Assembly: GCA_016215455.1 (NCBI GenBank)
Contig: JACRJP010000004.1
Span: 155,787-219,786, forward strand
From: Candidatus Tayloriibacteriota bacterium
GTDB lineage: Bacteria > Patescibacteriota > Minisyncoccia > Phycocordibacterales > PALSA-1337
DNA length: 64,000 nt
Direction of reading: 5' to 3'
Shown: one piece after another, positions 1-64,000 of the stretch
Layout: the number at the start of each line of letters is the position of its first letter
Numbering within the stretch: position 1 is the first letter of the stretch
The notes under the pieces: model-generated
Told to the model about the DNA's origin: nothing
Seen by the model: only the letters and a program-made list of their open reading frames with translations
Database searches by the model: none
Program-made: the position numbers and the translations under genes

Positions 1-92
1 TCGTATTCCTTTCACAAAAACTGCAGATGTTATATTCATGAATAGAGAGTTATATCTATCGTATAGGCACCATACTACCACATAATCTTTTA

Positions 93-121
93 TTGACAGA
101 GTAAAAAATAAATCGTAAATT
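93..121 (+). promoter_or_regulatory. Putative sigma70-type promoter TTGACA-17nt-TAAATT, 37 nt upstream of the GNAT ORF
   Basis: Hexamers TTGACA (93-98) and TAAATT (116-121) with 17-nt spacing, read directly from the sequence. Confidence 0.35.
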
Positions 122-157
122 TTACACAGACGTCCTCAACATTTATCCCGTCGACCT

Positions 158-631
158 ATGTCCTTTGGACCAAAGGCTTTAATTGTCCCCACCGAGACCA
201 TACTTCCACTTCGGTGGCGTGTCCTACGTCCCAACGCACCAAGCCCTGATGAGGCAAGATTTCCGGAAGACGAAATCTTTCCCAACTGGCACATCGGTAT
301 CTTTCCTGGAACATTGCTTGTTCCACGAAATGATCAACTGATGTGTTGTGCTACCTTCGTCCTCACATCAGCCGGAACCATTGTCGCTTGGCAGTTACGA
401 GGAATGGCAACTGCCCCAGAACAACGTGGCCGTGGACTTGGGAGGATCTTGCTCACACGGGCCGAGGAATACATCCTGTCGTTAAGCAGAGTTGCCCCCG
501 TTATTCTATGGTGCAATGCACGCATCGAAGCGGTGGAGTTCTACGAAAAACTCGGCTGGAAGAAAGAAGGGATTGAATTCATCATCAAAGGCATTGGCCG
601 ACACTATCGAATGACTCGGCGCCTGCGATAA
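158..631 (+). CDS. GNAT family N-acetyltransferase (GC-rich island)
   Basis: 157 aa. Motif QLRGMATAPEQRGRGLGRILL matches the GNAT acetyl-CoA binding motif A (Q/R-x-x-G-x-G/A). GC is about 50% against a background of about 38%. Confidence 0.7.
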   Translation: MSFGPKALIVPTETILPLRWRVLRPNAPSPDEARFPEDEIFPNWHIGIFPGTLLVPRNDQLMCCATFVLTSAGTIVAWQLRGMATAPEQRGRGLGRILLTRAEEYILSLSRVAPVILWCNARIEAVEFYEKLGWKKEGIEFIIKGIGRHYRMTRRLR

Positions 632-689
632 CTATCCCACTTTCGGGAATTTTTATTTCTATACAGTAGGGTGATATAATTGAATACTA

Positions 690-1259
690 ATGAAACTCAC
701 CATTGCCATCATTGCTGCGATCCTTGCAATTATTGGTAATGTTCCCTACCTCATTGATATCTTTAAGAAGAAAGTTGAACCTCATGCGTACACATGGTTT
801 GTATGGACAATTGTGTCTGGAGTAACTTTCTTTGGCCAGGTTGCAAAAGGAGCGGGTGTTGGGGCACTACCTACTGCAGCTTCTGAAATTTTTACACTTA
901 TTATTTTTATCTTCTCTCTCCGATATGGTTTCAAACATGTCACCAAAACCGACACAGTATTTCTTATAATTGCATTACTTGGACTTATTCCATGGGCTCT
1001 CACCAAGGACCCAACGATATCAGTTATTATTGTCGTAACTATTGATGTAATCGCCTTTATTCCCACTCTTCGAAAAACTTGGCTCAATCCAGGGACAGAA
1101 ACCCCGCTGTTATACGGTACGAATGCTCTTCGACATATCCTCGCACTGTTCTCACTTCAGGCATATAATATTGCAACAGTACTTCATTCATGCACCATGA
1201 TTGTTACCAACTCATGTATGACAGGAATCATCATGAAGCGACGAAACAAAAAAATATAG
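690..1259 (+). CDS. Hypothetical polytopic membrane protein
   Basis: 189 aa with several hydrophobic helices. An extended -10 element TGATATAAT lies at 672-680. No recognisable family. Confidence 0.4.
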   Translation: MKLTIAIIAAILAIIGNVPYLIDIFKKKVEPHAYTWFVWTIVSGVTFFGQVAKGAGVGALPTAASEIFTLIIFIFSLRYGFKHVTKTDTVFLIIALLGLIPWALTKDPTISVIIVVTIDVIAFIPTLRKTWLNPGTETPLLYGTNALRHILALFSLQAYNIATVLHSCTMIVTNSCMTGIIMKRRNKKI

Positions 1260-1280
1260 TACTATATACAAATACACTCT

Positions 1281-2180
1281 ATGAAAAATTACCAAATCTG
1301 GATCATTCGCATTGTATCTCTTATTCTCATAATCGGGGGAATCATCTGGTATGGAGAATATCGACGTAATCCCGTTGTTACTCAAGTCACTGAAGTCGAA
1401 CGACGCCTAGCCTCAACAACCGAAATACTCACAACACGTATACATGAAATGAGTGAGTCGATCACTGGATTGCAGCGACTTAATACCGATTTAAGTAACA
1501 CACTCCAAGATGAACAAACAAAAAATAGTATGTTTGAGGAGAAAATTAGTAAAGTCAGTGATACTGTTGGTACAATTAATAAATTGAGCACCATTGATCC
1601 TGAGCTTCTTCAAAAATATTCAAAAATATTTTTCCTCAATGAACACTATACTCCTTCTGCTCTAACAGAAATCAATGCTGAATACAGATTCCCCCGTGAT
1701 AAAAAGCTTCAGATTCATGAGAAGGTGAACCCATATCTCGAAAGAATGTTTGCTGCAGCCGCTGCAGACAAATCCCCTCTTCAGGTTGTTTCTGCATACC
1801 GATCATTTAGTGACCAAACAACTCTTAAGGCAACATACAAAATCATCTACGGAGCAGGTACCGCAAATCAATTCTCTGCAGATCAAGGATACTCAGAACA
1901 CCAACTTGGTACCACCGTTGATCTTACAACACCGAAACTAGGCTCATCATTTGATGATGGTTTTGAAAATACTCCTGCGTATACATGGTTGGTCAATAAC
2001 GCACACAAATATGGATTCGTACTTTCGTATCCAAAAAATAATAAATACTATCAATACGAACCGTGGCACTGGCGTTTCGTAGGAGTCGACCTTGCAGAAA
2101 AACTACACAGAGAAAATAAGTTCTTTTATGACCTCGACCAGCGCGTTATCGATCATTACCTATTGGTATTATTTGATTAA
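1281..2180 (+). CDS. D-alanyl-D-alanine carboxypeptidase, VanY / peptidase M15B family, N-terminal TM anchor
   Basis: Motifs SAYRSFSDQ, SEHQLGTTVDL and YEPWHWRFVG match the M15B zinc-binding H/D/H signature. Confidence 0.65.
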   Translation: MKNYQIWIIRIVSLILIIGGIIWYGEYRRNPVVTQVTEVERRLASTTEILTTRIHEMSESITGLQRLNTDLSNTLQDEQTKNSMFEEKISKVSDTVGTINKLSTIDPELLQKYSKIFFLNEHYTPSALTEINAEYRFPRDKKLQIHEKVNPYLERMFAAAAADKSPLQVVSAYRSFSDQTTLKATYKIIYGAGTANQFSADQGYSEHQLGTTVDLTTPKLGSSFDDGFENTPAYTWLVNNAHKYGFVLSYPKNNKYYQYEPWHWRFVGVDLAEKLHRENKFFYDLDQRVIDHYLLVLFD

Positions 2181-2203
2181 GATAACCACTTCAACCAGAA
2201 AGT

Positions 2204-3154
2204 ATGCGAATTTTTTTATCAAAATTACTTAACATACTTGGAATCATTGGGCTTTTAGGAGTCATTGCATATCTTGCTACAACAAATCTCCCAAAGATAA
2301 AAGATCTTCTATTTCCCCCTGAACCATGCGAACGTCCGATTTCGTATTCCCTCGATACAATTGATCTTCGATTTAACGTTTCAACAACTGAATTAATATC
2401 TATTCTCAATCAAGCAGCAAACGTATGGGAACAAGCAGCTAATAAAGATCTTTTTGTGTATGTCCCAGAAGACACGGGTACTGTAAAGATTAATCTTCTC
2501 TACGACTACCGACAAAAGACAACAAAAGACCTACAAACTCTCAACACAGTAATTGATCGAGATCAAACCACCTACGACGGTATTAAACTCACGTACGACA
2601 ACCTCATACGATCATACGGCCAACAGAAGCTAACATTCGAACAACACCTAGCTACATTCAAAAGAAATCAAGCAGAGTATGAACAACAAGTGCAATATTG
2701 GAATAAAAAAGGTGGCGCACCTCGAAATGAATACAATAATCTTGAACAAGTACGACAATCTCTCAACGTAGAGGCAGAAAATATTAAACGAGAACAAGAT
2801 GCTCTTAATTCTCTCATTCCTACTATCCGATCAACAGAAAATGAACTCAACACTCTAGCAAAGAAACTCAATCTTACCGTTTCAAATTTTAATACAACAG
2901 CGTCATCAGTCAAAGAAGAATTCAATGAGGGTGAATATATAAGCGACTCTGAAGGAGAAAGAATAAATATTTATCAATTTGATACTAAAGAAAAATTACT
3001 TCGTGTCATGATTCATGAACTTGGTCATGCTCTAGGACTTGACCATAATGATAATCCTCAAGCGATCATGTATCGTCTTAATTCAGGTAGTACCGTCAAA
3101 CTTGCAACTGAAGATGTTGCAAGTCTCAAACAACTTTGCAAGTTGACAGAATAG
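2204..3154 (+). CDS. Zinc metalloprotease, metzincin (matrixin-like, HExxHxxGxxH)
   Basis: HELGHALGLDH followed by a Met-turn (IMY). N-terminal TM helix. Confidence 0.55.
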   Translation: MRIFLSKLLNILGIIGLLGVIAYLATTNLPKIKDLLFPPEPCERPISYSLDTIDLRFNVSTTELISILNQAANVWEQAANKDLFVYVPEDTGTVKINLLYDYRQKTTKDLQTLNTVIDRDQTTYDGIKLTYDNLIRSYGQQKLTFEQHLATFKRNQAEYEQQVQYWNKKGGAPRNEYNNLEQVRQSLNVEAENIKREQDALNSLIPTIRSTENELNTLAKKLNLTVSNFNTTASSVKEEFNEGEYISDSEGERINIYQFDTKEKLLRVMIHELGHALGLDHNDNPQAIMYRLNSGSTVKLATEDVASLKQLCKLTE

Positions 3155-3201
3155 GTTGTGAGTATTAGTTTTGAAGATAGATTCAACCTTACATTCACCC
3201 C

Positions 3202-3435
3202 GTGAAACTCCACTTGCTTAGGCTTTTGGCCCACATTCTGTTATGGGTATCAAACCTCATCACCATCGGCTTTATCTTGGTATTCCTCACCCGAGGGATC
3301 TTTGATGTAAGCGCATCCCTTTGGAATGGTCTCTTCTACGAGCCATCCTATGGCTTCTTGTTCTTGGCAGCCAATGCGACTGTCATGATTGGAACAAGCT
3401 TAACCCTCTTCATTGGAAAGAAAGGCTCACAATGA
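3202..3435 (+). CDS. Small membrane protein, possible half-transporter partner of the next gene
   Basis: 77 aa with two hydrophobic helices. Its stop overlaps the next start in an ATGA arrangement (translational coupling). Confidence 0.3.
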   Translation: MKLHLLRLLAHILLWVSNLITIGFILVFLTRGIFDVSASLWNGLFYEPSYGFLFLAANATVMIGTSLTLFIGKKGSQ

Positions 3436-3866
3436 GCTGGCAACACTTTTCCTTAGCTTCGTGTTTTCTGTGGGGCTTAACTGGAATCTTTTGCATCAAG
3501 GCGTCAGCAACGGGTCAGAACAACACAGTGTCTTTCCTAGCTTACGTCATCGCATTTGTGTTCACAGCCTTTACAACCTCAATCTCCCAACTTCGGAGTG
3601 GGATGACCTATGATGGAAAGTCACTAGGATTTGCATTCGGTGCTGGGCTCTGTTCAGCTCTCGCAATTATCCTTCAATTCAAAGCACTTGCAGGTTGGAA
3701 AGATCAATCTGCGTGGATCGTGCTCATTGGATGTTTGAATGGAGTAATTGTGGTGCTATACACCCTGTTCTCAGGAGAACGATTCTCCGTGACAAAGTGG
3801 ATGGGTGTCATTTTTGCCATAGTAGCCATTGTGCTCCTCAACTGGCCAAGCAAAGAATCGCGATAA
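3432..3866 (+). CDS. EamA-like (DMT superfamily) small membrane protein
   Basis: Start taken at the internal Met MSWQHF, which overlaps the upstream stop. Four predicted TM helices. The C-terminus GVIFAIVAIVLLNW is typical of an EamA domain. Confidence 0.35.
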   Translation: MSWQHFSLASCFLWGLTGIFCIKASATGQNNTVSFLAYVIAFVFTAFTTSISQLRSGMTYDGKSLGFAFGAGLCSALAIILQFKALAGWKDQSAWIVLIGCLNGVIVVLYTLFSGERFSVTKWMGVIFAIVAIVLLNWPSKESR

Positions 3867-3912
3867 ACTTTGCATTTTTATTTAACACAATAACTAGTGC
3901 TACAATACTAAA

Positions 3913-4077
3913 ATGGACTCAAAAAAGTTAATCTGGTTTGGAATGATAGCAGGTTCATTTATCGGTAGTATTATTCCCATGACTTGGGGAGCAAGTTCAC
4001 TTTCTATCTCTTCGATTGTTTTTACAGCCATTGGTGGCTGTATTGGGATTATCCTCGCTTTCAAAATAAGCCACTAA
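3913..4077 (+). CDS. Small hydrophobic protein (54 aa)
   Basis: ORF below the track threshold: MDSKKLIWFGMIAGSFIGSIIPMTWGAS...ILAFKISH. Two TM segments. Confidence 0.2.
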   Translation: MDSKKLIWFGMIAGSFIGSIIPMTWGASSLSISSIVFTAIGGCIGIILAFKISH

Positions 4078-4090
4078 GAACAACATCATC

Positions 4091-5251
4091 CTAGTGATGA
4101 TGTTGGTGTCCATCAATAGCAGCCAGCTCTGCTTTAATGTTTTGTTCTGAATTTTCTTCCGAATGAGGATTTTTCTTTACGAGCATTACTACAGAAATAT
4201 AGGTAGTAATAGGTACTGCCAAAACAAGTCCGATACTACCAACAAGAGTACGAACTATTTCAGTTGAAAATATTTCTTTATTAAGTGTTAAAGCAACAGG
4301 TGCATTTGAAGCAAAAAATAAGAGGAGAAGAGGTAGTGATGCACCGACGTATGCAATAGCGAGTGTATTTACAAGTGCACCAATATGTTCCCTTCCCATA
4401 CGAAGAGCTCGACGATAGATTTTTGTTCGAGATATATGTGGACCAAGAGCATGTAACTCCTCCACCGATACTGCTTGTCCGATTGCAACATCATATAGAA
4501 CCCCAAGAAGACCGATCATAATTCCACCAAAAAGAAGTCCTGTAAAATTAAGTGAACCTCCTGTGCTCATATTGAGATAGATTGCTTCGTCAGATTCAAA
4601 TCCACTTAAATGCGTTCCTAAAACTGCAAAATATCCGAATACACCAGTAACAATAACAGTTAAAATCATACCAACAACAGCAGACGATGTTGTACGATTC
4701 CATCCATGAGTAACATACGAGCCGACCACTATAATAAGTGATGAGACAAAAATACTCATGAGAACTGGTTGATACCCATGAAGAATTCCGGGCAACAATA
4801 CTCCAAGAATCAATACTAGACTTCCCAAAAGACTCACTAATCCGCGTACCCCCTGCATTCCACCAAAAATAATTACAAGAATTATAAATATAACTCCAAG
4901 AGCTATAAGAAAATTGAGACGATATGGATCTTGAACCGAATAAAGCTTCGCTCCGTCCTCAGTTCGTGTTGTTTCAAGAAGGAATATCTTATCACCCGCA
5001 GACAATCGCATATAATCATTCGATACTGAAATTTGCTTACCGCGCTCCAAACCTTCTGTTATCTCAACAGTCAAAGTTTGCTGTAATCCTTTCAGTCCTA
5101 GACCTGGTGTTATCGACTCAACCTCTGAATCAATACTCACTACACGAGCAACATATGACTTTTCAGTATCGTGTATGATTTCAGCACCAAATGTAATATT
5201 CGGGATAAGACATAGTAGGCCGATAAGACTCGCATATACGAATTTATTCAT
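4091..5251 (-). CDS. YibE/F family membrane protein
   Basis: Start taken at MNKFVYASLIG (ATG at 5251), which gives a signal peptide and avoids overlap with the upstream pilin gene. Polytopic; the YibE/F assignment is from memory of that family's consensus. Confidence 0.5.
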   Translation of the reverse strand: MNKFVYASLIGLLCLIPNITFGAEIIHDTEKSYVARVVSIDSEVESITPGLGLKGLQQTLTVEITEGLERGKQISVSNDYMRLSAGDKIFLLETTRTEDGAKLYSVQDPYRLNFLIALGVIFIILVIIFGGMQGVRGLVSLLGSLVLILGVLLPGILHGYQPVLMSIFVSSLIIVVGSYVTHGWNRTTSSAVVGMILTVIVTGVFGYFAVLGTHLSGFESDEAIYLNMSTGGSLNFTGLLFGGIMIGLLGVLYDVAIGQAVSVEELHALGPHISRTKIYRRALRMGREHIGALVNTLAIAYVGASLPLLLLFFASNAPVALTLNKEIFSTEIVRTLVGSIGLVLAVPITTYISVVMLVKKNPHSEENSEQNIKAELAAIDGHQHHH

Positions 5252-5288
5252 CCTGCTATTATAGTACAGACGAGAAACAAAGCCACAT

Positions 5289-5741
5289 CTATCGAACAGC
5301 AGTAATAGAAGGATTAATTTCTCCCGTTGAACTTGCAGTAATACGCCCACGAGAATCCTGGTAGATAACGTATCCCGTATCATAGTCTGTTGTCGTTGCG
5401 AAATGAGCACCCGGTAAACTTGGATCAAACGGTACAACCGAAATATAGTCAGGTACGATACATGTAGCAAGATCAAACCCTCCTGGGAATTTTATTGGCG
5501 TTGATGTCGATGGCAACATCGTCTGATTTCCTCTACAAACTAGTATTCCTTGATTCTCAGACATATTCTGACTAACCGCATTTACAATTGCACTCACATT
5601 ACTCATACGCTGTGCATCTCGTGCAAGCTTAAACTGTCGAGCAGGATTCACAGCAACAAGAGCGACAGATGACAGGATTGCAATAATACCAATCACAATA
5701 AGAACTTCGAGCAAAGTAAAACCTCTTTTTTTATTTTTCAT
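5289..5741 (-). CDS. Type IV pilin / pseudopilin (prepilin-type N-terminal cleavage/methylation domain)
   Basis: N-terminus MKNKKRGFTLLEVLIVIGIIAIL carries the class III signal-peptide motif G-F-T-L-L-E. Confidence 0.65.
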   Translation of the reverse strand: MKNKKRGFTLLEVLIVIGIIAILSSVALVAVNPARQFKLARDAQRMSNVSAIVNAVSQNMSENQGILVCRGNQTMLPSTSTPIKFPGGFDLATCIVPDYISVVPFDPSLPGAHFATTTDYDTGYVIYQDSRGRITASSTGEINPSITAVR

Positions 5742-5822
5742 CGACGTACATAATTACTAATAATACGAATGTAGTATCTCAAACTATGCATGAAATTCTC
5801 ATAAAGAAGTGATAATTTTTTA

Positions 5823-6200
5823 CTAAAAGATTCGTCTCAAAATACCCGTTATCTCATCGAGTCTATAATTAATAACGGTTGTTGATGCATATAACGAAGA
5901 AAACACTTCGATCTTAATCGAACCATTTTGTAGATATAGAGGTGTACTAGAAAGAATTCGACAAGTATCCATCAAAACGGTCGAAGTACTGACATATGAT
6001 CTCCCTGCAATAGCTCGCAAAGCTATCTCCGTACACGAGATGAGTTTTTGCTCAACAGTAAATTTTTCATACATATATACAGACCTCTCGTAATATTCAT
6101 GTACCAAAGCTGTAGCATACAGTCCCAAGCAAATAATTGTAGTATTAGTAGTAATAAGAACACACCACGCAATAAATCCTTGAGATCTTTTTATATTCAT
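5823..6200 (-). CDS. Hypothetical pilus-operon protein, degenerate pilin-like N-terminus
   Basis: N-terminus SQGFIAWCVLI lacks the Glu at +5. The gene sits in the pilus operon and overlaps the upstream ORF stop in an ATGA arrangement. Confidence 0.35.
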   Translation of the reverse strand: MNIKRSQGFIAWCVLITTNTTIICLGLYATALVHEYYERSVYMYEKFTVEQKLISCTEIALRAIAGRSYVSTSTVLMDTCRILSSTPLYLQNGSIKIEVFSSLYASTTVINYRLDEITGILRRIF

Positions 6201-6334
6201 AGAGAAGTTTCAATATGATGAATAACCCTCCACATCCCCTTCCCGATCTGCATCGTAGAGGATAGTAACACCACACTAATAAGCATAGTGAGTCCAATAT
6301 AGACAATACACTCAATGAGAACGTTTCCTTTCAT
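6197..6334 (-). CDS. Small pseudopilin-like protein (45 aa), absent from the ORF track
   Basis: Manual translation: MKGNVLIECIVYIGLTMLISVVLLSSTMQIGKGMWRVIHHIETSL. Prepilin-like motif G-N-V-L-I-E. Starts 5 nt after the upstream stop and overlaps the downstream start. Confidence 0.3.
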   Translation of the reverse strand: MKGNVLIECIVYIGLTMLISVVLLSSTMQIGKGMWRVIHHIETSL

Positions 6335-6339
6335 AATTA

Positions 6340-7692
6340 TTATCGAGTGATCATAACTACACTTTGCTGTCCAAGTATCGCAAGAGAATTATCTGTACAC
6401 ATCATTGATTTTGGTTTTTCATTAAGAGCAAGGATACCGACAGGTAGAATACTTTTTGTGTAATCTTCTACACGACCAAGATACGAGATACCTCCTCCGA
6501 TAACAGCTAATATTGTCGTACCCGATGAAACTACTCCATATATGCCACTTCCAATATCAGTACTTGTCGCGAGTTTTATTGATCCATTAGTACGATTCAT
6601 CACAAACAATTCATGATTTGTGACTATATTAAAACCTCCTACAGTCCTCCCTAATGTAAGTAGTCGTGGCAAGATATTAATTCTTTTACCCTCTTGAACA
6701 GATGCACCAGTAGGAGTAAAACTCCATACTCGACTTAGAGTAGATTCTTGTACTCGATATTCAGCAAATTGTGGGTCAGATGAGAGTGCAACAAAAATAG
6801 AATAACCATCCAATGCAATATCTTGTACCATTGAATTCGTTTCAGCGGTAAAAGAATTCTTTGGATGTAACGGATCTGATACATCAATCATCTGTAATTC
6901 GGAACCATTCCATTTCTCAGTTCCCATATAAATAATACCGTTTTGATATGCTAAAACTGATGGATCTGGAGGACTTGTTGTTGCTGTCGGTAGAGGAAGT
7001 TTAAATTCTTGTACCACAACAGGGTGTTCAGGAGATTGCAGATCAATAATTTGCAACTGAGAGGCAACGGATGTGTTTCCAGCATAAAGATATCGACCTG
7101 AAGCTACTAAAGTAGAGATTCCTGGACCGGTCGTTAGTGTTGCAACTACATGTAATGTAGGGACCATATCAATCACATAAATGTCAGGATCACTCAATGT
7201 TGCAGTATCGTTTGATACAATTAAATACCTATCATACGGAACGATTGCAGTAAGATTTGCAGAAGGAATTGTAATAGCATCTTTTTGTATAAAACCCACT
7301 GAAGTCCCTGTCATCACGCCGCACCAAGCATTATTCTGAACATCACCGTAACGAGAAAAAACTCTTTCTCCTTGAACCATTTCTGAGCCCTGTAGACCAG
7401 TAACAGAAACATGCACCTTGCTTGTAACACGATCAATGTCGGTAAATATTGTCGTATTAATAGTCGCTGATGTTGTCGCCACAAGTGGAGTAGGATCTTT
7501 TCCAACAATATCTTCATACTTTGTATATTGACCAAGTATTGTTGTGAGTTGTTGTACATGTAGATTTCTTCTCGTATCACGCTCAACAGTTTGCGTAAGG
7601 TGCACATACCATGTATATCCAACAGCTATATATACGGTACCTACCGCACATACAACCATAACTTCAATGAGGCTATATCCTTTTTGAAACAT
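6340..7692 (-). CDS. Large pilin-like protein (prepilin N-terminus) with beta-propeller-like repeats
   Basis: N-terminus MFQKGYSLIEVMVV (G-Y-S-L-I-E). Repeated segments such as YLYAGNTSVASQLQIIDL, GIIYMGTEKWNGSELQMIDV and GYSIFVALSSDPQFAEYRV resemble LVIVD / propeller blades. Confidence 0.5.
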   Translation of the reverse strand: MFQKGYSLIEVMVVCAVGTVYIAVGYTWYVHLTQTVERDTRRNLHVQQLTTILGQYTKYEDIVGKDPTPLVATTSATINTTIFTDIDRVTSKVHVSVTGLQGSEMVQGERVFSRYGDVQNNAWCGVMTGTSVGFIQKDAITIPSANLTAIVPYDRYLIVSNDTATLSDPDIYVIDMVPTLHVVATLTTGPGISTLVASGRYLYAGNTSVASQLQIIDLQSPEHPVVVQEFKLPLPTATTSPPDPSVLAYQNGIIYMGTEKWNGSELQMIDVSDPLHPKNSFTAETNSMVQDIALDGYSIFVALSSDPQFAEYRVQESTLSRVWSFTPTGASVQEGKRINILPRLLTLGRTVGGFNIVTNHELFVMNRTNGSIKLATSTDIGSGIYGVVSSGTTILAVIGGGISYLGRVEDYTKSILPVGILALNEKPKSMMCTDNSLAILGQQSVVMITR

Positions 7693-7695
7693 ACG

Positions 7696-8829
7696 TTATG
7701 GAGTTGTACTAATATTTGAAGTAACTGAATATAAAGGCAACATGAAAGCAAGAGCGACGAGTGCGACAACACAACCTAACAACAGCATGACGAGTGGTTC
7801 AGCAAGCTTAAGTACAATATTTATTTTCTTTGTAAGTTGCTCTGATGCCCTGTCCGCAATTCGTCCACACATTTGAGGTAGCATTCCTCCTCGTTCGCCT
7901 ATAAGAATAAGTTCACCAGCTTCTGGAATAAAGAGAAATTTGAACTGCCGCACAATATCAGAGAATGTCTTACCCCGCGATGTTTGTTCTATAGCTTCAG
8001 TGAGCATTACCACATATTGTTTCTGTGAAGTCATTACTTGAGCATTTTTGAGGGCATTATCAATCCGCGCGTCTGTCTCAAGAAAGATAGCGAGGGTACG
8101 AAATATGAGTATAGTATTTTTTAACACTATCAGATGACGAAATTCAGGAATTTTAAATATAACCCTATCCACAATATGTCGTATTTTTGTATGTCGCATA
8201 AAAAACACACTACACACCAATATAAGAACCGCACCAAAAATTCCCATATACCAAAACCGCTGAATTCCCCCGACGATGAAAATCAATATTCGTGTCAAAA
8301 GAGGTAAGGTAATCTTCATACCAATAAGCACAGGTAATATCTTGGGAAAGATATACAACACCAAAAAGCCGATCAACGAACCCATAGCGACAATGAGGAT
8401 ACATGGATATAAAGAAGCCATGAGTATACTCTGGCGTATCTTTTTCTGTTCAGATATATATTGTGCAGTCAGTGACAATATATCTTGCACAGAACCATGT
8501 ACCTCCCCCACCTGAAGCATCGCAAGTGTCACAGGATGAATTTTAGGAAATACTCTTTGAAGAGACTCAGAGAAAGTGTGTCCAGCTTCAATGGAATGAA
8601 CACATTGAACGATCTCTTTATTGTATGGATGCTTATCATACATCACAACAAGAAGCCTCATTGCGTCGGTGAGAGTTGGAGTACACTGTAATAAATCCAC
8701 TAATCGTGGAATACATATATTCTCGAAGAATTGACTTTGTCGTCTTTTAGAATAACTCTCTACCAAACACTCGATCGACTTCTTCAATGGTAGTGTAACC
8801 TTCTGTAATAAGTTTTTTAGCTTTTTCAT
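7696..8829 (-). CDS. pilC: Type II secretion / type IV pilus platform protein, GspF/PilC family
   Basis: Two GspF domains, e.g. SIEAGHTFSESLQRVFPKIHPVTLAMLQVGEVHGSVQDIL. The ORF is open up to 8916. The start was chosen at MKKLKNLLQK and is uncertain; it overlaps the pilB 3' end by about 80 nt. Confidence 0.75.
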   Translation of the reverse strand: MKKLKNLLQKVTLPLKKSIECLVESYSKRRQSQFFENICIPRLVDLLQCTPTLTDAMRLLVVMYDKHPYNKEIVQCVHSIEAGHTFSESLQRVFPKIHPVTLAMLQVGEVHGSVQDILSLTAQYISEQKKIRQSILMASLYPCILIVAMGSLIGFLVLYIFPKILPVLIGMKITLPLLTRILIFIVGGIQRFWYMGIFGAVLILVCSVFFMRHTKIRHIVDRVIFKIPEFRHLIVLKNTILIFRTLAIFLETDARIDNALKNAQVMTSQKQYVVMLTEAIEQTSRGKTFSDIVRQFKFLFIPEAGELILIGERGGMLPQMCGRIADRASEQLTKKINIVLKLAEPLVMLLLGCVVALVALAFMLPLYSVTSNISTTP

Positions 8830-9874
8830 AGAGAGTAAGATTACCTTGGCTATACTGCAACTTACGGAGCAGTTTTGGTTGTAATGAGGTACGTAGATGC
8901 TGTTGAACTTTTTCATCTATAGCAAGAATCTCATACACCCCTATTCGACCGTTGTATCCAGTCAAAAAGCATTCTGCACAACCACGAGCATTACATGCAC
9001 CACACTTCTTACGAACAAGTCTCTGAGAAATTAAAAGGGTCACCGCCGAAGCAATCAATGAAGTCTCAAGACCGAGATCCTGCAAACGAACACAGCCCTG
9101 AACACAATCTTTTGCATGAAGTGACGACACAACAAGATGTCCTGTTAATGCCGCATTCATTACAACAACAGCAGTTTCTTTATCACGCATTTCTCCTACC
9201 ATGATAACGTCTGGGTCCTGACGTAAGAGGGCTCTCAATCCCTGAGCAAACGTGATATTTTGTCGAGGAGAAACTTGAACCTGTCGAATTCCTTCTAACT
9301 CTGACTCAACAGGATCTTCGATAGTTACAAGCACCCGTGCTTGGCTATATAGATGCCGCAGAAAAGTATACAGAGTTGTTGTCTTTCCTGAGCCTGTTGG
9401 CCCTACAACACAAATACACCCTTGAGGTTGAGCTAGTGCATTCCGAATTTTCTTTGCCTCTTCTGAAGTACATCCGAGTTCCTCAAGAGAAAGTTCAGTG
9501 TTGTTATTCTTAAGAATTCGCACAACACAATTTTCTCCATGATACGTAGGCATAATCGATATGCGCAAATCAACTATGGAATTATCACTGAACTCATAGT
9601 GGATACGTCCATCATGCATGTGCATGTGTTCATCAGTTCGAATACCCGCCAATACTTTAAACCGAGCGATAATTTCTCTATGCGGACATTTAAAATTAGT
9701 AAGTGTTCCTCCAAGAATTCCATTCTTACGGAAACTCACATAAGTACCTCCGCGATGATAATCAATATGAATATCTGAAACTCCAGACATCACAGCATAT
9801 TTCACCAGACCCTCGACCAAAGTTGGTGCAGAATATACCAATACAAGTTCAGATATATCATTTTGATATGTCAT
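8747..9874 (-). CDS. pilB: Type IV pilus assembly ATPase, GspE/PilB family (short form)
   Basis: Walker A VGPTGSGKTTT, a Walker B / Asp box, and a C-terminal tetracysteine CGAC...CAEC. Confidence 0.85.
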   Translation of the reverse strand: MTYQNDISELVLVYSAPTLVEGLVKYAVMSGVSDIHIDYHRGGTYVSFRKNGILGGTLTNFKCPHREIIARFKVLAGIRTDEHMHMHDGRIHYEFSDNSIVDLRISIMPTYHGENCVVRILKNNNTELSLEELGCTSEEAKKIRNALAQPQGCICVVGPTGSGKTTTLYTFLRHLYSQARVLVTIEDPVESELEGIRQVQVSPRQNITFAQGLRALLRQDPDVIMVGEMRDKETAVVVMNAALTGHLVVSSLHAKDCVQGCVRLQDLGLETSLIASAVTLLISQRLVRKKCGACNARGCAECFLTGYNGRIGVYEILAIDEKVQQHLRTSLQPKLLRKLQYSQGNLTLYEKAKKLITEGYTTIEEVDRVFGRELF

Positions 9875-9959
9875 CGACAGTTACTATACCGACAACAACA
9901 TGAAGGACTGATCAAGAAATACTAAAGAATCAATTAAAAAGATGAACTATCAAGATCCA

Positions 9960-9988
9960 TTGTCAAAATGATATTTCCGTGATAAATT
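9960..9988 (+). promoter_or_regulatory. Putative promoter TTGTCA-17nt-TAAATT upstream of the GC-rich kinase-like gene
   Basis: Hexamers read directly; 47 nt upstream of the ATG at 10036. Confidence 0.3.
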
Positions 9989-10035
9989 CACGGGCAGATT
10001 CGCGCAAAATTCACAACTGAACGGAAGCACGTCAC

Positions 10036-10827
10036 ATGGAAACACCTCCCACTCTGGCATCTCTTTTGGGTCCAATCTCCCATGAAATTTCATTTTGTAT
10101 CGTGGGTGGTCCACCAGCAGGTGGTGGATCTCTTCGAGGTGAATTGGTTGCTGGGGCCTGTCGAGACCTTCATGGAAACTTGTTGATCGGTGTCGACTTC
10201 ATCGACATCAGGCCACACATCATCGAACCTCACGTTCGTGATCAAACACCTCTTGGGCTTGAGTTTCTTGCCCACATGGCCAAACAAAAAAACGGGGGTC
10301 TTCAACCGGATACCCCTATCGCCAAAGGGCTCGCAGGCAAAATCATTGAACATCACGAAAAAGGAGTTCGACAGATTGTCTTGCGTGGATACCCACGTAA
10401 CACATTTCAGGCAGGAGAGTTGATCAGCGTTGGTGCGCCAATCAAGACGGTGTTGTTTCAACGAGATCTTGAAGAGTGCAAACGCAACTTCAACAATCCT
10501 TCTCGTCGTGCGGCAAGTCGGGATGATGACGCTGTGGTTCAACAATTGGTCGGGAGATTCGAAAACACATGGCTCAAGGAGACTCTCCCAGCACTAAGGA
10601 AACTGCGCCGGCACGCTCTTAGTCGAGATGGCTCGACTTATCACGAACGGAAAACTCCACCGACGGGACCTGATCTAGCAGCTGACATTCTGTTTCTGCT
10701 CCAACATGGACTGACAATGAGCACCGAAACACTCATTCAAATAATCGCCAATCTGGCGAATAACGAACATCCTGCTGGTCAAAAATTACGACTCTGCACG
10801 GAAGAAGATCGCCGACGGACACTATAA
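10036..10827 (+). CDS. Adenylate kinase (NMP kinase) family homolog with degenerate P-loop (GC-rich island)
   Basis: The P-loop reads IVGGPPAGGGS in place of GxPGxGKGT, so the Lys is missing. VLRGYPRNTFQAGEL matches the adenylate kinase segment LLDGFPRTxxQAxAL. RDDDAVVQQLVGRFEN resembles the LID / C-terminal region. GC is about 52%. Confidence 0.45.
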   Translation: METPPTLASLLGPISHEISFCIVGGPPAGGGSLRGELVAGACRDLHGNLLIGVDFIDIRPHIIEPHVRDQTPLGLEFLAHMAKQKNGGLQPDTPIAKGLAGKIIEHHEKGVRQIVLRGYPRNTFQAGELISVGAPIKTVLFQRDLEECKRNFNNPSRRAASRDDDAVVQQLVGRFENTWLKETLPALRKLRRHALSRDGSTYHERKTPPTGPDLAADILFLLQHGLTMSTETLIQIIANLANNEHPAGQKLRLCTEEDRRRTL

Positions 10828-10997
10828 CTGCACCCACAAGGTCAGTATTTTTATTTCATTTCCTCGAGTAGTACTCATCACCATATCATTGACTATGATA
10901 ATATTTTATGGTAAAAAATATCTAGAAAGCTAAGGTTATGGTTCTCTACCACTAACCTCCTCACATCAACCAACAAAAAGGTTTCAGCCTCTTTTGT

Positions 10998-11894
10998 ATG
11001 CCTAAGAAAAAATCCAACAAAGAAGAGAAACCGAATTCTCTTTTACTCGTCGCACTATTCCTCCTAATTGGAATCGTGCTCATATGTATACCTTTCATTG
11101 GAAATCTTTTGGGACCAACACCTCCCCGCCCACTAACAGCGTCAGAAATTCACGAAAAAGCTCTAGGCTTGGGATTGATCGGTGCTCCCCCGCACATTGA
11201 AGAACGTCACGTCTCCATCAGCAGTCATTCTCACGCATACGGCAGGAATGGAGACATTCCCGTCCATATCGTATCTCGCACCAATTCGACAGAATCATGG
11301 AAATTGGTAGGAACAGGAACCCTCCTCGGTAAATACACAAACCACGTGCTTACTGCCTACCATGTATTCGAGGATCATGCGGGACAATATGGGTATCGAC
11401 ACATCGGTCCCAACGAGTTTACTGGGAATGAGAAAGTCGTTCCCATCATCTCAGTCAAGGACGATGAAGGAAAAGGAAGCGATGTTGTTATTAGTATATC
11501 TGATCCAACTCGTAGTGAATTTCCGGTATTGACTGTGCCCCGCTCAAATAGCATTCCTAATGGATTTGATGCCGATCAGACCTATATGATCGACACGATT
11601 CAACGGGACATATCGTTCTCCACCTACCCTCATCGAAGCATTAGCACGTTCGTAAAGACAAAAATGACTGAGGCGGGTGCAAATTATGTCTTCATTAACT
11701 GGGTAGCAATGCCAGCTGAGAGTGGAACGTCAGCAATACTTGAAGGTGAGGATTCAAACAGTTATGTAGTCATCATTCGAGGGCAAGCCTTGCCTAAAGA
11801 ATTTTACGACAAACTTTCAGAAGAGGTTCAGCAAACCCTGTCATGGACACCAGAAAAGATGTATGCGGTAGGTAACTTCATTCGCATCGATTAA
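10998..11894 (+). CDS. Membrane-anchored trypsin-like (S1) serine protease-like protein
   Basis: N-terminal TM helix. Candidate catalytic triad context: His in LTAYHV, Asp in GSDVVISI, Ser in AMPAESGTSA (GDSGGP-like). Confidence 0.35.
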   Translation: MPKKKSNKEEKPNSLLLVALFLLIGIVLICIPFIGNLLGPTPPRPLTASEIHEKALGLGLIGAPPHIEERHVSISSHSHAYGRNGDIPVHIVSRTNSTESWKLVGTGTLLGKYTNHVLTAYHVFEDHAGQYGYRHIGPNEFTGNEKVVPIISVKDDEGKGSDVVISISDPTRSEFPVLTVPRSNSIPNGFDADQTYMIDTIQRDISFSTYPHRSISTFVKTKMTEAGANYVFINWVAMPAESGTSAILEGEDSNSYVVIIRGQALPKEFYDKLSEEVQQTLSWTPEKMYAVGNFIRID

Positions 11895-12033
11895 GTGTCC
11901 TCTTGGTTTTTTATTTCACAGTTTCTTAGTTATACGCCGACTATATAAGGATAGTTTGACATTGAGGCCAAAATTTGTTTTAATTGAACAACAAATTTTA
12001 TGGGCTACGGCCCGCTTTTAATTAGGTTTATTT

Positions 12034-13839
12034 ATGGAAATACGCAATATCGCAATCATCGCTCACGTGGACCACGGTAAGACAACTCTTACCGATGCTA
12101 TCATGACACAGTGTGGCCACGGAGATGACGGAACTATGGACTCAAACGCTCTTGAACAAGAGCGTGGTATTACCATTTATGCTAAAAACACTTCAGTTGA
12201 GTACAAAGGAACGAAAATCAACATTGTCGATACACCAGGTCACGCCGACTTCGGTTCTGAAGTAGAACGAGTTCTCCGATCAATCGACACAGTTCTTCTT
12301 GTTGTTGACGCTCAGGAAGGCCCTATGCCCCAAACTCGTTTCGTTCTCAAAAAATCTCTTGAACTTGGACTCAAACCAATTGTTATCATTAACAAGATCG
12401 ACAAACCAGCTGCTCGTCCAGATGCAGTACACGAAATGGTACTTGAGCTCTTCCTTGAACTCGGTGCAAATGAAACTCAAATCGACTTCCCTACTGTCTA
12501 TGCTATCGGCCGACAAGGTATTGCTAAAAACAAACTTACCGATGAATCAAAGGATCTTACTCCTCTTCTCGATGTGATCCTTGCTCACGTTCCAGCGGCA
12601 AACACACCAGAACAAGCCAATCTTCCTCTCAAAGCTCAGGTATTTAACCTTGGTTACGATAATTTCCTTGGTCGTCTTGCAGCATGCCGTGTCTACGATG
12701 GTGTTATTAGAGATGGAGGTGCCGTATTCGTAAAGAAAATTAACGGAACTACAGCAGCAGGAAAAATCACTAAACTCTTCACCTACGAAGGAAAGAAGCG
12801 TGTTGAAGTAAAAGAAGCTTTTGCTGGAGACATTGTCATGGTTGCCGGTCTTCCAGAAATCTTCATCGGAGAAACAATCACTGATAAAACTGAGACTGTA
12901 CCACTTCCTGCTATCAAAATCGATGAACCAACTATTTCCCTCAACTTTCTTGTTAACAACTCTCCTTTTGCAGGACGTGAAGGTAAATTCGTTACTGGAC
13001 GACAAATCCGTGAACGACTTGATAAAGAACTCGAAATCAACGTTGGTCTTAAAGTAGACTATAGTTCAGCAGAATATTTCAAAGTATTTGGACGAGGTGA
13101 ACTCCACATTGCTGTTCTTCTTGAAAATATGCGACGTGAAGGATACGAACTTCAGGTGTCACAACCACAAGCGATTGTAAAAGATATCGATGGAGTAAAA
13201 TCAGAACCATTCGAAGAAGTAACTATCGACATTCCTGAGGAATACTCTGGTGTGATTATCGAAAAGATTAGTAAGCGAAAAGGACAGATGCTCGATATGC
13301 GAACAAAAGATGGACAAGTTCGTATGATTTTCGAAGTACCAACACGAGGTCTTCTTGGATATCGTGGTGCTTTCGTTATCGATACTAAGGGTGTTGGAAT
13401 TCTTGCTGCACGATTTACTGATTTTAAACCATACGCTGGAGAAATTGAAAAACACGAGACAGGTTCAATGGCATCAATGGTTGCAGGAAAAACTCTTGCG
13501 TTCGCCCTCTGGAATCTCCAAGATCGAGGACGACTATATGTTGATCCAGGTGTTGATGTATATGAAGGTATGATTGTTGGTGACGTATCAAAGGGTGAAG
13601 ATATGGATGTAAACCCATGTAAGGGTAAGCAGCTTACCAACATGCGAGCATCTGGTTCTGATGAACACATTATGCTTACTCCAGCATACAAACTCGACAT
13701 TGAGAAAGCTCTCGAGCTTATGCGAGAAGATGAATACCTCGAAATTACTCCTATTTCAGTACGTTTGCGAAAGAAATTCCTCACTGCTACAGATCGTGCA
13801 AAGGCGGGACGAAAAGACGGTGGAAAGCAGTTTGCATAA
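12034..13839 (+). CDS. typA: Translational GTPase TypA/BipA
   Basis: N-terminus NIAIIAHVDHGKTTL with G-domain motifs. 601 aa; EF-G-like domain layout. Confidence 0.95.
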   Translation: MEIRNIAIIAHVDHGKTTLTDAIMTQCGHGDDGTMDSNALEQERGITIYAKNTSVEYKGTKINIVDTPGHADFGSEVERVLRSIDTVLLVVDAQEGPMPQTRFVLKKSLELGLKPIVIINKIDKPAARPDAVHEMVLELFLELGANETQIDFPTVYAIGRQGIAKNKLTDESKDLTPLLDVILAHVPAANTPEQANLPLKAQVFNLGYDNFLGRLAACRVYDGVIRDGGAVFVKKINGTTAAGKITKLFTYEGKKRVEVKEAFAGDIVMVAGLPEIFIGETITDKTETVPLPAIKIDEPTISLNFLVNNSPFAGREGKFVTGRQIRERLDKELEINVGLKVDYSSAEYFKVFGRGELHIAVLLENMRREGYELQVSQPQAIVKDIDGVKSEPFEEVTIDIPEEYSGVIIEKISKRKGQMLDMRTKDGQVRMIFEVPTRGLLGYRGAFVIDTKGVGILAARFTDFKPYAGEIEKHETGSMASMVAGKTLAFALWNLQDRGRLYVDPGVDVYEGMIVGDVSKGEDMDVNPCKGKQLTNMRASGSDEHIMLTPAYKLDIEKALELMREDEYLEITPISVRLRKKFLTATDRAKAGRKDGGKQFA

Positions 13840-13863
13840 AACTCATTCTCTCTTATCACTCCT

Positions 13864-13904
13864 ATATACTATATATTGACATATATAGTATATCAATGTA
13901 GAAT
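13864..13904 (+). promoter_or_regulatory. Perfect 13-nt inverted repeat (ATATACTATATAT-TGAC-ATATATAGTATAT) overlapping a TTGACA-17nt-TAGAAT promoter
   Basis: The palindrome spans 13864-13893, TTGACA sits at 13876-13881 and TAGAAT at 13899-13904. It lies between the typA stop and the GC-rich ORF at 13950. Confidence 0.35.
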
Positions 13905-13949
13905 ATTTTTAGGTTCATCAGCTCCGATTCAAATCAACCCCCTCGTTTC

Positions 13950-14804
13950 TTGATGAAATTTGTTCTGCCACTCATTTCTCTGGCTCCACTTCCCTTATTT
14001 GACCTCGATGGCGTGCTCAGAAAAATCCATGAGGCACACTTCACTGGAATCGAAGTTTTGCTTGGCCCAAAAGTGGACCATGCCAAAATCCGCACTCTGG
14101 CACAAACTCACGGTCTCAGTATCAATTGGCACGAAATCTGGTCTCTCACGGACAATCCGACTCACCACGTCAACTATCTCTTGGCGGCTTTAGGAAGAAT
14201 CCCTTGGAAGACCCATCCCCTCAACAGTCAACTTCCCCTAGCGCTCAGCGAGCCTGTTGTCTGTTATGGACATCGTATAGAAGAAGTTCTAGGATACCGC
14301 GACACTAAGCTCCTGTGGCTCCAAACTTGCAAGGTTATGAGCCGGCACTTGCCCTACAAGGAGTTTGTAAAACTTGTCCAAAGATATCGTCTCCCAATCG
14401 TCTTCGATACCCAACATGTCCTTGAATGGATGTGCGACGCCAATGGAGTTACAGAACTCGGTCGACTTCATTCCTCTGAAGAACTCCAACGTCTCCTTCT
14501 TAAAGCATGGGATGACCTCAGTCCCTACACAGAAGAAATCCATGTGGTTAACTTCAAACCACAAGATGGCCACACTAGGGGACGCAACATTTTCTTAAAC
14601 GAAGGAGGTGTCCTCAAGCTCAGAGAATTCGGTCGTGTGGTCAAAAAGAGTGACTGGAACGGTACAATAACCCCTGAGATCGCTCCTGCACACTTCTCCA
14701 CCTTAAGGATTCCTGGTGTTCCCATCAATCTACTGTGGGAGTCGGAACATCTCGGACATCGACTTCTTGAGTTGCGAGAAATCGTAGGGGGTATATTTTC
14801 CTAA
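13950..14804 (+). CDS. Sugar phosphate isomerase/epimerase-like (xylose isomerase-like TIM barrel) protein (GC-rich island)
   Basis: LPIVFDTQHV and EEIHVVNF resemble the metal-ligand motifs of the AP_endonuc_2 TIM-barrel family. GC is about 50%. Confidence 0.35.
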   Translation: MMKFVLPLISLAPLPLFDLDGVLRKIHEAHFTGIEVLLGPKVDHAKIRTLAQTHGLSINWHEIWSLTDNPTHHVNYLLAALGRIPWKTHPLNSQLPLALSEPVVCYGHRIEEVLGYRDTKLLWLQTCKVMSRHLPYKEFVKLVQRYRLPIVFDTQHVLEWMCDANGVTELGRLHSSEELQRLLLKAWDDLSPYTEEIHVVNFKPQDGHTRGRNIFLNEGGVLKLREFGRVVKKSDWNGTITPEIAPAHFSTLRIPGVPINLLWESEHLGHRLLELREIVGGIFS

Positions 14805-14814
14805 CAACAAGCAA

Positions 14815-14860
14815 CTGGTAGTATTCAATGCTTAAGCAACGAGTTCTACCGGCTTTTTAT
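14815..14860 (+). terminator. Weak hairpin plus T-run between convergent genes
   Basis: CTGGTAG (14815-14821) pairs with CTACCGG (14846-14852) through one G-U, followed by CTTTTTATTT. Confidence 0.25.
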
Positions 14861-14866
14861 TTATAA

Positions 14867-15853
14867 CTACTCTCTCCCTTTCCAACGCATTGCAATATAT
14901 TCCTCGGCTTCACTCATACGAAATGGATTAGTTGCGTTACCTGTACGAACAAAAAATTCTTCTTTACCATCAGTACCAATGAGATATGCAGGTTTTGAAC
15001 TTGGTTCAACATCAATGATACACACCTCTTCTTCTCCTATTTTTTCAAAACGAGTATGTATCAAAGAACGGAATTTGATACCAATCATTGCCTTCACTAA
15101 AGCAGTAAAATGATTTTCGAAACTATCACGGTTTTTCTTTGGTAGTGATTCAAAATCTTCTTGAAGTCCTACGACATTACCATCATCATCAACTCCAATA
15201 ACCAATGTTCCACCATCAGCATTAAGAAAACCAATAATTGTTTTCATGATGGCACGTTCTACTTCTTTACTTACCGCTTTCTTACGAATATCCCAACGAA
15301 GAGTTTGTTTAAATTCGATACGTCCTCCTTCTCCTTGGGCAAGAAGGTCTGCAAGGGGTCGAACACGCTGCGCTGGAGTATTTCGAGTATCCACCATATG
15401 TTTGATCTGACTAACGTATTCACCAAACAATTCGACATTACGAATACGGATCTCCATATCAAAAGCGCATTCGATAATGATAGTTCCATGTCGCATTAAT
15501 CTTTCAATCAAGCTTTGTGAAATACCTACCGTCAATATCTGAGTTGCAAGTACTGATTTCTGATGACGGAGAATGAGCCCAGTCTTCCGAACAATCTCAC
15601 GTTCACGAAGTTCATAGTGTGAAAAATACCAACGAAAGAATATCGTGAGAATCAAACCAATCTGAAGTATCGAGAATATAAGGACAAGAAATATATCATA
15701 TCGAGCGAGATTTACTGGTACATACGTACGGAAAATAGCTTCATAGTTTTCAAAGTATGAAGCTATAAACAAAAAAATACTAACAAGGAGTTCAGCACCA
15801 ATAAGATTACGAACAAGGACAAGCGGCCCTTCTTTGATGATCACCCTTTTCAT
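14867..15853 (-). CDS. Membrane bPH_2 (YdbS/YdbT-like) domain fused to a Schlafen-group AlbA_2 putative DNA-binding domain
   Basis: N-terminal half: two TM helices followed by a bacterial PH-like segment (YELREREIVRKTGLILRHQKSVLATQILTVGISQSLIERLMRHGTIIIE). C-terminal half: EGGRIEFKQTLRWD...IIGFLNADGGTLVIGVDDDGNVVGL matches the AlbA_2 consensus (E-x-K ... GG-x-L-x-IGV-x-D-x-G). Confidence 0.5.
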   Translation of the reverse strand: MKRVIIKEGPLVLVRNLIGAELLVSIFLFIASYFENYEAIFRTYVPVNLARYDIFLVLIFSILQIGLILTIFFRWYFSHYELREREIVRKTGLILRHQKSVLATQILTVGISQSLIERLMRHGTIIIECAFDMEIRIRNVELFGEYVSQIKHMVDTRNTPAQRVRPLADLLAQGEGGRIEFKQTLRWDIRKKAVSKEVERAIMKTIIGFLNADGGTLVIGVDDDGNVVGLQEDFESLPKKNRDSFENHFTALVKAMIGIKFRSLIHTRFEKIGEEEVCIIDVEPSSKPAYLIGTDGKEEFFVRTGNATNPFRMSEAEEYIAMRWKGRE

Positions 15854-15880
15854 AGATACAGCTATAGTAGCATATCCGGG

Positions 15881-16666
15881 TTAGGATTTAAAAGTTATAC
15901 AAGAATCAAGGGTATAGGTACCGACCCTTGTCCGTCGAATACTATATGCAAGAGTTGGTGCCCCCACCCATTTCCCTATTTCTCCTATAAGAGCCCGCAC
16001 ATATGTCCCGCTTTGGCAGGTTATTCGAAATTTCCCAATCTGAAATACCCTATCTACCCCCAACACCCGAGTCCACTGTGTTACTATCTCTTTCTGTCGA
16101 AAATCTCCTTGTACCAAAGAAATGTACTGCGTAATACGCTGTAATAGCTGTGTCGAGGTAACTTCAGAGCTTCCCAAAAATTCTGCTGAACCAACTTCCA
16201 TCTCTCGTGACGGAATATCAATCTCACCAAGTCTATCTTCACGAGCCCACATGAAAAGTGGCTTTCCTGAAACCGGCTGAGATGAATATGCTGGATACTC
16301 AAGAAGATGTTTTCCTACTAAACGTTCGGCGCAGTGTTGATATGACCCCACTGAAATCACTTCATCATATACCCCTGTCTCTTGTGCTAGACCAAGAACA
16401 TCTCCAGTGTCAGTTGCAACTCCGAACAACACTTCAAATTCATACTCCTTATCGAGGGCTGTGTAACGATCTTTTGCCTTACATTCATCTCCTATAAGAA
16501 GCACTAAGACACCTGACGCAAGAGGATCAAGTCTCCCTGCATATGTCATTGGTACCGTTGCAGCAATACGATACTCTCGACGAACCCTCTCAAGAGCTTC
16601 AAGTGGAGTCTCACCCACCTTCTTGTCCATAACAATAACCGATGGGTATGTTTGTTCAGCATTCAT
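15881..16666 (-). CDS. truB: tRNA pseudouridine(55) synthase TruB (no PUA domain)
   Basis: YAGRLDPLASGVLVLLIG corresponds to the catalytic Asp motif GxLDPxAxG. Confidence 0.85.
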   Translation of the reverse strand: MNAEQTYPSVIVMDKKVGETPLEALERVRREYRIAATVPMTYAGRLDPLASGVLVLLIGDECKAKDRYTALDKEYEFEVLFGVATDTGDVLGLAQETGVYDEVISVGSYQHCAERLVGKHLLEYPAYSSQPVSGKPLFMWAREDRLGEIDIPSREMEVGSAEFLGSSEVTSTQLLQRITQYISLVQGDFRQKEIVTQWTRVLGVDRVFQIGKFRITCQSGTYVRALIGEIGKWVGAPTLAYSIRRTRVGTYTLDSCITFKS

Positions 16667-16721
16667 ATTCTCATCATATATGTTTCTTTTATCTTTCGCT
16701 ATATTCTGTTAGAATGACCCC

Positions 16722-18035
16722 ATGAATTCAGACGAGTCAAAACCGATCAAAAAACTATCAACCGACAGTTATAAAGGTGTCCGTGACTTCTATCCAGAAG
16801 ACATGGCCGTACAAAACCACATCTTTGGTATTTGGAAAAATACAGTCGAGAAATATGGTTACCAAGAATATAATGCTTCGGTTCTCGAACCAGCAGATCT
16901 CTATCGGGCAAAATCAGGTGAAGAAATAGTTAATGAACAAACATACACCTTTACCGACCGTGGTGATCGTGAAGTAACACTTCGTCCTGAAATGACTCCG
17001 ACTGTAGCTCGTATGGTAGCAGCACAACGCCGAGAACGACCCTTTCCTCTCCGTTGGTATTCTATACCTAACCTTTTCCGCTATGAACAACCTCAGCGAG
17101 GACGTCTTCGTGAACACTGGCAGCTCAATGTTGATATTTTTGGTGTAACAAGTATCCAAGCAGAAGTTGAATGTATTCAAGTTGCTTATGATATTACTCG
17201 TCAATTTGGTCTCAAAGATACTGACTTTGAAGTCCGTCTTAATAATCGTAAAGTGATGAATTACGTCACTCGTGACGTATTCAAGTTGAATGATGAACAA
17301 GCTCACAAGATATCAAAACTCATTGATCGAAAAAACAAAGTTGAAGCAAAGGTTTTTGCTGACGTTGCACAAGAAATTCTTGGTGATGTAGCCGACAAAT
17401 TCCTCACACTTCTTAATTCTCAGAATTTTGAAGAATTCACTTCTCACCTTCCTCAAACTAAAGAAGAACATGAGGGACTTCGTGAAATCCGTGAAGTTAT
17501 AGCCGCTCTTGAAAAACTTGGTATTACTAATGTACGTTTTGATCAAACCCTCATGCGTGGTTTTGATTACTATACCGGCATTGTCTTTGAGATTTTCGAT
17601 AAGAATCCTACAAATCGTCGTGCGGTACTCGGAGGTGGTCGCTATGATGATCTTCTATCTCTTTTTGGAGGCGACAAAGTACCAGCAGTTGGCTTTGGAT
17701 ATGGCGACGTTGTAGCACGTGATCTTCTTGAAACATACACCTCTCTACCAAAGGACATTCGAGCAGCTGATCTCTATCTCTGTGTCATGAATGCATCACA
17801 CTTTGACTATGCACAGGATCTTGCACAAAAACTCCGCACAAAAAATATTAAAGTATCTGTTGACTATTCTGGTAGAAAAGTTGGAGATCAAATTAAAACA
17901 GCCGACCGACTCAAGATTCCATATATTATCTGCATCGGTGATCAAGAAGTTGCATCAGGAGAATTTAAAATAAAAAACCTTGTAACTGGAGAAGAAAAAT
18001 TATCAACTGAAGATACCCTAACAACTCTCAACTAG
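16722..18035 (+). CDS. hisS: Histidyl-tRNA synthetase
   Basis: Class II motifs LRPEMTPTVARM and GGGRYDDL, plus a C-terminal anticodon-binding domain. Confidence 0.92.
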   Translation: MNSDESKPIKKLSTDSYKGVRDFYPEDMAVQNHIFGIWKNTVEKYGYQEYNASVLEPADLYRAKSGEEIVNEQTYTFTDRGDREVTLRPEMTPTVARMVAAQRRERPFPLRWYSIPNLFRYEQPQRGRLREHWQLNVDIFGVTSIQAEVECIQVAYDITRQFGLKDTDFEVRLNNRKVMNYVTRDVFKLNDEQAHKISKLIDRKNKVEAKVFADVAQEILGDVADKFLTLLNSQNFEEFTSHLPQTKEEHEGLREIREVIAALEKLGITNVRFDQTLMRGFDYYTGIVFEIFDKNPTNRRAVLGGGRYDDLLSLFGGDKVPAVGFGYGDVVARDLLETYTSLPKDIRAADLYLCVMNASHFDYAQDLAQKLRTKNIKVSVDYSGRKVGDQIKTADRLKIPYIICIGDQEVASGEFKIKNLVTGEEKLSTEDTLTTLN

Positions 18036-18039
18036 CAGT

Positions 18040-18621
18040 ATGTCTCTCAGAAAAATCATCTTTGACATCGAAACCCGAAATACATTTCAGGAAGCTGGAT
18101 CAAGTGACCCTAAAGATCTTGATATATCAGTCGTATGTGCCTACGACTCTGGTACTGATACCTATACTAGTTACCTTGTAGAAACCCTTAAAGATTTCTG
18201 GCCACTTATCGAACAGGCAGATATGCTTGTAACATTTAACGGCAACCATTTTGATATTCCCCTTCTTAATAAATATTATTCCGGAGACCTTTCAAAGATA
18301 AAAAGTCTTGATCTTCTCGCTGAGGTGCGAGCTTCTCTCGGTCGTCGTATTAAGCTCGATAGTATTGCAGAAGCGACACTTGGACTTAATAAGATAGCTC
18401 ACGGTCTTGAAGCGATTGCATGGTGGAAAGCTGGTGAAATCGATAAAATCATCAAATACTGTATGGAAGACGTACGTATTACAAAAGAAATATACGAATA
18501 CGCACTTAAGAATAAGCACCTCAAATATCCTGATGGAAGTACCATTAAAGATATCAAACTCGATACACGAAATTGGGAAACAAAGGAAGAGACAACAATG
18601 AACTTTACGTTACCGTTCTAA
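18040..18621 (+). CDS. DEDD-family 3'-5' exonuclease (RNase H-like fold)
   Basis: Exo I FDIETRN, Exo II FNGNHFDIPLL, Exo III region H...YCMEDV. Confidence 0.5.
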   Translation: MSLRKIIFDIETRNTFQEAGSSDPKDLDISVVCAYDSGTDTYTSYLVETLKDFWPLIEQADMLVTFNGNHFDIPLLNKYYSGDLSKIKSLDLLAEVRASLGRRIKLDSIAEATLGLNKIAHGLEAIAWWKAGEIDKIIKYCMEDVRITKEIYEYALKNKHLKYPDGSTIKDIKLDTRNWETKEETTMNFTLPF

Positions 18622-18625
18622 TATC

Positions 18626-19435
18626 TCAAGCAAAGAATACAAGTAGTAGCACCGCAACAACGAGTCGGTACCAGATAAAAGGATAGAGAGAGTGGTGTCT
18701 CAGATATTTTATAAGAAAGTGAATTGCACCAAGACCAACCACAAACGCCACAATCGAACCGATCATAATATCGACTCCACCTGCCCCAACAAACCCACCA
18801 TCTTGAGCAACATCAATTATTTTCTTAAGACCTGATCCTAAGATAATAGGAAATGCTAATAAAAAACTAAAACGTGTAGCTGCTTCACGACCTAAACCAT
18901 AGATCAATCCTCCTGATATTGTTGCCCCCGAACGAGATACACCAGGTAACAGTGCAAGAGCCTGGAAACATCCAATGATCCATCCTTTCTTAAGGGTTAA
19001 CGACTGAACTTCACTATATCGACGAGCAAACCATTCAGCAAACGCCATGAGGATACTACCTAGAATGAGAGTACCGGCAACAAATACAACTGACCGGAAT
19101 TTAGTCTCCATAGCGTTTTCAAGAAGAAGACCTAAGATCACTGCAGGAATTGTTCCGAAAATAATTGCATATAACAGCACCTTATCTTCTCGTATCACTT
19201 CCCTACATGTAACTATTTTACAGAAAGTTACCACTAGTCTCCAAAGATCTTTAGAAAAATATACTCCAACAGCAAGAATAGTAGCGAACTGCACAATAGC
19301 ATCAAAAGCGAGACTGCCCGCAAGACTATCACCGAGTACTTGGTGAGCAATAATCAAATGTCCTGACGACGATACAGGAATAAATTCAGTAAGTCCTTGA
19401 ACAATTCCGAGAATACTACTGTCAAATATATTCAT
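18626..19435 (-). CDS. uppP: Undecaprenyl-diphosphatase UppP/BacA
   Basis: GLTEFIPVSSSGHL motif. Start taken at MNIFDSS (ATG at 19435), which avoids overlap with the upstream ZIP gene. Confidence 0.85.
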   Translation of the reverse strand: MNIFDSSILGIVQGLTEFIPVSSSGHLIIAHQVLGDSLAGSLAFDAIVQFATILAVGVYFSKDLWRLVVTFCKIVTCREVIREDKVLLYAIIFGTIPAVILGLLLENAMETKFRSVVFVAGTLILGSILMAFAEWFARRYSEVQSLTLKKGWIIGCFQALALLPGVSRSGATISGGLIYGLGREAATRFSFLLAFPIILGSGLKKIIDVAQDGGFVGAGGVDIMIGSIVAFVVGLGAIHFLIKYLRHHSLYPFIWYRLVVAVLLLVFFA

Positions 19436-19439
19436 AGTT

Positions 19440-20168
19440 CTAATGACTTTCAGCAATACCTATAATCACATAGAGAACAAGGAAACCTAATACCGTCATT
19501 ACAGTAGTCCACTTTGTTGGATGTGAATGATGACTCTCTGGAATCAAATCACTTGCTCCAATATACAAGAAAGATCCACCAAAAATCGCTAGAAGTAACC
19601 CAAGGGTACTTGATGAAATACTAAAGAATGAACTCGCAATAACTCCGAGAACCGGTGCTGTAGCATTCACACACAACCATCGCAAAGCTGAAGATTTTGA
19701 ACCTTCATTCTTTACAATCATACCTACTGTATTAAGCCCATCAGAGAAATGGTGTGCAAGTACTGCAAGAGCTACCGTAAAACCAACGAGTGGAGAAACT
19801 TGGAAAGAAAGTCCAATTACAATACCGTCAAGAAAACTGTGAAAAGAAATGCTTCCTGCGCCGAGATACCCTCGCTTTGTCTGATGATGTTCGTGTGTAC
19901 AATCATCTCCATGAGAGTGGAGTAGGAAAAATCTATCAGCAATCATAAAAATAACAAAGCCAAGAGCAACTAAAGAAGTAATGAATCCTACCTCATAACT
20001 TCCCTCACCAAGCTCAATAGCTTCAGGCAAGAGTTCAAACAAAGCTACAGCAACAACTGCTCCAGCACTAAAGCCAAGAATTAAATGCAACTTGTCTTTA
20101 AAACGAAGTGCAAATAAGCCTCCAAGAACCGTTGCAATAAACACACCGATCGTAACAAATATCAACAT
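19440..20168 (-). CDS. ZIP family metal (zinc) transporter
   Basis: His-rich loop HSHGDDCTHEHHQ and the HSFLDGIVIGLSF signature of ZupT-like proteins. Confidence 0.8.
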   Translation of the reverse strand: MLIFVTIGVFIATVLGGLFALRFKDKLHLILGFSAGAVVAVALFELLPEAIELGEGSYEVGFITSLVALGFVIFMIADRFFLLHSHGDDCTHEHHQTKRGYLGAGSISFHSFLDGIVIGLSFQVSPLVGFTVALAVLAHHFSDGLNTVGMIVKNEGSKSSALRWLCVNATAPVLGVIASSFFSISSSTLGLLLAIFGGSFLYIGASDLIPESHHSHPTKWTTVMTVLGFLVLYVIIGIAESH

Positions 20169-20174
20169 GGTATT

Positions 20175-20642
20175 TTAATGATAATTTTTAATAAACTCAA
20201 TAACTTCAGTAGGATGATCGGCTGGTGTTACTTTCTCAAAATGTCGTATAATCTTTCCTTCTTCATCAATAAGAAATGAATCGCGTTGAATGCCCATATA
20301 CTTTCGTCCATACATTGATTTCTGAACCCATACCCCATACTGATGTACCACCTTCTTATCAACATCAGCAAGTAGTGAAAAATTAAGAGATTCTTTTTCA
20401 CAAAACTTTTTATGTGAAGCTTCGGAATCAACACTGATACCGAGGATAACGGTATTGAGACGTGCAAACTCCTTCTCAAGATCACGGAAACCTTGGGCTT
20501 CAAGCGTACACCCTGATGTCATATCCTTTGGATAGAAATACAGGAGAACCTTCTTACCAAGATACGAAGAGAGACTTCGAGCTTCTCCTTCCTCATTATT
20601 AAGGGTGAAATCTGGAGCTTTGTTGCCTTCTTTGAGAGTCAT
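20175..20642 (-). CDS. bcp: Peroxiredoxin Bcp (thiol peroxidase, PrxQ-like)
   Basis: FYPKDMTSGCT peroxidatic Cys motif. 155 aa. Confidence 0.85.
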   Translation of the reverse strand: MTLKEGNKAPDFTLNNEEGEARSLSSYLGKKVLLYFYPKDMTSGCTLEAQGFRDLEKEFARLNTVILGISVDSEASHKKFCEKESLNFSLLADVDKKVVHQYGVWVQKSMYGRKYMGIQRDSFLIDEEGKIIRHFEKVTPADHPTEVIEFIKNYH

Positions 20643-20708
20643 GGTGGAAGAATTAGAGATATTTCCTATAAGACTATGCTACAATAACGCCATTAACTAT
20701 AGCACAAT

Positions 20709-21446
20709 ATGGAACCAACACCACAAAAACAAGGAATCAATCTACCGACAGCAATTGTCATCGCTGCCCTCCTCATTGCAGGAGCAATAGTATGGAATAA
20801 GCCGGCTCAAGTTATTCCAGGAGCTCAACAAAAAGCACCTGAGAATGTACTCGCGCCAGTAACATCAGAAGATCATGTTCTTGGAAATGAAAATGCGCAA
20901 GTATTCATCGTCGAGTATTCTGATACAGCATGTCCATTCTGTAAACTCTTCCACGTTACGATGAAAAAAATCATGGAGAGTTACGGGAAGCAAGGAAATG
21001 TAGCATGGGTGTATCGTCACTTCCCTCTCGATAAACCAAATGCAGAAGGTTTTATCCTCCATCCAAATGCAGGACGTGAAGCACAAGCTCTTGAATGTGC
21101 AGCTGACATTGGTGGTAATGAAGCTTTCTGGACATACACCAATCGACTCTACGACATAACACCATCAGTTACTTCTCAATCACCTCAGGGTCTCGATCAA
21201 ACACAGCTTTACAAAATAGCTGAATTTACAGGACTTGATGCAGCAAAATTCAAGACTTGTCTTGATAGTGGTAAATTCAAAGAAAAAGTTGAAGAATCAT
21301 ACCTCGAAGGAGTTAACGCGGGTGTAGCAGGAACTCCATACAGTTTCATTATCACTCGAAGTGGAAAGAAGGCTCCAATCAATGGTGCTCGATCATACAA
21401 TGAAGTAAAGGCAGCGATTGACGCAATGCTTGCTCAGGAAAACTAA
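20709..21446 (+). CDS. DsbA-like thiol:disulfide oxidoreductase (membrane-anchored)
   Basis: CPFC active site in a thioredoxin fold. N-terminal TM helix. GTPYSFI near the C-terminus. Confidence 0.7.
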   Translation: MEPTPQKQGINLPTAIVIAALLIAGAIVWNKPAQVIPGAQQKAPENVLAPVTSEDHVLGNENAQVFIVEYSDTACPFCKLFHVTMKKIMESYGKQGNVAWVYRHFPLDKPNAEGFILHPNAGREAQALECAADIGGNEAFWTYTNRLYDITPSVTSQSPQGLDQTQLYKIAEFTGLDAAKFKTCLDSGKFKEKVEESYLEGVNAGVAGTPYSFIITRSGKKAPINGARSYNEVKAAIDAMLAQEN

Positions 21447-24400
21447 GCGGTAAGAATTTTACCGAGACGACAATATTCGCAATCTTTTTCACCGCAACCA
21501 TGCTGTGCAAATTCTCCGCGAATGATCTCATGTGCCACTCGTACAACAGTTTCTTGTAGTTCACCAACTTCTTCATCAGTCACTTCAAAACGTTCTTTTT
21601 TATACTCACCTTTTGCAGTGGGTTCTATGAAGTCGAGTTCGCCTGAAGCAAACACATAGCGTTTTCGTTCATCATTCTCGAGAAGAATTCGATAGAAGGT
21701 AAGCTGACGTTTATAATTACCATCTGAATTCTTTGTTTTTCCTTCAATCTCATTACGTGTCTTTGGTTTGCCTGTTTTATAGTCCACCACATTCACCTTA
21801 TTATCTCCATCTAGAATTTCAATTTTATCAAGTTGACCCTTGAGCAATAGATTGATCTTTGTATCATTCACTGTAAGTGGAATATGAACACCTGCCACTC
21901 CAAATTCAGTAACCAATGCCTTATTCCATGAACCTTTGTATGTATCATAATATCCTCCCAAAGATTCATTTCCTTTCTTGAGGCTATCTTTAAAATCTTT
22001 TTCAGAGATGGGTTGAACCGAAAGATTGTGTTCAAAGAGTTTAAGGAAATCCTTCTTCGTCATCGTCTCATCTTCTTTATACTTATTGAAAAATGTTCGG
22101 AGGGTCTCATGAACAGCAGTACCGTACATTTGATGTTTACTTTTTGCTTGAGGTAAGCGAACAAGGTTAACAAAGAAATACTCCCAAGCACATTTCAAAT
22201 AGTTATTAAGGGCTGTAACTGACAAACCTTGATTAATAAAGATATCAAATAGATATTCAGAATTTTTGAGAGACGTATTTTCAGTCGAGGAACGAGCGGT
22301 CTTTGTGTGATGCAATAACGCAAGTCCAATTGCATCTTCATGTGATTTGATAACATCGGGAGAAATTCGCTCAAGGAATTGACCATCTATTTCTTCTATA
22401 AACTGAGTTGGTAACTGTTCACGACCATCAACTCCAGCTTTGGAATATGAAATTGTAATATGTTTTTTAGCTCGTGTGAGTGCTACATAAAAGAGTCGTC
22501 GTTCATCGTCAATATGACCCGTTGTTCCCCCAACAAGACCGTCAAGGTGAAACTGTTGTCGATTTGTTACATTACCCCAATGACCGTCATAGCAACCAAT
22601 AATATAGACACAATCGAACTCAAGACCTTTCGATCGATGAGCTGTCATGAGTCGTACACCTTTACGCGATGTACTTCCTGAGCCTTTTATAAGAAGTCCG
22701 TGCTCTCGTACCAATTCTATATAATGAAGAAAATCTTCAAGTCGATATTCTTTTTTAACCCCCGCCATCTTACGCACCTCGATAAAGAACGAATCGAGAA
22801 CAGAAAGACGTTCAAGACTATCATTACCCTTCATCAAGGAATCAAGAAAACCAGAATCACGAATAATCTTCTCGAACATATCAATGAATGCCGTATGACG
22901 AGCATCTTGTGACCATGCCTGAATCTTAAGGTGTGTAGTAGTTATCTGTGCAGGATCACTCACACGAGCTTCTTCAAGTAAGACTTTTGATCTACAAACC
23001 TCATAGATAGGAAGTCTCTTATGTGAAGCAGTTTGGAGAATCTTATACACATCAAGAGATGAAATACCGAAAAAATCATTAAAAAGAACCTTTCCCCATA
23101 ATTCAGAATTTGCTAAGTCACCGAGCAATAAAAATAATGTGAGTAATTTTTCAACATCAGGATGTTTCAAAATATCTTGATCTGATTCAATACGAAATTC
23201 AACTCCAGCACGATCCAAGGCATGCGCCATAGCAAAGGCATCTCCATTATTTCGATAAAGGATCGCTATATCTTCAGACGGAGTCCCTTCTTTTATTATA
23301 CGCGCAACATCTTGAGCGATAAAAATATGTTCATAGTCATACTTAGAAAATTCATAGACTGAGATCATACGATTGTTCTCTTTCCCATGTGCCTGAAGAC
23401 GGACTCGTTCAGTTCCTTGAGCCGTATGATCAATCAAACTATGTGATGCATCGAGAATATACTGAGATGATCGATAATTAGTCTGTAGATTAATAACAAC
23501 AGCATTGGGATACAACTTTTTAAAATATAAAAAGTTAGCGAGCGATGCACCCTGGAAACGAAAGATTGCCTGTTTTTCATCACCTACAATAAAAAGATTC
23601 GGAGTATCATGAAAATTCGATAATAATTCGAGAATGGCATTTTGAGCACTGTTAGCATCCTGATGTTCATCAGCCAAAATATATTGATATGTCTCTTGAA
23701 GAATCAAACGAAAGTCATCATCTGATGAAAGAGCTTTTACAAATTCAATGATCATATCTTCAAAGTCGTACATCTTTTGAGTACGCAAAGATTTCTCATA
23801 CGCTCTATATATCAACAACAGTTCTTTGTTTTTGTGTATCTGTTTCTCCTTATCAATCCACTCACCCTTCATTTTCCCTTTATGCGCACCTTTACTGTGA
23901 ATTTTATCGGGATTATCAGCAAAATCTTTCTCTGATTGCTGAATATACATCTCTAACTTTTCAGGAGAAACACCTTCTCGTTTAAGATTTTTTATTTGAC
24001 CCAAAACACCACGAACGTAGTGCAGAGGATCTCCATATGGACGAAGTAGATCAAGATCTTCTTCAGTGATACATTTCTCAACGATCTTTGTTTGATCGAC
24101 ATCAGTGATTGCCACAGAACCAATACTTCGAGGAAATCTTTCAGGATATTGCATAATAACTGAGTTCGCAAAACCATGGAATGTAGTGATGGTAACTTTA
24201 TACGCAGCAGTACCAATAATATCGAGAAGTTTCTTTCTCATTGCATGTACTCCTGATTCAGTAAATGTAAGAGCAAGAATATTTTCAGGGGCAGTATCCG
24301 TAGTCCGTAAAATATTTGCAATACGCAATGTAAGGATAGATGTCTTACCAGTACCTGGCCCTGCAATAACCATTACAGGACCTTCAATAGTATCGACAGC

Positions 24401-24457
24401 TCGACGCTGTTCGGTGTTTAATTTTTTATACAGAGAATCAAAAACACTCGTATTCAT
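21443..24457 (-). CDS. UvrD/PcrA-family helicase fused to a C-terminal RecB-like PD-(D/E)xK nuclease (AddA-like)
   Basis: N-terminus: MVIAGPGTGKTS Walker A and UvrD motifs. C-terminus: VDYKTGK...YKRQLTFYRILL plus the Cys cluster CGEKDCEYC, typical of an AddA/Cas4-type nuclease. The ORF is open to 24514; the start was chosen at MNTSVFD (24457). Confidence 0.8.
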   Translation of the reverse strand: MNTSVFDSLYKKLNTEQRRAVDTIEGPVMVIAGPGTGKTSILTLRIANILRTTDTAPENILALTFTESGVHAMRKKLLDIIGTAAYKVTITTFHGFANSVIMQYPERFPRSIGSVAITDVDQTKIVEKCITEEDLDLLRPYGDPLHYVRGVLGQIKNLKREGVSPEKLEMYIQQSEKDFADNPDKIHSKGAHKGKMKGEWIDKEKQIHKNKELLLIYRAYEKSLRTQKMYDFEDMIIEFVKALSSDDDFRLILQETYQYILADEHQDANSAQNAILELLSNFHDTPNLFIVGDEKQAIFRFQGASLANFLYFKKLYPNAVVINLQTNYRSSQYILDASHSLIDHTAQGTERVRLQAHGKENNRMISVYEFSKYDYEHIFIAQDVARIIKEGTPSEDIAILYRNNGDAFAMAHALDRAGVEFRIESDQDILKHPDVEKLLTLFLLLGDLANSELWGKVLFNDFFGISSLDVYKILQTASHKRLPIYEVCRSKVLLEEARVSDPAQITTTHLKIQAWSQDARHTAFIDMFEKIIRDSGFLDSLMKGNDSLERLSVLDSFFIEVRKMAGVKKEYRLEDFLHYIELVREHGLLIKGSGSTSRKGVRLMTAHRSKGLEFDCVYIIGCYDGHWGNVTNRQQFHLDGLVGGTTGHIDDERRLFYVALTRAKKHITISYSKAGVDGREQLPTQFIEEIDGQFLERISPDVIKSHEDAIGLALLHHTKTARSSTENTSLKNSEYLFDIFINQGLSVTALNNYLKCAWEYFFVNLVRLPQAKSKHQMYGTAVHETLRTFFNKYKEDETMTKKDFLKLFEHNLSVQPISEKDFKDSLKKGNESLGGYYDTYKGSWNKALVTEFGVAGVHIPLTVNDTKINLLLKGQLDKIEILDGDNKVNVVDYKTGKPKTRNEIEGKTKNSDGNYKRQLTFYRILLENDERKRYVFASGELDFIEPTAKGEYKKERFEVTDEEVGELQETVVRVAHEIIRGEFAQHGCGEKDCEYCRLGKILTA

Positions 24458-24513
24458 AGGCTCATTATACTCTTTGCTCTCGTCAAAATTATGTTGCCAA
24501 ACTGAATACTTCA

Positions 24514-26175
24514 ATGTATAATAATCTACCTATAATAAAAAATAATATAACCCTCATGCATTTCTTTCTGAGTCGCCTACAGAGTAATTGGAAGTCAGGT
24601 CTTACAGTCGCTCTTGTATCGGTTCCCATGTCAGTCTCTCTCGCTGTTGCTTCAGGAACAAATCCAACTGTCGGTATCATCACCGCTGTATGGGCAGGAC
24701 TCCTTGGTGCAATCTTTGGAGGAAGTCACTTCGACATCATGGGTCCTGCAGGTGCTCTCTCAGGAATCCTTGCAGCTTTCGCTCTTCAGCAAGGAGCTCA
24801 TCTCCTTCCAATGCTTGCTATCGTCACTGGTGTTATTGTCTTCATCTCATACGCACTTCGTTTCGAAAAATATCTTACATTCATCCCTGCAAGTACAGTT
24901 CATGGCTTTACCCTTGGTGTTGGCCTCATTTTGGCCTTTGGACAAATGGGATTCGCTTTTGGTCTACCTACCCTTCCACGACATCAAGAATTTTTTGCTA
25001 ATGTCATCGAAGCATTCAAACATATAGGTTCATCTCATATTCCTACAACAATTACATTCATTGTGACCCTTGCTCTCATGTTTGTGTTCCTTAAATATGT
25101 TAAAAAAGTTCCTCCAGCAATCATCGTTACACCTTTCGCTATTCTCCTCGGTTATCTCGGATATATTGGTGAATTGCCATTTGCACTTCAAACTCTTGGT
25201 GAAAAGTTTCCGAATATCAGTTCAACACTTTTCATTCTTCCAACATTTCATATTGATGTGAAGTTACTCACTACAGCTCTCACAGTTGCGTTCGTAGCAA
25301 TCCTCGAAACAATGCTCTGCGGTAAAGTAGCTGATGGAATGACTGGTACCAAATACAATCGCCGTAAAGAAATGTTTGGTCTTTCAATCGCAAACATCGG
25401 AGCAGGTCTTGCTGGTGGTCTTCCTGCTACAGCAGTTCTCGCCCGAACAGCTCTCAATGCAAAATCTGGAGCAAATCATAAGATGTCACAAGGTATTAAT
25501 GCTGTGTTTGTCGCAATCATCTCTCTCGTCTTCTTAGGGACATTCAAATACATCCCCCTCTCTGTTATCGCAGCTATTCTTGTCTTCACATCAATTCGCA
25601 TGATCGAAAGTCATCATTTCATTCGAATGTATCGCTATGACAAAATAAGTTTTGGCCTATCTCTCATAGTTGCTTTTGCAACACTGTATTGGGACCCAAC
25701 TATTGGAATTCTTGTTGGAACAGCAGTGTCACTCCTCTTCTTTGTCGAAAAGATTTCAAAGGGACAGTTTGAACTTATCGCAAATGACATTGCTCAGAAA
25801 GCAATCGTCGACAGAATTTCAGGGGTTACCATAAAGACCTTGCCAGAAAACTGCGACACACTCGTATATTCAGTTAAAGGAGAACTCGCATATATCAATG
25901 CACAAGCACATATTAGTCGATTCGAAACAATACCAGATCACCATAAAAATATCGTGTTGCGTATGCGAGAACTTTCATTCATCGACCTCGACGGAGTTGA
26001 TGCATTTGATGAAATCGTTGATATTCTTGAAAAACAAGGAAAGAAAGTACTCGTAACTGGTATCAATCCAATTCTCGAAAAAAGTTTTGCTGATAGTAAG
26101 GCGTACACAAGACTTACTGAATCTAAGCTTGTATTTGAACGAACAGGTCACGCACTTAGCTCTCTTGGGTACTAG
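24514..26175 (+). CDS. SulP family anion (sulfate) permease with C-terminal STAS domain
   Basis: SulP TM core GLTVALVSVPMSVSLAVASG and a C-terminal STAS-like region. The true start may be the downstream Met at 24556. Confidence 0.85.
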   Translation: MYNNLPIIKNNITLMHFFLSRLQSNWKSGLTVALVSVPMSVSLAVASGTNPTVGIITAVWAGLLGAIFGGSHFDIMGPAGALSGILAAFALQQGAHLLPMLAIVTGVIVFISYALRFEKYLTFIPASTVHGFTLGVGLILAFGQMGFAFGLPTLPRHQEFFANVIEAFKHIGSSHIPTTITFIVTLALMFVFLKYVKKVPPAIIVTPFAILLGYLGYIGELPFALQTLGEKFPNISSTLFILPTFHIDVKLLTTALTVAFVAILETMLCGKVADGMTGTKYNRRKEMFGLSIANIGAGLAGGLPATAVLARTALNAKSGANHKMSQGINAVFVAIISLVFLGTFKYIPLSVIAAILVFTSIRMIESHHFIRMYRYDKISFGLSLIVAFATLYWDPTIGILVGTAVSLLFFVEKISKGQFELIANDIAQKAIVDRISGVTIKTLPENCDTLVYSVKGELAYINAQAHISRFETIPDHHKNIVLRMRELSFIDLDGVDAFDEIVDILEKQGKKVLVTGINPILEKSFADSKAYTRLTESKLVFERTGHALSSLGY

Positions 26176-26195
26176 AAGGATATACACACGATCTG

Positions 26196-26224
26196 TTGAC
26201 AGATAATAATCTCAGTAGTAGAAT
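26196..26224 (+). promoter_or_regulatory. Putative promoter TTGACA-17nt-TAGAAT
   Basis: Read directly from the sequence; 44 nt upstream of the GC-rich ORF at 26268. Confidence 0.4.
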
Positions 26225-26267
26225 TGTTCGCTAGATCCATCGTAACTGTTCCACCCTATACCCCAGT

Positions 26268-26774
26268 ATGCCTCACGACGCAACAACAGTAGCGGAAGGA
26301 CCGCTAGCTCCCGTCAAAGTGTTCGCGATCACATGTCGCGATCCGAGATTCAAACCCTTCTTTTTGAAACTCCTTGAGGGAATCACAGAAGGGATCACGA
26401 ATGGCTACTTCCGACTGACACAGTTTGGAGGAATTGCTCACCTGAGTGAAAACCTCCCTATCAGTCGCCGCTTCGCCCGATCCATCACCGATGAGATGGT
26501 CATGGGCTGTGGCTTGATGAAACCCGAGGAGCTTGTCCTCGTAACTCATCAGAACTGCGCCGGTTGCAAGACCCTCAACTACATCACAGACGGTGAAGAG
26601 GATGCGGTATTCCAGAAACGAAAACTGGTGGCCGCCACACGGAAACTCCTTCCTCTCGCCCGTCGTTGCGACACCCTCGCGACGATCAGATGTTTCCATG
26701 TGTATGCGAACGGCACATGGGAGGAATTGGCTCCGACTCCCGTAAAACGGCGTCGAAAGAAATCTAAGGCTTGA
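26268..26774 (+). CDS. Hypothetical protein with a CxxC motif (GC-rich island)
   Basis: 168 aa at about 53% GC. THQNCAGC motif and a basic C-terminal tail. No family recognised. Confidence 0.4.
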   Translation: MPHDATTVAEGPLAPVKVFAITCRDPRFKPFFLKLLEGITEGITNGYFRLTQFGGIAHLSENLPISRRFARSITDEMVMGCGLMKPEELVLVTHQNCAGCKTLNYITDGEEDAVFQKRKLVAATRKLLPLARRCDTLATIRCFHVYANGTWEELAPTPVKRRRKKSKA

Positions 26775-26803
26775 CCGAAGAATTTCAACAATTTTTATTC
26801 AAC

Positions 26804-26832
26804 AAAAAACCGACATAGTATGTCGGTTTTTT
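26804..26832. terminator. Bidirectional rho-independent terminator (perfect 13-bp stem AAAAACCGACATA / TATGTCGGTTTTT)
   Basis: Hairpin flanked by an A-run and a T-run between the convergent genes ending at 26774 and 26845. Confidence 0.6.
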
Positions 26833-26844
26833 GTTGTGTTGAAA

Positions 26845-28086
26845 TTAGTAGTTCTTCAATCGATTAATACGATCATGTTGACGAATCTTTTCGTGAGCCT
26901 TAGCTTCAATCTGACGAATACGTTCACGAGTCACTCCGAATTCCTTCCCCACTTCCTCAAGTGTATGTGTAATACCGTCAATCAAACCATGACGCATCTC
27001 AAGAATCTTTCGTTCCTTAATTGAAAGATCATCAAGAATCTCACGTACCTGATCACTCAAAATACGTCGAGATGATTCTTGATCCGGTGAAAGAATCTTA
27101 TCATCAAACAAAAAGTCACCAAGAGTAGATCGTCCTTCATCACTATCATCACCTACTGGAGCTTCAAGAGAAACAGTATCCTGATCAATCTTTTCGATCT
27201 GATATATCTTATCAACATCCAATCCCATTTCTGTTGCAATTTCTTCTGCAAGAGGTTCACGACCAAGGTCCTGACTCAAACGTCGCACTACCTGCTTGTA
27301 CTTCGCTATAGTTTCAACCATGTGTACTGGAACTCGAATAGTTCGAGACTGATCAGCAAGCGCTCGAGTAATTGCCTGACGGATCCACCATGTTGCGTAT
27401 GTTGAGAATTTGAAGCCCTTTGTCCAGTCGAATTTATCAACTGCTTTGAAAAGACCAAGGTTACCTTCCTGAATGAGATCAAGAAGTGTGAGGTCGGGTG
27501 ATCGGCCAACATACTTCTTTGCAATAGAAACAACGAGACGTAGGTTTGCTCGAGCAAGAAGATTCTTTGCTTCACTATCACCAGCAATGATGCGACGAGC
27601 CAACTCCTTTTCCATAGCAGCTGATACAAGAGAATACTGACCAATCTCTTTAAGGTACATCTGGATCGAATCGTATGAAGAGTCTGCTGAACGAGCACCG
27701 TAGGTATACTTCTTTGTTTGTACTGGTTCAGGCTCTACTTCGAGAAGTCCACCTCCTTCGAGAACATCAACCCCTGCTTCATTAAACTTTGAGTACAAAT
27801 CATCGAGGAATGTAATATCAGTTTCGATTGTTGGAAATTCCTTAAGAATTTCATCAAATGTCACAAAACCTCGCTCCTTACCTTTGACGATAAGTCGATT
27901 TGCCTTTGTTTCAAATTCTTTTGCCTTTTGTGCACCTGCGAGCTTTTTTACTGGCGCAGTTTTAGGAACCTTGTTTGTAGGCTTCTTATTTTTTGATATT
28001 GGTTTCTTTTGTTGTGCCACCTTTTTATTGAGAACTTTCGCTTTCACCACCTTCTTCTTCGAATGTGTTTTTGTTGTGCGCTTCAT
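26845..28086 (-). CDS. rpoD: RNA polymerase sigma factor RpoD/SigA
   Basis: Regions 1.2 to 4 present, including YATWWIRQAITRA (region 2.4/3) and a region 4 HTH. Confidence 0.93.
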   Translation of the reverse strand: MKRTTKTHSKKKVVKAKVLNKKVAQQKKPISKNKKPTNKVPKTAPVKKLAGAQKAKEFETKANRLIVKGKERGFVTFDEILKEFPTIETDITFLDDLYSKFNEAGVDVLEGGGLLEVEPEPVQTKKYTYGARSADSSYDSIQMYLKEIGQYSLVSAAMEKELARRIIAGDSEAKNLLARANLRLVVSIAKKYVGRSPDLTLLDLIQEGNLGLFKAVDKFDWTKGFKFSTYATWWIRQAITRALADQSRTIRVPVHMVETIAKYKQVVRRLSQDLGREPLAEEIATEMGLDVDKIYQIEKIDQDTVSLEAPVGDDSDEGRSTLGDFLFDDKILSPDQESSRRILSDQVREILDDLSIKERKILEMRHGLIDGITHTLEEVGKEFGVTRERIRQIEAKAHEKIRQHDRINRLKNY

Positions 28087-28138
28087 ATGAAATATCGATT
28101 ATAGTACCTTACTTTTTAAGGAAATACAAGGGGTCTCA

Positions 28139-29965
28139 CTAGAAGATCTTTGCACTCTTTCGAGTTGATATCTCTCTCATCTTTTCAGTTAAATCCTTAC
28201 ACATATTGAGTAATTCGGTCGCTTTCGATGCATCCTTATCACGCTCAGCCCCTGACAACGCCACCATAGTCTCTGTAAACTTGAGTTTTAGAATATCTTC
28301 TTCCAAATTCAAAAGAAGTTCCTCGACTGATGCCTTAAAACCTTTTGCCGCTGCTGGATCACCAAAACGAGCCTCCGCTTCAAGAATGAGTTCACTTGTT
28401 CGAAGACCAAACTGTGCTGATAGATCAGAATATGAAGCGCCAAGTATACGTTCAAGTTCACTACGAAGATTCATCGGATCAATATTAAAAATATCTTTTC
28501 GTTCTTTTTTCTCTTCAAGGAAAAATACTACACCAAATAAATGTCTGAGAATTGCATCCTGCTTATCAAACTTTTGCTTTGCTTGTGTTACAAAAGTTGA
28601 AGAAGACGGTGTACCTGAAGTGATCGCTTTTGCTTGTTTTGAAATAACATCTTTAAGATCCTCGCGGATAGCATCTTCTCCAAGACCAGCAACATCATGT
28701 ATCTTTCGAACGTACTGATCACGTTGCATTGCTCCATCAAGCCGAGCAATATAAGGAAGTACTCTTGTTTTGATTTCCTTTGGTAAATCTCTTTTAGCAA
28801 CACTTTTAACTACCGTATCAAGTTCGAAATCAATGACATGCTTTGCTTCACGCAAAACCTGTTTCCATTGTTCTTTATCAGCAAGTACAAGGTCAGCGGG
28901 GTCTTTTCCTTCAGGAAGATCAGCGATTTTTACTTCCATCCCCAATGACAAAGCAATTTGAGCTGAACGCATTGCTGCATTTCTTCCCGCTTTATCAGAA
29001 TCAAATGCCAAAATGATATTTGGAGAAAGTCGACGAACAATACCAAGATTGTTGACGACATTTTCTTCAGTAACAACTGAATCTTTAAGGGCTGTACCTG
29101 AAACAGCTACAGTGTTTTTAATTCCAGCCTGATGTGACAATGTGAGATCCATCTGACCTTCAACAAGAATCGTATAGTTTCGAGCACGGATCTCTGTCTT
29201 TGCTTTATCAATACCAAAAAGTACTTCTGATTTTTTGAAAAGTATCGTATCAGGACTATTGAGATATTTTGCTGACTTACCATCATCATGAACAATACGC
29301 CCTGAAAATGCTATGACACGACCACTCGAGTCTGATATAGGGAAAATGATACGGTCTCGAAAACGGTCATATGGGCGAGGTTCTTCCCCTCTTCCTATAG
29401 CCTTTCCAGAGCCTCCCTCAGCCTTTTCTGGTCTCTTTACCAAACCTGCCTGTTCGAGCTCTATATCGCTAAATTTGAGCGTTTTAAGGTGGGTATACAG
29501 GCTTCTCCACTCATTCGGAGCATATCCAATACGAAAATGCTCAATCGTAGCGTCTGTGAGACCACGACTATGAATATATGCTCGAGCTTCAGAATTAGTC
29601 TTAAGACGACTCTGAAAAAAATCAGTTGCTGCCTCCATGACTGCAAGCATTCTTTCTCGGGTATCCTTACTCTCTGATTTTTCAAAAGTAAGTTCAACTC
29701 CAGCTTTCTGAGCTAATAACTTGAGTGCGCCCATGAAATCCAAACCTTCAAACTGTTGAACGAAACTAAAAATGTCTCCCTTCGCATTACAACCAAAGCA
29801 ATAGTATGTTCCCCGATCCGGTGACACAAAAAAAGAAGGTGTCTTTTCGTTATGGAATGGACACTTCCCTTTGAGACTACTTCCTGTACGATCAAGCTTT
29901 ACATACTCACCAATGAGGTCAGCAATGTTAAGTTTCTCTTTAATCTTTTCTACCGGCGTCGACAT
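28139..29965 (-). CDS. dnaG: DNA primase DnaG
   Basis: CHC2 zinc finger CPFHNEKTPSF...CFGC, a Toprim domain, and the classic dnaG-rpoD gene order. Confidence 0.92.
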   Translation of the reverse strand: MSTPVEKIKEKLNIADLIGEYVKLDRTGSSLKGKCPFHNEKTPSFFVSPDRGTYYCFGCNAKGDIFSFVQQFEGLDFMGALKLLAQKAGVELTFEKSESKDTRERMLAVMEAATDFFQSRLKTNSEARAYIHSRGLTDATIEHFRIGYAPNEWRSLYTHLKTLKFSDIELEQAGLVKRPEKAEGGSGKAIGRGEEPRPYDRFRDRIIFPISDSSGRVIAFSGRIVHDDGKSAKYLNSPDTILFKKSEVLFGIDKAKTEIRARNYTILVEGQMDLTLSHQAGIKNTVAVSGTALKDSVVTEENVVNNLGIVRRLSPNIILAFDSDKAGRNAAMRSAQIALSLGMEVKIADLPEGKDPADLVLADKEQWKQVLREAKHVIDFELDTVVKSVAKRDLPKEIKTRVLPYIARLDGAMQRDQYVRKIHDVAGLGEDAIREDLKDVISKQAKAITSGTPSSSTFVTQAKQKFDKQDAILRHLFGVVFFLEEKKERKDIFNIDPMNLRSELERILGASYSDLSAQFGLRTSELILEAEARFGDPAAAKGFKASVEELLLNLEEDILKLKFTETMVALSGAERDKDASKATELLNMCKDLTEKMREISTRKSAKIF

Positions 29966-30010
29966 GTAGCAATTATACAGAACTACGGAGGTTAATAAAG
30001 ACTAGCGGAC

Positions 30011-30037
30011 AAGCAATATTTGAGCTACAAAATAAAA
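30011..30037. repeat. 27-nt direct repeat copy A (AAGCAATATTTGAGCTACAAAATAAAA); copy B is at 31664-31690
   Basis: The two copies differ at a single position (G/A) and bracket the GC-rich gene at 30085-31515 together with its promoter and terminator. Confidence 0.6.
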
Positions 30038-30063
30038 GACCCGCGGCACGTCAGTGTCGCGGG
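30029..30063 (-). terminator. Rho-independent terminator of the 30085-31515 gene
   Basis: 10-bp GC-rich stem (CCCGCGGCAC / GTGTCGCGGG with one G-U) with tetraloop GTCA, followed on the minus strand by CTTTTATTTT. Confidence 0.5.
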
Positions 30064-30084
30064 CTGCTTTGTGGAAAGATTCCC

Positions 30085-31515
30085 TTAGGGTCTAACCATG
30101 CGATAGAACTTGAGGTCACTTTCCGTATCGAACTTGTAACCACGAAGACCATCCTCAGCCATGGAAAGCGTTTCGATGAGACTCCATGACTTGAGGTCAG
30201 GCGAGCCTTCGAGACGATAGGCTGTATCCGGCTGTCCCGACATGAGAATGTTCACGTAAGTGAAACCTGCGGGAGCCAGACTGATACTGACCGTCGCGGG
30301 CCACACGTAAGGATCGAGGTTCATGCCGTTAAGCGTCGCACGCGTAATGGGTCCAACAAAACCTGTTGCTGGAATTCCGTTAGCAGCTTGAAATGCTTTG
30401 ACTCCTGCTTGGGTAAGTTCACCGAAGTAAGGGCTGCCATCCACCTCATACGTCTCGAGGGAAACACCCAAGAACCGTTGCAGGATGAGCACGTCATAAC
30501 CAACACTGCCGACAGTCAGATTCGTCGCAAAAAGGAATCGTGCAAGCGACCTGACTACGATACCTTGATTGGCATTGTTGATCGTCGGCAGAAGTTGATA
30601 TCCCAACGCGTCCGTAGCTGTTCCAAAAGAACCACATTCCGCACTCAGGGTTACCCCTGTCGGGAAATTCGTTCCGAGGATACCCGTCACGATGAACTGA
30701 TGAATCCCCTTCGGAATCTTGATATCGCCATTGAAGACGACTCCGCTTGAAACCTTGTTGTCAAAGGGTATTGCATCAAAGGATCCACCGATCTGCGTGC
30801 CATTTTCGTCGGTCAGGGTAATTGATTGAGTGATAGCCCTCTCACCCCCCGACAAATTGAACGCGACAGAAAAATACGGAATTGTGACATCCGTGCCCTC
30901 CACGGTTACCGTAAACTTGGCAAGCACAACAGGATTTGTGCTTCCTTGCACCGATGTAGGCGCAGTGGTATTTTGAATGTCGAGCTTTCCTACAACGACG
31001 TTGGTATCGATCGTGTAGAAATTTCCACGAATCGGGAACGGAGTTGCAAATGTGACCCGATCAGACAACTCAGTGAAATATCCATCAGCCGCAGCTCCGA
31101 CGACTTCGAGTCCAACATTTTGCCCTTGGAAGAGCGTGAGATCGGAAGCGAATTGGGCGGAGATGACTACGGTATTGGTCTCACCCTGCGTGAGAAATAT
31201 CGGGCCCACGAGTATGGGAGAGTGAGGAAGAAATCCAAAAGGACCTCGACTTATCTCCTTCAGGTCACTTCCGACATAAATGCCGGTCATAGGATTTCCA
31301 TTCCATAGTGAGTTTCCCATTGGTTGCACTGCAAGATACAGCGGCGGAGGGAACTTTTTGTCGCTCTCAGTCACGAGGACCGTGAGCATGGGCACAATAG
31401 CCCCCTGGGCAGCCGACATAAGTGGTGGTTGATTGGTCGTCTCCAGGATGGAGAACGTGGTGGCATAGACACGGAGGAAGCTCACAAGAGCCAGGACCAA
31501 CAATGAGATCTTCAT
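30085..31515 (-). CDS. Secreted protein with C-terminal peptidoglycan-binding (PG_binding_1-like) domain (GC-rich island)
   Basis: Start at MKISLLVLALVSFLRVYA (signal peptide). The segment VGYDVLILQRFLGVSLETYEVDGSPYFGELTQAGVKAFQAANGIPATGFVGPITRATL matches the PG_binding_1 consensus. Confidence 0.5.
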   Translation of the reverse strand: MKISLLVLALVSFLRVYATTFSILETTNQPPLMSAAQGAIVPMLTVLVTESDKKFPPPLYLAVQPMGNSLWNGNPMTGIYVGSDLKEISRGPFGFLPHSPILVGPIFLTQGETNTVVISAQFASDLTLFQGQNVGLEVVGAAADGYFTELSDRVTFATPFPIRGNFYTIDTNVVVGKLDIQNTTAPTSVQGSTNPVVLAKFTVTVEGTDVTIPYFSVAFNLSGGERAITQSITLTDENGTQIGGSFDAIPFDNKVSSGVVFNGDIKIPKGIHQFIVTGILGTNFPTGVTLSAECGSFGTATDALGYQLLPTINNANQGIVVRSLARFLFATNLTVGSVGYDVLILQRFLGVSLETYEVDGSPYFGELTQAGVKAFQAANGIPATGFVGPITRATLNGMNLDPYVWPATVSISLAPAGFTYVNILMSGQPDTAYRLEGSPDLKSWSLIETLSMAEDGLRGYKFDTESDLKFYRMVRP

Positions 31516-31591
31516 GGTTTTCAGTGAACAGACGTTATAGTGATATTCAAGGCTTCTACGCATAGGCGTAAAAATCAAGAATCTGCCAAAT

Positions 31592-31621
31592 ATTATACCA
31601 TATAATACTACATATAGTCAA
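31592..31621 (-). promoter_or_regulatory. Putative promoter TTGACT-18nt-TATAAT for the 30085-31515 gene
   Basis: Reverse complement of 31592-31621 reads TTGACTATATGTAGTATTATATGGTATAAT. Confidence 0.4.
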
Positions 31622-31663
31622 TCTTCTAGAAGTAACAAAAACCATCACTGATTGTCTGTAAAG

Positions 31664-31690
31664 AAGCAATATTTAAGCTACAAAATAAAA
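31664..31690. repeat. 27-nt direct repeat copy B (AAGCAATATTTAAGCTACAAAATAAAA)
   Basis: Matches 30011-30037 at 26 of 27 positions. Confidence 0.6.
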
Positions 31691-31701
31691 ATCGAGGACC
31701 A

Positions 31702-31974
31702 CTAAGGCACTCTTCCTAACACAACCACGAGAAAGGCATCAATGAAACCGAGACAGAGGCTCTTGGGCAAACTCACCTTTCCATAGCCAAAGCAATGTAA
31801 ACTCGACCATCGTGCCATGAAGGCAACAAAGCCGGCGATGATATGCGTGAGGACCAAAAGCGGCACCAAGAGCTCACGGTTTTGCTTGCCGCACAAAACA
31901 GCAAGACCCACCATCAAACCAACAACATACACGATGACCACACGGTCACCTCTATTTAAGGGAATTATTCTCAT
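31702..31974 (-). CDS. Hypothetical small membrane protein
   Basis: About 90 aa with three hydrophobic helices. The ORF is open to 32034; the start is uncertain. Confidence 0.2.
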   Translation of the reverse strand: MRIIPLNRGDRVVIVYVVGLMVGLAVLCGKQNRELLVPLLVLTHIIAGFVAFMARWSSLHCFGYGKVSLPKSLCLGFIDAFLVVVLGRVP

Positions 31975-32082
31975 GGGAGTAGCAAAGAATTCTAGAGATG
32001 TAATATCATATATATAAAATAAGTTCAACAACAAAAAACAGCCATCTCTGGCTGTCTTTTGTTAAACGTATATTTTCTAAAA

Positions 32083-35000
32083 CTATTCCTCAATCACCTC
32101 TTCCCCTCGTGGTTGTGCTGCTTCAATCATCTTCTGCTTTGGACTTCCCTTAAATCCACTACCAGCAGGGATAAGACGACCGATAATAACGTTTTCCATG
32201 AGACCTGAAAGATGATCATCTGAACCACGGAGCGCACTGTGGATGAGAACTCGGTTTGTGTGCTGGAATGATGCAGCTGCCAACCAACTCTTTCGAGAAA
32301 GTGAGAGCTCCGTAATACCCATCACTACACCTTCAGTTTTTGCCTTCTCACCACCCGCCTCAACCGCTGTTGCATTCTCATCTTCAAGAAGACCTGAGTC
32401 AACGATTTCACCCATTGCGAAGTCAGTAGCTCCTGACTCAACAACTCGCTGTCGTGAGAACATCTGTCGTACGATAATTTCGATATGCTTTCGTGACACT
32501 GTTTCTCCCTGAAGTTCATAAATCTTTGAAACTTCCTTAATAACATATTCACGAGCCTTTTCCTTACCACCATACTTGAACACCTCATCAATTTCAGCAG
32601 AACCGTCAGTAATGATATCTCCCTTCTTTACATGTTCACCAACCTTAACGAGTGGCATACGCTTGTAATGGAATGAGTATTCAACTTCTGAAGCTCCCTT
32701 CTTTGCTTTAGCTCGATCTTCGAGATCAGCGATAACCTTAATGATTTTTTCTTTTCCGAGATCCTTCACTTCAGAAACTGTACCATCAACAGTAGCAACT
32801 ACTGCAGGATTCTTTGGCTTTCGCTTTTCGAAGATTTCTTCAACTCGAGGGAGACCTGAAGTAATGTCTCCGCCAACAGACGCTGTACCTCCGGCGTGGA
32901 ATGTACGCATTGTGAGCTGTGTTCCTGGTTCACCGATCGCCTGAGCAGCAACTGTACCTACAGCTTCACCGAGATCAACCGGCTTGTTCTTACCAAGATC
33001 AAGTCCGTAACACTTTGCACATACACCTCGAACACTTCGACAAACAAGAGGTGAGCGAACTGCAACTTCACTCACACCTGATTCTTCAATCTTCTGTGAA
33101 TCCGCCTTTGAAAGAAGGTGTCCCTTCTTAAAGAGAACATTTCCTTTCGCGTCAGCAATATCAGTTGCAAGATTTCGTCCTCGAATGTTCTTTGAGAGAG
33201 CGATTTCAATACCTGATGCTGTTTCCTTTCGGATACTAATAGATTCTTTTGTACCACAATCATCTTCCGCAACCATCACGTCCTGTGCCACAACGAAGAG
33301 CTTTCGAGTAAGGTAACCGGCCTTAGCAGTGTTAAGTGCTGTGTCAGTAAGACCCTTTCGAGAACCGTGAGTTGTAATAAAGTATTCAAGAGGTGTAAGA
33401 CCTTCCTTTGAACATGAGAGAATTGGGAATTCAATTGTATCTCCAGAACCTGAAGCAATAAGACCCTTCATACCCGCCATCTGTGTAATCTGAGCAAGAG
33501 AACCTCGAGCTCCAGATGTCACCATGTCGTAGACTGATCCCATTTTATTAAGAGAAGCTGGAATGAGTTTTTCAACATCACCCTTAGCCTTGTGCCAAAT
33601 TTCAACATTCTTTCGAAGTCGTTCTTCTTCTGTAAGGAGACCTTCGTTGTACTGATGCATAACGAGATCTGATTGAACCTTTGCCTTACCAATGATATCG
33701 AACTTTCCTTGTGGAATTTGTACATCATCAATACCCCAAGTTGTACCTGAGTATGTTGCGTACTTGAAACCGAATGCCTTTACCTTGTCGAGAATCGCTG
33801 GAATAGCATTTACTCCGTAACGACCGATCATGTCATCAATTGATGCTGAAAGTTTCTTTCGATCAATATCTTTATTGATGAATGGGTAATCAACTGGAAG
33901 GATCTGGTTGAAGAGGATTCGTCCAACTGTTGTTTCAAAAAGTTTACCTTCAAATTCTGCAAATTTTTCTCCTGCTTCTGGTCGAACCTTAATCTTTGCT
34001 CGGAGAGAAATATCACCGAAACTATGTGCGAGAATTGCACTTTCAGGACTTTCAAACACCTTACCTTCCCCCTTATCACCATCAACTGATTTTGTGATCC
34101 AGTAACAACCGAGAACAATATCAAGAAGTTTTGAAGCGATTGTAGGATCTCCGTTACCTGGCTTCAAGATGTTCTTATCAGCAGCCATGATTTCCTTTGC
34201 TTCCATCTGAGCTTCTGTTCCGAGTGGTACGTGAACGGCCATCTGGTCACCGTCGAAGTCAGCGTTGAACGCTGTACATACAAGTGGGTGAACTTGAATA
34301 GCGTTACCTTCAATGAGTACTGGTCGGAATGCCTGAATACCGAGTCGGTGAAGTGTTGGAGCACGGTTCAAGAGAACGTACTTACCAGCAATCACTTCTT
34401 CGAGAATTGCCCACACCTCTGGAATACCATCGTCAATGAGACGACCTGCTCCACGAATGTTGAACGCTAATTCTTTCTTCAAGAGTCCTGAAATAACGAA
34501 TGGTCGGAAAAGTTCCAATGCCATATGCTTTGGAAGACCACACTGGTCGAGAGCAAGTTCTGGACCCACAACGATCACTGATCGTCCTGAGTAGTCAACT
34601 CGCTTACCAAGCAAGTTTGCTCGGAAGAGACCTCGCTTACCCTTCAAGTTATCTGAGAGAGATTTGAGTGCTCGCTTCTGTGCCTGTGTACCTGCTGATA
34701 CTGCACTGTTTCCGTGTCGGATAGAGTTGTCGATAAGGGCATCAACAGCTTCCTGGAGAATACGCTTCTCGTTTCGGAGAATAACGTCAGGGGCCATGAT
34801 CTCCTTCAACTTCAAGAGACGATTGTTTCGGTTAATAACACGTCGATAGAGATCGTTAACATCTGATGTTGCATAACGTCCTCCATCAAGAGCAACCATA
34901 GGTCGAAGTGCTGGTGGAATAACTGGAATTCGAGTAAGGAACATCCATTCTGGACGAGCTCCTGACTTAATCATTGCCTTCAATACTGCAAGTCGCTTAT

Positions 35001-35757
35001 TAATCTTTTCTCGATCAAGTGAACTTGCTTTTTCAAGCTCTTTTTCAAGTCGTTCAACAAGAACCTTAAGATCAGTCTTCTTCAAAACATCGAAGATTGC
35101 TTCTGCACCAATTCCTGCTTCAAAGAGTACACCGTACTTCATTGAATACTTATGGAATTGAACTTCATCAAGAACAAGACCTTCATTAAGAGATTCGATC
35201 TCTCGACGAGCATTGAGAACGAGTTCCTTCAATGTTTCCTTTGTCTTATCATCCTGTGCTGTTTTTACCTTTGACTTATATTCTGAATCGAGATCCTTAA
35301 GGAAACGTTCTTTTTCTTCGTGATTAACCTTCGTAACGATGTATCCAGCAAAGTACACAACCTTTTCAAGTTCTGCTGCTGACATACCCATTACAAGACC
35401 AATACGAGATGGCATGTTGCGAAGGAACCAGATATGAGAAACTGGTGTCGCAAGCTCAATATGTCCCATTCGCTCACGTCGAACAATTGATCGAGTTATT
35501 TCAACTCCACACTTTTCACAAACAATTCCCTTATAGCGAATACCGCGGTACTTTCCACAGTAACACTCATAATCTCGATCTGGACCGAAGATCTTTTCAT
35601 CAAACAAACCACTCTTCTCACTTCGCTGTGTACGATAGTTAATCGTCTCAGGCTTTGTAATTTCTCCGAATGACCACTCAAGAATGCGCTCAGGTGAAGC
35701 TAGCGACAATCCTACGAGTTCAAAGTCATTTGGTTCTGAATGTTTTTGGTTTATCAT
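32083..35757 (-). CDS. rpoC: DNA-directed RNA polymerase subunit beta'
   Basis: 1224 aa. Zinc-binding CYCGKYRGIRYKGIVCEKCG and the catalytic NADFDGD motif. Confidence 0.97.
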   Translation of the reverse strand: MINQKHSEPNDFELVGLSLASPERILEWSFGEITKPETINYRTQRSEKSGLFDEKIFGPDRDYECYCGKYRGIRYKGIVCEKCGVEITRSIVRRERMGHIELATPVSHIWFLRNMPSRIGLVMGMSAAELEKVVYFAGYIVTKVNHEEKERFLKDLDSEYKSKVKTAQDDKTKETLKELVLNARREIESLNEGLVLDEVQFHKYSMKYGVLFEAGIGAEAIFDVLKKTDLKVLVERLEKELEKASSLDREKINKRLAVLKAMIKSGARPEWMFLTRIPVIPPALRPMVALDGGRYATSDVNDLYRRVINRNNRLLKLKEIMAPDVILRNEKRILQEAVDALIDNSIRHGNSAVSAGTQAQKRALKSLSDNLKGKRGLFRANLLGKRVDYSGRSVIVVGPELALDQCGLPKHMALELFRPFVISGLLKKELAFNIRGAGRLIDDGIPEVWAILEEVIAGKYVLLNRAPTLHRLGIQAFRPVLIEGNAIQVHPLVCTAFNADFDGDQMAVHVPLGTEAQMEAKEIMAADKNILKPGNGDPTIASKLLDIVLGCYWITKSVDGDKGEGKVFESPESAILAHSFGDISLRAKIKVRPEAGEKFAEFEGKLFETTVGRILFNQILPVDYPFINKDIDRKKLSASIDDMIGRYGVNAIPAILDKVKAFGFKYATYSGTTWGIDDVQIPQGKFDIIGKAKVQSDLVMHQYNEGLLTEEERLRKNVEIWHKAKGDVEKLIPASLNKMGSVYDMVTSGARGSLAQITQMAGMKGLIASGSGDTIEFPILSCSKEGLTPLEYFITTHGSRKGLTDTALNTAKAGYLTRKLFVVAQDVMVAEDDCGTKESISIRKETASGIEIALSKNIRGRNLATDIADAKGNVLFKKGHLLSKADSQKIEESGVSEVAVRSPLVCRSVRGVCAKCYGLDLGKNKPVDLGEAVGTVAAQAIGEPGTQLTMRTFHAGGTASVGGDITSGLPRVEEIFEKRKPKNPAVVATVDGTVSEVKDLGKEKIIKVIADLEDRAKAKKGASEVEYSFHYKRMPLVKVGEHVKKGDIITDGSAEIDEVFKYGGKEKAREYVIKEVSKIYELQGETVSRKHIEIIVRQMFSRQRVVESGATDFAMGEIVDSGLLEDENATAVEAGGEKAKTEGVVMGITELSLSRKSWLAAASFQHTNRVLIHSALRGSDDHLSGLMENVIIGRLIPAGSGFKGSPKQKMIEAAQPRGEEVIEE

Positions 35758-35771
35758 GGTAGTCGTTATAA

Positions 35772-38700
35772 TTATTCTTCTCCTGTAAACGCTTCATCTC
35801 CCTTTTTCTTAAGCTCGACATCGAGAGCAAGTCCTCTCAAACTCTTAAGAAGCACATTGAATGACGCAGGGATGTTTGGCTGACGCAAACGTTCACCCTT
35901 AACAATAGAGTCGAATGCTTGTGATCGTCCGACAATGTCGTCTGACTTGATCGTGAGCATTTCTCGAAGAGTATATGCTGCACCGTGACCCAAAAGTGCC
36001 CACACTTCCATTTCTCCAAATCGCTGACCTCCTCCTTGTGCCTTACCTCCGAGTGGCTGCTGAGTAATGAGAGAGTAGGGACCAATAGAACGCATGTGAA
36101 TCTTATCTTCCACCATGTGGTGAAGTTTCAAGATGTACATATATCCAACTGCAACTGGCTGCTGGAATTCATCTCCAGTTCGGCCATCGCGAAGCTTCAT
36201 CTTTCCTGAAGCATCAAATCCTGCTTTAACCAATTCTTCTTTGATTTCGGTATCTGTCGCACCTGCAAATGGAGGTACGATAGCCTGATAATCAAGTGTG
36301 TTTGCTGCGAGACCCAAGTGGAGCTCGAGAATCTGACCGAGGTTCATACGTGATGGCACACCAAGTGGTGTAAGGATCATGTCGACTGGTCGACCATCTG
36401 CCATGTATGGCATATCTTCTTCAGGAAGAATTCGTGAGATAACACCCTTGTTACCGTGTCGTCCAGCAAGTTTGTCACCCACTGAAACGTTTCGAACTTC
36501 AGCAACTTCAATGTAAATCTTCTTAATGATTCCTGATTCAAGCTTGTCACCCTTCTCTCGTGAGAATACCTTTACTGAAATAACACGACCTCGCTTTCCA
36601 CCTTCCATTCGCTTTGAAGTATCTTTTACGTCACGAGCCTTTTCACCGAAGATTGATCGGAGAAGTCGTTCTTCTGGAGTGAGTTGAGTTTCGCCCTTTG
36701 GAGAAATCTTTCCAACAAGAATATCGCCTGGTCGAACTTCTGCACCAACTCGAACAACACCGTCTTCTGCGAGGTTCTTGAGCTTTGCTTCACCAACGTT
36801 TGGAATGTCACATGTTGTAACTTCAGGACCGAGCTTTGTATCTCGAACGTTAACAACGAATTCTTCAATATGGATTGAGGTAAACTTACTTGCCTTTACA
36901 AGTCGTTCTGAAATGATGATGGCATCTTCGTAGTTTGATCCAGACCATGACATGAAAGCAATGAGTGCGTTTTGTCCAAGTGCTACTTCTCCACCATCTG
37001 ATGTTGAAGTATCAACAAGTACATCACCCTTCTTTACTTTCTGACCAAGAGAAACGATAGGTCGCTGATGGAAAGCAGTGAAACCGTTTGTTCGCTGGAA
37101 GTGGATAAGAGAATACTTATGTTCTTGCTTCTTTCCCTTAAGTACCACTTCTCGAGCATCAACAGCAATGATCTCTCCATCTTCTGGAGCAACGAAGATA
37201 CGTCCTGTATCAACAACAGTTTTCTTTTCAATACCTGTCGCAACAAGTGGAGCTTCTGGAATGACACATGGTGTCGCCTGCTTCTGCATGTTTGATCCCA
37301 TGAGTGCTCGGTTTGCATCGTCGTGGTTCAAGAATGGAATAAGAGATGTAGCAACTGAGAATGCTTGGTTTGTTGCAACGTCGATGAAGTCAACTTCTTC
37401 ACGTGGACAAAGACCCGGCTTACCATTCAAACGAACTTCTACTTCGTCGATAGTAATCTTTCCCTTATCGTCACATGGAGTTGCTGCGTGAGCAATCTTA
37501 AAGTTTTCTTCTTCAAGTGCATTGAGATATACAATTTCTTCTGTAACCTTGCCTCCCTTTACCTTTGCGTACGGAGTTTCGATCATACCGAAATCGTTGA
37601 TGCGAGCATATGTCGCAAGACGAAGTACGAGACCGATGTTCGGACCTTCTGGTGTGTGGATTGGACAAAGTCGGCCGTAGTGTGAAGGATGAACGTCACG
37701 AACTTCGAAACCAGCTCGTTCTCGTGTAAGACCTCCGGGACCGAGAGCTGTAAGTGTTCGCAAGTGTTCGAGCTCAGCAAGAACGTTTTCCTGGAGCATG
37801 AACTGTGAGTTCTGGTTTGTTGTGAAGAATTCCTTAATACGAGCCTGGAGAGGTCGTGGGAATACGAATTGAACTGGCATAGTTACATCAGGGTCGACTG
37901 TCGACATTTTGTCCTGAATGTTTCGCTTCATCTGAGTCATACCAACACGAACTTTTTGCTGAAGAAGTTCTCCGGCATATCGCACACGTCGAGAACCGAG
38001 GTGATCGATATCATCTTCGATTGCGTCTGGTGTGTTGTTGAGTTCTACAATGTGAGCAATGATAACCGCCAAGTCATCGAGATTAATCGTCTTTCGTTCA
38101 AGTGCCTTTTCATCCATAGGCTTCTTGAAACGCTTATTGAAACCAAATCGTCCTACTCGAGAGAGGTCGTAACGATCTGAGTTGAAAATACCACCGATAA
38201 ATTCCTTAGCATGTTCTGGAGTAGCAATATCACCATCTCGAAGTCGCTTGTAGATTTCTACATATGAGTCATCTGTAGTCTTAGCATGATCCTTAGCAAG
38301 AGTGATCTCCATTGCCTGACGTGCCGCTTCATTTCCTTTGAAGAGATCCATGATCACCTCAGTAGATTCAGCACCAAGAATACGAAGGAGTGATGAGATC
38401 GCGAACTTTCGCTTCTTATCGATTCGTACATATATAGCACCATCAGCGTCAGACTCAATTTCAGTCCAAACACCTCGTGCTGGGATAATCTTCGCACCAA
38501 AGTAATTCTTACCCTTAGTTTCTGAAGCGGTGAAGAAAATACCGAACGAACGAGCAAGCTGAGGAACGATAACACGTTCAATACCATTGATAATGAATGT
38601 ACCGTGCGGAGTCATCAAAGGGAAGTCAGCAAGGAAAATTTCTTGCTCCTTTGTTGAATCAAGCATCTTATTCTTCAACTTTACCTTTGCCTTAAGCTGA

Positions 38701-38948
38701 CCTTCATATGACAACTTATTAACCTTCGCATAGTTCTCATCGTACTTCGGCTTTGAAAGCTCGAAGCTTGTAAATGAGAGTTCGAACTTTTTCTCAGCGT
38801 AATCTCGTATTGGAGAAAACTCTTTGAAACTTTCCTCAAGACCTTTTTCGATAAGCCAATTAAACGAGGTGATTTGTGAATCAACCAAGTTTGGCATCGT
38901 CGTCAAAGGCTGTTTGAACCGGCCGAAATATTTTTTCGTGATTTTCAT
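35772..38948 (-). CDS. rpoB: DNA-directed RNA polymerase subunit beta (compact, 1058 aa)
   Basis: Conserved Rpb2 domains, e.g. GRHGNKGVISRILPEEDMP. Immediately upstream of rpoC. Confidence 0.97.
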   Translation of the reverse strand: MKITKKYFGRFKQPLTTMPNLVDSQITSFNWLIEKGLEESFKEFSPIRDYAEKKFELSFTSFELSKPKYDENYAKVNKLSYEGQLKAKVKLKNKMLDSTKEQEIFLADFPLMTPHGTFIINGIERVIVPQLARSFGIFFTASETKGKNYFGAKIIPARGVWTEIESDADGAIYVRIDKKRKFAISSLLRILGAESTEVIMDLFKGNEAARQAMEITLAKDHAKTTDDSYVEIYKRLRDGDIATPEHAKEFIGGIFNSDRYDLSRVGRFGFNKRFKKPMDEKALERKTINLDDLAVIIAHIVELNNTPDAIEDDIDHLGSRRVRYAGELLQQKVRVGMTQMKRNIQDKMSTVDPDVTMPVQFVFPRPLQARIKEFFTTNQNSQFMLQENVLAELEHLRTLTALGPGGLTRERAGFEVRDVHPSHYGRLCPIHTPEGPNIGLVLRLATYARINDFGMIETPYAKVKGGKVTEEIVYLNALEEENFKIAHAATPCDDKGKITIDEVEVRLNGKPGLCPREEVDFIDVATNQAFSVATSLIPFLNHDDANRALMGSNMQKQATPCVIPEAPLVATGIEKKTVVDTGRIFVAPEDGEIIAVDAREVVLKGKKQEHKYSLIHFQRTNGFTAFHQRPIVSLGQKVKKGDVLVDTSTSDGGEVALGQNALIAFMSWSGSNYEDAIIISERLVKASKFTSIHIEEFVVNVRDTKLGPEVTTCDIPNVGEAKLKNLAEDGVVRVGAEVRPGDILVGKISPKGETQLTPEERLLRSIFGEKARDVKDTSKRMEGGKRGRVISVKVFSREKGDKLESGIIKKIYIEVAEVRNVSVGDKLAGRHGNKGVISRILPEEDMPYMADGRPVDMILTPLGVPSRMNLGQILELHLGLAANTLDYQAIVPPFAGATDTEIKEELVKAGFDASGKMKLRDGRTGDEFQQPVAVGYMYILKLHHMVEDKIHMRSIGPYSLITQQPLGGKAQGGGQRFGEMEVWALLGHGAAYTLREMLTIKSDDIVGRSQAFDSIVKGERLRQPNIPASFNVLLKSLRGLALDVELKKKGDEAFTGEE

Positions 38949-39832
38949 TATTCGGTTATATTATTTCTCACACATTTGAGACCCAAAAGTTATCCACAGT
39001 CCCCTTAACGCAAAAATACCTTTCCGGGATGAAAACGTCGGAAAAGGTTGTGGGTTTAAAGGATTGTAGAGCGTGGGTTGCTCAAAAAGGACCAATTTAA
39101 GCCTTGTAATCCTTCATGCGGCGGGCGTGACTCAATCAGCTGAAGTTGAGATGAACTCTATAGGAAGACATGATGTTTGTCAACAAAGCTTTCTCTCCTA
39201 TTCCCCTACAATCTAACTAAATAAAAATAAAGCATGTCATCACCAGTGGTAGCTAGGAACACAGTCTAGCTTTCTGAACAATCCCCAAACGAGTTTTCGT
39301 GCCGGGTTTGAGACGTGCGCTTGCAAAGATCTTGACCGGCGCATCAGAGGAATGATGTCCATTACCAAGACCTTTACGGACCGCCTTATCGTGAGCTTGG
39401 CGAGATTTACTACCCGCCCGACGAGTGCCATTGTGGTGTCGCTTCATACAACATAAGGGAGAACTGAACTACTTCCGCTAGAATACGATGATAAGCAAAA
39501 TAAAAAAATGTGTCAAATAAAAATTGGCACTTCTCAGAAGGAGTTGTACCGAACGAGACAGGTAGTCGTTTACCGCCTCAGCGTCTTGTGACCCGGCGCC
39601 TGCGCAACGCGACCTCCCGCGAGCTTGGTGCCGGGCTTGATTCTGGTAGTGTGGACGACGGGTGAACCTTTACGACCGTGTGACGACATGGTGAGGAACG
39701 GGTTTGGTTATGCTGTTGTTACACTAAGGAGCAATCACGGATATATCAATAGATTTCCTACGCGACTGATCCGGGAAAGTATGGTACGCTTCTTTTTGAA
39801 ATACGTCAAGGATACCTGGGGAAAGGTGTTAT

Positions 39833-40516
39833 TTACACTAACTTCTCACGGTTTTCTTTACGCCACTCTTCAATGAGTTTGTGATTTCCTGAGAGAAGAA
39901 CTTCCGGTACACGATATTTTTTCTTTTTATATTCAAATACTTCTGGACGTGTATAGACATCATCACTTGCGGCACGAGTTTCTTCTCGAGAATCAAAGTT
40001 TCCAAGAACTCCCTTGATCTGACGAGCCATAACATCAATCACAATCATTGCTGGTAACTCCCCTCCTGTAAGCACAAAAGGACCAACTGAAATATCTTCC
40101 ATTTTAAATACCTTCTTGATACGAGCATCGATTCCCTCATAGCGACCACATACAAAAATAATATCAGTGTACTTTGTTACTGTGACCTGAGCGTATTCAT
40201 TAGTAAGTTGTGCACCTCCTGGAGAAAAGAAGATTATCTTCACTTTCTTTTTATTACCCTTAGCTTTTTCAATTGCTTTAATGACAGGTAATGCTTCAAT
40301 TACCATACCAGGTCCCCCTCCATATGGCTTATCATCCACTCGTCGATCAGCATATGAAAGCTTTTTCTTTCCTTTTGTAAGTTTCGGAAGAAAGTCTCGA
40401 GGATTATAGAATTTAAAACGAATCTTCTTATCTTCCTGAGCACGCTTTAAGATAGACTCATTGAGATATGAGTCGAGGGACTGAGGAAATAGTGTAACGA
40501 TATGAAATGTGATCAT
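39833..40516 (-). CDS. trmD: tRNA (guanine37-N1)-methyltransferase TrmD
   Basis: SPOUT knot motifs: N-terminal MITFHIVTLFPQ and C-terminal GGELPAMIVIDVMARQIKGVLG. Confidence 0.92.
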   Translation of the reverse strand: MITFHIVTLFPQSLDSYLNESILKRAQEDKKIRFKFYNPRDFLPKLTKGKKKLSYADRRVDDKPYGGGPGMVIEALPVIKAIEKAKGNKKKVKIIFFSPGGAQLTNEYAQVTVTKYTDIIFVCGRYEGIDARIKKVFKMEDISVGPFVLTGGELPAMIVIDVMARQIKGVLGNFDSREETRAASDDVYTRPEVFEYKKKKYRVPEVLLSGNHKLIEEWRKENREKLV

Positions 40517-40582
40517 ACAAAAAATCGTAATAGTATAATATCACGATTTTTTGTATTTGTAAATATTTCTTCCTAACTAAAT

Positions 40583-40909
40583 TTAGATCTTCAAGTCTGC
40601 CATTGCTTCATCGAGACTCTTTGAAGCTTTATCTGCCGACATCCCTCCAGCTGCTCCCTCACCTCCTGCTGGTTCGTTAATCTTAAGATTAACTCGAGAA
40701 TTGTTCTTCATACCAACTACACGGAGAAGTGTTCGTATTGCCTTTGCAGTATTTCCCTGTCGGCCAATAATCTTACCCATGTCAGCTGCGTTTACTTCAA
40801 GAGTCATGAGTACCCCCATCTCATCAACTGTTCGATTAATCTTCACGTCGTTCGGGTTATCTACCAAAGCTTTGATGGTGTAATCTAAGAATTTTGTATC
40901 TGCTTCCAT
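40583..40909 (-). CDS. KH-domain RNA-binding protein (KhpA / YlqC-like)
   Basis: GKIIGRQGNTAKAIRTLL is a KH GxxG-type motif. The gene sits between rpsP and trmD, as in the usual rpsP-ylqC-rimM-trmD operon; rimM is absent here. Confidence 0.7.
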   Translation of the reverse strand: MEADTKFLDYTIKALVDNPNDVKINRTVDEMGVLMTLEVNAADMGKIIGRQGNTAKAIRTLLRVVGMKNNSRVNLKINEPAGGEGAAGGMSADKASKSLDEAMADLKI

Positions 40910-41000
40910 GTAAGTATATTAATCTGCTAGTACGGTATAATTCTACCCCACACGAGGGGTACGTCAAACGAGTTTGTACACAGGCTATGAGAACTTTAGC

Positions 41001-41366
41001 TTATGCAGCAGGTGCTTCTACTGGGGCTTCAGCTGCCGGTGCAGCGGGTGCAGCAGCTACTGTTTCAGCTGGAACATCCTTCTTGATAGGAGTCTTCTTT
41101 GGGAGGGCGTTGACCTTCTTACCTGAAATCACCTTTCCATGAACAAGAAAATTATGGAGAGTATCAGAGAGTTTAGCTCCCTTTGAAATCCAGTACTTGA
41201 TCTTTTCTACATCGAGCTGCTTTACATCATTTTTGATGCGAGCATCGTATGAACCAAGCACTTCTACATACTTTCCACTCTTAGGTCCGTTCTTTGAATC
41301 AGTAAGAACTACACGAAACTTTGGTTCGTGTATTCGTCCAACGCGCTGTAATCGAATCATTAACAT
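41001..41366 (-). CDS. rpsP: 30S ribosomal protein S16 with Ala/Pro-rich C-terminal extension
   Basis: MLMIRLQRVGRIHEPKFRVVLTDSKN matches the S16 N-terminus. Confidence 0.9.
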   Translation of the reverse strand: MLMIRLQRVGRIHEPKFRVVLTDSKNGPKSGKYVEVLGSYDARIKNDVKQLDVEKIKYWISKGAKLSDTLHNFLVHGKVISGKKVNALPKKTPIKKDVPAETVAAAPAAPAAEAPVEAPAA

Positions 41367-41427
41367 GAGGGCTATACTACCAGACAGCTAGAAAAAAGGC
41401 AAGATATATGCTAGCCTTAGGCTATAA

Positions 41428-43407
41428 ATGAAATTATCTATAGTAGAGGGCGTTATATCAACGACAAGTAAAGGTTTCGGCTTTATTGAAGATCCAGAGA
41501 ACGCAGACAAAGACATATTTATTGAGGTTGGTAATCTCAATACAGCACTTAATGGTGACACTGTTAAGGTTAAGGTGCATGGAACTCTCAGCCCTAAAGG
41601 AAAAACAGGCGAGGTTGTTGAAGTGGTAAGTCGTGCCAAAGAACTTTTTGTTGGAACGGTAACTCTAGAAAAAGGAGCTATCGTAGTTGTCCCGGATGAT
41701 AAGAGAATGTATGTATCTATTAGTATTCCAGCAAAAAATACTCCTACTGAAGTTAAAAACGGTGATAAAGTATATCTTCAGCTTTCTCCATGGACAGATC
41801 CGAAACAAAATCCTCAAGGGACAATCCTTCGAGTACTCGGACAAAAAGGTATCAATGATGTTGAAATGGAGTCGATCGTACTTGAAAAAGGATTCGACAC
41901 TAAGTTCCCTGCTGGAGTTGAAAAAGAAGCCCACGAAATCGAAAAAAGAAAGCAACAATCTCTCGACGAAGAGCTCAAGACTCGCCGAGATATGCGCTCA
42001 ACCCTTACACTCACTATCGACCCATTTGATGCAAAAGACTTCGATGATGCAATCTCTTTTGTTGATCACAAAGATGGTACATATGAGATAGGGGTTCATA
42101 TTGCTGATGTGTCATATTACGTCACTGAAGGCTCAGCACTCGATAAAGAAGCTATCCATCGAGGTTGTTCAATCTACCTTGTCGACCGAACAATTCCGAT
42201 GCTTCCTGAAATTCTTTCAAACGATGTATGTAGTCTTAATCCAGGATCAGATAAACTCGCTTTTTCAGCCGTCTTCACCATGAATGATCAAGGTGCGGTA
42301 CTCAAGCGATGGTTTGGTCGCACAGTTATTAATTCCGCATTTCGTTTTACCTATGAAACAGCTCAGGCTGTCATTGATGACAAAACCTCATCAGATCACG
42401 AACATGCAAAAGTAAGTAATCCTGTAGAGGGACTCAAATATCGACCAGAACTTCTCAAACTCAACACTATTGCCAAAATTCTCCAGAAAGAAAAGTTTGC
42501 AAAGGGTGCAATTGAATTCGAACAAGACGAAATCAAATTCAAACTTGATGCACACGGTAAACCAATTGGAGTGTATCGTAAATCACGCCTTGATACCCAC
42601 AAACTTGTTGAGGAATACATGCTCCTCGCAAACCGAGAAGTGGCAAAATATATTTCTGATGAAATTATTCGCAAGGGTCATAAACATGCAGCTTCGGTAT
42701 ACCGTATTCACGATGTACCTGACAAAGAAAAGATTCTTGATCTTTCTCTTTTTGCCAAAGCACTTGGGTATGATCTGCACGTAGGAGAAAAGGGTGTCAC
42801 TGTACATGCCCTCAAGAGTCTCATCAAACAAGTTGAAGGAACTCCTCACGAATCACTCATCAAGACAGCAACTGTACGTTCAATGCAAAAAGCTATCTAT
42901 TCAACCAAGAATATCGGGCACTTTGGACTCGCTTTTGAATTCTATACACACTTCACTTCCCCAATCCGTCGTTACCCCGACCTCCTTGTTCATCGCATTC
43001 TTGAGAATCATTTGAAACACAATAAGTTTGGTGATAAAGAAATGGCGATCTTCCAACATATCGCTGATAAATCAACACAACGTGAAATCTCTGCAGCTGA
43101 AGCCGAGCGTGCTTCAATCAAACTCAAGCAAGTTGAATACATGGCGGACAAAGTCGGTAAAGAATTCGATGGTACCATCTCAGGTGTTACTGAATGGGGT
43201 ATGTACGTTGAAGAAAATGAATCAAAGTCTGAAGGAATGATCAAGCTTCGTGACTTGAGTGATGACTTCTATAGTTTTAACAAGAAAACATATTCTCTCA
43301 TTGGTCAGAAGACAGGTAAAACCTACACCCTCGGTGGTCCTGTTCGCTTTAAAGTTGTCGCGGCTGATCTCGATAAAAAAGTACTCGATTTTGTACTTGT
43401 ACCATAA
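41428..43407 (+). CDS. rnr: Ribonuclease R / RNase II family exoribonuclease
   Basis: Cold-shock / OB N-terminus, an RNB catalytic domain (DFDDAISFVD...HIADVSYYV) and a C-terminal S1 domain. Confidence 0.9.
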   Translation: MKLSIVEGVISTTSKGFGFIEDPENADKDIFIEVGNLNTALNGDTVKVKVHGTLSPKGKTGEVVEVVSRAKELFVGTVTLEKGAIVVVPDDKRMYVSISIPAKNTPTEVKNGDKVYLQLSPWTDPKQNPQGTILRVLGQKGINDVEMESIVLEKGFDTKFPAGVEKEAHEIEKRKQQSLDEELKTRRDMRSTLTLTIDPFDAKDFDDAISFVDHKDGTYEIGVHIADVSYYVTEGSALDKEAIHRGCSIYLVDRTIPMLPEILSNDVCSLNPGSDKLAFSAVFTMNDQGAVLKRWFGRTVINSAFRFTYETAQAVIDDKTSSDHEHAKVSNPVEGLKYRPELLKLNTIAKILQKEKFAKGAIEFEQDEIKFKLDAHGKPIGVYRKSRLDTHKLVEEYMLLANREVAKYISDEIIRKGHKHAASVYRIHDVPDKEKILDLSLFAKALGYDLHVGEKGVTVHALKSLIKQVEGTPHESLIKTATVRSMQKAIYSTKNIGHFGLAFEFYTHFTSPIRRYPDLLVHRILENHLKHNKFGDKEMAIFQHIADKSTQREISAAEAERASIKLKQVEYMADKVGKEFDGTISGVTEWGMYVEENESKSEGMIKLRDLSDDFYSFNKKTYSLIGQKTGKTYTLGGPVRFKVVAADLDKKVLDFVLVP

Positions 43408-43413
43408 GCACTA

Positions 43414-45582
43414 CTAAAGAACAGTCTCTGACGAAGTTGCAACTTCCTCCACAGTTGATACAGGCTCAGGAGTTGGGGTTACTTCTTCAATTGTTGTTAC
43501 AGGAGCTGGAATTACTTCCTCAGTAGTTGTTGCAGGGGTTTCAGACGACACTTCAGGTTTTACCAACTCAACTAAAGTAGTAGTACCAACATCTATTGCT
43601 ACAGGTGTCGTTGTAGATGTATCTGGTATGACGACAATTTCTGGAGTAGCCACAGTGTTACTTACAACATTTGCGCTGCCGCACTGTCCCATTCTCTTAA
43701 ACCAATCACCGTTACGGATAGTAAAACAGTATGTATCTCCTGTTGCTTCATCTTTCATTTCAATACCACCAGCTGACAAACTCTTAGTTGTAACATTATT
43801 ACTTATTACCTTATCAACTTCTATCGTAGAAGTTGCTGTATACGTCATATGACCCTTAAGAAAATCTATCTGTGACTGGAGTTCCTGCATCCCCTTTACA
43901 ATATATGGAATAACTTGAGCATACAGAACTGATTTAATTCCACTAGCATCTGTTCTCACGAGTTCAGGAAACACTCGTTCAACATCCTGAGCCAAGAAAC
44001 CAACCTGTTGATCAGAATCAGGATTTGATTTCCAATTAAAATACACTGATCGTAATGTGAGAAGTTTACCTAACGATGATTTTGGTAGTTCTGTTATATT
44101 CGTTTTGAGATTTTCATCAGATGTACATGAGAAACCTGTACCAGCAACAACAGTACACTGAGTACCTCCTGACCCTTCAAAACGTGCCACGTTGGTCGTT
44201 GTGGTTGTTGAAACATGAAGGCGATATAAAGGAGACGCTATTCCAATACCCAAACTTCCACGAGCTGCAGAAGTACCTTCATCAACATAGTCTGAATACA
44301 AGACATTACCGATATTCATACCATTCGATCGATTAGTAAATCCTGTACCCGCACCAATTAAAATATTATTTGATCCAGTTGTAAGATTGTTACCTGCACT
44401 AGAACCAATTACCACATTACTACTTCCTGTATTAATATCGTCCGCAGCAGAAGAACCGATGACAACATTGTACCCACCGGAAGAAATATACTCTCCCGAT
44501 TCACTACCGATGGCCACGTTTCCTTTTCCTGAAGTCAGACGAGTTAGTGCCTGATATCCAATAGCAGTAGAATTGTAATTATACCCAGACCCTATACCAG
44601 CCATTGCTTCATACCCTATTGCCACCGAATAATTACCTGATCCACTTTCGAGATTATTTGCTGCGTATGATCCTACAAATACCGCACTATTAGGTACATA
44701 TGTCTGGCTTGTATTATTACTATATATGTTATCACCAATCAAAACACTATAACCATTACCGCTGTCGAGATACGGTGCCACATTATCTCCTACCAAAGTC
44801 ATACCATACATACTACTAGTAATAGAACCTAACCCTGTCCTTCCTATTAAGGTTACATCTTGTTCTGGAAAAACTCGAAAAACAGGACTTGATGAAGCAG
44901 TTATAAAGCTTCCATTTGTTAACTCTAATCTTCCACTGACCGTTGTTGTTCCAACAACAGCTAGAGCTGATACAGGTGAAGTTGTTCCTATACCCAAAAA
45001 CCCAGTCACTGTTACATCATCTGAGAATGAAGTATCTCCAGAAAACGAAGCTCCTGTTACAGAAGGACTTGCGATTGTTGAATTAGAAATTGTAGCACCG
45101 CTGATGTTTGATACGTTTGCAGTAATTGCCTGACTTATCGAACGACGATCTGAATCATTCTGTCGTGTTTGATGAGCTCGTAATGCAGTAAGTTCGTTTC
45201 GAAACTGTTGCATCGCCATAGCATCAACCGTATTAAATACTTGCGTAATTGGTGATACGTAAATTGGTTTTTCTATTTCCCGTACTAACGTCTCACGAAT
45301 CACAGTTGTTGTAGCGTATAACACAGGAGAGGTAGACGAAGCTGTACTTGTCGCACTTAAATCACTCAATATCGCTTGAGATGTCTGTAGAGCACTAACG
45401 GTATTTGCTACAGAAGCAGCAGATCCTTCTGACAATACATTACGTACAACACCGAATATAGATGTGATTTTTTTACCAAGATCTTCAAATGAAAAAGCAT
45501 GGGTAACGGATGGTACAAGACACACGACCATTGCAATAGCTACAACTCGACGTATCAACTTTGTATTATTAAATATTCTCAT
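43414..45582 (-). CDS. Secreted tail-fibre-like surface protein: Hep_Hag-like Gly-rich repeats plus Peptidase_S74 intramolecular chaperone domain plus Thr/Pro-rich tail
   Basis: Signal peptide MRIFNNTKLIRRVVAIAMVVCLVPSVTHA. Repeats such as NVVIGSSAADDINTGSSNVVIGSSAGNNLTTGSNNILIGAGTG. S74-like segment SDENLKTNITELPKSSLGKLLTLRSVYFNWKSNPDSDQQVGFLAQDVERVFPELV. Confidence 0.55.
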   Translation of the reverse strand: MRIFNNTKLIRRVVAIAMVVCLVPSVTHAFSFEDLGKKITSIFGVVRNVLSEGSAASVANTVSALQTSQAILSDLSATSTASSTSPVLYATTTVIRETLVREIEKPIYVSPITQVFNTVDAMAMQQFRNELTALRAHQTRQNDSDRRSISQAITANVSNISGATISNSTIASPSVTGASFSGDTSFSDDVTVTGFLGIGTTSPVSALAVVGTTTVSGRLELTNGSFITASSSPVFRVFPEQDVTLIGRTGLGSITSSMYGMTLVGDNVAPYLDSGNGYSVLIGDNIYSNNTSQTYVPNSAVFVGSYAANNLESGSGNYSVAIGYEAMAGIGSGYNYNSTAIGYQALTRLTSGKGNVAIGSESGEYISSGGYNVVIGSSAADDINTGSSNVVIGSSAGNNLTTGSNNILIGAGTGFTNRSNGMNIGNVLYSDYVDEGTSAARGSLGIGIASPLYRLHVSTTTTTNVARFEGSGGTQCTVVAGTGFSCTSDENLKTNITELPKSSLGKLLTLRSVYFNWKSNPDSDQQVGFLAQDVERVFPELVRTDASGIKSVLYAQVIPYIVKGMQELQSQIDFLKGHMTYTATSTIEVDKVISNNVTTKSLSAGGIEMKDEATGDTYCFTIRNGDWFKRMGQCGSANVVSNTVATPEIVVIPDTSTTTPVAIDVGTTTLVELVKPEVSSETPATTTEEVIPAPVTTIEEVTPTPEPVSTVEEVATSSETVL

Positions 45583-45646
45583 ATAATTTTAGAGCTTCTT
45601 ACTAACAATAATACCATACGGCTCTACACCGAATCGATGTGGATAT

Positions 45647-47914
45647 CTATTTCGCTACCTTTACTGCTTCATCAAATTGAATTGAAAGAAGTTTTGATCC
45701 CCCATCAGCTCCCATAGTTACTCCGTAGAGGGTTCCGGCACGTGACATTGTTTCGCGGTTATGAGTAATGAGAATAAGCTGAGAATACTTCGCGAGACTT
45801 TCGATCATGTCTCCATATTTTCGAGAATTAGCTTCATCGAGTGCTGCGTCTGTTTCATCAAGAATGATAAATGGAGGTGGATTTACTTGAGAAATAGCAA
45901 AGAGAAGTGCAATCGATGTCAGTGCTCGTTCTCCACCTGAAAGCATCATAAGACTTTTTACTTTCTTTCGTGGAAGATTTACCGCAATCTCAATCCCCTC
46001 TCGACCATCTTCATCTTCAGTATTCTCAGGTAGCGGTGCCTCATCATCAAGAAGAACGCTAAGATCTGTGTCACTTTTCTTACGTTTCTTCTCTCGAATC
46101 ACCTGAAGCTCAGCAGAACCTCCCCCGAACATAAGCGAGAAGAAATGAGAAAACTGGGCATTGATTTTGAGAATCCCCTCTTTGAATTCAAGATCGAGAC
46201 GAGTGTCGAGATCAGCAATAAGATTTTCAAGAGACTGCTTGGCTAAAACAAGGTCAGTAAGTTCTTTCTCAAGAAATGCATCACGTTCTTCTACTTCTTT
46301 GCATTCCTTAAGTACATCATCAGCGTTACCTGTTCCTGAATCTTCAATACGGATTTTAAGTTTTTCAAGTACACGTTTACGATCCTCCTGAGCTTGTCGA
46401 GGTTCGACAAAATGAGGATCAACAACAATACTCTTTACGTCAACCGCCTCTCGTCCTGCAAGAATATATGCTTCATTAAGTTCACGCTTGTACGCATCCT
46501 CTTCAAGAGAAATCCGTTCACTGCGACCATTCAATGTATTAAGAATTGATCGTACTTCATTCTGGCGGGCAATAATACGAAACACTTCCTTTTCAGCATC
46601 ACGATTTGAATCTTTTTCTCGTTCAATAGAATCTTTGAGGACTGCGTAACGATGACCAAGTTCTTTTTCACGAACTTCCGCATTCTCACTTTGAGCAGTA
46701 AGTTTTTTCTTTGAATCTTCAAGTTTGTTAATTTCAGCTTCAGTGGTAACACCCTTGTCAGTCGGTGCTGTCGTAGTTTTATGAAGAGAAATAAAACCAA
46801 AGAGTAATTCTTTGATACTTCCAAAAATACTCTGAAGCTCTTCAACTGACTTCTTTTCAAAAGAATGTCCAATGTGTTGGTCAACTTTACGAACGATTTC
46901 TTCAACATCCTTGAGGTACACAGTTTTAGAATCCTCACGTGCCTGCTGTTCTCTTTCTTTTGCAATGACGCGCTTAAGAGCTCCAATTTCTCCATCAATC
47001 TGACCAAGTTCACGTGTATACCCATCTCGTTCACGTCGAATATCAGCAAGTGCCTTTTCAAGAGCAATTACTTCATTACTTGTACCATCTTTGTTTTTTG
47101 ATTTCTCGAGTACAGATCGAGCGTGTTCAAGTTCTTTATCAAGCCGAGCTAATTCATGTGCTGGTTGTGCTTTTTCTTTAGCGATAGTATTTTTCTCACG
47201 AGCCAAATATATTTCTTCACGTTTAAGATATTCACGATATAGGCCTCGCAATTCTTCTCGCATTTCACGAACTTTCTCCGCTTTTTCTACCTGCTTTTTG
47301 AGAAATTTGAGATGTGGAGCAATCTCCTTTCGAAGTGACTCAACTTGCTCCATATTTTCTTCTGTTTTCTCGAGCTTACGAATACTTTCCTGCTTTTTAT
47401 AGTGATAGACCTTGAGACCAAGAGCATCTTCGATCATCTCACGTCGTTCATGCATGTTTGCTGAAAGAATTCGATCAGCTTCACCTTGAGAGATAATATG
47501 ATGACCTGACGCGCCAATATGTGCTCCAGCAAGAAGTTCGATGACATCTTTAAGACGAACTTGGCTACCATTAATGAGATACTCATTAATTCCATCTCGA
47601 TGAACAAGACGTTCAATTGTTACTTCATCAAAATCAATATTGAGAATTCTCTTCGCATTATCAAACACAACCTTGACCGAGGCACGATTCACACGACCAG
47701 CTTCAGCGCTGCCATTGAAAATAAGATCTTCTCCCCGCTTACCACGCATCGATTTGATTGATTGCTCTCCAAGTACAAAACGAAAAGCTTCCGCGACGTT
47801 TGATTTACCAGAACCATTTGGTCCTACGATTGATGCGATGGGAGAAGTAAAAGAAAGCGTTGCCTTTTTGGCAAACGACTTGAATCCAGAAATCTCGAGT
47901 GACTTCAAATACAT
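45647..47914 (-). CDS. smc: Chromosome segregation ATPase SMC (short, 755 aa)
   Basis: N-terminal Walker A GPNGSGKSN, a long coiled-coil, and the C-terminal signature LSGGERALTSIALLFA followed by Walker B ILDETDAALD. Confidence 0.8.
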   Translation of the reverse strand: MYLKSLEISGFKSFAKKATLSFTSPIASIVGPNGSGKSNVAEAFRFVLGEQSIKSMRGKRGEDLIFNGSAEAGRVNRASVKVVFDNAKRILNIDFDEVTIERLVHRDGINEYLINGSQVRLKDVIELLAGAHIGASGHHIISQGEADRILSANMHERREMIEDALGLKVYHYKKQESIRKLEKTEENMEQVESLRKEIAPHLKFLKKQVEKAEKVREMREELRGLYREYLKREEIYLAREKNTIAKEKAQPAHELARLDKELEHARSVLEKSKNKDGTSNEVIALEKALADIRRERDGYTRELGQIDGEIGALKRVIAKEREQQAREDSKTVYLKDVEEIVRKVDQHIGHSFEKKSVEELQSIFGSIKELLFGFISLHKTTTAPTDKGVTTEAEINKLEDSKKKLTAQSENAEVREKELGHRYAVLKDSIEREKDSNRDAEKEVFRIIARQNEVRSILNTLNGRSERISLEEDAYKRELNEAYILAGREAVDVKSIVVDPHFVEPRQAQEDRKRVLEKLKIRIEDSGTGNADDVLKECKEVEERDAFLEKELTDLVLAKQSLENLIADLDTRLDLEFKEGILKINAQFSHFFSLMFGGGSAELQVIREKKRKKSDTDLSVLLDDEAPLPENTEDEDGREGIEIAVNLPRKKVKSLMMLSGGERALTSIALLFAISQVNPPPFIILDETDAALDEANSRKYGDMIESLAKYSQLILITHNRETMSRAGTLYGVTMGADGGSKLLSIQFDEAVKVAK

Positions 47915-48042
47915 GGCACTATTTTAGCATATAAATAAACTTGTCTGATGATTTCAAATAATATTTGACATACATAAAATATCATGTAATGATACTCTTT
48001 AGAAAATTAACCTCAGTCGTAATTACGATTCACATTTCAGAT

Positions 48043-48276
48043 ATGAAATCTCGTATTTGGTCTCTTCTCATCCTGATACTGTTCCTCATTGCGTGCACTG
48101 TAGGTGCACTTCAATTACACCAGTGGGCGCAGAATGATCCAGAGAACAGCGAAACACCTCTCGGAATTTGGTGGATGTTTCTCTTTTTTGTTGGAGGGGG
48201 TATTATCGCAGAAACATGCAACCTTATTACATTCATCAGAGAATCACGTAAACGTCGTAGTCAAACAGCACTTTAG
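48043..48276 (+). CDS. Hypothetical small 2-TM membrane protein
   Basis: Start chosen at MKSRIWSLLILILF. No homology recognised. Confidence 0.2.
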   Translation: MKSRIWSLLILILFLIACTVGALQLHQWAQNDPENSETPLGIWWMFLFFVGGGIIAETCNLITFIRESRKRRSQTAL

Positions 48277-48292
48277 TTTTGAAAATTTTTAT

Positions 48293-48997
48293 TTACCACC
48301 CCTTCACTTCAAGTGCCTTCTCGGCCGCTTTTTGTTCTGCTTCTTGTTTTGAGAGTCCTGCACCAGTCGCTATTTGTACATCACCGAGAAATACAGCAAG
48401 AGTAAATTGCTTACTATGATCTGGTCCTGTTTCCTTAAGTGTCTTATACGACGGTGTAATACCATGAACCTCCTGAGCTTTTTCTTGAAAACGACTCTTT
48501 GCATCAAGCCATAGTTTCTTCGCTACAATCTCTTCAATATCAATGACCTCAAGAATGTGTTGAGAAATAAAATTTGCAGCAGCTCCATATCCTTGATCAA
48601 CGTAGATAGCGCCGATAATAGCCTCAATTGCATCAGCGAGAATAATGCCACGAGCACGACCATTGTCACGTGATTCACCACGAGAAAGAAGGATGTAATT
48701 ATTAACCTCAAGATACTGGGCTACTTTTGAAAGACTTACTGTATTCACAATAGCCGAACGATACGCGGTCAAATCACCTTCTGCATGACCAGGGTATTTT
48801 TGAAAAAGGAAAAATGTTACTACAAGTTCAAGTACTGCATCTCCAAGAAATTCAAGACGTTCGTTATGTTCCAAACCAAGTCCTTTATTTTCATTTATAT
48901 ATGAACGATGCGTACATGCACGTCGAAGAATAGCCTTATCCTTAAAGGATACGCCTATTTTTCTCTCTAATTCTTCAAAATTTACATATTGCTTCAT
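48293..48997 (-). CDS. rnc: Ribonuclease III
   Basis: ERLEFLGDAVLELVV RNase III signature and a C-terminal dsRBD. Confidence 0.92.
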   Translation of the reverse strand: MKQYVNFEELERKIGVSFKDKAILRRACTHRSYINENKGLGLEHNERLEFLGDAVLELVVTFFLFQKYPGHAEGDLTAYRSAIVNTVSLSKVAQYLEVNNYILLSRGESRDNGRARGIILADAIEAIIGAIYVDQGYGAAANFISQHILEVIDIEEIVAKKLWLDAKSRFQEKAQEVHGITPSYKTLKETGPDHSKQFTLAVFLGDVQIATGAGLSKQEAEQKAAEKALEVKGW

Positions 48998-49034
48998 GTA
49001 TAAGATGACTATACCAAACTACAATCCTTATGTC

Positions 49035-49964
49035 CTACTTAACCACCTTCTCCTTGGCAGTTTTTTTCTCGGTAAGTAACATCACTGCTTTTGTGACAAT
49101 CGGAAGAATGTCGTTATAGAAATTGAGTTCAAGAATATCAGTGAGACGAAACCATCGAGCATCATCTAGTCCTCCACTTGTACCAAGAGTGATCTGATCA
49201 AAATTAGCCTTTCCTAGATAGTAGTGTACCTGCTTACGAAGTTTTCCTTTCTCAGGATCAGAAGCAATATATTCATTACTTCCCAAGTCTTCGATAATCT
49301 CAATATCAAGACCCATCTCTTCTTTGATCTCACGAATAGTTCCGGCTGGTACATCCTCGTCAGGTTCTATCTTACCTTTTGAAAGAGTCCAATGTCCGAA
49401 TACATCATGTACAAGTGCGAGATATATTTCTCCTTCATTGTGAGCATACACCACAGCACCTCCAAGTTTCTGAATTGGCATCTTCTCATATGGAATATCA
49501 GGAATCTTTACTTTCTTTTTGCGAGGAGCTGCATCTTTACCTGGTTCACCGAGTTCTTTATACACTGATCCAAGTACACCGTTAATGAACTTACTACTAT
49601 TTTCACCACCGAATGTTTTAGCAAGTTCGATTGATTCATTGATCGCTACTTTTGCAGGAACTTCATCACGATTAGCAAAAATGAGTTCATACAAACCAAG
49701 ACGAAGGATATTACGATCAACAGGAGAAATTTTGTCGAGAGGCCAATCTGGAGCAGCTTTTTCAATGACATTATCAAGATCAGGTCGTTTAGAAATTATA
49801 TTCTTTGCAAGATCTTCGATAAAAGAAAAGTCGCCCATACCAGGAGCATACTCCTCTGCATTGCGGGCGACAATTTTCTTTATTTCTTCATCATGGCGAC
49901 CTCTGAAATCCCACTCAAAGAGTGATTGTAGAACTACGGAGCGTGAGAGATGTCGATTTGCCAT
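49035..49964 (-). CDS. nusB: NusB transcription antitermination factor fused to a C-terminal Nudix hydrolase domain
   Basis: N-terminal half is NusB-like (SRSVVLQSLFEWDF...RNILRLGLYEL). C-terminal half has the Nudix box GKIEPDEDVPAGTIREIKEEMGL. Start chosen at MANRHL (49964); the ORF is open to 49994. Confidence 0.8.
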   Translation of the reverse strand: MANRHLSRSVVLQSLFEWDFRGRHDEEIKKIVARNAEEYAPGMGDFSFIEDLAKNIISKRPDLDNVIEKAAPDWPLDKISPVDRNILRLGLYELIFANRDEVPAKVAINESIELAKTFGGENSSKFINGVLGSVYKELGEPGKDAAPRKKKVKIPDIPYEKMPIQKLGGAVVYAHNEGEIYLALVHDVFGHWTLSKGKIEPDEDVPAGTIREIKEEMGLDIEIIEDLGSNEYIASDPEKGKLRKQVHYYLGKANFDQITLGTSGGLDDARWFRLTDILELNFYNDILPIVTKAVMLLTEKKTAKEKVVK

Positions 49965-50002
49965 ATTTTTGTGAAGATCTTCTATAAAACCCAACCTGTC
50001 AT

Positions 50003-50233
50003 CTATCGTGCTACTGTTGTTTCTTTTGCTTTTGCCTTATTGAGCTTCTTATCAACTGCAGCTTTCATATCAACTACCATTCTCCCTTTATAATACCCAC
50101 ATTGACCACACATAACGTGAGAGCGGTGCAGAGCAGCGCAATTTGAACACTTTGAAAGACGAGCATCACTCAAAGCGTGATGTGATCGTCGATTGTCTCG
50201 GTGAGCCCGAGTAGCACGCATTCTGTTTACCAT
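50003..50233 (-). CDS. rpmF: 50S ribosomal protein L32 (zinc-ribbon type)
   Basis: RDNRRSHHAL matches the L32 signature, followed by the Cys cluster CSNC...CGQCGYYKGR. Start taken at MVNRMRA. Confidence 0.85.
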   Translation of the reverse strand: MVNRMRATRAHRDNRRSHHALSDARLSKCSNCAALHRSHVMCGQCGYYKGRMVVDMKAAVDKKLNKAKAKETTVAR

Positions 50234-50333
50234 ATACCCGCCAGTATACATTAATTTCCCATAAAGGCAAGAGGTTACAGGCCATATACGGTATAAAGAG
50301 AATATCTGTAAAATTAATAAAAATTTGGCTCAT

Positions 50334-50897
50334 TCAATCTCGAAGAATGTCGAGCCGATGCAAAACGGTCCCAAAACTTTCTTGTTCCGGACCAGAGAGG
50401 TATTTCAGATAGGCGTTGGCCGCCTGAATGAACCCCTCCCTGTGATTTGCAAAACACCACCGCATAAAGACCTCAAGAGGAACTGGGCGTGCCCAGATGT
50501 AATCTCCATCAGGCTCCCTGCGCCAATCAGCTTGATTGATGTCAGGGAAAACATGTGAGGTTGCGGTCGGCAATGTCGTGAAGACTGGCGTAATATTGCT
50601 TACCCGCCACTCCGTGACGAGAAAGAAATACTTGGTGTGACTCGCGTAACTGCGATCACAAAAGGCTTCCGAGGAACTGATGACCGAGACACCTGTCTCG
50701 TTCAAGAGCTCTCTCGCTAAACAATGTTGAGGAGATTCTGACTCCTCCTTCATCCCCGAACCTCCGGGAAGTTTGACCTCATCGGTGAACCGGCTACTTG
50801 TAACCCCGATTACCGTCCATGTGGCGCCAATCTTGGCAAACATGGCCCCGGCGGCAAAAAACGTCGACGAATCCTTTTTCTTTGATTTCATTGGCAT
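50334..50897 (-). CDS. Nudix hydrolase (GC-rich island)
   Basis: Nudix box LPGGSGMKEESESPQHCLARELLNETGV. GC is about 52%. Confidence 0.65.
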   Translation of the reverse strand: MPMKSKKKDSSTFFAAGAMFAKIGATWTVIGVTSSRFTDEVKLPGGSGMKEESESPQHCLARELLNETGVSVISSSEAFCDRSYASHTKYFFLVTEWRVSNITPVFTTLPTATSHVFPDINQADWRREPDGDYIWARPVPLEVFMRWCFANHREGFIQAANAYLKYLSGPEQESFGTVLHRLDILRD

Positions 50898-50984
50898 CCT
50901 TACTCATGGAGAACCTTAAAAAATCACACGAATACATCGTGCGCGTGAGTGTTTGAAAATCACATCAAGGTTCTAGCTAAAATG

Positions 50985-51013
50985 ACTATACTACATAATA
51001 TAAATATAGTCAA
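50985..51013 (-). promoter_or_regulatory. Putative promoter TTGACT-17nt-TATAGT for the GC-rich Nudix gene
   Basis: Reverse complement of 50985-51013 reads TTGACTATATTTATATTATGTAGTATAGT. Confidence 0.3.
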
Positions 51014-51039
51014 TATCTCTATTCTAAACCTATACTACA

Positions 51040-51630
51040 TCAATTTTGAGCAAGGAAATTAGCCAAAAATGAGCGTCGATGAACAACTGACACTCCTTTG
51101 TTTCTCAGAGCTGTATAGTGGTTTTTAGTACCATATCCTTTATGCACTTCAAACCCGTATCCTGGATATTTTTTTGCCAACTGTGTCATCTTGCGATCAC
51201 GAAGAACCTTCGCAACAATGGAAGCAAGAGCAATAGCAAGCTCTTTTTCATCTCCTTTTATAATCGTTGTTTGATGTAAGTATTGTGCTGGTGCCTTAAG
51301 TCCCCCATCAAGAAGTACGTGAGATTTTTGGGGTGACACTTTGAGCTTCGTAAGCGACGTACTTAAAGCAGACCGAATCGCATAGGAAAGACCTTTTGAG
51401 TCAATTATCTTTTCACTGACAAATGTCACTTTTGTTTTCAGTAGTCCCTTTTTCTCAGCATCATATATTCGCTTGAACCACTCTTCTCTCTGTCGTTCAG
51501 AAAGTTTCTTTGAATCTTTAAAATTCTTAAAACTCAGTGCAATTCTTGGTACGAGTAAAACACACGCCCCAACAGCAACGGGACCGGCGATAGGGCCACG
51601 ACCAACTTCATCAATACCAATAAGATACAT
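51040..51630 (-). CDS. rnhB: Ribonuclease HII
   Basis: MYLIGIDEVGRGPIAGPV N-terminal catalytic motif (DEVGRG). Confidence 0.9.
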   Translation of the reverse strand: MYLIGIDEVGRGPIAGPVAVGACVLLVPRIALSFKNFKDSKKLSERQREEWFKRIYDAEKKGLLKTKVTFVSEKIIDSKGLSYAIRSALSTSLTKLKVSPQKSHVLLDGGLKAPAQYLHQTTIIKGDEKELAIALASIVAKVLRDRKMTQLAKKYPGYGFEVHKGYGTKNHYTALRNKGVSVVHRRSFLANFLAQN

Positions 51631-51638
51631 ATCTATTA

Positions 51639-52199
51639 CTACTGCACAATAACTGTCATTAAATTATTACTGAATCCAGGGCACTGCTGCGATGTAATTT
51701 TTCCATCAGTGTTATATGCATATAGGATATTAAGACCTGGACAAACTCTTCCTCCTTGCGGAGAACTCATCCACCAACAATTATTTCCTGTACCTGTACC
51801 AGGAGCACCAACTGGTGGTCCCTTATCTGATGTCGTATCACAGTAAGCGAAACCGTAATAACGCCATACTGTTGGACCTGCCTCATTACTCACTGGATCA
51901 ACCGGTACCTTAGACATATATTTTGGAACCAGAGCACTTATAAAACTAGCAGTCCAATCACCAGCTACCGCTGCTGAATATGCCCCGAGAGGAGGATATG
52001 CTCCATTATTATCCGATTGATATAAAGCGATAGCATTTCTAATCTGAGTCAGATGCTGTATTCGTAATGCATCTCGAGAACGAGCACGAGCCTGTGTTAG
52101 TGATGCAAGTACTACTGATGACAAAAGACCGATTATTGAAATAACAACAAGAAGTTCTATTAATGTAAAGCCCGCACTTTTCCGAGTTTGTATTTTCAT
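51639..52199 (-). CDS. Type IV pilin (PilA-like; candidate major pilin)
   Basis: KSAGFTLIELLVVISIIGLLSSVVL is a canonical prepilin motif and hydrophobic helix. The C-terminal region has Cys residues. Confidence 0.7.
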   Translation of the reverse strand: MKIQTRKSAGFTLIELLVVISIIGLLSSVVLASLTQARARSRDALRIQHLTQIRNAIALYQSDNNGAYPPLGAYSAAVAGDWTASFISALVPKYMSKVPVDPVSNEAGPTVWRYYGFAYCDTTSDKGPPVGAPGTGTGNNCWWMSSPQGGRVCPGLNILYAYNTDGKITSQQCPGFSNNLMTVIVQ

Positions 52200-52237
52200 T
52201 AGACCAATTCTAACATAATCATATATACTATAGACAT

Positions 52238-55200
52238 ATGTCTTCGCGATTTATCCATCTCCACACCCACAGCCACTACTCTCTCTTGAATGCGCTACCA
52301 AAAATCGATGAACTCATTGATGAAGCAAAGAGCTATGGTATGCATGCACTCGCATTGACTGACGCAGGTAATCTCTACGGAGCGGTTGAATTCTACAAAA
52401 CATGCAAAAAGAAAGAAATCAAACCCATTATCGGCATTGATGCATACGTTGCAGTACGTTCACGTAAAGATATGCAGGCGGGTATCGACAATCGCCGTAA
52501 CCGACTTGTTCTTCTCGCTAAAGACTACAAAGGATATCAAAATCTTGTAGCGCTTGTTACTCTTTCACACCTTGAAGGTTTCTACTACAAACCTCGTATC
52601 GATGCCGAGCTTATTGAAAAATATTCCGAGGGACTTGTGGCTATCGCTCCTTCATTCTCAAGTGACATCAGTGCTGCTCTCAAAGCAAAAGACATTGAAA
52701 AAGCAAAAACACTCATCGCTTTTTACACCAAGGTATATGGTCATGAAAATTTTTATATCGAAATTACCCGACACCCTGAAATTGATGGACATGAAGGTTT
52801 GATGAATCAACTCATTAAACTAGCGGGAGAAACAGGGACACAACTCGTTGCGGGACATGATATTTATTATCTCAAACCAGAAGATAAGATTGCTCGAGAA
52901 ACACTAACCCTCGTAAATACTCACGGAGATATCAGTGAGCGAGTTAATACTGATAACGATGATGACTACTCTTTCATTTCTCCTCTTGAAATGGAAAAAC
53001 GCTTCATGGATATTCCTCAAGCGATCGCTAATACCGTAAAAATTGCGGACATGTGTAATCTTGATCTTACGCTTGGTAAATGGATTTTTCCAAACTATAT
53101 TGTCGAAAGTGGTCTCTCATATGACGATGAACTTCGTCGTATTGCTTATGAAGGTATTCCAAAACGAGGGCTTGAGCCAACACCAGAAATTGTTGAGCGA
53201 CTTGAATATGAACTTAAGGTCATTAAAGATAAGGGATACCCTCAATATTTTCTTGTAGTATCAGATCTCCTCAAATACGCTCATGACCACGGAATCCTCA
53301 CCAACATTCGAGGTTCAGTTGCTGGTTCACTCACCACATATGTAACAGGAATTACCAATGTAAATCCACTTGAATACAAACTCCCCTTTGAACGATTTCT
53401 CAACCCTCAGCGACCTTCAGCACCTGATATCGACATGGACTATGCCGATAACCGTCGAGACGAAATAATTGAATACACCCGCAAGAAATACGGATACGAT
53501 AAGGTGGCTCAGATTGGTACATTCGGTACCATGATGGCCCGCGGTGCTGTTCGTGATGTCTCTCGTGCTATGGGCTACGACTATGAAGTTGGTGACCGAA
53601 TATCAAAACTCATTCCAATGGGTGCACAGGGTTTTCCAATGACAATTGATCGAGCACTTGAAGAAGTAAACGAATTAAAAGAAATCTATGAAAAAGATGA
53701 GACTGCAAAGCGTATCATCGACATGGCAAAAAAGATTGAAGGTTGTGCTCGTCACATCTCTGTTCACGCAGCTGGAGTGGTGATTGCTCCCCGCCCTCTC
53801 ATTGAATATGTACCTCTGCAGTACGATACAAAAGGTGAACAAAAGATTATTACTCAATACGACATGCACGCTGTAGGTGAAGATGGTATCGGACTTCTTA
53901 AATTCGACTTTCTTGGTATCAAAAACCTTTCAATTCTTGCTGATGCTGTTGATCGTGTAAAAAAGATTGAAAAAATCGATGTCGACATTGAAAACATTCC
54001 TCTCGATGATAAAAAAACATTTGAAATGCTTGCTCGTGGCGAAACGATCGGCCTTTTCCAGTTGAACGGAAGTGGAATGACCAAATTCCTTGTTGAACTC
54101 AAACCTTCAACAATCCACGATATCAATGCTATGGTCGCCCTCTATCGACCAGGACCGATCGAATCAATTCCTCAATATATTGAACGAAAACACGACCCAT
54201 CAAAAATCGAGTTCCTTGATCCACGGATGAAAACTATCCTCGAACGTTCATATGGTGTTATCACCTACCAAGACGACGTTATGATGATTGCTATCGAACT
54301 CGGTGGATATTCTTGGCTTGAAGCTGACAAGCTCCGTAAAGCGATGGGTAAAAAGATTCCAAAAGAAATGGAAGAACAGAAAGGAAAACTTTTTGATGGT
54401 CTCATAAAAAATGGCATGAAGGAAGCGAAAGCTAAAAAACTCTGGTCGCTCATTGAACCATTCGCAGCGTACGGATTCAACAAAGCTCACGCTGCAAGTT
54501 ATGGTCGTGTTGCCTACCAAACTTCATATATGAAGGCGAACTTCCCTGCTATATATATGTCTGCAGTACTCACCGCCGACTCAGGTGATGTAGAAAAGAT
54601 TGGTGAAATAATCACAGAATGTAAGCGTATGGGTATTCCGATTCTTCCACCAGACGTTAATGAAAGTTTCAGTCAGTTCACTGTGATCCGAGGAGAAATT
54701 AATCCTACAACTGGCGAAAAAGAAAAAGACCGTATTCGTTTCGGACTTGTTACTATCAAAAACTTCGGACAAGGTATTGCTACTGCCATCATTGATGAAC
54801 GTAAAAAAGGTGGGGCCTTTACCTCACTCATCAACTTCCTTGATCGAGTCAAAGATCGTAACCTTAATAAAAAATCTCTCGAATCACTCATCAAAGCAGG
54901 AGCACTCGATTGCTTTGGAGTTGAACGTGGAAAACTTCTTGGAAATATTGAAACTCTCCTTAATTACAACAAAGAGCATGATCGAACTCCAGCAGGACAA
55001 GATTCTCTCTTTGGTCTCATGTCTGACACATCAACTCTCCCAACTCTCAAACTTGCTGATGTCCCCCCTATCTCGCCTCGCGAAGCTCTCGTCTGGGAAA
55101 AAGAACTCCTTGGTCTCTATATTTCAGGTCACCCTCTCGATCGCTATCGAGCAATTATTGAGAAGCGCGATATGAACATCGTCAAAGCAAAAGAATTACT

Positions 55201-55453
55201 CACTGATGGTAAAGAGGTTATTTTTGCTGCAATCATAGAAGAAATAAAACCTATTATGAGTAAAAAAAGTGAGATGATGGCATTCCTCCGACTTACCGAT
55301 TTCACTGGTTCAATCGAGTCAGTTATCTTCCCCAAACTCTTCACCCAATACAAAAATCTCATGGTTGTCGACAAATGTCTTGCTATCAAAGGAAAGATGT
55401 CAGAACGTAATGGTCAGAAAAGTATTATTATCGACAAACTTCAAGAACTATAG
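52238..55453 (+). CDS. dnaE: DNA polymerase III alpha subunit (compact, 1071 aa)
   Basis: PHP domain HLHTHSHYSLL, a polymerase core, and a C-terminal OB fold. Confidence 0.95.
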   Translation: MSSRFIHLHTHSHYSLLNALPKIDELIDEAKSYGMHALALTDAGNLYGAVEFYKTCKKKEIKPIIGIDAYVAVRSRKDMQAGIDNRRNRLVLLAKDYKGYQNLVALVTLSHLEGFYYKPRIDAELIEKYSEGLVAIAPSFSSDISAALKAKDIEKAKTLIAFYTKVYGHENFYIEITRHPEIDGHEGLMNQLIKLAGETGTQLVAGHDIYYLKPEDKIARETLTLVNTHGDISERVNTDNDDDYSFISPLEMEKRFMDIPQAIANTVKIADMCNLDLTLGKWIFPNYIVESGLSYDDELRRIAYEGIPKRGLEPTPEIVERLEYELKVIKDKGYPQYFLVVSDLLKYAHDHGILTNIRGSVAGSLTTYVTGITNVNPLEYKLPFERFLNPQRPSAPDIDMDYADNRRDEIIEYTRKKYGYDKVAQIGTFGTMMARGAVRDVSRAMGYDYEVGDRISKLIPMGAQGFPMTIDRALEEVNELKEIYEKDETAKRIIDMAKKIEGCARHISVHAAGVVIAPRPLIEYVPLQYDTKGEQKIITQYDMHAVGEDGIGLLKFDFLGIKNLSILADAVDRVKKIEKIDVDIENIPLDDKKTFEMLARGETIGLFQLNGSGMTKFLVELKPSTIHDINAMVALYRPGPIESIPQYIERKHDPSKIEFLDPRMKTILERSYGVITYQDDVMMIAIELGGYSWLEADKLRKAMGKKIPKEMEEQKGKLFDGLIKNGMKEAKAKKLWSLIEPFAAYGFNKAHAASYGRVAYQTSYMKANFPAIYMSAVLTADSGDVEKIGEIITECKRMGIPILPPDVNESFSQFTVIRGEINPTTGEKEKDRIRFGLVTIKNFGQGIATAIIDERKKGGAFTSLINFLDRVKDRNLNKKSLESLIKAGALDCFGVERGKLLGNIETLLNYNKEHDRTPAGQDSLFGLMSDTSTLPTLKLADVPPISPREALVWEKELLGLYISGHPLDRYRAIIEKRDMNIVKAKELLTDGKEVIFAAIIEEIKPIMSKKSEMMAFLRLTDFTGSIESVIFPKLFTQYKNLMVVDKCLAIKGKMSERNGQKSIIIDKLQEL

Positions 55454-55489
55454 CGTCTCTACCAAAATAGGCTATTTTTTGATATAGTC

Positions 55490-57244
55490 ATGCGTATGAA
55501 TACACATGAAGAACTTCCACAGATCCGCCATTCTTTGGCGCATTTGTTAGCTGCCGCAGTCCAAGAACTCCACCCTGGGACCAAAAACACCATCGGCCCT
55601 GCTATTGACGATGGCTTCTACTATGACTTTGAATTCATGTCCCCTATTTCAGACAAGGAACTCCCTGCTCTTGAAAAGAAAATGCGATCACTTCTTCCAA
55701 CATGGAAAGAATTTACTCACAAAGAAATTTCAGAAAAAGAAGCTCGAGAATATTTTAAAGATAATCCTTACAAACTTGAATTAATTGAAGAAATCACAAA
55801 GAAAGGTGAGAAAATTACCCTCTACACGAGTGGTACTTTTACTGATCTTTGTCGTGGTGGTCATGTAGGATGTCCTGCAAAAGATATCAGAGCAGATGCA
55901 TTTCGTCTCACTCGAATAGCTGGTGCCTACTGGCGAGGTGACGAAAAAAATACCATGCTCACTCGTATATATGGTCATGCATTCGAGACGAAAGAGCGAC
56001 TTGATGATTACGAAACAATGCAAGAAGAAGCAAAAAAACGCGATCACAAGAAACTCGGTCGTGAACTTGGTCTCTTTACCATCTCACCTCTTGTTGGAGC
56101 AGGACTTCCTCTCATGCAACCAAAAGGTATGGTTATCAGAAAAGCGGTAGAAGACTATCTTTGGGAACTTCATAAAGTACGCGGCTACCAGCGTGTTTGG
56201 ACTCCTCACATCGCAAAGGAAGAACTGTATATCACATCTGGTCATGCTGCAAAATTTGGTGATGAACTTTTCCGTGTCCAAGGTAAAGATGAGAAATTCA
56301 TTATGAAACCGATGAATTGTCCTCATCACATGCAAATCTTTGCTGATAATCAATTCTCATACCGACATATGCCGGTACGCTACTTTGAACCTGCAACAGT
56401 CTATCGTGATGAGAAGACAGGGCAACTCGGAGGACTCACTCGTGTGCGTTCTATCACCCAAGATGATGGACATCTCTTCTGCCGTGTAAGTCAGATTAAT
56501 CAAGAAGTAAGTGCTATCGTCGATATCATTCGAAATTTCTACACAACCATCGGTCTCATGAATGACTACTGGGTAAGTCTCTCTGTACGTGGAGATGATA
56601 AAAGTAAGTACCTTGGAACAGATGAGGCTTGGGAAACAGCTGAAGCAGCACTCGAACAAGCAGCAAAAGATAATAAACTCAACTACAAGCGAGTTACCGG
56701 CGAAGCTGCATTCTACGGACCAAAACTCGACTTCATGTTCAAAGATGCAATTGGTCGTGAGTGGCAACTTGGAACTATCCAATGTGACTTCAACCTTCCT
56801 GAACGCTTTGACCTTTCATTTATCAATGAAAAAGGTGAGAAGGAACGACCGGTAGTCATCCACCGTGCTATATCAGGATCACTTGAACGATTCCTTGGAA
56901 TTATCATTGAACACTTTGTTGGCAAGTTCCCTCTCTGGCTTTCACCTGTACAAACTCGCATCATCCCTATCGGTGAAGCACATCATGCGGAAGCAATACG
57001 TATTCACGATATGCTCTCAGCTCTCGATATCCGTTCAGAAATCGACTTGAGCCATGACAACTTTGGTAAAAAGGTTCGAGCAGCAAAAACAGAACACATT
57101 CCTTATTTCATTATCATTGGAGATAAAGATATTGCTGCAGGAAAAATAACTCTTGAAAGTCGTGATAAAGGCCAAATTGGACAAATATCACCTGAAGAAT
57201 TGGTAGCAAAACTAACTCAAGAGATTAAAACTCGAGCACTTTAG
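55490..57244 (+). CDS. thrS: Threonyl-tRNA synthetase lacking the N-terminal TGS domain
   Basis: Editing-domain HxxxH motif (RHSLAHLL), class II catalytic core and anticodon-binding domain. 584 aa. Confidence 0.93.
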   Translation: MRMNTHEELPQIRHSLAHLLAAAVQELHPGTKNTIGPAIDDGFYYDFEFMSPISDKELPALEKKMRSLLPTWKEFTHKEISEKEAREYFKDNPYKLELIEEITKKGEKITLYTSGTFTDLCRGGHVGCPAKDIRADAFRLTRIAGAYWRGDEKNTMLTRIYGHAFETKERLDDYETMQEEAKKRDHKKLGRELGLFTISPLVGAGLPLMQPKGMVIRKAVEDYLWELHKVRGYQRVWTPHIAKEELYITSGHAAKFGDELFRVQGKDEKFIMKPMNCPHHMQIFADNQFSYRHMPVRYFEPATVYRDEKTGQLGGLTRVRSITQDDGHLFCRVSQINQEVSAIVDIIRNFYTTIGLMNDYWVSLSVRGDDKSKYLGTDEAWETAEAALEQAAKDNKLNYKRVTGEAAFYGPKLDFMFKDAIGREWQLGTIQCDFNLPERFDLSFINEKGEKERPVVIHRAISGSLERFLGIIIEHFVGKFPLWLSPVQTRIIPIGEAHHAEAIRIHDMLSALDIRSEIDLSHDNFGKKVRAAKTEHIPYFIIIGDKDIAAGKITLESRDKGQIGQISPEELVAKLTQEIKTRAL

Positions 57245-57271
57245 CAGATAAAATTCTGATAAAGTTTTTAT

Positions 57272-57308
57272 AAAAATCCCCATTGTGAATGTACGCTGGG
57301 GATTTTAT
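57272..57308 (+). terminator. Rho-independent terminator after thrS
   Basis: AATCCCCA (57275-57282) pairs with TGGGGATT (57297-57304), followed by TTTATAAT. Confidence 0.5.
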
Positions 57309-57340
57309 AATTGTCCTATTATTAATTAACTCCATAACTC

Positions 57341-57616
57341 ATGCTCGAAACTGAACCAAAATATTTTACTGATTTTAGAAAGATTGTACTCACAAGATTT
57401 GATCAGATAGATAAAAAGTTTAACTCTATTGAAAAAAGACTTGATGATGAGTTTGAAGGTATCAACGCACGACTCGATAGTCATGCCGAACAGATAGCTG
57501 AAATGGCGACTAACATCATCACCATCAAACACCTCCTCCATAAAAAAGCCGACAAAGGTGATGTGGAATCACTTGATCGACGAGTTACTTCTCTTGAAAA
57601 AGCAAGCAACATATAA
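57341..57616 (+). CDS. Hypothetical coiled-coil protein (91 aa) between two terminators
   Basis: Heptad-like charged sequence (IDKKFNSIEKRLDDEFEGINARLDSHAEQIAEM). Stand-alone transcription unit. Confidence 0.35.
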   Translation: MLETEPKYFTDFRKIVLTRFDQIDKKFNSIEKRLDDEFEGINARLDSHAEQIAEMATNIITIKHLLHKKADKGDVESLDRRVTSLEKASNI

Positions 57617-57650
57617 TAAAAGAACCGACATATGTCGGTTCTTTTATTAT
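57617..57650. terminator. Bidirectional terminator; 24-nt perfect palindrome AAGAACCGACATATGTCGGTTCTT sharing its core with the 26.8 kb terminator
   Basis: Core AACCGACATA..TATGTCGGTT is identical to the stem at 26804-26832. It sits between convergent genes. Confidence 0.55.
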
Positions 57651-57704
57651 ATGTTTCAGACAGCTGTACTCAGTAATTTAGACATTTTATACCCTCGCAA
57701 ACCT

Positions 57705-59057
57705 TTATATCTTACTCTTATTAAAGAGAAGATACATAACAGTTCCGAAGAGTACGAAGATAACAATAATTGCTACTGCGCCCCAAGGAACATTGTTGAG
57801 AGCAAGGAATGAAGATGCTGTCTGTGCTGATGCCTCTGGAGTTGCTGCAGGCTTTGCGGCAACAACAGGAGCCGTAGACTTACGAGCAACTTGCTGTTTG
57901 TAATTAACCTGGACACTTGTTGCACATGTAGTTGAGACTGTTCGTCCAGCTGAAGTAACAGTAACCGTAGCACTCTTACTTCCTGTTGCAGGATATGCCG
58001 TCACCGTCATTCGCTGTGAACCAATGAGTCCATCAGTACCTGTCCATGAGTATGCATAGACACCATTACCTCCAGTCGGAGTAGCTGTCCACGTAATTGG
58101 TGTACTTGGTGCTACATCTGTCTTATCTGGATAACATGTCACACCGAGAGTACCTGCTGTTGTATTTCCGTAGTATGAAGTATTTGTTGGGATACCAATA
58201 TTTACGTAACCACATGATTGAGTAACAACTCGTCCATTTGAACGAACAGTTACATTCGCAAACTTAGGACCAGTCGCATTGTATCGAACATTTGTATATG
58301 AATCTCCACCATAGATATGGTCACTGCCTGTCCATGAATATGTGTAGTATCCTGAACCGCCAGTAACAGAAGCTGTCCATGTAACATATTCACCAACCTG
58401 AGCAAAATTAACTGAAGGAGAACAGATTACTGAAATAGGTCCTGAGTCATAGTAACGGCCATCATAACGATTGTTACTGTAATCATAGTAATCGTATGAA
58501 TAATGACGATCGTTGTAATACGGTCCATCATAGTCATCATAACGACTTTCAACAGTTACAGAGTTTGAACAAGAAATTCGAATAGATTGATTTCCTGATG
58601 TAATTCGTACAGAAGCATTCTTTATACCAGAGTTACTGTATGAACGATAGAGAGTTGAACCTGATCCATTAAGACCATCAGTTCCATCCCAATCATACGA
58701 ATAACTACCTGTACCACCGTAGGCGTTAGCTCTCCATGTTACCGTTGTACCAGTTCGAGCATATGTAGGGTCGACATTACAAGAACCACTCAAAGAACCC
58801 TGGTATGGAGGATATGTTGGATATGAAGTGTTGTAATCACTATACACAACAGGAACTACACCAGGTGTAATAACAGTACCACCAGGACTATTAACGTTAC
58901 TATTAACGTTGTTACTGTTGGTATTATTAATCACTGATGGCTGATCATCTTCAAACACTCCGAATGGATCAAGAGGGTTAAAAGCTTGTGCAGAGATCGG
59001 AAACACAGACAAAACAAGCGCAATCGCAAGAATGCCGAAAATATTATTTTTATTCAT
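57705..59057 (-). CDS. Cell-surface protein with signal peptide, three Cys-bracketed PKD-like repeats and a C-terminal TM anchor
   Basis: Start at MNKNNIFGILAIALVLSVFPISAQA (ATG at 59057, preceded by an AGGAAA ribosome-binding site). Three repeats of about 80 aa, each with C...V(T)W-x-A...GG-x-G-x-Y-x-Y-x-W-x-G-(S/T)-D...C, e.g. YSWTGSD, YDWDGTDG, YSWTGTDG. C-terminus WGAVAIIVIFVLFGTVMYLLF. Confidence 0.5.
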   Translation of the reverse strand: MNKNNIFGILAIALVLSVFPISAQAFNPLDPFGVFEDDQPSVINNTNSNNVNSNVNSPGGTVITPGVVPVVYSDYNTSYPTYPPYQGSLSGSCNVDPTYARTGTTVTWRANAYGGTGSYSYDWDGTDGLNGSGSTLYRSYSNSGIKNASVRITSGNQSIRISCSNSVTVESRYDDYDGPYYNDRHYSYDYYDYSNNRYDGRYYDSGPISVICSPSVNFAQVGEYVTWTASVTGGSGYYTYSWTGSDHIYGGDSYTNVRYNATGPKFANVTVRSNGRVVTQSCGYVNIGIPTNTSYYGNTTAGTLGVTCYPDKTDVAPSTPITWTATPTGGNGVYAYSWTGTDGLIGSQRMTVTAYPATGSKSATVTVTSAGRTVSTTCATSVQVNYKQQVARKSTAPVVAAKPAATPEASAQTASSFLALNNVPWGAVAIIVIFVLFGTVMYLLFNKSKI

Positions 59058-59148
59058 ATATTTGTTTCCTATATTAGTCATGGTAAGCATTATATATTAT
59101 ATTTACTGAAAAGTCAATAGCACTAAAAATAGCTTACACAAAGGGTCT

Positions 59149-59523
59149 TTATCCAACCCTACCCCCATACAGAAGGGCCTGAATCTTAAGATTAGGCGGT
59201 TGCTGCCACGATCGGTTAGTCAGAGCGATCTCAACGTATGGGGTTTCAGGACCCAGATCAGGAGATGGAATTCTGGCGGTCAATATCGGAAGACGCGTAT
59301 CGTCCTTCCTTTCGACAATCAAACCGTTCCCTATAAAGAATTGCTTCACAATATCGACAAAGGTTTCATCTGCGACTGGCTCTTCGAGAAGGATCTCGAA
59401 GTCACTATCAGGCATTTGAGCCAATGGATTAGGATTGAGTTGTCCCTCAAAAACCCCAACGAGATAGTCCGAGAGACCTACACGAGGATCGATAGAAGTA
59501 GATCCGAGTTTTTTTACACTCAT
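59149..59523 (-). CDS. Hypothetical protein (GC-rich island)
   Basis: 124 aa at about 50% GC. No recognisable family. Confidence 0.3.
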   Translation of the reverse strand: MSVKKLGSTSIDPRVGLSDYLVGVFEGQLNPNPLAQMPDSDFEILLEEPVADETFVDIVKQFFIGNGLIVERKDDTRLPILTARIPSPDLGPETPYVEIALTNRSWQQPPNLKIQALLYGGRVG

Positions 59524-59585
59524 GAGTCAGAGATGTATGTGGTGTGATACGAAGAGTTTTCTCTCAATAACTTATCAGACCCCTA

Positions 59586-61679
59586 CTATATGTCAATTGT
59601 CGCTTTCTTTGCGTTTGATTGGATAAACAACTTACGTGAAGGTACATCAGTACCCATGAGCATATCAAAAATCTTATCAGCTTCCTGAGCATCTTCAATG
59701 TTCACCTTCTTCAAGATACGTCGTTCAGGATCCATAGTTGTTTCCCAAAGTTCTTCTGAGTTCATCTCTCCGAGACCCTTGTATCGCTGGATCGTAACCT
59801 TCTGAACTCTCTTCCCCTTTCCATCATCTACCATTTCAACTTCGCGATCAGCATCATCTGCAGGCGCATCAGCTCGTTCAAGAAGTTCGTCACGACCAGT
59901 CTCATCCAACGGATTTATCTCCGGAGTATCATTACCAAGTTCTTTGATCTTATCTTCATCATTGTAGAAATACATGATTTCTTTACCACGCTTCACTTTG
60001 TATAGTGGTGGTTGGGCGATGTAAATGTATCCACCTTCAACGAGCGGACGGAAATATCGGTAAAAGAGTGTGAGAAGAAGTGTACGAATGTGAGCACCGT
60101 CAACGTCGGCATCAGTAGCAATGATAATTTTGTGGTAGCGAAGCTTTGAAAGATCGAATGTATCTGCAATCGCAGTACCAAGAGCCAACACGAGATTTTT
60201 AATTTGCTCAGAACCAAGCATTCGATCAAGTCGAGCTCGTTCGATGTTCAAGATTTTTCCTCGAAGAGGAAGAATCGCTTGGATACGTCGATCACGACCA
60301 GTCTTTGCTGTTCCTCCCGCAGAGTCTCCCTCCACAATGAAGAGTTCTGATTCTGAAGCGTCGCGTGTCTGACAGTCAGCGAGCTTACCTGGCAATGTCA
60401 TACCTTCAAGGACTCCCTTTCGAAGAACACTGTCCTTAGCCGCCTTAGCAGCTTTACGTGCCTTGAGTGCAAGAACTACTTTACCAATGATTGCTCGCGC
60501 ATCATCAGGATTTTCTTCAAGGAAAGCTGCGAATGCTTCTCCAAAGACGTTTTCTGTTGCTCCTCGAGCCTCAATACTTCCGAGTTTTGCTTTTGTTTGA
60601 CCTTCAAACTGAATTTCTCGCATCTTTATCGACACAGCAGCTGTAAGACCTTCTGCGACATCATCTCCAGTGAAATTATCTTCACTTTCTTTGACGAGAT
60701 TGTTCTTACGAGCATACGCATTGAGTGTTCGCGTAAGGGATGTTTTGAAACCGGTAATATGTGTACCTCCTTCACTGTTATAGATATTGTTTGCAAATGG
60801 AAGAACACGTGACGAAATATCATCAACATACTGGAGAGCAATTTCAACTGATTCAACACCTTCTACTTGCTTTTCAATATAGAAAACATTCTTATGGATC
60901 GGCTTCAAGATCTGATTAGTGAATCGAACAAGAGAAACAAGACCTCCTTCAAAGAAGAAGGTATACGAAGGTGCGTCAATAGCAAGATCACGGAAATAGA
61001 ATACATCTTCAAGATCAGGTATTTTTGCTGCTCCTCGAGCATCGATCACAGAGATACGGAGACTTGGTACGAGATATGCCTGCTGTCGCATGTAACTAAC
61101 AATTCGATGAAAATCAAATGTCTGCTTTCCGAAAATAATTTCGTCAGGTGTAAAAGTTACAATTGTTCCATTACGCTTTGTAGAACCAAGTTTTTTTGTT
61201 GCTGCTTTTTTCTTTCCCTGAGAATATTCCTGAAAGAAATGTCCTTCATCTATTTTATGTACGTCAACTCGACAATAAACTGAGAGTGCGTTAACTACCG
61301 ATGCTCCCACACCGTGAAGACCTCCAGAAACCTTATATCCTTCTCCGCCGAATTTACCTCCGGCATGGAGTACTGTCATGATTGTCTCAAGAGCAGAAAC
61401 TTTTGTCTGCTTATGAATACCTACTGGAATACCTCGGCCGTTGTCAGTTACACGAACAGTCTCATTAGGGAGAAGTACTATTTCAATATCATTCGCATGA
61501 CCTCCCATCGCTTCGTCACGAGAGTTATCGAAGATTTCATTAATGAGATGATGAAAACCATCAGGTCCTGTAGTACCAATGTACATTCCGGGACGCTTTC
61601 GAACTGGATCAAGACCTTCAAGAACTTGGATCGAATCGGCTCCGTAATTACTCTTCTTTTCAGCTGGTTCTTTAGCCAT
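59586..61679 (-). CDS. gyrB: DNA gyrase subunit B
   Basis: GHKL ATPase N-terminus (LEGLDPVRKRPGMYIGTTG...HHLINEIFDNSRDEAMGG), Toprim domain EGDSAGG, and a C-terminal tail. Confidence 0.93.
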   Translation of the reverse strand: MAKEPAEKKSNYGADSIQVLEGLDPVRKRPGMYIGTTGPDGFHHLINEIFDNSRDEAMGGHANDIEIVLLPNETVRVTDNGRGIPVGIHKQTKVSALETIMTVLHAGGKFGGEGYKVSGGLHGVGASVVNALSVYCRVDVHKIDEGHFFQEYSQGKKKAATKKLGSTKRNGTIVTFTPDEIIFGKQTFDFHRIVSYMRQQAYLVPSLRISVIDARGAAKIPDLEDVFYFRDLAIDAPSYTFFFEGGLVSLVRFTNQILKPIHKNVFYIEKQVEGVESVEIALQYVDDISSRVLPFANNIYNSEGGTHITGFKTSLTRTLNAYARKNNLVKESEDNFTGDDVAEGLTAAVSIKMREIQFEGQTKAKLGSIEARGATENVFGEAFAAFLEENPDDARAIIGKVVLALKARKAAKAAKDSVLRKGVLEGMTLPGKLADCQTRDASESELFIVEGDSAGGTAKTGRDRRIQAILPLRGKILNIERARLDRMLGSEQIKNLVLALGTAIADTFDLSKLRYHKIIIATDADVDGAHIRTLLLTLFYRYFRPLVEGGYIYIAQPPLYKVKRGKEIMYFYNDEDKIKELGNDTPEINPLDETGRDELLERADAPADDADREVEMVDDGKGKRVQKVTIQRYKGLGEMNSEELWETTMDPERRILKKVNIEDAQEADKIFDMLMGTDVPSRKLFIQSNAKKATIDI

Positions 61680-61800
61680 ATTTATAGTTTTTTATGTGTA
61701 AATTATACCAAAAAATAGCCATAAATTCTCTATTGACTGTGGGAAAAGTGAGTGGTAGTGTGAGGCAAGAAAAACAGACAGAACAACACAGAACATATCC

Positions 61801-62247
61801 ATGCACACAACCACTCTCTGGGACCTCACCAAAGGATTCGAAGCCATTTTTAACAGTCCAACATTTGCAGGCCAAAACTGGCCACAGTTTGAGCATCGTG
61901 CGTTGCACGATCTCTCCTCCGGCCATTTCCTCGATCGCGGTTATGAAGTCGTGCGCGGGGAGGTTGGAAGGCTACCTATCTTCCTTCAAGGTGGTAGCGA
62001 CCGCGTCGAGCTAATCGCTTCAGACGTGCCGCCACACATCGCCTATGCCACGCGGCACTTCAGCGATTTGAGAGCCCTCATGAACCATCTCGTCGAGAGT
62101 AAGGAGTTCGAACTCGTCGAGGGAGGACGGTTCGACGTTGATCGCAACGACTTACGGGCAGTGCTCCTCAAGCACGTGACCTCGGGTGATGTCATTCAAC
62201 TCATCTGGCGGCATAAACAGATCTTTAGAGGAGTATTCCCAGAATAA
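61801..62247 (+). CDS. Hypothetical protein (GC-rich island)
   Basis: 148 aa at about 55% GC. A putative TTGACT-17nt-TAGTGT promoter lies upstream near 61731-61759. No family recognised. Confidence 0.3.
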   Translation: MHTTTLWDLTKGFEAIFNSPTFAGQNWPQFEHRALHDLSSGHFLDRGYEVVRGEVGRLPIFLQGGSDRVELIASDVPPHIAYATRHFSDLRALMNHLVESKEFELVEGGRFDVDRNDLRAVLLKHVTSGDVIQLIWRHKQIFRGVFPE

Positions 62248-62265
62248 CCTTGTGACTATTTTTAT

Positions 62266-64000
62266 TTATCGTATCTCCCAACCCTTAGCTTTGAGTGCTT
62301 CGTAGATAGCATTCATTGGTGTTGTAATTTCTTCTTCGGTAAGAGTTTTATCAGAAGCCTGGAACACAAGGCGAAATGCATACGAAGTCTTTCCTTCTTT
62401 TGTAAAGACATCAAAGAGTCGAAAACGAACACAATATAAACCTTTAAGTGGACCTATTACGTCCTTAACTGCTTCAGCAGTAATACCTTCAGGAACAAAC
62501 ACCGCCACATCACGCACAGCAAATGGATAATGCGAGATTGGAACATACTTGATCGTTGACGAAGCACCGAATGAAAGGTCTGTATAACTTGCAGGAACCT
62601 TATATGAAGCAATGATTGTATCAAGAGAACACTCTCCCCACGCGAGAAGTCCTGATGATTCGATAGTAAATTCAAAACCTATACCAAATTTTTCTGAAAG
62701 TTTTGCAACTGCAGCCTTGAGTACATCAACAGGAGTTGTACCTTTTATTTTCTTAGCAAAACCAACAGCAAGACCAAGATGAAGGTGTTCCCCATCTTTA
62801 TCAAATACCTTTCCTACTTCAAATTGTTGCACGATCTCTTGCTCAAGTAGATCTGCGTTACGAGTGTTCATGGTAATACTTGCCTCAAGATTTGGGAGAT
62901 GTGATGTTCGTAAGAATGCCTTATCAGTCGCCACTGGATATGCAGTTTCGTAATACCCTTTCTTACCAAGAGTATAGAGAATCGTTTCAGAATATCCTTC
63001 ATCGATAAGAATATTTTTAACAAATTCACTTATATAAAACTGCTTCTGTACCTGAGGAATAAAATTAGTTTTTCCAGGAAGTTTCGGTACAATTTTGTCA
63101 TAACCAACAAGACGACCAATTTCCTCTGTAATATCTTCAGGAATAACGAGATCAAGACGGAAGTGAGGTATTTTGATTATCCAACTATCAGCTTTCTTTT
63201 CTACTACTACAATCTCAAGGAGATTTAAAATCTTTTCCATCTCAGTCTGTTCTACTTCATGTCCGAGTGTACTTGATACTACTGCAGGTGAAAAAGAAAC
63301 TGTTCGCTCCTGAGCTGGCTTTGGATATACGTCTACAATTTCACCAAATTCTGCCTGAGGAGAACTTTCAGCAATGAGTGATGAGAGGAGGTCCATTCCC
63401 TGCGCAGCTGTTTCAGGCGAAAGATCATTCTCAAAACGTTTTGATGAATCATTCTTAATCTGTACTTTTGTTGAAGTACGACGAACTGACGTTGGATCAA
63501 AATTTGCAGACTCGAGAATGAGGTTCTTTGTTTCTAATGTTACTTCTGCTCTTTTTCCACCCTTTACACCGGCAATAGCAAGAGGACCATTATCATCGGC
63601 AATAACAAGCATTGAATCATTGAGGGAAACTTCTTTTCCATCAAGCGTGGTTATTTTTTCTCCTTCTTGTGCACGACGTACCGTAAGAGTTCCAACAACC
63701 TTATCAGCATCAAAGGCATGAAGTGGTTGACCACTGTAGAGCATGACGTAATTCGTCGCATCGACAATAGAGTTGATTGAACGCTGTCCCACAGCTTCTA
63801 GACCAGATTTGAGCCATTCAGGAGAGGTTGTGACTGTTACTCCTCGCACCCTACGACCCATATAGCGACGGCAAAGCTCAGTATCAACAACTTTCAGATT
63901 AAGTTTGAGATCTTGATCAACTTTTGCAGTAACATTTGGTACTTCTGCTTTCTTTCGAGGAACACCGAGTGCAGCTGCGAGTTCATACGCAATACCGTCC
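62266..64000 (-). CDS. pheT: Phenylalanyl-tRNA synthetase beta subunit (3' part; gene continues past the window end)
   Basis: B3_4 domain (GQPLHAFDADKV), a B5 domain and a C-terminal FDX-ACB-like end. The reading frame stays open upstream of 63861 to the window edge (...IAYELAAALGVPRKKAEV...). Confidence 0.9.
   Translation of the reverse strand, partial: DGIAYELAAALGVPRKKAEVPNVTAKVDQDLKLNLKVVDTELCRRYMGRRVRGVTVTTSPEWLKSGLEAVGQRSINSIVDATNYVMLYSGQPLHAFDADKVVGTLTVRRAQEGEKITTLDGKEVSLNDSMLVIADDNGPLAIAGVKGGKRAEVTLETKNLILESANFDPTSVRRTSTKVQIKNDSSKRFENDLSPETAAQGMDLLSSLIAESSPQAEFGEIVDVYPKPAQERTVSFSPAVVSSTLGHEVEQTEMEKILNLLEIVVVEKKADSWIIKIPHFRLDLVIPEDITEEIGRLVGYDKIVPKLPGKTNFIPQVQKQFYISEFVKNILIDEGYSETILYTLGKKGYYETAYPVATDKAFLRTSHLPNLEASITMNTRNADLLEQEIVQQFEVGKVFDKDGEHLHLGLAVGFAKKIKGTTPVDVLKAAVAKLSEKFGIGFEFTIESSGLLAWGECSLDTIIASYKVPASYTDLSFGASSTIKYVPISHYPFAVRDVAVFVPEGITAEAVKDVIGPLKGLYCVRFRLFDVFTKEGKTSYAFRLVFQASDKTLTEEEITTPMNAIYEALKAKGWEIR

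Follow-up and report, generated by a model that had tools for sequence, protein, structure and literature searches.

The window analysed here is a 64-kb stretch of the low-GC chromosome of a Candidatus Taylorbacteria (Paceibacteria) MAG, an uncultured ultra-small bacterium, in which short GC-rich ORFs of around 50% GC (hereafter islands) lie between housekeeping genes. A first-pass annotation had placed them in this way and their positions bear it out: pheT-gyrB, the thrS side of gyrB, rnhB-rpmF, rpoC-dnaG, the typA flanks and trmD-rpoB. Overall GC content is 41.3%, and 40.3% with the islands masked, rather than the ~38% estimated for the backbone. Across 41 core genes GC3 is 0.293 ± 0.039 (maximum 0.376), and all thirteen or so island ORFs exceed this mean by 3.2-9.8 SD. 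The quantitative check of GC and codon usage proposed in the annotation therefore shows a composition that is not uniform. All eight ORFs that it had listed as distinct are GC3 outliers (z 3.2-7.8), and five more were overlooked (3202-3866, 10998-11894, 31702-32034, 39253-39447 and 39570-39689), making the contrast stronger than claimed. Measured from promoter to 3′ motif, the islands together cover ~9.1 kb (14%) of the window. At the third codon position the four bases are used almost evenly by island genes (A.22, C.28, G.22, T.28) and unevenly by core genes (A.31, C.15, G.15, T.40); as G3 and C3 both approximately double, selection for C-ending codons is not the cause. Pooled island codon usage best matches relatives of 44-50% GC (r up to 0.69), as against r = 0.51 with the window's own core. 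Core genes flanking islands show no spill-over (GC3.31 vs.29, p =.28), and so no trace of recombination tracts.

The first unit (93-658, plus strand) encodes a GNAT acetyltransferase (ORF 158-631; GC.51, GC3.49, z 5.2; Pfam Acetyltransf_1/7/10). Its promoter at 93-121 (TTGACA-17-TAAATT) is followed by a 36-nt leader, and TTTTTATTT stands at 650-658. Strain contig L084 contains the gene with 5 synonymous and 4 non-synonymous SNPs; across the loci of ~170 relatives it has no match. An EamA-like membrane-protein unit (3143-3883, plus; GC3.48, z 4.7; Pfam EamA, E 6e-8) comprises the ATGA-coupled ORFs 3202-3435 and 3432-3866, a weak candidate promoter at 3143-3171 and TTTTTATTT at 3875-3883; it may be decaying, since the Logan annotation of L084 calls no gene there. 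The AK-like unit (9960-10856, plus; ORF 10036-10827; GC.50, GC3.42, z 3.2) encodes an adenylate-kinase-like protein with a degenerate P-loop (NCBIfam adk, E 9.5e-4), preceded by TTGTCA-17-TAAATT at 9960-9988 and ending in TTTTTATTT at 10848-10856. Its GC excess falls chiefly in codon positions 1 and 2, and with ORF 59149-59523 (z 3.4) it is the lowest outlier of the original list. Directly downstream lies a membrane-anchored hypothetical (10889-11916, plus; ORF 10998-11894; GC.45, GC3.43, z 3.5) with promoter TTGACT-17-TAAAAA at 10889-10917, a leader of ~80 nt and TTTTTATTT at 11908-11916. It has no Pfam or NCBIfam family and no match in the relatives' typA loci, and its 90%-identity cluster holds strain variants only. 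The xylose-isomerase-like TIM-barrel unit (13876-14862, plus; ORF 13953-14804; GC3.48, z 4.8; Pfam AP_endonuc_2) has promoter TTGACA-17-TAGAAT at 13876-13904 and ends in a hairpin (-15.2 kcal/mol, z -4.3), then TTTTTATTT at 14854-14862. A hypothetical 168-aa protein (26196-26800, plus; ORF 26268-26774; GC.53, GC3.57, z 7.2) follows promoter TTGACA-17-TAGAAT at 26196-26224 and a 43-nt leader, with TTTTTATTC at 26792-26800. No family is found for it in four libraries, and its AF2 single-sequence model, with a pLDDT of 48, gives no usable information; 7 synonymous and 1 non-synonymous SNPs between strains indicate a coding gene under purifying selection.

On the minus strand, the secreted peptidoglycan-binding (PG) unit (30011-31690; ORF 30085-31515; GC.50, GC3.54, z 6.3) has promoter TTGACT-18-TATAAT at 31621-31592, a GC-rich hairpin at 30040-30063 and TCTTTTATTTTG at 30039-30028, and is bracketed by a 27-nt direct repeat (30011-30037 and 31664-31690; 2 matches vs 0 expected). 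Homologues are found for the PG_binding_1 domain (Pfam) only, most of the protein being an orphan; SNPs against L175 are 12 synonymous and 6 non-synonymous. Adjoining it (31683-32034, minus) is a small membrane-protein ORF, 31702-31974 or to 32034 from a TTG start (GC3.50, z 5.4), with TTTTTATTT at 31691-31683. A 90-aa gene is called there in L175; the ORF has no convincing promoter of its own and no Pfam family, and is not present in L021. Two small basic proteins share R[IL]KPGTK. Protein B (64 aa; 39219-39516, minus; ORF 39253-39447; GC3.45, z 3.9; NCBI annotation HZA80_03510) has promoter TTGACA-17-TATCAT at 39516-39488 and TTTTTATTT at 39227-39219. Putative protein A (39 aa; 39498-39809, minus; ORF 39570-39689) has a putative promoter TTGACG-17-TACCAT at 39809-39781, TTTTTATTT at both 39523-39515 and 39506-39498, and a GC3 of.68 (z 9.8) drawn from 40 codons only; it has no entry in the protein collection. 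The Nudix hydrolase unit (50314-51013, minus; ORF 50334-50897; GC.51, GC3.55, z 6.7; Pfam NUDIX) combines promoter TTGACT-17-TATAGT at 51013-50985, an 87-nt leader and TTTTTATTAA at 50323-50314. The weakest island encodes a hypothetical 124-aa protein (59123-59596, minus; ORF 59149-59523; GC.47, GC3.42); its promoter (59596-59569, TTGACA-16-TAAGTT) overlaps the end of gyrB and TTTTTAG lies at 59129-59123. This protein forms a singleton cluster on 3 contigs and has no match in 80 gyrB loci. Last is an orphan 148-aa protein (61733-62267, plus; ORF 61801-62247; GC.535, GC3.60, z 7.8) with promoter TTGACT-17-TAGTGT at 61733-61761, a 39-nt leader and TTTTTATTT at 62259-62267. Among 5.8 billion proteins its sole match is itself, and three other samples contain the protein at 100% identity, again between gyrB and pheT.

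Are these genes real? Stop codons are scarce in GC-rich DNA, which makes long ORFs easy to come by; several islands have neither domains nor homologues, and the 39-aa ORF A, 31702 and 59149 are backed by composition only. A chimeric assembly or binning error, or chance ORFs in GC-rich non-coding DNA, is nevertheless extremely improbable. Logan assemblies made independently from other runs contain these islands too, at 98.6-99.2% nucleotide identity, and the junctions are identical in at least three other sequencing runs. Five islands carry Pfam domains, island ORFs show GC1 > GC2 periodicity, and the regions are not accounted for by any Rfam family or tRNA. SNPs number 26 synonymous and 12 non-synonymous in the islands vs 152 and 58 in the core, at an equal density of ~0.009, and the synonymous excess holds in 26268 (7:1) and PG (12:6). 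Recurrence in independent assemblies, core-like SNP density and synonymous excess together identify the islands as real, fixed genes; among the strain contigs, none of the GC-rich units was seen to be polymorphic for presence or absence.

The islands also share an architecture, in agreement with the earlier description of self-contained single-gene transcription units of foreign composition. Of the 13 islands, 10 are preceded by a strong -35/-10 pair and a leader of 25 nt or longer, as are 7 of the 41 core genes (Fisher p = 1.4e-4), and exact TTTTTATTT occurs within 60 nt of the stop codon in 9/13 vs 0/41 (p = 1.3e-7). The motif after the island stop codon reads (A)TTTTTATTT, and the window holds 14 copies of TTTTTATTT vs 2.1 expected. 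Conversely, a -10 box 3-11 nt upstream of the ATG is found in 15/41 core genes and 0/13 islands (p =.011); core genes thus look leaderless, with -10-only promoters. Island leaders span 30-90 nt and have no Shine-Dalgarno (SD) sequence. The TTGAC(A/T) promoter reported for six inspected ORFs is present at GNAT, TIM, 26268, PG and Nudix, the AK-like gene being the exception. Promoter-like matches are not enriched window-wide (the first 20 kb contain 38, where 51 are expected), and good matches precede some core genes as well (59117, 39183, 40967 and 41461). The proposal that several units have their own terminators holds for PG and TIM, the only units with strong hairpins; z exceeds -2 in 12 of the 15 sites tested.

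What is the role of the 3′ motif? The first-pass annotation had likened the units to acquired single-gene cassettes. One could imagine cassettes of a dedicated, integron- or moron-like system with a recombinase elsewhere in the genome, for which (A)TTTTTATTT, or a longer TTTTATTTTGTAGCTYAAATATTGCTT repeat, serves as recombination or target site. Units with unrelated genes do share the motif, some are in tandem (10036/10998, 31702/PG and 39253/39570), the PG unit has its direct repeat, and two GC-enriched ORFs of L084 upstream of the window (7295-7852 and 8864-9295) carry the same end motif. However, apart from that 27-nt repeat there is no att-like structure, and no integrase, transposase, tRNA, phage or defence signal was found in the 64-kb window. 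The motif is just 9 nt long, sits 1-4 nt past small hairpins as a U-tract would, has no consistent copy upstream of the units and also follows a standalone ORF that is not GC-rich (47965-48276). In relatives, standalone accessory genes are terminated by ordinary hairpins, and gene ends show no association with the motif. Cassettes of integrons lack promoters and form arrays beside intI, and attC is an inverted repeat of 57-141 nt. The units resemble such cassettes in being single-gene, functionally unrelated, sometimes tandem and alike at their 3′ ends, but they have their own promoters, are scattered over 64 kb with no intI or attI, and share a 9-nt T-tract instead of attC. We regard a dedicated mobile system as very unlikely; the T5AT3 tract is most likely the U-tract of an intrinsic terminator. 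Phage morons (Juhala et al. 2000; Hendrix et al.) are reportedly defined in prophage and phage genomes. They are likewise autonomous promoter-ORF-terminator units of deviant composition within a conserved gene order; the present units, in contrast, lie in a housekeeping chromosome segment without phage genes.

Comparison with syntenic relatives, the closest being 78-83% identical in conserved proteins, shows most sites empty. In the TIM slot typA adjoins its neighbor directly in L112 and L115; pilB-typA measures 272 bp in L102-104, rpoC-dnaG (slot of PG and 31702) 390 bp in L021, and trmD-rpoB (proteins A and B) 223 bp in L102. At least 10 loci, L001 among them, have a pheT-gyrB gap of 115-300 bp, and in 10 of 18 relatives the rnhB-rpmF (Nudix) slot does not exceed 75 bp. 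At this divergence of the closest relatives insertion boundaries are not mappable. The earlier view of the islands as insertions is thus supported for most of them, but not for all. The rnhB-rpmF slot holds Nudix genes of 30-33% identity in L027 and L042 and another in L022, and the slot downstream of typA in L097 holds a TIM copy of 33% identity; this goes part of the way towards the counter-evidence named in the annotation, orthologues at the same positions and equally GC-rich throughout the clade. The AK-like gene has 22 remote homologues, of which the nearest, P0028 (35% identity), lies in the same pilB-typA slot of L171, and it connects via P0039 to same-slot proteins in L111, L092 and L113. 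Insertion is ruled out for this gene. At 32-35% identity to its same-slot counterparts, compared with 76% for the neighboring typA, it appears from sequence comparison to be an old, fast-evolving positional orthologue and a resident; its GC is native in L171 and raised here, which simple insertion fails to explain.

Could all islands be long-term, fast-evolving residents of no foreign origin, their high GC actively maintained by GC-biased gene conversion, in slots prone to recombination, or by mRNA or codon selection on leadered, SD-less genes? The AK-like gene fits, as do the core-like polymorphism, the missing donors and a compositional step falling exactly on unit boundaries. Same-slot Nudix (L027, L042) and TIM (L097) copies are also GC-rich relative to their low-GC hosts, which could reflect long residence with maintained GC. 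However, most islands have empty sites in relatives as close as the carriers, and the same-slot AK-like gene of L171 and Nudix gene of L022 have native GC. The window's TIM protein is nearer to high-GC copies at other loci (45-49%) than to the same-slot copy of L097, a nearer relative. Bacterial mutation is AT-biased, and fast-evolving genes should therefore lose GC3. Finally, in loci below 40% GC, 4.6% of ORFs are GC-rich outliers and 0.2% AT-rich ones, the figures being 0.4% and 8.0% in loci above 52% GC; a GC-raising mechanism predicts no such mirror image. Residence throughout is therefore unlikely, and the symmetry across relatives fits gene exchange among Paceibacteria.

The informative homologues are those of the TIM-barrel protein only. 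There are seven (best 49% identity), all in CPR-like contigs of 52-57% GC and at other loci, for example between rpsP and RNase R in L090. Their GC is native, and they have TTGAC promoters and hairpin/TTTTAT terminators. For the orphan genes the search gave no donor. All island proteins fall into 90% clusters of 1-4 strain variants, and no island tested has a donor above 49% identity, so neither recency nor source is demonstrated; recent acquisition, as first proposed, has no direct support, all islands being fixed in strains of 98.6-99.2% identity.

We consider it somewhat probable that the GC-rich ORFs are accessory genes of low-GC Taylorbacteria, mostly derived by horizontal transfer from higher-GC Paceibacteria/Patescibacteria and organized as autonomous units. 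Such genes would occupy a restricted set of permissive intervals that separate conserved housekeeping operons. Most would have come in, or been replaced, by transfer from relatives of ~45-57% GC, retaining a composition like that of the donor, with near-even base use at the third codon position; we infer both direction and donors, and integration probably proceeds by DNA uptake and recombination. Each unit would be monocistronic, with a sigma-70-type -35/-10 promoter, an SD-less leader, the ORF and a short, often weak hairpin before the T5AT3 tract. Because it carries its own signals, it could be expressed wherever it landed, leaving neighboring core operons, which would use leaderless mRNAs, undisturbed.

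Most units look imported from higher-GC relatives, a known process in this group. According to one study, HGT accounts for up to 13% of genome length in Patescibacteria, 83% of detected transfers run between Patescibacteria, and most are not recent (PMC12455944, mSystems 2025). The window concerns the same phylum and kind of event (small genomic islands), with ~14% atypical sequence and informative homologues likewise only in other CPR genomes. The present units differ in being single-gene, free of mobility genes and GC-richer than the host, and many are orphans that donor-based methods would miss. Taken together, the feature is of an ordinary kind, although its architecture is of modest interest: the promoter/leader/T-tract layout common to island genes is new here, a useful small extra, and such a uniform layout is not described in the available part of PMC12455944.

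The typA flanks, rnhB-rpmF and pheT-gyrB are recurrent hot spots class-wide, and highly divergent members of one gene family can turn up in the same slot. In these few core-flanked intervals accessory genes cluster and contents differ between genomes. The same is true of HGT hot spots between core genes, reportedly described within species and pangenomes by Oliveira, Touchon, Cury and Rocha (Nat Commun, 2017). Theirs is a within-species concept, whereas here the recurrence extends across genomes 65-83% identical in conserved proteins.

The GC-rich genes scattered through the window are best explained as the accessory genes of a Taylorbacteria chromosome of low GC, placed in recurrent hot spots between conserved operons. 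Most of these islands would have been imported from, or exchanged with, higher-GC Patescibacteria, and each gene forms an autonomous transcription unit; among them are at least one fast-evolving resident and two members of families that recur in their slots. The surrounding housekeeping genes are typA, truB, hisS, uppP, an AddA-type helicase, rpoD, dnaG, rpoC, rpoB, trmD, rpsP, RNase R, smc, rnc, a NusB-Nudix fusion, rpmF, rnhB, dnaE, thrS, gyrB and pheT, accompanied by type IV pilus genes. Two gene orders are widely conserved among relatives: pilus operon-typA-(bPH/Schlafen gene)-truB-hisS and gyrB-thrS-dnaE-rnhB-rpmF-nusB-rnc-smc. The nearest relatives are all Paceibacteria/Parcubacteria-type Patescibacteria, with GyrB identity of 78% to the nearest species-level genomes and TypA identity of 83% to the nearest metagenome contigs.

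The first-pass annotation had described GC-rich islands in an AT-rich backbone; the islands stand, but its backbone figure of ~38% GC does not, the window having 41.3% GC, or 40.3% with the islands masked. Core genes (n = 41) average 0.293 ± 0.039 in GC3 and reach at most 0.376. The ORFs originally listed, eight in number, do deviate from these, with GC3 of 0.42-0.60 (z 3.2-7.8): GNAT (158-631), AK-like (10036-10827), TIM (13953-14804), the gene starting at 26268, PG (30085-31515), Nudix (50334-50897), 59149-59523 and 61801-62247, with AK-like and 59149-59523 deviating least. Five GC-rich ORFs were found beyond that list, the additional loci being an EamA-like pair (3202-3435 and 3432-3866), 10998-11894, 31702-32034 and two small basic ORFs on the minus strand between trmD and rpoB, A (39570-39689, 39 aa) and B (39253-39447, 64 aa); across all island ORFs z is 3.2-9.8 against the same core genes. 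With promoter and 3' motif included, the units cover ~9.1 kb, or 14% of the window, at 47.3% GC. The islands use the four third-position bases almost evenly (A.22, C.28, G.22, T.28), the core unevenly (A.31, C.15, G.15, T.40); because G- and C-ending codons are both raised, the difference is a shift in composition and does not come from selection for codons ending in C. When the island genes are pooled, their codon usage correlates at 0.51 with the window core and at up to 0.69 with relatives of 44-50% GC, so that base composition and codon usage both deviate, as in acquired atypical genes. Recombination tracts around the islands were rejected, since flanking core genes show no rise or gradient of GC3 toward the islands over their adjoining 60 codons.

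Could these ORFs be artefacts? Five islands encode Pfam domains (GNAT, EamA, a xylose-isomerase-like TIM barrel, PG_binding_1 and NUDIX), and the AK-like protein matches adenylate kinase weakly and has 22 homologues, all remote. In independent assemblies of other sequencing runs the islands stand at the same places, with 98.6-99.2% nucleotide identity, and one more contig, from SRR12113407, is 100% identical. Differences between strains comprise 26 synonymous and 12 non-synonymous changes in the islands and 152 and 58 in the core; the 26268 gene, which lacks a recognizable domain and whose single-sequence AlphaFold model has a pLDDT of 48, shows seven synonymous changes and one non-synonymous. 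Together, the domains, the independent assemblies and this substitution pattern exclude assembly artefacts and spurious ORFs for the main islands; coding status is less well supported for the 39-aa ORF A, 31702 and 59149. Searches for Rfam families and tRNAs were negative throughout the window, and the GC-rich stretches are therefore not known RNA genes. Reduced SNP density, considered as a sign of a recent sweep or acquisition, was rejected: 61801 alone seemed SNP-poor (one SNP in 447 bp), and the pooled islands equal the core at about 0.009 differences per site. A 619-bp strain-specific segment (13881-14499 of L084, a contig of a ~99%-identical strain) was likewise considered as a GC-rich cassette and rejected, being a peptide deformylase (def) gene with ordinary GC. 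In its place the window has 57 bp (4038-4094), and the difference alters the C-terminus of a small upstream ORF (3913-4077).

The islands had also been proposed to be insertions, and 80 GyrB loci and 80 TypA loci of relatives were compared by tblastn and ORF maps. Absence from the syntenic position is seen for 10998, TIM, PG with 31702, A and B, 59149 and 61801. The gap from typA to the next gene, home of TIM here, is 35-37 bp in the relatives' loci L112 and L115; that from pilB to typA, with AK-like and 10998 here, is 272 bp in L102-L104; that from rpoC to dnaG, with 31702 and PG here, is 390 bp in L021; and that from trmD to rpoB, with A and B here, is 223 bp in L102. Between pheT and gyrB, where 61801 lies, the gap is 115-300 bp in ten or more loci, the closest, L001, among them. 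The proposal fails for AK-like, which has a same-slot orthologue, and the picture is mixed for Nudix: of 18 loci, ten have no more than 75 bp between rnhB and rpmF, and three relatives carry the gene while ten are empty. No homologue of 10998, 31702, 59149, 61801 or the small ORFs occurs in the relatives' loci, nor, in these loci from outside their syntenic regions, any of GNAT, EamA or 26268. Slot contents differ between relatives, and are often GC-rich genes where the genome is GC-poor (e.g., L027 8849-9679, L094 9068-9847, L091 7911-8597 and L080 8979-9827). Nudix genes fill the rnhB-rpmF slot in L022, L027 and L042; those of the low-GC L027 and L042 are GC-enriched, with 30-33% identity to the window copy. 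Next to that slot the core NusB-NUDIX fusion (49035-49994, minus strand) is separated from the GC-rich Nudix island by a single gene, rpmF.

The AK-like gene is an old resident with very fast evolution. Its closest homologue, P0028 (35% identity), occupies exactly the same pilB-typA slot in L171, whose genome has 44.8% GC and where the gene is native in composition (GC.44, GC3.37), while the adjoining TypA is 76% identical. Through a second homologue, P0039, the family connects to same-slot P-loop proteins of L092, L108, L111 and L113. The window protein has GGPPAGGGS in place of the adenylate-kinase GxPGxGKGT and lacks the P-loop lysine, whereas homologues in relatives retain GxxGxGKS/T; it may be a pseudo-kinase.

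TIM is the only island with informative homologues, seven in number and at best 49% identical. They lie on CPR-like contigs of 52-57% GC, where the gene's GC is native, and at other positions, in L090 between rpsP and RNase R, which are adjacent to each other in the window. The gene there is preceded by a TTGAC-type promoter and an AGGAGG-containing leader, and followed by a hairpin plus TTTTAT terminator. L097 (TypA 79% identity, 41% GC) has a GC-rich TIM-barrel gene directly after typA and a second GC-rich ORF directly before it. Since the window TIM is closer to the unrelated-locus copies of high-GC genomes (45-49% identity) than to the same-slot copy of L097 (33%), the comparison points to repeated replacement at a hot spot rather than vertical descent. 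Protein searches, suggested as a means of naming donors, found no high-identity donor for any island: 61801 is an orphan whose sole match in a collection of 5.8 billion proteins is itself, and relatives of PG were found only for its 60-residue binding domain. The first-pass view of the acquisitions as recent and unameliorated is therefore an inference from composition.

Exchange is also reflected across the class. In the relatives' loci below 40% GC, 4.6% of ORFs are GC-rich outliers and 0.2% AT-rich, and in those above 52% GC the figures are 0.4% and 8.0%; this mirror symmetry is predicted by exchange within a class spanning 26-60% GC and not by a GC-raising mechanism. Outliers are denser in the window than in the relatives' loci, about 8 of about 50 ORFs of at least 100 aa exceeding the median GC3 by 0.15. 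One report puts the HGT-derived share of Patescibacteria genome length at up to 13% and finds 83% of detected transfers to be between Patescibacteria (PMC12455944). The class-wide outlier pattern agrees with these two figures, and the islands are a new instance of an already known phenomenon. A phage or plasmid origin was rejected: three scans of viral contigs, PHROGs and PADLOC gave only generic domains, and neither viral relatives of the window nor PHROG matches other than generic domains were found.

How do the units compare with known mobile systems? Classical genomic islands and integrative elements have an integrase, tRNA-adjacent insertion and att repeats. The units here are organized otherwise: the window has no tRNA or tmRNA, and no integrase, transposase or other recombinase appears among the window proteins scanned. 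The sole structural sign of mobility is the 27-nt direct repeat TTTTATTTTGTAGCTYAAATATTGCTT (26/27 identical; 30011-30037 and 31664-31690, minus strand), which brackets the PG gene with its promoter; in a direct-repeat search over the window this pair was the only one flanking an island. Integron cassettes are promoterless ORFs with attC, arrayed beside intI, attI and Pc, whereas the units here have their own -35/-10 promoters, are dispersed, end in the T-tract 9-mer TTTTTATTT (T5AT3) and not attC, and have no intI. Phage morons are promoter-ORF-terminator units of deviant composition between conserved genes, as seen here; however, morons reside in phages and prophages, and the present units adjoin gyrB, pheT, rpoBC, dnaG, rpoD, typA, dnaE, thrS and rnhB.

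The near-consensus promoter claimed for six inspected islands holds in five; AK-like has TTGTCA. Promoter-like sites are not enriched over the window as a whole, and good matches also lie upstream of core genes. A unit begins with a TTGAC(A/T/G)-16/18-TAnnnT promoter and a moderately GC-rich leader of 30-90 nt without a Shine-Dalgarno sequence, and ends with (A)TTTTTATTT or a near variant 9-50 nt from the stop. The window contains 14 exact copies of the 9-mer (2.1 expected); one or more lie within 60 nt of the stop in 9 of 13 island ORFs and in none of 41 core genes (p = 1.3e-7). Eleven copies lie shortly past the stop of a standalone gene whose strand they share, at 650, 3875, 10848, 11908, 14854, 48286 and 62259 (plus strand) and at 31691, 39227, 39506 and 39523 (minus strand). 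Nearly all of these genes are GC-rich; one copy comes after a small standalone ORF whose GC is ordinary (47965-48276). In L084, two GC-enriched ORFs just upstream of the window region end with a motif of the same type. The ~5x enrichment of the 9-mer in relatives was considered as a gene-end motif and rejected: most copies there lie within coding sequence (gyrB FYFEGG, lysine-rich N-termini), with no association to gene ends. Placement of the motif after genes is therefore specific to this species. GC-atypical standalone genes of relatives also have TTGACA promoters and leaders, with ordinary terminators.

In most units a hairpin of 3-7 bp ends 1-4 nt before the T-tract. The form of an intrinsic terminator, a stable GC-rich hairpin with a U-tract, is clear for PG (-16.7 kcal/mol) and TIM (-15.2 kcal/mol, z -4.3), the only strong hairpins; those of most other units are no more stable than shuffled sequence. 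On the simplest reading, T5AT3 would supply the U-tract for intrinsic terminators, many of them weak. Transcription units of the core have canonical hairpin terminators (26801-26836, 32038-32055, 57608-57655) or none. The bidirectional hairpins at 26801-26836 and 57608-57655 have a common core, AACCGACATA(GT)ATGTCGGTT, which suggests that one terminator module is reused where genes converge.

Core starts differ from island starts. Where a core gene has a gap upstream, it mostly shows a -10 box (TAnAAT or TATAGT, often TGn-extended) 3-11 nt before the ATG, without a -35 or a Shine-Dalgarno sequence; such a box is present in 15 of 41 core genes and in none of 13 islands (p =.011), e.g., at 690, 16722 and 52238 (plus strand) and 21443, 26845, 28139, 45647, 48293, 51639 and 57705 (minus strand). 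With boxes so placed, mRNAs of this organism's core genome would as a rule be leaderless; a literature search for leaderless translation in Patescibacteria gave nothing relevant. The distinction between leadered -35/-10/T5AT3 units and an apparently leaderless core is the part worth experimental follow-up.

A bolder and rather doubtful extension would have Paceibacteria exchange self-contained expression modules, each a -35/-10 promoter, a leader without Shine-Dalgarno sequence, an ORF and a T5AT3 terminator. Modules would land repeatedly in the same few gaps adjoining highly conserved genes, probably by pilus/ComEC-mediated DNA uptake followed by recombination, and in this species would form a regulatory class apart from the leaderless, -10-only core. 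Their GC, which stays at ~50% also in family members that fill the same slots of other low-GC genomes, would then be due to ongoing turnover or to biased gene conversion at hot spots and not to one-off insertions. If so, the accessory genome could be recognized by transcription and translation signals alone.

If accessory genes in recurrent hot spots are indeed what the islands are, the window is a clean, gene-resolved case of streamlined, host-dependent CPR bacteria renewing a small accessory set (an acetyltransferase, a Nudix hydrolase, a sugar-isomerase-like enzyme, a secreted cell-wall-binding protein and several orphans) without disturbing housekeeping operons. Transfers among Patescibacteria of differing GC would leave readable scars in both directions, and accessory units would share a TTGACA-type promoter, leader and T5AT3 where core genes look leaderless. 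Homology-based detection of HGT fails in CPR metagenome bins because many such genes are orphans; transcript mapping that confirmed both signal classes would improve gene-start calling and accessory-gene detection there.

Several features lie beside this argument. The small ORFs A and B are tandem and very basic, each with its own TTGAC promoter, and have the peptide R[IL]KPGTK in common; a candidate rpoB promoter at 39183-39155 would give a leader of ~200 nt. In L013, a relative of 40% GC, a stretch of 53-54% GC (4706-5443) has ORFs that look non-coding, of low complexity and structured, and may be an RNA gene instead of an island. Two secreted proteins on the minus strand, 43414-45582 and 57705-59090, are AT-rich (GC3.23-.25) with unusually high GC2. 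One bears a Peptidase_S74 domain, the intramolecular chaperone domain of tail-spike and endosialidase proteins, and the other has internal 64-nt repeats (58033-58096 and 58321-58384).

Follow-up and report, generated by a model that had tools for sequence, protein, structure and literature searches.

A compact type IV pilus gene cassette encoding a pilin-like protein with a predicted beta-propeller in an ultrasmall Paceibacteria bacterium

In the window, a 64,000-nt stretch of contig JACRJP010000004.1, an ultrasmall Paceibacteria (Patescibacteria/CPR) bacterium encodes a compact type IV pilus cassette (Table 1). Seven co-oriented open reading frames (ORFs) on the minus strand, spanning 4091-9874, are all present where the initial annotation placed them. 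As read from the sequence, the pilC and 450-aa genes are separated by 3 nt and the 450-aa and 45-aa genes by 5 nt, the start codon of the 125-aa gene lies on the stop codon of the 45-aa gene in an ATGA overlap, and gaps of 81 nt and 37 nt precede the 150-aa gene and the YibE/F gene, respectively. The tight packing proposed initially thus applies to three of the six junctions, but only a single ATGA overlap exists, and the pilB/pilC junction is not tight. Likewise, the operon contains four pilin-like N-termini, of the class III (prepilin) type, rather than five; the fifth belongs to an orphan pilin at 51639-52199, outside the operon but within the window. A hairpin with a 10-bp stem (four G-C pairs) followed by a T-rich tail overlaps the YibE/F stop codon and possibly marks the end of the transcription unit; it is a consensus match only, and such sites are not enriched in the region (4, versus 3.3 in shuffled sequences).

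Table 1. Features of the pilus locus, in window coordinates
Feature	Position	Strand	Basis
GspE/PilB-family extension ATPase, 375 aa	8747..9874	-	Pfam T2SSE, NCBIfam, motifs
PilC/GspF platform protein	7696..8829, start uncertain	-	Pfam T2SSF
Big minor pilin, 450 aa	6340..7692	-	Prepilin N-terminus, AlphaFold, family LVIVD matches
Mini-pilin, 45 aa	6197..6334	-	Orthologues, pN/pS, family HMM
Pilin-like protein without Glu5, 125 aa	5823..6200	-	Orthologue N-termini, hhalign, AlphaFold
Canonical type IV pilin, 150 aa	5289..5741	-	Pfam N_methyl, TIGR02532
YibE/F-family membrane protein, 386 aa	4091..5251	-	Pfam YibE_F
Terminator-like hairpin	4081..4105	-	10-bp stem, T-rich tail

The identities assigned to pilB and pilC are borne out by Pfam, with matches to T2SSE (E=1.7e-102) and, over two stretches, T2SSF (E=4.9e-37). 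Among NCBIfam models, the ATPase scores 364 bits on GspE, 346 on PilB and 228 on ComGA, all under the equivalog cut-offs, and only 147 bits on a PilT-family model. The protein has no N-terminal N1 domain. Its translation contains a Walker A motif (GPTGSGKT), a Walker B motif (DPDVIMVGEMRD), a His box and a CxxC-x5-CxxC motif. The platform protein scores 179 bits on GspF and 114 on ComGB, both under the cut-off. The pilC ORF (7696-8916) overlaps the 3' end of pilB, and no canonical start codon is available from the pilB stop codon up to the conserved PilC N-terminus. When the N-terminus is aligned with those of 38 homologues and of a 53%-identity relative in the related locus L047, ATG 8829 is favoured, which would yield a protein of 377 aa and an 83-nt overlap with pilB; GTG 8700 and ATG 8661, the latter the gene caller's choice, are possible alternatives.

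The 450-aa protein begins with the leader MFQKG/YSLIE, so that the G-Y-S-L-I-E motif reported previously is found at residues 5-10. The proposal of a propeller on a pilin stalk agrees with the AlphaFold model, which predicts a 52-residue helix (residues 6-57), a low-confidence or disordered Thr/Ser-rich linker (about residues 58-122), and a confident propeller (about residues 125-450) of 28 strands arranged as seven blades of four, with pLDDT of about 85-94. The best Foldseek matches of the model are seven-bladed WD40/G-beta propellers (E about 1e-9). Pfam LVIVD, which we take to be the repeat of InterPro entry IPR013211, is matched by 18 of 21 homologues, or 18 of the 22 members of the family; 5 of the 22 match Beta_propel. 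C432 is invariant in the family, and C124 is kept in at least 90% of its members. The window protein itself reaches 18.9 bits on N_methyl, under the Pfam cut-off of 21.2, but its orthologues exceed the cut-off, and 35 of 43 carry the G-F-x3-E signature, with Gly at -1, Phe at +1 and Glu at +5, together with a leader that is short and basic. The gene invariably opens the pilin block, and translational coupling links it to two further pilins. In most homologues little sequence separates helix and propeller, which, like the model, indicates that a propeller stands in place of the globular pilin head. Two earlier descriptions of the protein require adjustment. "PilY1-like" is an analogy only, with no PilY1 Pfam match and no PilY1 among the top 50 structural matches, and "unusual" is apt locally, but the pilin-propeller family counts thousands of members.

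The 45-aa ORF, which had been singled out as an unannotated pseudopilin, is a genuine gene, judging from sequence conservation, and encodes a conserved mini-pilin under purifying selection. The G-N-V-L-I-E motif is present at residues 3-8 (leader MKG/NVLIE), leaving a mature protein of about 42 aa that consists of little more than an alpha1 helix and a short tail. L047, a locus where the big pilin is only 53% identical, has a 45-aa orthologue with 64% identity (pN of 0.25 versus pS of 0.77), and an identical copy is present in L048. Of 928 window ORFs, the mini-pilin ranked highest (E=1.2e-5) with a family HMM built without the window's lineage. Furthermore, 38 of 43 related loci have a prepilin ORF in this slot, after the big pilin (about 55 aa long in 34), and G-1, E5 and Y9 are invariant across the aligned small copies. 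The 45-aa product has no Pfam match, N_methyl included, but its orthologues pass the N_methyl cut-off; its match to NCBIfam ComGE is weak (E=0.0064). The window copies of the big pilin and the mini-pilin only narrowly withstand the refutation proposed initially, namely a lack of pilin HMM matches or of a propeller fold. The ORF is indeed missing from the gene calls of the public contigs that carry the locus, although mini-pilins of about 55 aa elsewhere are often annotated as prepilin-type.

The 125-aa protein, left without assignment initially, is a fourth pilin-like protein, one without Glu5. Its N-terminus reads ...SQG/FIAWC, and all 37 orthologues contain G-F-[IV]-[AS]-[LFI], with Glu at position 5 in none of the 37. 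An hhalign comparison of the window's lineage with the main 125-aa family gives a probability of 96.3% (E=1.6e-9) and aligns both conserved cysteines. AlphaFold predicts, with moderate confidence (mean pLDDT 72.7), a helix (residues 3-64) and a four-stranded sheet. Sequence searches of Pfam, NCBIfam and the PDB return no match for this protein, and a Foldseek search with the model returns no significant pilin match. In L037 and L038, the mini-pilin and the 125-aa protein are naturally fused in a single ORF, which suggests that the two act together.

The 150-aa protein, presumed to be the major subunit, has the leader MKNKKRG/FTLLE and passes the cut-offs of Pfam N_methyl (36.5 bits) and TIGR02532 (33.2 bits); its best NCBIfam match is GspH. 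Of all cassette proteins it is the best conserved, at 88% identity to its counterpart in L047. About 15 related loci have no adjacent major pilin, so the 150-aa pilin may additionally, or exclusively, belong to a different machine. The YibE/F protein (Pfam YibE_F, E=4e-67; gene start 5251, ORF start 5476) had been counted as an operon member, but only in the lineage of the window (L040, L041, L043, L047 and L048) does its gene follow that of the pilin, and a D-Ala-D-Ala-carboxypeptidase-like gene takes its position in 18 other loci. YibE/F is a lineage-specific neighbour outside the conserved cassette.

Across about 40 species-level Patescibacteria genomes, the ATPase gene is followed in the same order by those for platform, big pilin, mini-pilin and 125-aa pilin, an arrangement far beyond chance, and the cassette is conserved in at least 44 species. 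It starts with the ATPase gene in 38 related loci, and the major pilin is adjacent in 26 of 43, usually after a gap of 70-100 nt. In related loci the big-pilin/mini-pilin junction is mostly a 4-nt overlap and the mini-pilin/125-aa junction mostly an 8-nt overlap. Median identity to the window falls from 57% for the major pilin through 43% for the ATPase and 35% for the big pilin to 21% for the 125-aa pilin, a ranking compatible with a constrained shaft and a diverging, ligand-specific tip. Flanking genes of the related loci were clustered by similarity, and ten representatives were read by eye; among the recurring clusters, no further gene accompanies the cassette. Pfam annotation, which covered about 1-32.9 kb of the window through the gene calls of the public contig plus ten ORFs at 41-64 kb, shows no prepilin peptidase, PilT, PilMNO or secretin.

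Several known systems share parts of this organization. The Com pilus of monoderms (ComGA-ComGG) is likewise built from an extension ATPase, a platform and a peptidase acting in trans, with no PilMNO, PilT or secretin, and is encoded by a single operon beginning with the ATPase and platform genes. Its major pilin gene, however, is third rather than last, it has four minor pilins rather than three, and its known function is DNA capture; the ComG HMM cut-offs are unmet here. The T2SS tip, GspK-GspI-GspJ, is also a priming trio of minor pilins, one of them without Glu5 and one bulky. In the T2SS, the bulky GspK lacks Glu5, whereas here the bulky subunit has it and the small 125-aa one lacks it, a reversal that counts against the reading favoured below; none of the T2SS pseudopilin HMMs passes its cut-off. 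PilY1/PilC of T4aP similarly places a seven-bladed beta-propeller, with an adhesin role, at the pilus tip together with minor pilins, but PilY1 is a non-pilin that docks on the minor-pilin complex via its propeller, while here the propeller is fused to a pilin helix. Like the mini-pilin, Geobacter PilA-N (about 61 aa; paired with PilA-C) and Flp pilins are very short and essentially an alpha1 helix, and in Geobacter the gene immediately downstream of PilA-N supplies the globular part. By comparison, the mini-pilin belongs to the minor subunits and has a short leader of the T4a type, and the 125-aa protein encoded downstream of it has a prepilin-like helix of its own.

Two further systems are comparable in their propeller or module. 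The T4P-2 thin pilus of Nanosynbacter lyticus TM7x (PMC11623550) is also a Patescibacteria type IV pilus without its own retraction ATPase. Its propeller-bearing minor pilin PilX2 is required for efficient host binding, which is halved by deletion, and is dispensable for filament extrusion, as filaments remain (PMC11623550). Compared by its description, PilX2 has a propeller of RCC1 repeats rather than LVIVD (no RCC1 Pfam match is found here) and no predicted PilD signal, whereas the big-pilin family keeps G-F-x3-E. In addition, T4P-2 has PilM2, PilN2 and PilO2 and encodes its pilins at a separate locus, whereas ATPase, platform and pilins here form one block, and no helix-only mini-pilin is described in TM7x. 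Modular pilins, such as PilB with a vWA module and PilC with a lectin module in S. sanguinis (PMC8179133), likewise follow the prepilin motif with a bulky non-pilus domain, presumed to be tip-exposed for ligand binding. In the solved examples, the module is grafted on a complete pilin (helix and beta-sheet), whereas here the propeller is predicted to replace the head. The InterPro catalogue contains 1,219 modular pilins, about 30 of which combine IPR012902 with one or more copies of IPR013211; these LVIVD pilins are listed without examination or operon context (PMC8179133).

We consider it probable that the cassette encodes a minimal type IV filament with a propeller-bearing tip adhesin made up of the three minor pilins, which are translationally coupled. 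Tip complexes prime assembly and are capped by a Glu5-less subunit, and the minimal assembly complex consists of ATPase and platform (PMC10191384). The architecture, stoichiometry and ligand of the tip complex are what we infer, as follows. A prepilin peptidase, assumed to be encoded elsewhere and to act in trans, would cut after the conserved Gly. Translational coupling would supply the three minor pilins in roughly equal amounts, and these would assemble on PilC as a priming complex, with the 125-aa subunit as candidate tip cap, like GspK-type subunits of other type IV filaments. The ATPase would then polymerise the 150-aa pilin underneath, so that the propeller would be displayed at the filament tip, where, by analogy with PilX2 of Saccharibacteria thin pili, it may act as an adhesin for a host cell or surface ligand. 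Because no retraction ATPase or PilMNO is encoded with the cassette, the structure is probably an attachment pilus, thin and non-twitching.

The same genes could instead build a Com-like pilus whose tip complex binds extracellular DNA, not a host, for a nucleotide-auxotrophic CPR cell. The short ATPase resembles ComGA and spans the whole ComGA model (3-266 of 267), the best NCBIfam matches of the mini-pilins are ComGE, ComGF and ComGD, and the Glu5-less 125-aa pilin presumably corresponds in size and position to ComGG of B. subtilis. However, the Com equivalog cut-offs are missed widely (ComGA 228 versus 300, ComGB 114 versus 240, ComGC 16 versus 75), the GspE/PilB and GspF models give the ATPase and platform higher scores, and we know of no Com pilus with a beta-propeller subunit. 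ComEC, ComEA and DprA are absent from the Pfam-annotated genes around the cassette and from the recurrent gene clusters of related loci, which are similarity-grouped and mostly without annotation, and TM7x mutants of the propeller-bearing T4P-2 retain wild-type competence (PMC11623550). We regard DNA uptake as unlikely.

It is quite unlikely that the 450-aa protein stays outside the filament as a surface propeller held by a signal anchor, or as a PilY1-like accessory in the membrane beside the machine. The conserved G-F-x3-E signature, a modelled helix with the length of pilin alpha1, and a gene that heads, and is coupled to, a pilin block argue for incorporation, as do about 30 catalogued pilin-LVIVD proteins that pass the InterPro N_methyl signature (PMC8179133 Dataset S1). 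In the other direction point the score of the window copy, under both the Pfam and TIGRFAM prepilin thresholds, a model with no pilin beta-sheet head between helix and propeller, Asp instead of Glu at position 5 in 49 of 114 related representatives of at most 620 aa (among the top 150 matches), and the lack of a predicted PilD signal peptide in TM7x PilX2 (PMC11623550). A T2SS-like pseudopilus, a short piston-like filament that drives proteins, or surface structures of the cell itself, across the wall with the propeller protein as cargo adaptor, would fit the absence of a retraction ATPase and the best NCBIfam matches (GspE, GspF, and GspH for the major pilin). Nevertheless, no Gsp equivalog cut-off is reached (GspE 630, GspF 424), GspC, GspD, GspL and GspM are absent from the Pfam-annotated genes around the cassette, and CPR cells, to our knowledge, have no outer membrane to cross. 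The conserved prepilin N-terminus also marks the propeller protein as a filament subunit rather than cargo, and we consider such a pseudopilus highly improbable.

For the favoured reading, a pilus with a propeller-bearing tip adhesin, two elements are already known: pilin-LVIVD architectures have been catalogued, and host binding via the propeller-bearing minor pilin PilX2 has been demonstrated in Saccharibacteria. The cassette is a variant within a known machine type, not a new machine, and its 450-aa protein is most likely a propeller-bearing tip subunit for sticking to the host.

Seven minus-strand ORFs run head to tail from 4091 to 9874, in the order ATPase (pilB), platform (pilC), big pilin, mini-pilin, 125-aa pilin, major pilin, and the membrane protein YibE/F. 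Read from the sequence, the pilC and big-pilin genes are separated by 3 nt, the big-pilin and mini-pilin genes by 5 nt, and the mini-pilin and 125-aa genes share an ATGA overlap, in line with the tight packing described in the initial annotation; however, gaps of 81 and 37 nt precede the major-pilin and YibE/F genes, respectively, and the pilC ORF overlaps the 3′ end of pilB. The interval from the pilB stop to the conserved PilC N-terminus contains no canonical start codon; aligned with 38 homologues and with a relative at 53% identity, the product points to ATG 8829 (377 aa, 83-nt overlap) as the putative pilC start, with GTG 8700 and ATG 8661 as possible alternatives. A promoter and terminator scan returned no more sites than shuffled sequence, and we claim no promoter.

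Features of the cassette and other features of the window, with the identity of cassette proteins to L047 (a closer relative within the window lineage) and their median identity to distant loci
Feature	Position	Strand	Product or remark	Identity to L047	Median identity to distant loci
ATPase (pilB)	8747-9874	-	375 aa	76%	43%
Platform (pilC) ORF	7696-8916	-	406-aa ORF	54%	27%
Big pilin	6340-7692	-	450 aa	53%	35%
Mini-pilin	6197-6334	-	45 aa	64%	44%
125-aa pilin	5823-6200	-	125 aa	51%	21%
Major pilin	5289-5741	-	150 aa	88%	57%
YibE/F	ORF 4091-5476, real start ATG 5251	-	386 aa		
Terminator-like hairpin	4105-4081		overlaps the YibE/F stop		
Divergent ORF	10036-10827	+	263 aa		
Divergent ORF	10998-11894	+	298 aa		
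Peptidase_S74 protein	43414-45582	-	722 aa		
Orphan canonical type IV pilin	51639-52199	-	186 aa, MKIQTRKSAG/FTLIELLVV..., N_methyl 33.2 bits, GspG-like 45.9		

HMM searches bear out the proposed identities of the first two genes. The ATPase matches T2SSE (PF00437, E = 1.7e-102) over residues 19–368, and its translation shows Walker A, Walker B, His-box and tetracysteine motifs, identifying a GspE/PilB-family extension ATPase. The platform matches T2SSF (PF00482, E = 4.9e-37) in two stretches and aligns to positions 67–401 of the 401-position GspF model, identifying a polytopic platform with two T2SSF domains. The best NCBIfam matches are GspE for the ATPase and GspF for the platform, followed by PilB/HofC and ComGA/ComGB, but all scores are far under the equivalog cut-offs (GspE 364 bits versus 630, GspF 179 versus 424, PilB 346 versus 676, ComGA 228 versus 300, and ComGB 114 versus 240), indicating that the ATPase and platform fall outside every curated subfamily. 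The ComGC (16 versus 75) and ComGE (16.6–25 versus 49) models also stay under their cut-offs. By these profile scores, the cassette lies outside the curated definitions of ComG, T2SS and T4aP. The PilT-family score of the ATPase is only 147 bits, indicating an extension rather than a retraction type. The 375-aa ATPase is short, and its alignment to the GspE model begins at position 112, indicating that it lacks the N1 domain.

The big pilin had been credited with a canonical prepilin N-terminus. The window copy itself scores 18.9 bits on N_methyl, under the Pfam cut-off of 21.2; however, its N-terminus, MFQKG/YSLIEVMVV (slash, predicted cleavage site), agrees with the consensus of its family, GF(L)xxEIM, a motif that can be recognised in 35 of 43 orthologues. 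In the AlphaFold2 model, calculated from a 22-sequence alignment (mean pLDDT 76.6, pTM 0.71), a predicted helix at residues 6–57 has the length of a pilin α1, and 28 strands in residues 135–449 form seven four-stranded blades with pLDDT of about 85–94. The stretch between them (residues 44–122) is modelled with low confidence (pLDDT 31–47) and just two weak strands, is rich in Thr and Ser, and is mostly missing in other family members. A Foldseek search against the PDB retrieves seven-bladed WD40/G-beta propellers (E about 1e-9, target TM up to 0.74), so that the β-propeller anticipated in the initial annotation is upheld by both the predicted fold and its resemblance to solved structures. The Pfam model LVIVD (PF08309), which we take to be equivalent to IPR013211, gives no match at E ≤ 1 to the big pilin itself; LVIVD is matched by 18 of the 22 aligned family members (best E 3.8e-13) and Beta_propel by five. 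Through these family members and the modelled fold, the big pilin is predicted to carry an LVIVD-repeat β-propeller and, together with the prepilin motif, this would place it among the modular type IV pilins of Raynaud et al. (2021), in which a prepilin motif is joined to an extra non-pilus domain. Of two conserved cysteines, C432 is present in every family member and C124 in at least 90%; the pair may clasp the propeller. The likeness to PilY1 is an analogy only: there is no match to PF05567/IPR008707, PilY1 is absent from the top 50 Foldseek matches, and a prepilin N-terminus is present, and homology to PilY1/PilC adhesins was rejected.

An exhaustive profile search with the big pilin yielded 28,325 proteins at E ≤ 1e-3, of which 2,474 reach E ≤ 1e-30, indicating that the pilin-propeller architecture is common rather than exceptional. 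The N-termini of 148 sequences from the best 150 matches were surveyed. Among the 114 of up to 620 aa, 41 have a prepilin-like N-terminus with Glu5 and 49 have Asp5, and the remainder mostly resemble N-terminally truncated gene calls; the other top matches of these best 150 are giant LVIVD surface proteins. In most homologues, the helix runs almost straight into the propeller, suggesting that the propeller replaces the pilin head and is not added to a complete pilin module (α1 plus β-sheet head). Asp5 thus occurs in about half of these distant pilin-propeller proteins (P0039–P0076 and others), in the form G-[FLIV]-I-L-[IM]-D. Glu5 is otherwise near-invariant in type IV pilins, and its substitution by Asp is unusual.

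The product of the 45-aa ORF has no Pfam match and only a weak NCBIfam match to ComGE (E = 0.0064), but its orthologues score 22.9–25.6 bits on N_methyl, above the cut-off, so that its proposed assignment as a pilin by this model holds for the family and not for the window copy. The wider family, of about 51 aa in mature form, has the consensus MNKGFTLIEtIiYISLLSILMxGVFSS...DYELLIxNFHE, in which G-1, E5 and Y9 are invariant, and a family HMM built without the window lineage ranks 6197–6334 first of 928 window ORFs (E = 1.2e-5). The copy in L048, another closer relative, is identical to that of the window. L047 has a 45-aa orthologue that is better conserved than its big pilin, with 0.25 non-synonymous and 0.77 (saturated) synonymous differences per site relative to the window copy. 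Judged by this conservation, the 45-aa ORF is a real gene. It is skipped by the gene calls on public contigs, but more than 100 database clusters contain mini-pilins of 53–60 aa, many of them annotated as ‘prepilin-type N-terminal cleavage/methylation domain-containing protein’ or ‘PulG’; its earlier description as unannotated is therefore true solely of the short, divergent window copy.

In two loci of Doudnabacteria type (L035 and L039), a 148-aa minor pilin of normal size that weakly resembles ComGF and PilV occupies the mini-pilin slot, which suggests that the mini-pilin arose by truncation. In three relatives of the window lineage that have the YibE/F neighbour, the slot (L040:7794-7952, L041:7794-7952 and L043:7707-7898) reads ...M-L-I-E-L..., with no Gly ahead of L-I-E; the protein may be leaderless from Met or have an unusual leader.

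In all 37 orthologues of the 125-aa protein, G-F-[IV]-[AS]-[LFI] comes after a short basic leader, and none of the 37 has Glu5. An HMM of the main family, built without the window lineage, finds no match in the window; a profile-profile comparison of the window lineage with the main family gives 96.3% probability (E = 1.6e-9, 95 columns), with both conserved cysteines aligned, and the window copy thus appears to be a divergent member of this family. The AlphaFold2 model, calculated from 56 sequences in an alignment of database homologues (mean pLDDT 72.7), comprises an N-terminal helix of 62 residues and an antiparallel sheet of four strands, the predicted topology being the pilin ‘lollipop’. 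The protein has no match in Pfam, NCBIfam or PDB sequences, and neither sequence nor Foldseek comparison relates it to GspK, ComGG or solved pilins. The best Foldseek match to the model (E = 0.11) is not significant, so the pilin assignment draws on the N-terminal motif, the topology and the gene context, the gene being flanked by those for the minor pilins and the major pilin. In two independent MAGs (L037:1905-2447 and L038:8099-8722), a single ORF of 180–207 aa encodes the mini-pilin and the Glu5-less 125-aa pilin as a fusion, and its product would bear two tandem prepilin-like hydrophobic segments.

The 150-aa major pilin scores 36.5 bits on N_methyl, against the cut-off of 21.2, and is the best-conserved protein of the cassette. 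A constrained shaft combined with fast-diverging tip proteins would be the pattern expected of a host-specific adhesive filament.

A locus scan with one genome per species gave 44 loci. The order pilB, pilC, big pilin is found in 38 of the 44; a prepilin ORF comes next after the big pilin in 38 of 43, with a small size of about 55 aa in 34 of them; the ~125-aa gene follows in 37 loci and then the 150-aa pilin in 26. The commonest junctions in related loci are a 4-nt overlap from big pilin to mini-pilin and an 8-nt overlap from mini-pilin to 125-aa gene, and a gap of 70–100 nt is typical ahead of the major pilin. The homologues derive without exception from MAGs of Patescibacteria (Paceibacteria, Taylorbacteria, Nomurabacteria and Doudnabacteria); the title ‘uncultured Saccharibacteria’ carried by many of these MAGs was taken as a generic label. 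An identical 450-aa protein is present on a 62-kb assembly of run SRR12113407.

The initial annotation had included YibE/F in a seven-gene operon. The gene encodes a YibE/F protein (Pfam YibE_F, E = 4e-67), but it lies downstream of the cassette only in the window lineage (L040, L041, L043, and the closer relatives L047 and L048), and its position is taken in 18 other loci by a D-Ala-D-Ala-carboxypeptidase-like gene. The conserved unit therefore comprises five or six genes, not seven, and YibE/F was rejected as a pilus component. The carboxypeptidase-like protein (~326 aa; for example L004:9028-10005 and L019:9130-10119), in which an SxxK motif was seen by eye, is absent from the window and may connect the cassette with local remodelling of the cell wall.

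Pfam annotation covered the public-contig gene calls at approximately 1–32.9 kb of the window and ten ORFs at 41–64 kb, and genes flanking the 44 related loci were grouped by similarity, with ten representatives read by eye. Neither this part of the window nor these flanks yielded a prepilin peptidase (PilD/ComC), which is expected to be encoded in trans. PilM/N/O and PilT are likewise not among the window genes with Pfam annotation, and over the 44 loci the cassette has no other recurrent companion gene. A search for further pilus genes in the ten ORFs and the public contigs revealed only housekeeping genes and one orphan canonical pilin, which adjoins an RNase HII-like gene far from the cassette; further pilus genes thus probably lie elsewhere in the genome. 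The 41–64-kb part of the window also encodes a secreted protein that combines a Sec-type signal peptide with a Peptidase_S74 domain (endosialidase intramolecular chaperone, E = 1.1e-14) and has no prepilin N-terminus; Peptidase_S74 is typical of phage tail spikes and is also listed among modular-pilin modules. Two genes divergent from pilB have no Pfam match and lie in a region (10036–11894) with a GC content of 0.45, against 0.38–0.39 around it; at their position, the relative L040 encodes a 251-aa protein whose sequence looks like that of a P-loop kinase.

With the parts list and its conservation established, we propose, as the most likely mechanism, that a trans-encoded peptidase would process all four prepilins, that the three translationally coupled minor pilins would build a priming complex on the platform, and that the Glu5-less 125-aa subunit would cap this complex. 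The ATPase would polymerise the 150-aa pilin under the priming complex, and the propeller would thereby stay at the filament tip and act as an adhesin. This mechanism is supported by two principles of type IV filaments, namely that their tip complexes initiate assembly and bear a Glu5-less subunit as the cap, and that the minimal assembly complex consists of ATPase and platform (PMC10191384). It is further supported by the closest experimental precedent, PilX2, the propeller-bearing minor pilin of the thin T4P-2 pilus of the saccharibacterium Nanosynbacter lyticus TM7x, which is required for efficient host binding and not for filament formation or competence (PMC11623550). The cassette would work in the manner of the minimal type IV filaments of monoderms, with a modular adhesin at its tip.

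Three other explanations fit less well. A Com-like DNA-uptake pilus would be in keeping with the weak ComGE similarity of the mini-pilin, but every ComG profile stays below its cut-off, and neither ComEC nor ComEA is found in the Pfam-annotated part of the window or in the flanks of related loci. A T2SS-like pseudopilus, towards which the GspE and GspF matches would point, is similarly set against scores well short of the equivalog level; the genes annotated around the cassette include neither the secretin GspD nor GspC/L/M, and related loci show no recurrent component of this kind. The sub-threshold N_methyl score would allow the 450-aa protein to be an anchored propeller and not a pilin, a reading that sits less easily with the prepilin motif kept by most orthologues.

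Parts of this system have been described. A catalogue of modular pilins lists pilin-IPR013211 architectures in about 30 proteins (Raynaud et al. 2021, Dataset S1; PMC8179133), the same InterPro architecture as that of the big pilin, and propeller-bearing minor pilins are known experimentally in Saccharibacteria (PMC11623550); our results overturn nothing. Literature searches on LVIVD pilins and on Paceibacteria pilins gave no account of the cassette, specifically of one combining a seemingly headless propeller pilin, a helix-only mini-pilin and a Glu5-less 125-aa orphan family, with no PilMNO or PilT in cis.

A bolder reading, which we consider possible but rather unlikely, is that the three overlapping genes encode a stripped-down tip complex new to type IV filaments, made of a headless propeller pilin, a helix-only adaptor and a small cap. 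The adaptor would then be a helix-only T4a-type pilin of 42–51 aa in mature form, among the smallest known and acting purely as a coiled coil.

Few CPR lineages are as abundant, and as poorly understood, as the Paceibacteria, of which, to our knowledge, almost none has been cultivated. The cassette, present in at least 44 species-level genomes, is a candidate attachment organelle with six genes and a single evident adhesin domain. In soluble form, the propeller (about residues 123–450) could be expressed as a probe for host ligands, and the ATPase, the platform and four pilins, one of them helix-only, offer a natural minimal system for studying how a tip complex primes assembly. If the stripped-down tip complex were real, the cassette would be, with just ATPase and platform, a minimal self-sufficient adhesive type IV filament, and the fast-diverging propeller and cap would set which host a Paceibacterium attaches to.

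Follow-up and report, generated by a model that had tools for sequence, protein, structure and literature searches.

Bacterial Schlafen proteins have been established as anti-phage tRNases only recently, in the years 2025-2026. In the survey underlying the pSlfn1-55 catalogue (Perez Taboada et al., Nat Microbiol 2026, PMC13056530), which searched RefSeq complete genomes, the motif Ex4(E/D)xK is kept in 5,930 pSlfns; its form Ex4ExK is the catalytic motif of SLFN11. About 62% of these pSlfns are fusions with HisKinase and/or HTH domains, further examples being the Ig-like fusion RorSlfn5 and the DUF262 fusion EcoSlfn7. A defence gene occurs within 10 kb of 69.6%; the remaining 30.4% lack such an association, and their functions may be non-immune (PMC13056530). 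Cash, the CRISPR-associated Schlafen (Csx15-Slfn; Weickert et al., Nat Commun 2026, PMC13462974), depends in its activity on a change of the oligomeric state, and CbCash needs residues E17-D22-K24 as well as Mg2+ for tRNA cleavage. The active site of Avs9 consists of E14, D19, D45, and E65 (PMC12680541). Bacterial PH domains are known from a different context: Phobius predicts DUF304 proteins to span the membrane and to carry their PHb domain inside the cell, and oligomeric rings are formed by PHb domains (PMC2817789).

Here, we describe a gene which combines both modules in one membrane-anchored protein. A literature search gave no account of a bPH-Schlafen combination, or of bPH_2 (PF03703) in a setting relevant to this protein; nor was a mention of Schlafen found in the literature on Patescibacteria, CPR, or Parcubacteria.

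Domain architecture, fold and membrane anchor

The gene is part of the window, which is the whole stretch of 64,000 nucleotides that was analysed; the coordinates of all features are listed in Table 1. Its product is identical to a protein from a 'Candidatus Taylorbacteria' MAG, and the same protein and gene order were independently assembled from three further sequencing runs, which rules out an assembly artefact.

Table 1. Features of the locus, with positions counted from the first nucleotide of the window.
Feature	Positions	Strand	Basis
TIM-barrel (AP_endonuc_2-like) gene, convergent, between target gene and typA	13950..14804	(+)	PF01261, 30.1 bits, just below the cut-off of 31.1
Target gene: 328-aa membrane-anchored bPH_2 + Schlafen/AlbA_2 protein	14867..15853	(-)	ATG-to-stop ORF, Pfam
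Residues 167-328: Schlafen/AlbA_2 nuclease-type domain	14870..15355	(-)	PF04326, profile-to-PDB alignment, conservation, Foldseek
Residues 156-166: lower-confidence linker between bPH and SLFN domains	15356..15388	(-)	No predicted secondary structure, pLDDT dip, low conservation
Residues 78-155: bacterial PH domain (bPH_2/DUF304 type) with C-terminal helix 143-155	15389..15622	(-)	Pfam, AlphaFold, Foldseek
Residues 1-77: short cytoplasmic N-terminus, TM1, short outside loop, TM2	15623..15853	(-)	Hydropathy, K+R counts, AlphaFold, conservation
Spacer of 27 nt between truB and target gene	15854..15880	(-)	Gene ends
truB (tRNA pseudouridine-55 synthase), upstream neighbour on the same strand	15881..16666	(-)	PF01509, E = 1.1e-22

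Two Pfam profiles matched the protein above their curated cut-offs: SLFN_AlbA_2 (PF04326) at residues 175-310 (E = 2.3e-19; 70.5 bits versus a gathering cut-off of 25.3; profile positions 1-116 of 118) and bPH_2 (PF03703) at residues 75-144 (E = 5.4e-8; 33.4 bits versus 22). NCBIfam gave no match. The AlphaFold model has a mean pLDDT of 84.4 and a pTM of 0.58, which leaves the mutual orientation of the domains uncertain; it places strands over residues 79-141, and the block pLDDT drops to 71-72 over residues 151-170, i.e. around the linker. A search of the PDB with the sequence alone reached E > 0.08 at best, and a family profile was required for an alignment. At the level of structure, the C-terminal half possesses the Schlafen-core fold (Foldseek probability 1.0), its PDB matches being DIP2311 (3lmm, 5.6e-6), the DNA-bound AlbA_2 domain of hSAMD9 (7ksp, 2.4e-5), SLFN13 (5yd0, 7.5e-5), the rSAMD9 tRNase domain (9o0d, 7.9e-5), and also SLFN14, SLFN11, and SLFN5. 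Residues ~78-155 matched the bacterial PH domain 3dcx (1e-2, probability 1.0); eukaryotic PH folds were likewise found with probability 1.0.

Upstream of the PH domain, Kyte-Doolittle maxima centred on residues 18-26 and 54-68 indicate two hydrophobic helices, and AlphaFold models helices at residues 10-32, 36-44, and 52-77. The N-terminus, with a predicted strand at 4-7, carries a conserved K7-E-G-P10. TM1 (~17-35) contains the conserved E21 (213 of the 231 distinct sequences), the outside loop (36-52) bears the conserved residues N36-Y37-E38, and in TM2 (~53-77) Q64 occurs in 202/231 sequences and W75 in at least 97%. The K+R counts over the 231 sequences (3.5 in the N-terminus, 1.5 in the loop, 6.2 after TM2) suggest an N-in/C-in topology, such that, according to the positive-inside rule, the bPH and SLFN domains would both face the cytoplasm. 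The bPH_2 match directly follows the two TM helices, as in YdbS. The layout put forward in the original prediction, two TM helices and a YdbS/YdbT-type bPH domain followed by AlbA_2, is thus confirmed by Pfam, hydropathy, and AlphaFold as well as Foldseek. From its description as envelope-associated, the membrane anchor stands, whereas the charge bias predicts that the soluble domains lie in the cytoplasm.

Active site and relatives of the Schlafen domain

The candidate active site consists of an Ex4ExK motif formed by E175, E180, and K182, plus D223 and D243. Conservation among the 231 distinct homologues is nearly complete (E175 231, E180 230, K182 231, D223 229, D243 230). An alignment of the family profile with PDB sequences pairs E175, E180, and D223 with E205, E210, and D248 of rat SLFN13. 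Moreover, the spacing of E175/E180 (+5) and of D223/D243 (+20) equals that of E14/D19 and D45/E65 in Avs9; D243, matched to Avs9 E65 by this spacing only, would be a fourth acidic active-site residue. Other conserved basic or polar residues of the domain are R186, D188, R190, K204, N211, and G214-G215; E246-N247-H248, R303, and G305-N306 are conserved as well.

This invariant Ex4ExK...D active site argues for an RNase rather than for a mere binder, and the presence of the rSAMD9 domain 9o0d among the top fold matches illustrates that a single AlbA_2 domain is able to act as a tRNase. In our best reading of the sequence, the SLFN domain is probably a metal-dependent RNase with tRNA as the probable substrate. 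As a functional label, the term 'putative DNA-binding domain' chosen in the original prediction is probably too weak. Ex4(E/D)xK is necessary for nuclease activity and yet not sufficient as proof, because the motif is kept in nearly all prokaryotic AlbA_2 domains, HTH-fused ones included.

Alternatively, the AlbA_2 domain might have no catalytic function and serve as a tether, which holds bound RNA or DNA at the membrane, such as the nucleoid or DNA taken up in natural transformation. The product names used by NCBI ('putative DNA binding domain-containing protein' or 'RNA-binding domain-containing protein') agree with such a function, as does the crystal structure of the SAMD9 AlbA_2 domain with DNA (7ksp), and some mammalian SLFNs do lack nuclease activity (PMC13462974). 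In addition, T2SSE/F genes of type IV pili recur a few genes away from the target; these are, however, an element of the general synteny and do not adjoin it. Nuclease-dead SLFNs characteristically lose active-site residues. Four acidic residues and the lysine being essentially invariant in 231 sequences, we consider a tether improbable.

The SLFN subtype of the target circulates among true conflict systems: relatives with 38-49% identical residues are fused to HsdR, TIR, GmrSD/HNH, or trypsin. The HsdR-fused relative is located in an hsdMSR operon, the trypsin-fused one additionally carries Trypco1, and DUF262/GmrSD-Slfn fusions are represented by P0222 and P0245. Some kind of membrane anchor is present in ~64% of the closest 149 representative clusters. 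A neighbour-joining tree built from 149 SLFN domains spoke neither for nor against monophyly of the bPH-fused class. For the TM-only variant P0154, an overlapping gene of 133 aa was considered as a split-off bPH domain and rejected (hhalign probability 0.3%).

Genomic context and inheritance

Related genomes carry the target gene between hisS and typA, behind truB or pth, in dozens of species. The gene immediately upstream was truB in 25 and pth in 7 of the 76 loci (truB or pth: 32/76), and in these loci of the relatives the gap to the target ranges from -4 to 70 nt, 4-nt overlaps included. In the 27-nt spacer of the window, neither a promoter-like nor a terminator-like site was called, and truB is a probable co-transcribed partner of the target. 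The adjacency may also reflect simply a permissive insertion site; variable genes gather between the target and typA. The upstream partner varies among loci (truB, pth, rpoC, hisS). Scans of the window for tRNAs and Rfam families found nothing, and a second bPH_2 gene, as expected for a ydbS/ydbT-type pair, was encountered neither among the neighbours in the window nor in recurrent neighbour clusters.

The convergent TIM-barrel gene differs from its surroundings, its GC content being 0.480 and its GC3 0.481 versus GC3 values of 0.26-0.32 in TypA, TruB, HisRS, and the target. At this position, it occurs only in the window and in one further locus (L013) and is thus missing there in nearly all relatives. 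It is a compositionally foreign insertion, which provides context only and lies outside the target system; the earlier remark that the target is convergent with a GC-rich island gene was accurate.

The target co-diverges with its neighbours, as signaled by Mantel coefficients of r = 0.82 for TruB, 0.69 for an RNase_H-like gene, and 0.52 for TypA. The value for HisRS is as low as 0.19; the TypA-HisRS control is equally weak (r = 0.08), which is why HisRS is uninformative and not contradictory. In the same genomes, the mean pairwise identity of the target (0.61) exceeds that of TruB (0.52) and HisRS (0.51). Carriers of the gene make up one coherent TruB clade (4 Fitch steps, the random mean being 22). 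The target is no core gene of universal conservation: only 1/68 loci sampled through TruB contained it; in loci L154 and L156-L158, the hisS-truB-typA synteny is present and the slot is empty. One gain, or a few, brought the bPH-fused form to the position behind truB (or pth) in one sub-clade of Parcubacteria/Paceibacteria, where it has been inherited vertically under strong purifying selection since then. It is a fixed chromosomal gene and not a gene of a mobile island.

These data bear directly on the interpretation given in the original prediction, namely an envelope-associated nucleic-acid sensor or effector with a link to defence, which is taken here as the product of a mobile defence-island gene travelling with anti-phage systems. 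Its premise that AlbA_2/Schlafen domains are mostly part of soluble proteins, with an enrichment in the vicinity of defence genes, is borne out by published surveys (PMC13056530); bacterial Schlafen/AlbA_2 domains are significantly associated with defence systems, and several protect against phage (PMC13056530, PMC13462974, PMC12680541). The above fusions of the same subtype to HsdR, TIR, GmrSD/HNH, and trypsin with Trypco1 point in this direction, and so do the foreign GC-rich gene next to the target and the sole PADLOC hit, a marginal match to pAgo (Schlafen region) with E = 0.0031. However, the comparison of neighbourhoods revealed no recurrent defence genes: the 108 variable genes that flank the target in 75 loci included no family with more than two members, and only two of them matched specific defence families, both being reverse transcriptases. 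Within 10 kb on either side of the target in the window there is no defence gene; the only matches, generic ones to GajB without the partner GajA, derive from an AddA-like UvrD/PD-(D/E)xK helicase, which is part of the conserved synteny. The target contains no Csx15/CARF-like domain, and no cas genes are among the neighbours examined. A full-length copy on phage was not found in IMG/VR, and the co-divergence and clade-coherent presence described above contrast with a patchy, horizontally mobile distribution. An orthologue inside a conserved housekeeping operon had been named beforehand as an argument against a defence gene, and the position behind truB or pth between hisS and typA corresponds to it. 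Furthermore, the soluble domains are predicted to be cytoplasmic and not envelope-facing. An immune effector would not typically descend in a strictly vertical manner and be devoid of defence genes nearby, and a mobile defence-island gene is very improbable.

The opposite alternative is a constitutive, membrane-localised housekeeping RNase or tRNA surveillance factor, which would act together with TruB or Pth in maturation, quality control, or turnover without any immune role, comparable to RNase Y or RNase E. The operon-like place behind truB (tRNA U55 pseudouridine synthase) or pth (peptidyl-tRNA hydrolase), near hisS and typA, is in agreement with this assumption, as are the co-divergence with TruB, which is the strongest among the partners tested, and a conservation higher than that of TruB and HisRS. 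CbCash cleaves tRNA just 5' of the T-loop U55, i.e. the substrate base of TruB (PMC13462974), and the pSlfns lacking a defence association may be non-immune (PMC13056530). Most Patescibacteria with the same hisS-truB-typA synteny do without the gene, which argues against a generally required function, and the interchangeable upstream partners argue against a specific partnership with TruB. To our knowledge, all prokaryotic Schlafens characterised so far are toxic effectors under tight regulation. We regard a constitutive housekeeping role as rather unlikely.

Proposed role and comparison with known systems

Given the domains, active-site residues, and fold of the protein, we favour, with a probability of roughly 0.5, a membrane-anchored prokaryotic Schlafen that would act as an oligomer-gated tRNase, is fixed in one clade, and would serve for translation shut-off. 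A two-helix hairpin would cross the membrane and return, so that its two ends are cytoplasmic; the bacterial PH domain would be placed directly beneath the membrane, followed by a linker of ~10 residues and the SLFN/AlbA_2 domain. Because of the homology with SLFN11/13/14, SAMD9, CbCash, RorSlfn5, and Avs9, the latter is proposed to be a divalent-metal-dependent endoribonuclease, which would cut tRNA, possibly rRNA, and thereby arrest translation. Schlafen nucleases require two or more domains for clamping RNA. Since PHb domains assemble into rings, the TM-hairpin/bPH module might set the oligomeric state and gate the nuclease upon a membrane or envelope cue, and the dependence of Cash on its oligomeric state led us to propose tRNA cleavage gated by oligomerisation. 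This gating is purely inferred. Candidate sensing elements would be E21 and Q64, which are conserved polar residues in the bilayer, and N36-Y37-E38 in the outside loop. The regulated shut-off could be that of a domesticated antiviral (abortive-infection-type) effector or of a stress or growth brake.

In a bolder variant, which we consider unlikely, the protein is a non-immune, lineage-fixed membrane tRNase, which functions with TruB (or Pth) in tRNA surveillance or growth arrest and uses the TM-hairpin/bPH ring as a sensor of the membrane state. If true, this protein of ultra-small symbiotic bacteria would set a precedent among prokaryotic Schlafens for a role that is non-immune and fixed in a lineage; it would demonstrate the domestication of a conflict-system effector into core physiology, and Parcubacteria would gain a membrane-associated RNA-decay centre.

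Irrespective of this variant, the family adds a membrane-anchored Schlafen architecture with a bPH partner. RefSeq complete genomes largely miss CPR/Patescibacteria. The family breaks the defence-island rule, since it is fixed in its clade, lies in synteny with translation genes, and evolves under strong purifying selection; it offers a concrete, testable case for the ~30% of pSlfns flagged as possibly non-immune. It provides a candidate regulated RNase for uncultured organisms, in which the metabolism of RNA as well as stress or immune responses are almost unexplored, and it corrects a probably erroneous database label, 'putative DNA-binding'. For practical work the family is of moderate value, with a small protein, a soluble domain that is likely easy to express, and obvious active-site mutants.

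The relation to RNase Y and RNase E is an analogy only, in that an N-terminal anchor would hold a ribonuclease domain at the cytoplasmic face of the membrane. Their catalytic folds (HD/KH and S1/DNase I-like, respectively) are unrelated to Schlafen, and both enzymes are near-universal within their phyla, whereas the target gene is confined to one clade. With YdbS, the protein shares two TM helices directly before one PHb domain, predicted to be cytoplasmic (Xu et al. 2010, PMC2817789). Unlike YdbS/YdbT (PMC2817789) and DdE/DdF (PMC8657885), it possesses a C-terminal nuclease-type domain, lacks a ydbT-like partner gene, and is not connected with sigma-W stress genes or with bacteriocin export.

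SLFN11/13/14, SAMD9/9L, and Avs9 have the same fold as the target, and their catalytic acids are aligned (SLFN13) or equally spaced (Avs9); in SAMD9 and in Avs9 (PMC12680541), a lone AlbA_2 domain is an active toxic nuclease. In contrast, the sequence identity is only 15-19%, and the target, which is prokaryotic and membrane-tethered, contains neither a second lobe nor helicase or STAND modules. Common to Cash and the target are a single-lobe prokaryotic Slfn domain and the E-x4-(D/E)-x-K centre; the target differs by its membrane anchor, the missing Csx15/CARF-like sensor, and the missing type III CRISPR neighbourhood.

Like the pSlfns, the target is a single polypeptide composed of a variable partner and a Slfn effector, with a PF04326 domain containing Ex4(E/D)xK, and DUF262/GmrSD-Slfn fusions also occur among the relatives of its subtype. 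It differs in the C-terminal position of the Slfn domain and in the partner, a TM hairpin plus bPH_2; the main text of PMC13056530 names no membrane or PH class. Moreover, the gene has no defence genes nearby and, instead of being patchy, is inherited vertically in a Parcubacteria clade. We conclude that the protein represents a variant of the prokaryotic Schlafen nucleases which is anchored in the membrane and fixed in its clade.

Architecture and predicted active site of the protein

The protein with two TM helices, a bPH_2 and an AlbA_2 domain that the original prediction described (the target) is real: its ORF runs from an ATG start to a stop codon, both Pfam domains score above their cut-offs, and each half was matched separately in the PDB by Foldseek. 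NCBIfam gave no match for the target, and PADLOC only a marginal one to a pAgo/Schlafen region; in databases, the protein is named 'putative DNA binding', 'RNA-binding domain-containing protein' or 'membrane protein YdbS with pleckstrin-like domain'. A 'Candidatus Taylorbacteria' MAG, placed by NCBI in the Parcubacteria group of Patescibacteria, encodes exactly this protein, and independent assemblies of three other runs recovered the gene order around it. The AlphaFold model, built from the family alignment, has a mean pLDDT of 84.4 and a pTM of 0.58. Its AlbA_2/Schlafen matches in Foldseek were 3lmm (5.6e-6), 7ksp (hSAMD9 domain with DNA; 2.4e-5), 5yd0 (SLFN13; 7.5e-5), 9o0d (rSAMD9 tRNase domain; 7.9e-5) and SLFN14/11/5; the PH fold was matched by bacterial 3dcx and several eukaryotic PH domains. 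By sequence, motif and fold, the target is a member of the Schlafen/AlbA_2 nuclease superfamily, and it likewise belongs to the bPH_2/YdbS-like membrane proteins.

Features of the target, its surroundings and related loci (L numbers: loci sampled from other genomes)
Feature	Position	Strand	Details
Target ORF	14867..15853	-	328 aa
bPH_2 (Pfam)	residues 75-144		E=5.4e-8, 33.4 bits, cut-off 22
SLFN_AlbA_2 (Pfam)	residues 175-310		E=2.3e-19, 70.5 bits, cut-off 25.3
Helices (AlphaFold model)	residues 10-32, 36-44, 52-77
Beta-sandwich (AlphaFold model)	residues 79-141		capped by helix 143-155
Linker without structure (AlphaFold model)	residues 156-166
Alpha/beta domain (AlphaFold model)	residues 167-325
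Xylose-isomerase-like TIM-barrel gene (AP_endonuc_2)	13950-14804	+	284 aa; 30.1 bits, just below the 31.1 cut-off; GC 0.48
truB	15881-16666	-
hisS	16722-18035	+
RNase_H_2/DnaQ-like 3'-5' exonuclease	18040-18621	+	193 aa; PF13482, E=5e-15
UvrD helicase with C-terminal PD-(D/E)xK nuclease (AddA-like)	21443-24514	-	1023 aa; many generic PADLOC GajB matches
Gene without Pfam match	10036-10827	+	GC 0.496; conserved in 5 related loci
Segment of locally high GC	~30001-31000		GC 0.506
Reverse transcriptase (RVT_1)	L018:7218-8483, L031:7142-8407		421 aa; PADLOC RT/DRT models up to E=3.8e-53
RhuM-family gene	L001:6365-7306
P0154 (relative without bPH)	L091:2102-2839

For the alignment of active sites, the family profile was searched against the PDB. 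The stretch 'GE175GGRIE180FK182' of the target was aligned with 'ES..VEFK' of SLFN14 and SLFN13, and 'IGVDD223' with 'FGVDD' of SLFN13; E175, E180 and D223 correspond to the published SLFN13 residues E205, E210 and D248, counted on 5yd0_A (offset +13 from native numbering). Among 231 distinct full-length homologues, E175 and K182 are invariant (231/231 each), and E180 (230/231), D223 (229/231) and D243 (230/231) nearly so. In SLFN11, Ex4ExK serves as the catalytic motif; the form Ex4(E/D)xK is kept across 5,930 prokaryotic Slfn domains (PMC13056530). CbCash cuts tRNA by means of E17-D22-K24 plus Mg2+ (PMC13462974), and the toxicity of Avs9 requires an E14/D19/D45/E65 site (PMC12680541), whose +5 and +20 spacings equal those of E175/E180 and D223/D243. 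Judged from these residues, the Schlafen active site of the target is intact. Near-invariance, taken together with the published roles, gives the family what looks like the conservation pattern of an enzyme; the motif is necessary for activity and is no proof of it, because it is near-universal among prokaryotic AlbA_2 domains.

Hydropathy maxima are centred at residues 18-26 and 54-68. Over the 231 homologues, the mean number of K+R falls from 3.5 in the first 16 residues to 1.5 in the loop (36-52) and rises to 6.2 over the 23 residues that follow TM2; by the positive-inside rule, this charge bias predicts an N-in/C-in topology with cytoplasmic bPH and SLFN domains. The same cytoplasmic prediction was made for DUF304 (= PF03703) proteins in the paper first describing bacterial PH domains, which form C5 and C12 rings (PMC2817789). 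Within the predicted bilayer, E21 is kept in 213/231 and Q64 in 202/231 homologues, and N36-Y37-E38 of the short outside loop in at least 90% of 38 aligned sequences. The ~245-aa relatives P0154, P0156 and P0180 carry the same TM hairpin, with E and Q kept, fused directly to SLFN without a bPH domain. P0154, too, is surrounded by housekeeping genes (L28, M50 protease, adenylate kinase, Ddl). At its start it shares a 4-nt overlap with an uncharacterised 133-aa gene, which was rejected as a bPH (hhalign probability 0.3%).

Genomic neighbourhood and inheritance

A family search returned 221 proteins. Both Pfam domains are present in all 120 matches listed, whose lengths are ~308-341 aa and whose identity to the target, the three closest excepted, is 47-54%; an exhaustive search gave ~70 full-length clusters among 50%-identity representatives. 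Scanning one genome per GTDB species, we found a relative in 232 species and fetched 80 loci. The locus of a 48%-identical homologue has the order of the window: RNase_H-like exonuclease, HisRS, (GIY-YIG), TruB, target, TypA. Neighbours were clustered blind to the gene content of the window in 76 loci, the window included. TruB lies directly upstream on the same strand in 25 of these (gaps -4 to 70 nt, with 4-nt overlaps in three), peptidyl-tRNA hydrolase in seven (25-66 nt), divergent HisRS in eight and RpoC in one. Convergent TypA follows one to four genes beyond the target in 36/68 clustered loci, and further recurrent neighbours are DsbA, T2SSE/F, ABC-F, RpoB/C, Ddl and signal peptidase. 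Within 10 kb, the window itself encodes YibE/F, T2SSF, TypA, TruB, HisRS, the exonuclease, UppP, ZIP, AhpC, DsbA, the AddA-like helicase and SulP.

The original prediction linked AlbA_2 domains with defence islands, proposed an envelope-associated nucleic-acid sensor or effector, and held that orthologues in a conserved housekeeping operon would refute this. In the neighbourhood comparison, orthologues do sit in a conserved housekeeping neighbourhood (truB/pth, hisS, typA) without recurrent defence neighbours, which speaks against the defence-island reading. PADLOC found no family more than twice in the 108 flanking genes that are variable and not conserved, the sole specific matches being two reverse transcriptases; by Pfam, these genes belong to ordinary metabolic and housekeeping families. 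In the window, PADLOC matched only the helicase within 10 kb of the target, and no GajA partner was found in this range. Because the helicase belongs to the conserved synteny, occurring also in the loci of the relatives P0089 and P0059, it probably acts in recombination/repair and not as a Gabija component. No full-length relative was found in IMG/VR phage contigs. The target lacks the defence-island surroundings and the mobility by which bacterial AlbA_2 domains are called immune.

Identity between pairs of target sequences correlates with the corresponding values for TruB (Mantel r 0.82), the exonuclease (0.69) and TypA (0.52; each p=0.0005). HisRS gives no information here, the control comparison of TypA with HisRS being just as weak. 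In the same genomes, the mean identity of the target (0.61) exceeds that of TruB (0.52) and HisRS (0.51); its N-terminal (0.55) and C-terminal (0.64) halves co-vary (r=0.84). In a second sampling, anchored on TruB rather than on the target, the target lay downstream of truB in just one of the 68 metagenomic loci that could be evaluated, and four (L154, L156-L158) kept HisRS-TruB-TypA with the slot between them empty; a pan-Patescibacteria core gene was therefore rejected. An NJ tree was built from 28 target-linked and 42 unlinked TruBs. On it, only 4 Fitch steps account for the presence of the target (shuffled labels: mean 22, minimum 15), and the nearest neighbour of 25 of the 28 linked TruBs is itself linked. 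The most parsimonious scenario is that a Parcubacteria sub-clade gained the gene once or a few times at the truB/typA junction and then passed it on vertically, losing it only rarely.

This junction also accumulates variable genes. As originally predicted, the target is convergent with a GC-rich gene: the TIM-barrel gene, inserted between target and typA, is compositionally foreign (GC3 0.48 vs ~0.26-0.32 in neighbours) and has a 35%-identical homologue in the same slot of one locus only (L013). Many relatives have differing singleton genes in the slot, and it may thus be an insertion hot spot. In the P0059 locus, a RhuM-family gene and several unannotated genes surround the target in the hisS-typA interval, a further sign of local gene flux about a stable anchor. 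In two relatives, the gene that directly follows the target encodes a reverse transcriptase, perhaps that of a group II intron, perhaps a defence-associated one. One helicase copy in the P0089/P0059 loci has an N-terminal PemK_toxin match. A spacing of 4 nt between hisS and the exonuclease gene, and their adjacency in ~25/68 related loci, suggest a conserved operon in Parcubacteria. The TruB of the window is short (261 aa; relatives 213-300 aa), and Pfam detected TruB_N alone, without a PUA or C-terminal domain. Neither a tRNA nor a tmRNA gene was detected by ARAGORN in the whole 64-kb window, and no Rfam family reached its gathering threshold, which is unusual for a small genome.

Relatives of the SLFN module and proposed mechanism

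In the exhaustive search, many proteins beyond the full-length clusters match residues ~160-324 only, with very high scores (180-210 bits); representatives at E<=1e-30 number 1,534 in total. The N-terminal part is, for example, a type I restriction R subunit in P0190, TIR in P0205, GmrSD in P0222, GmrSD+HNH in P0245, a trypsin-like protease in P0235, an ORC/CDC6-like ATPase in P0252 and a solute-binding domain in P0219; SLFN-only proteins (172-189 aa) have none. The SLFN domain of the target is 38-49% identical to these. The P0190 gene lies within an hsdM-hsdS-hsdR operon and that of P0235 adjoins a Trypco1 gene; therefore, outside the target family, the same SLFN subtype takes part in genuine conflict systems. 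Among the 149 closest representatives, 147 have Ex4[ED]xK and 95 a membrane anchor (TM2+bPH 56, TM hairpin only 22, other TM arrangements 17).

We propose that the C-terminal domain would be a Mg2+/Mn2+-dependent endoribonuclease. Its likeliest substrate would be tRNA, because to our knowledge all Schlafen-type nucleases characterised to date act on tRNA, cutting the acceptor stem, the anticodon arm or the T-loop. The activity is probably latent and may be triggered when the oligomeric state changes, as SLFN11 dimerises, the CbCash dodecamer becomes a filament and RorSlfn5 oligomerises. The ring-forming bPH domain and the TM hairpin could serve as the oligomerisation platform, in which case some membrane or envelope property would be the activating signal. 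To this molecular account we assign a probability of about one half. Cleavage might result in immunity, the target being a domesticated abortive-infection effector, or in stress and growth control. U55 is the base that TruB turns into pseudouridine. The coincidence that the T-loop cut of CbCash falls directly 5' of TruB's own base (PMC13462974) suggests a tRNA-surveillance link between the target and TruB, although in other sub-clades truB is replaced as neighbour by pth, rpoC or hisS.

Comparison with known systems

The target is not a member of the Cash, Avs9, SLFN-pAgo or YdbS/YdbT-pair systems. The main texts of three recent surveys, PMC13056530, PMC13462974 and PMC12680541, make no mention of a membrane-anchored or PH-fused Schlafen class; at least PMC13056530 and PMC12680541 used RefSeq complete genomes. 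Among the CPR/Patescibacteria papers listed, we found no mention of Schlafen. A Schlafen domain joined to one more partner is within current expectation; new are the membrane-anchored bPH architecture and the non-island, clade-fixed status of the gene, which are testable.
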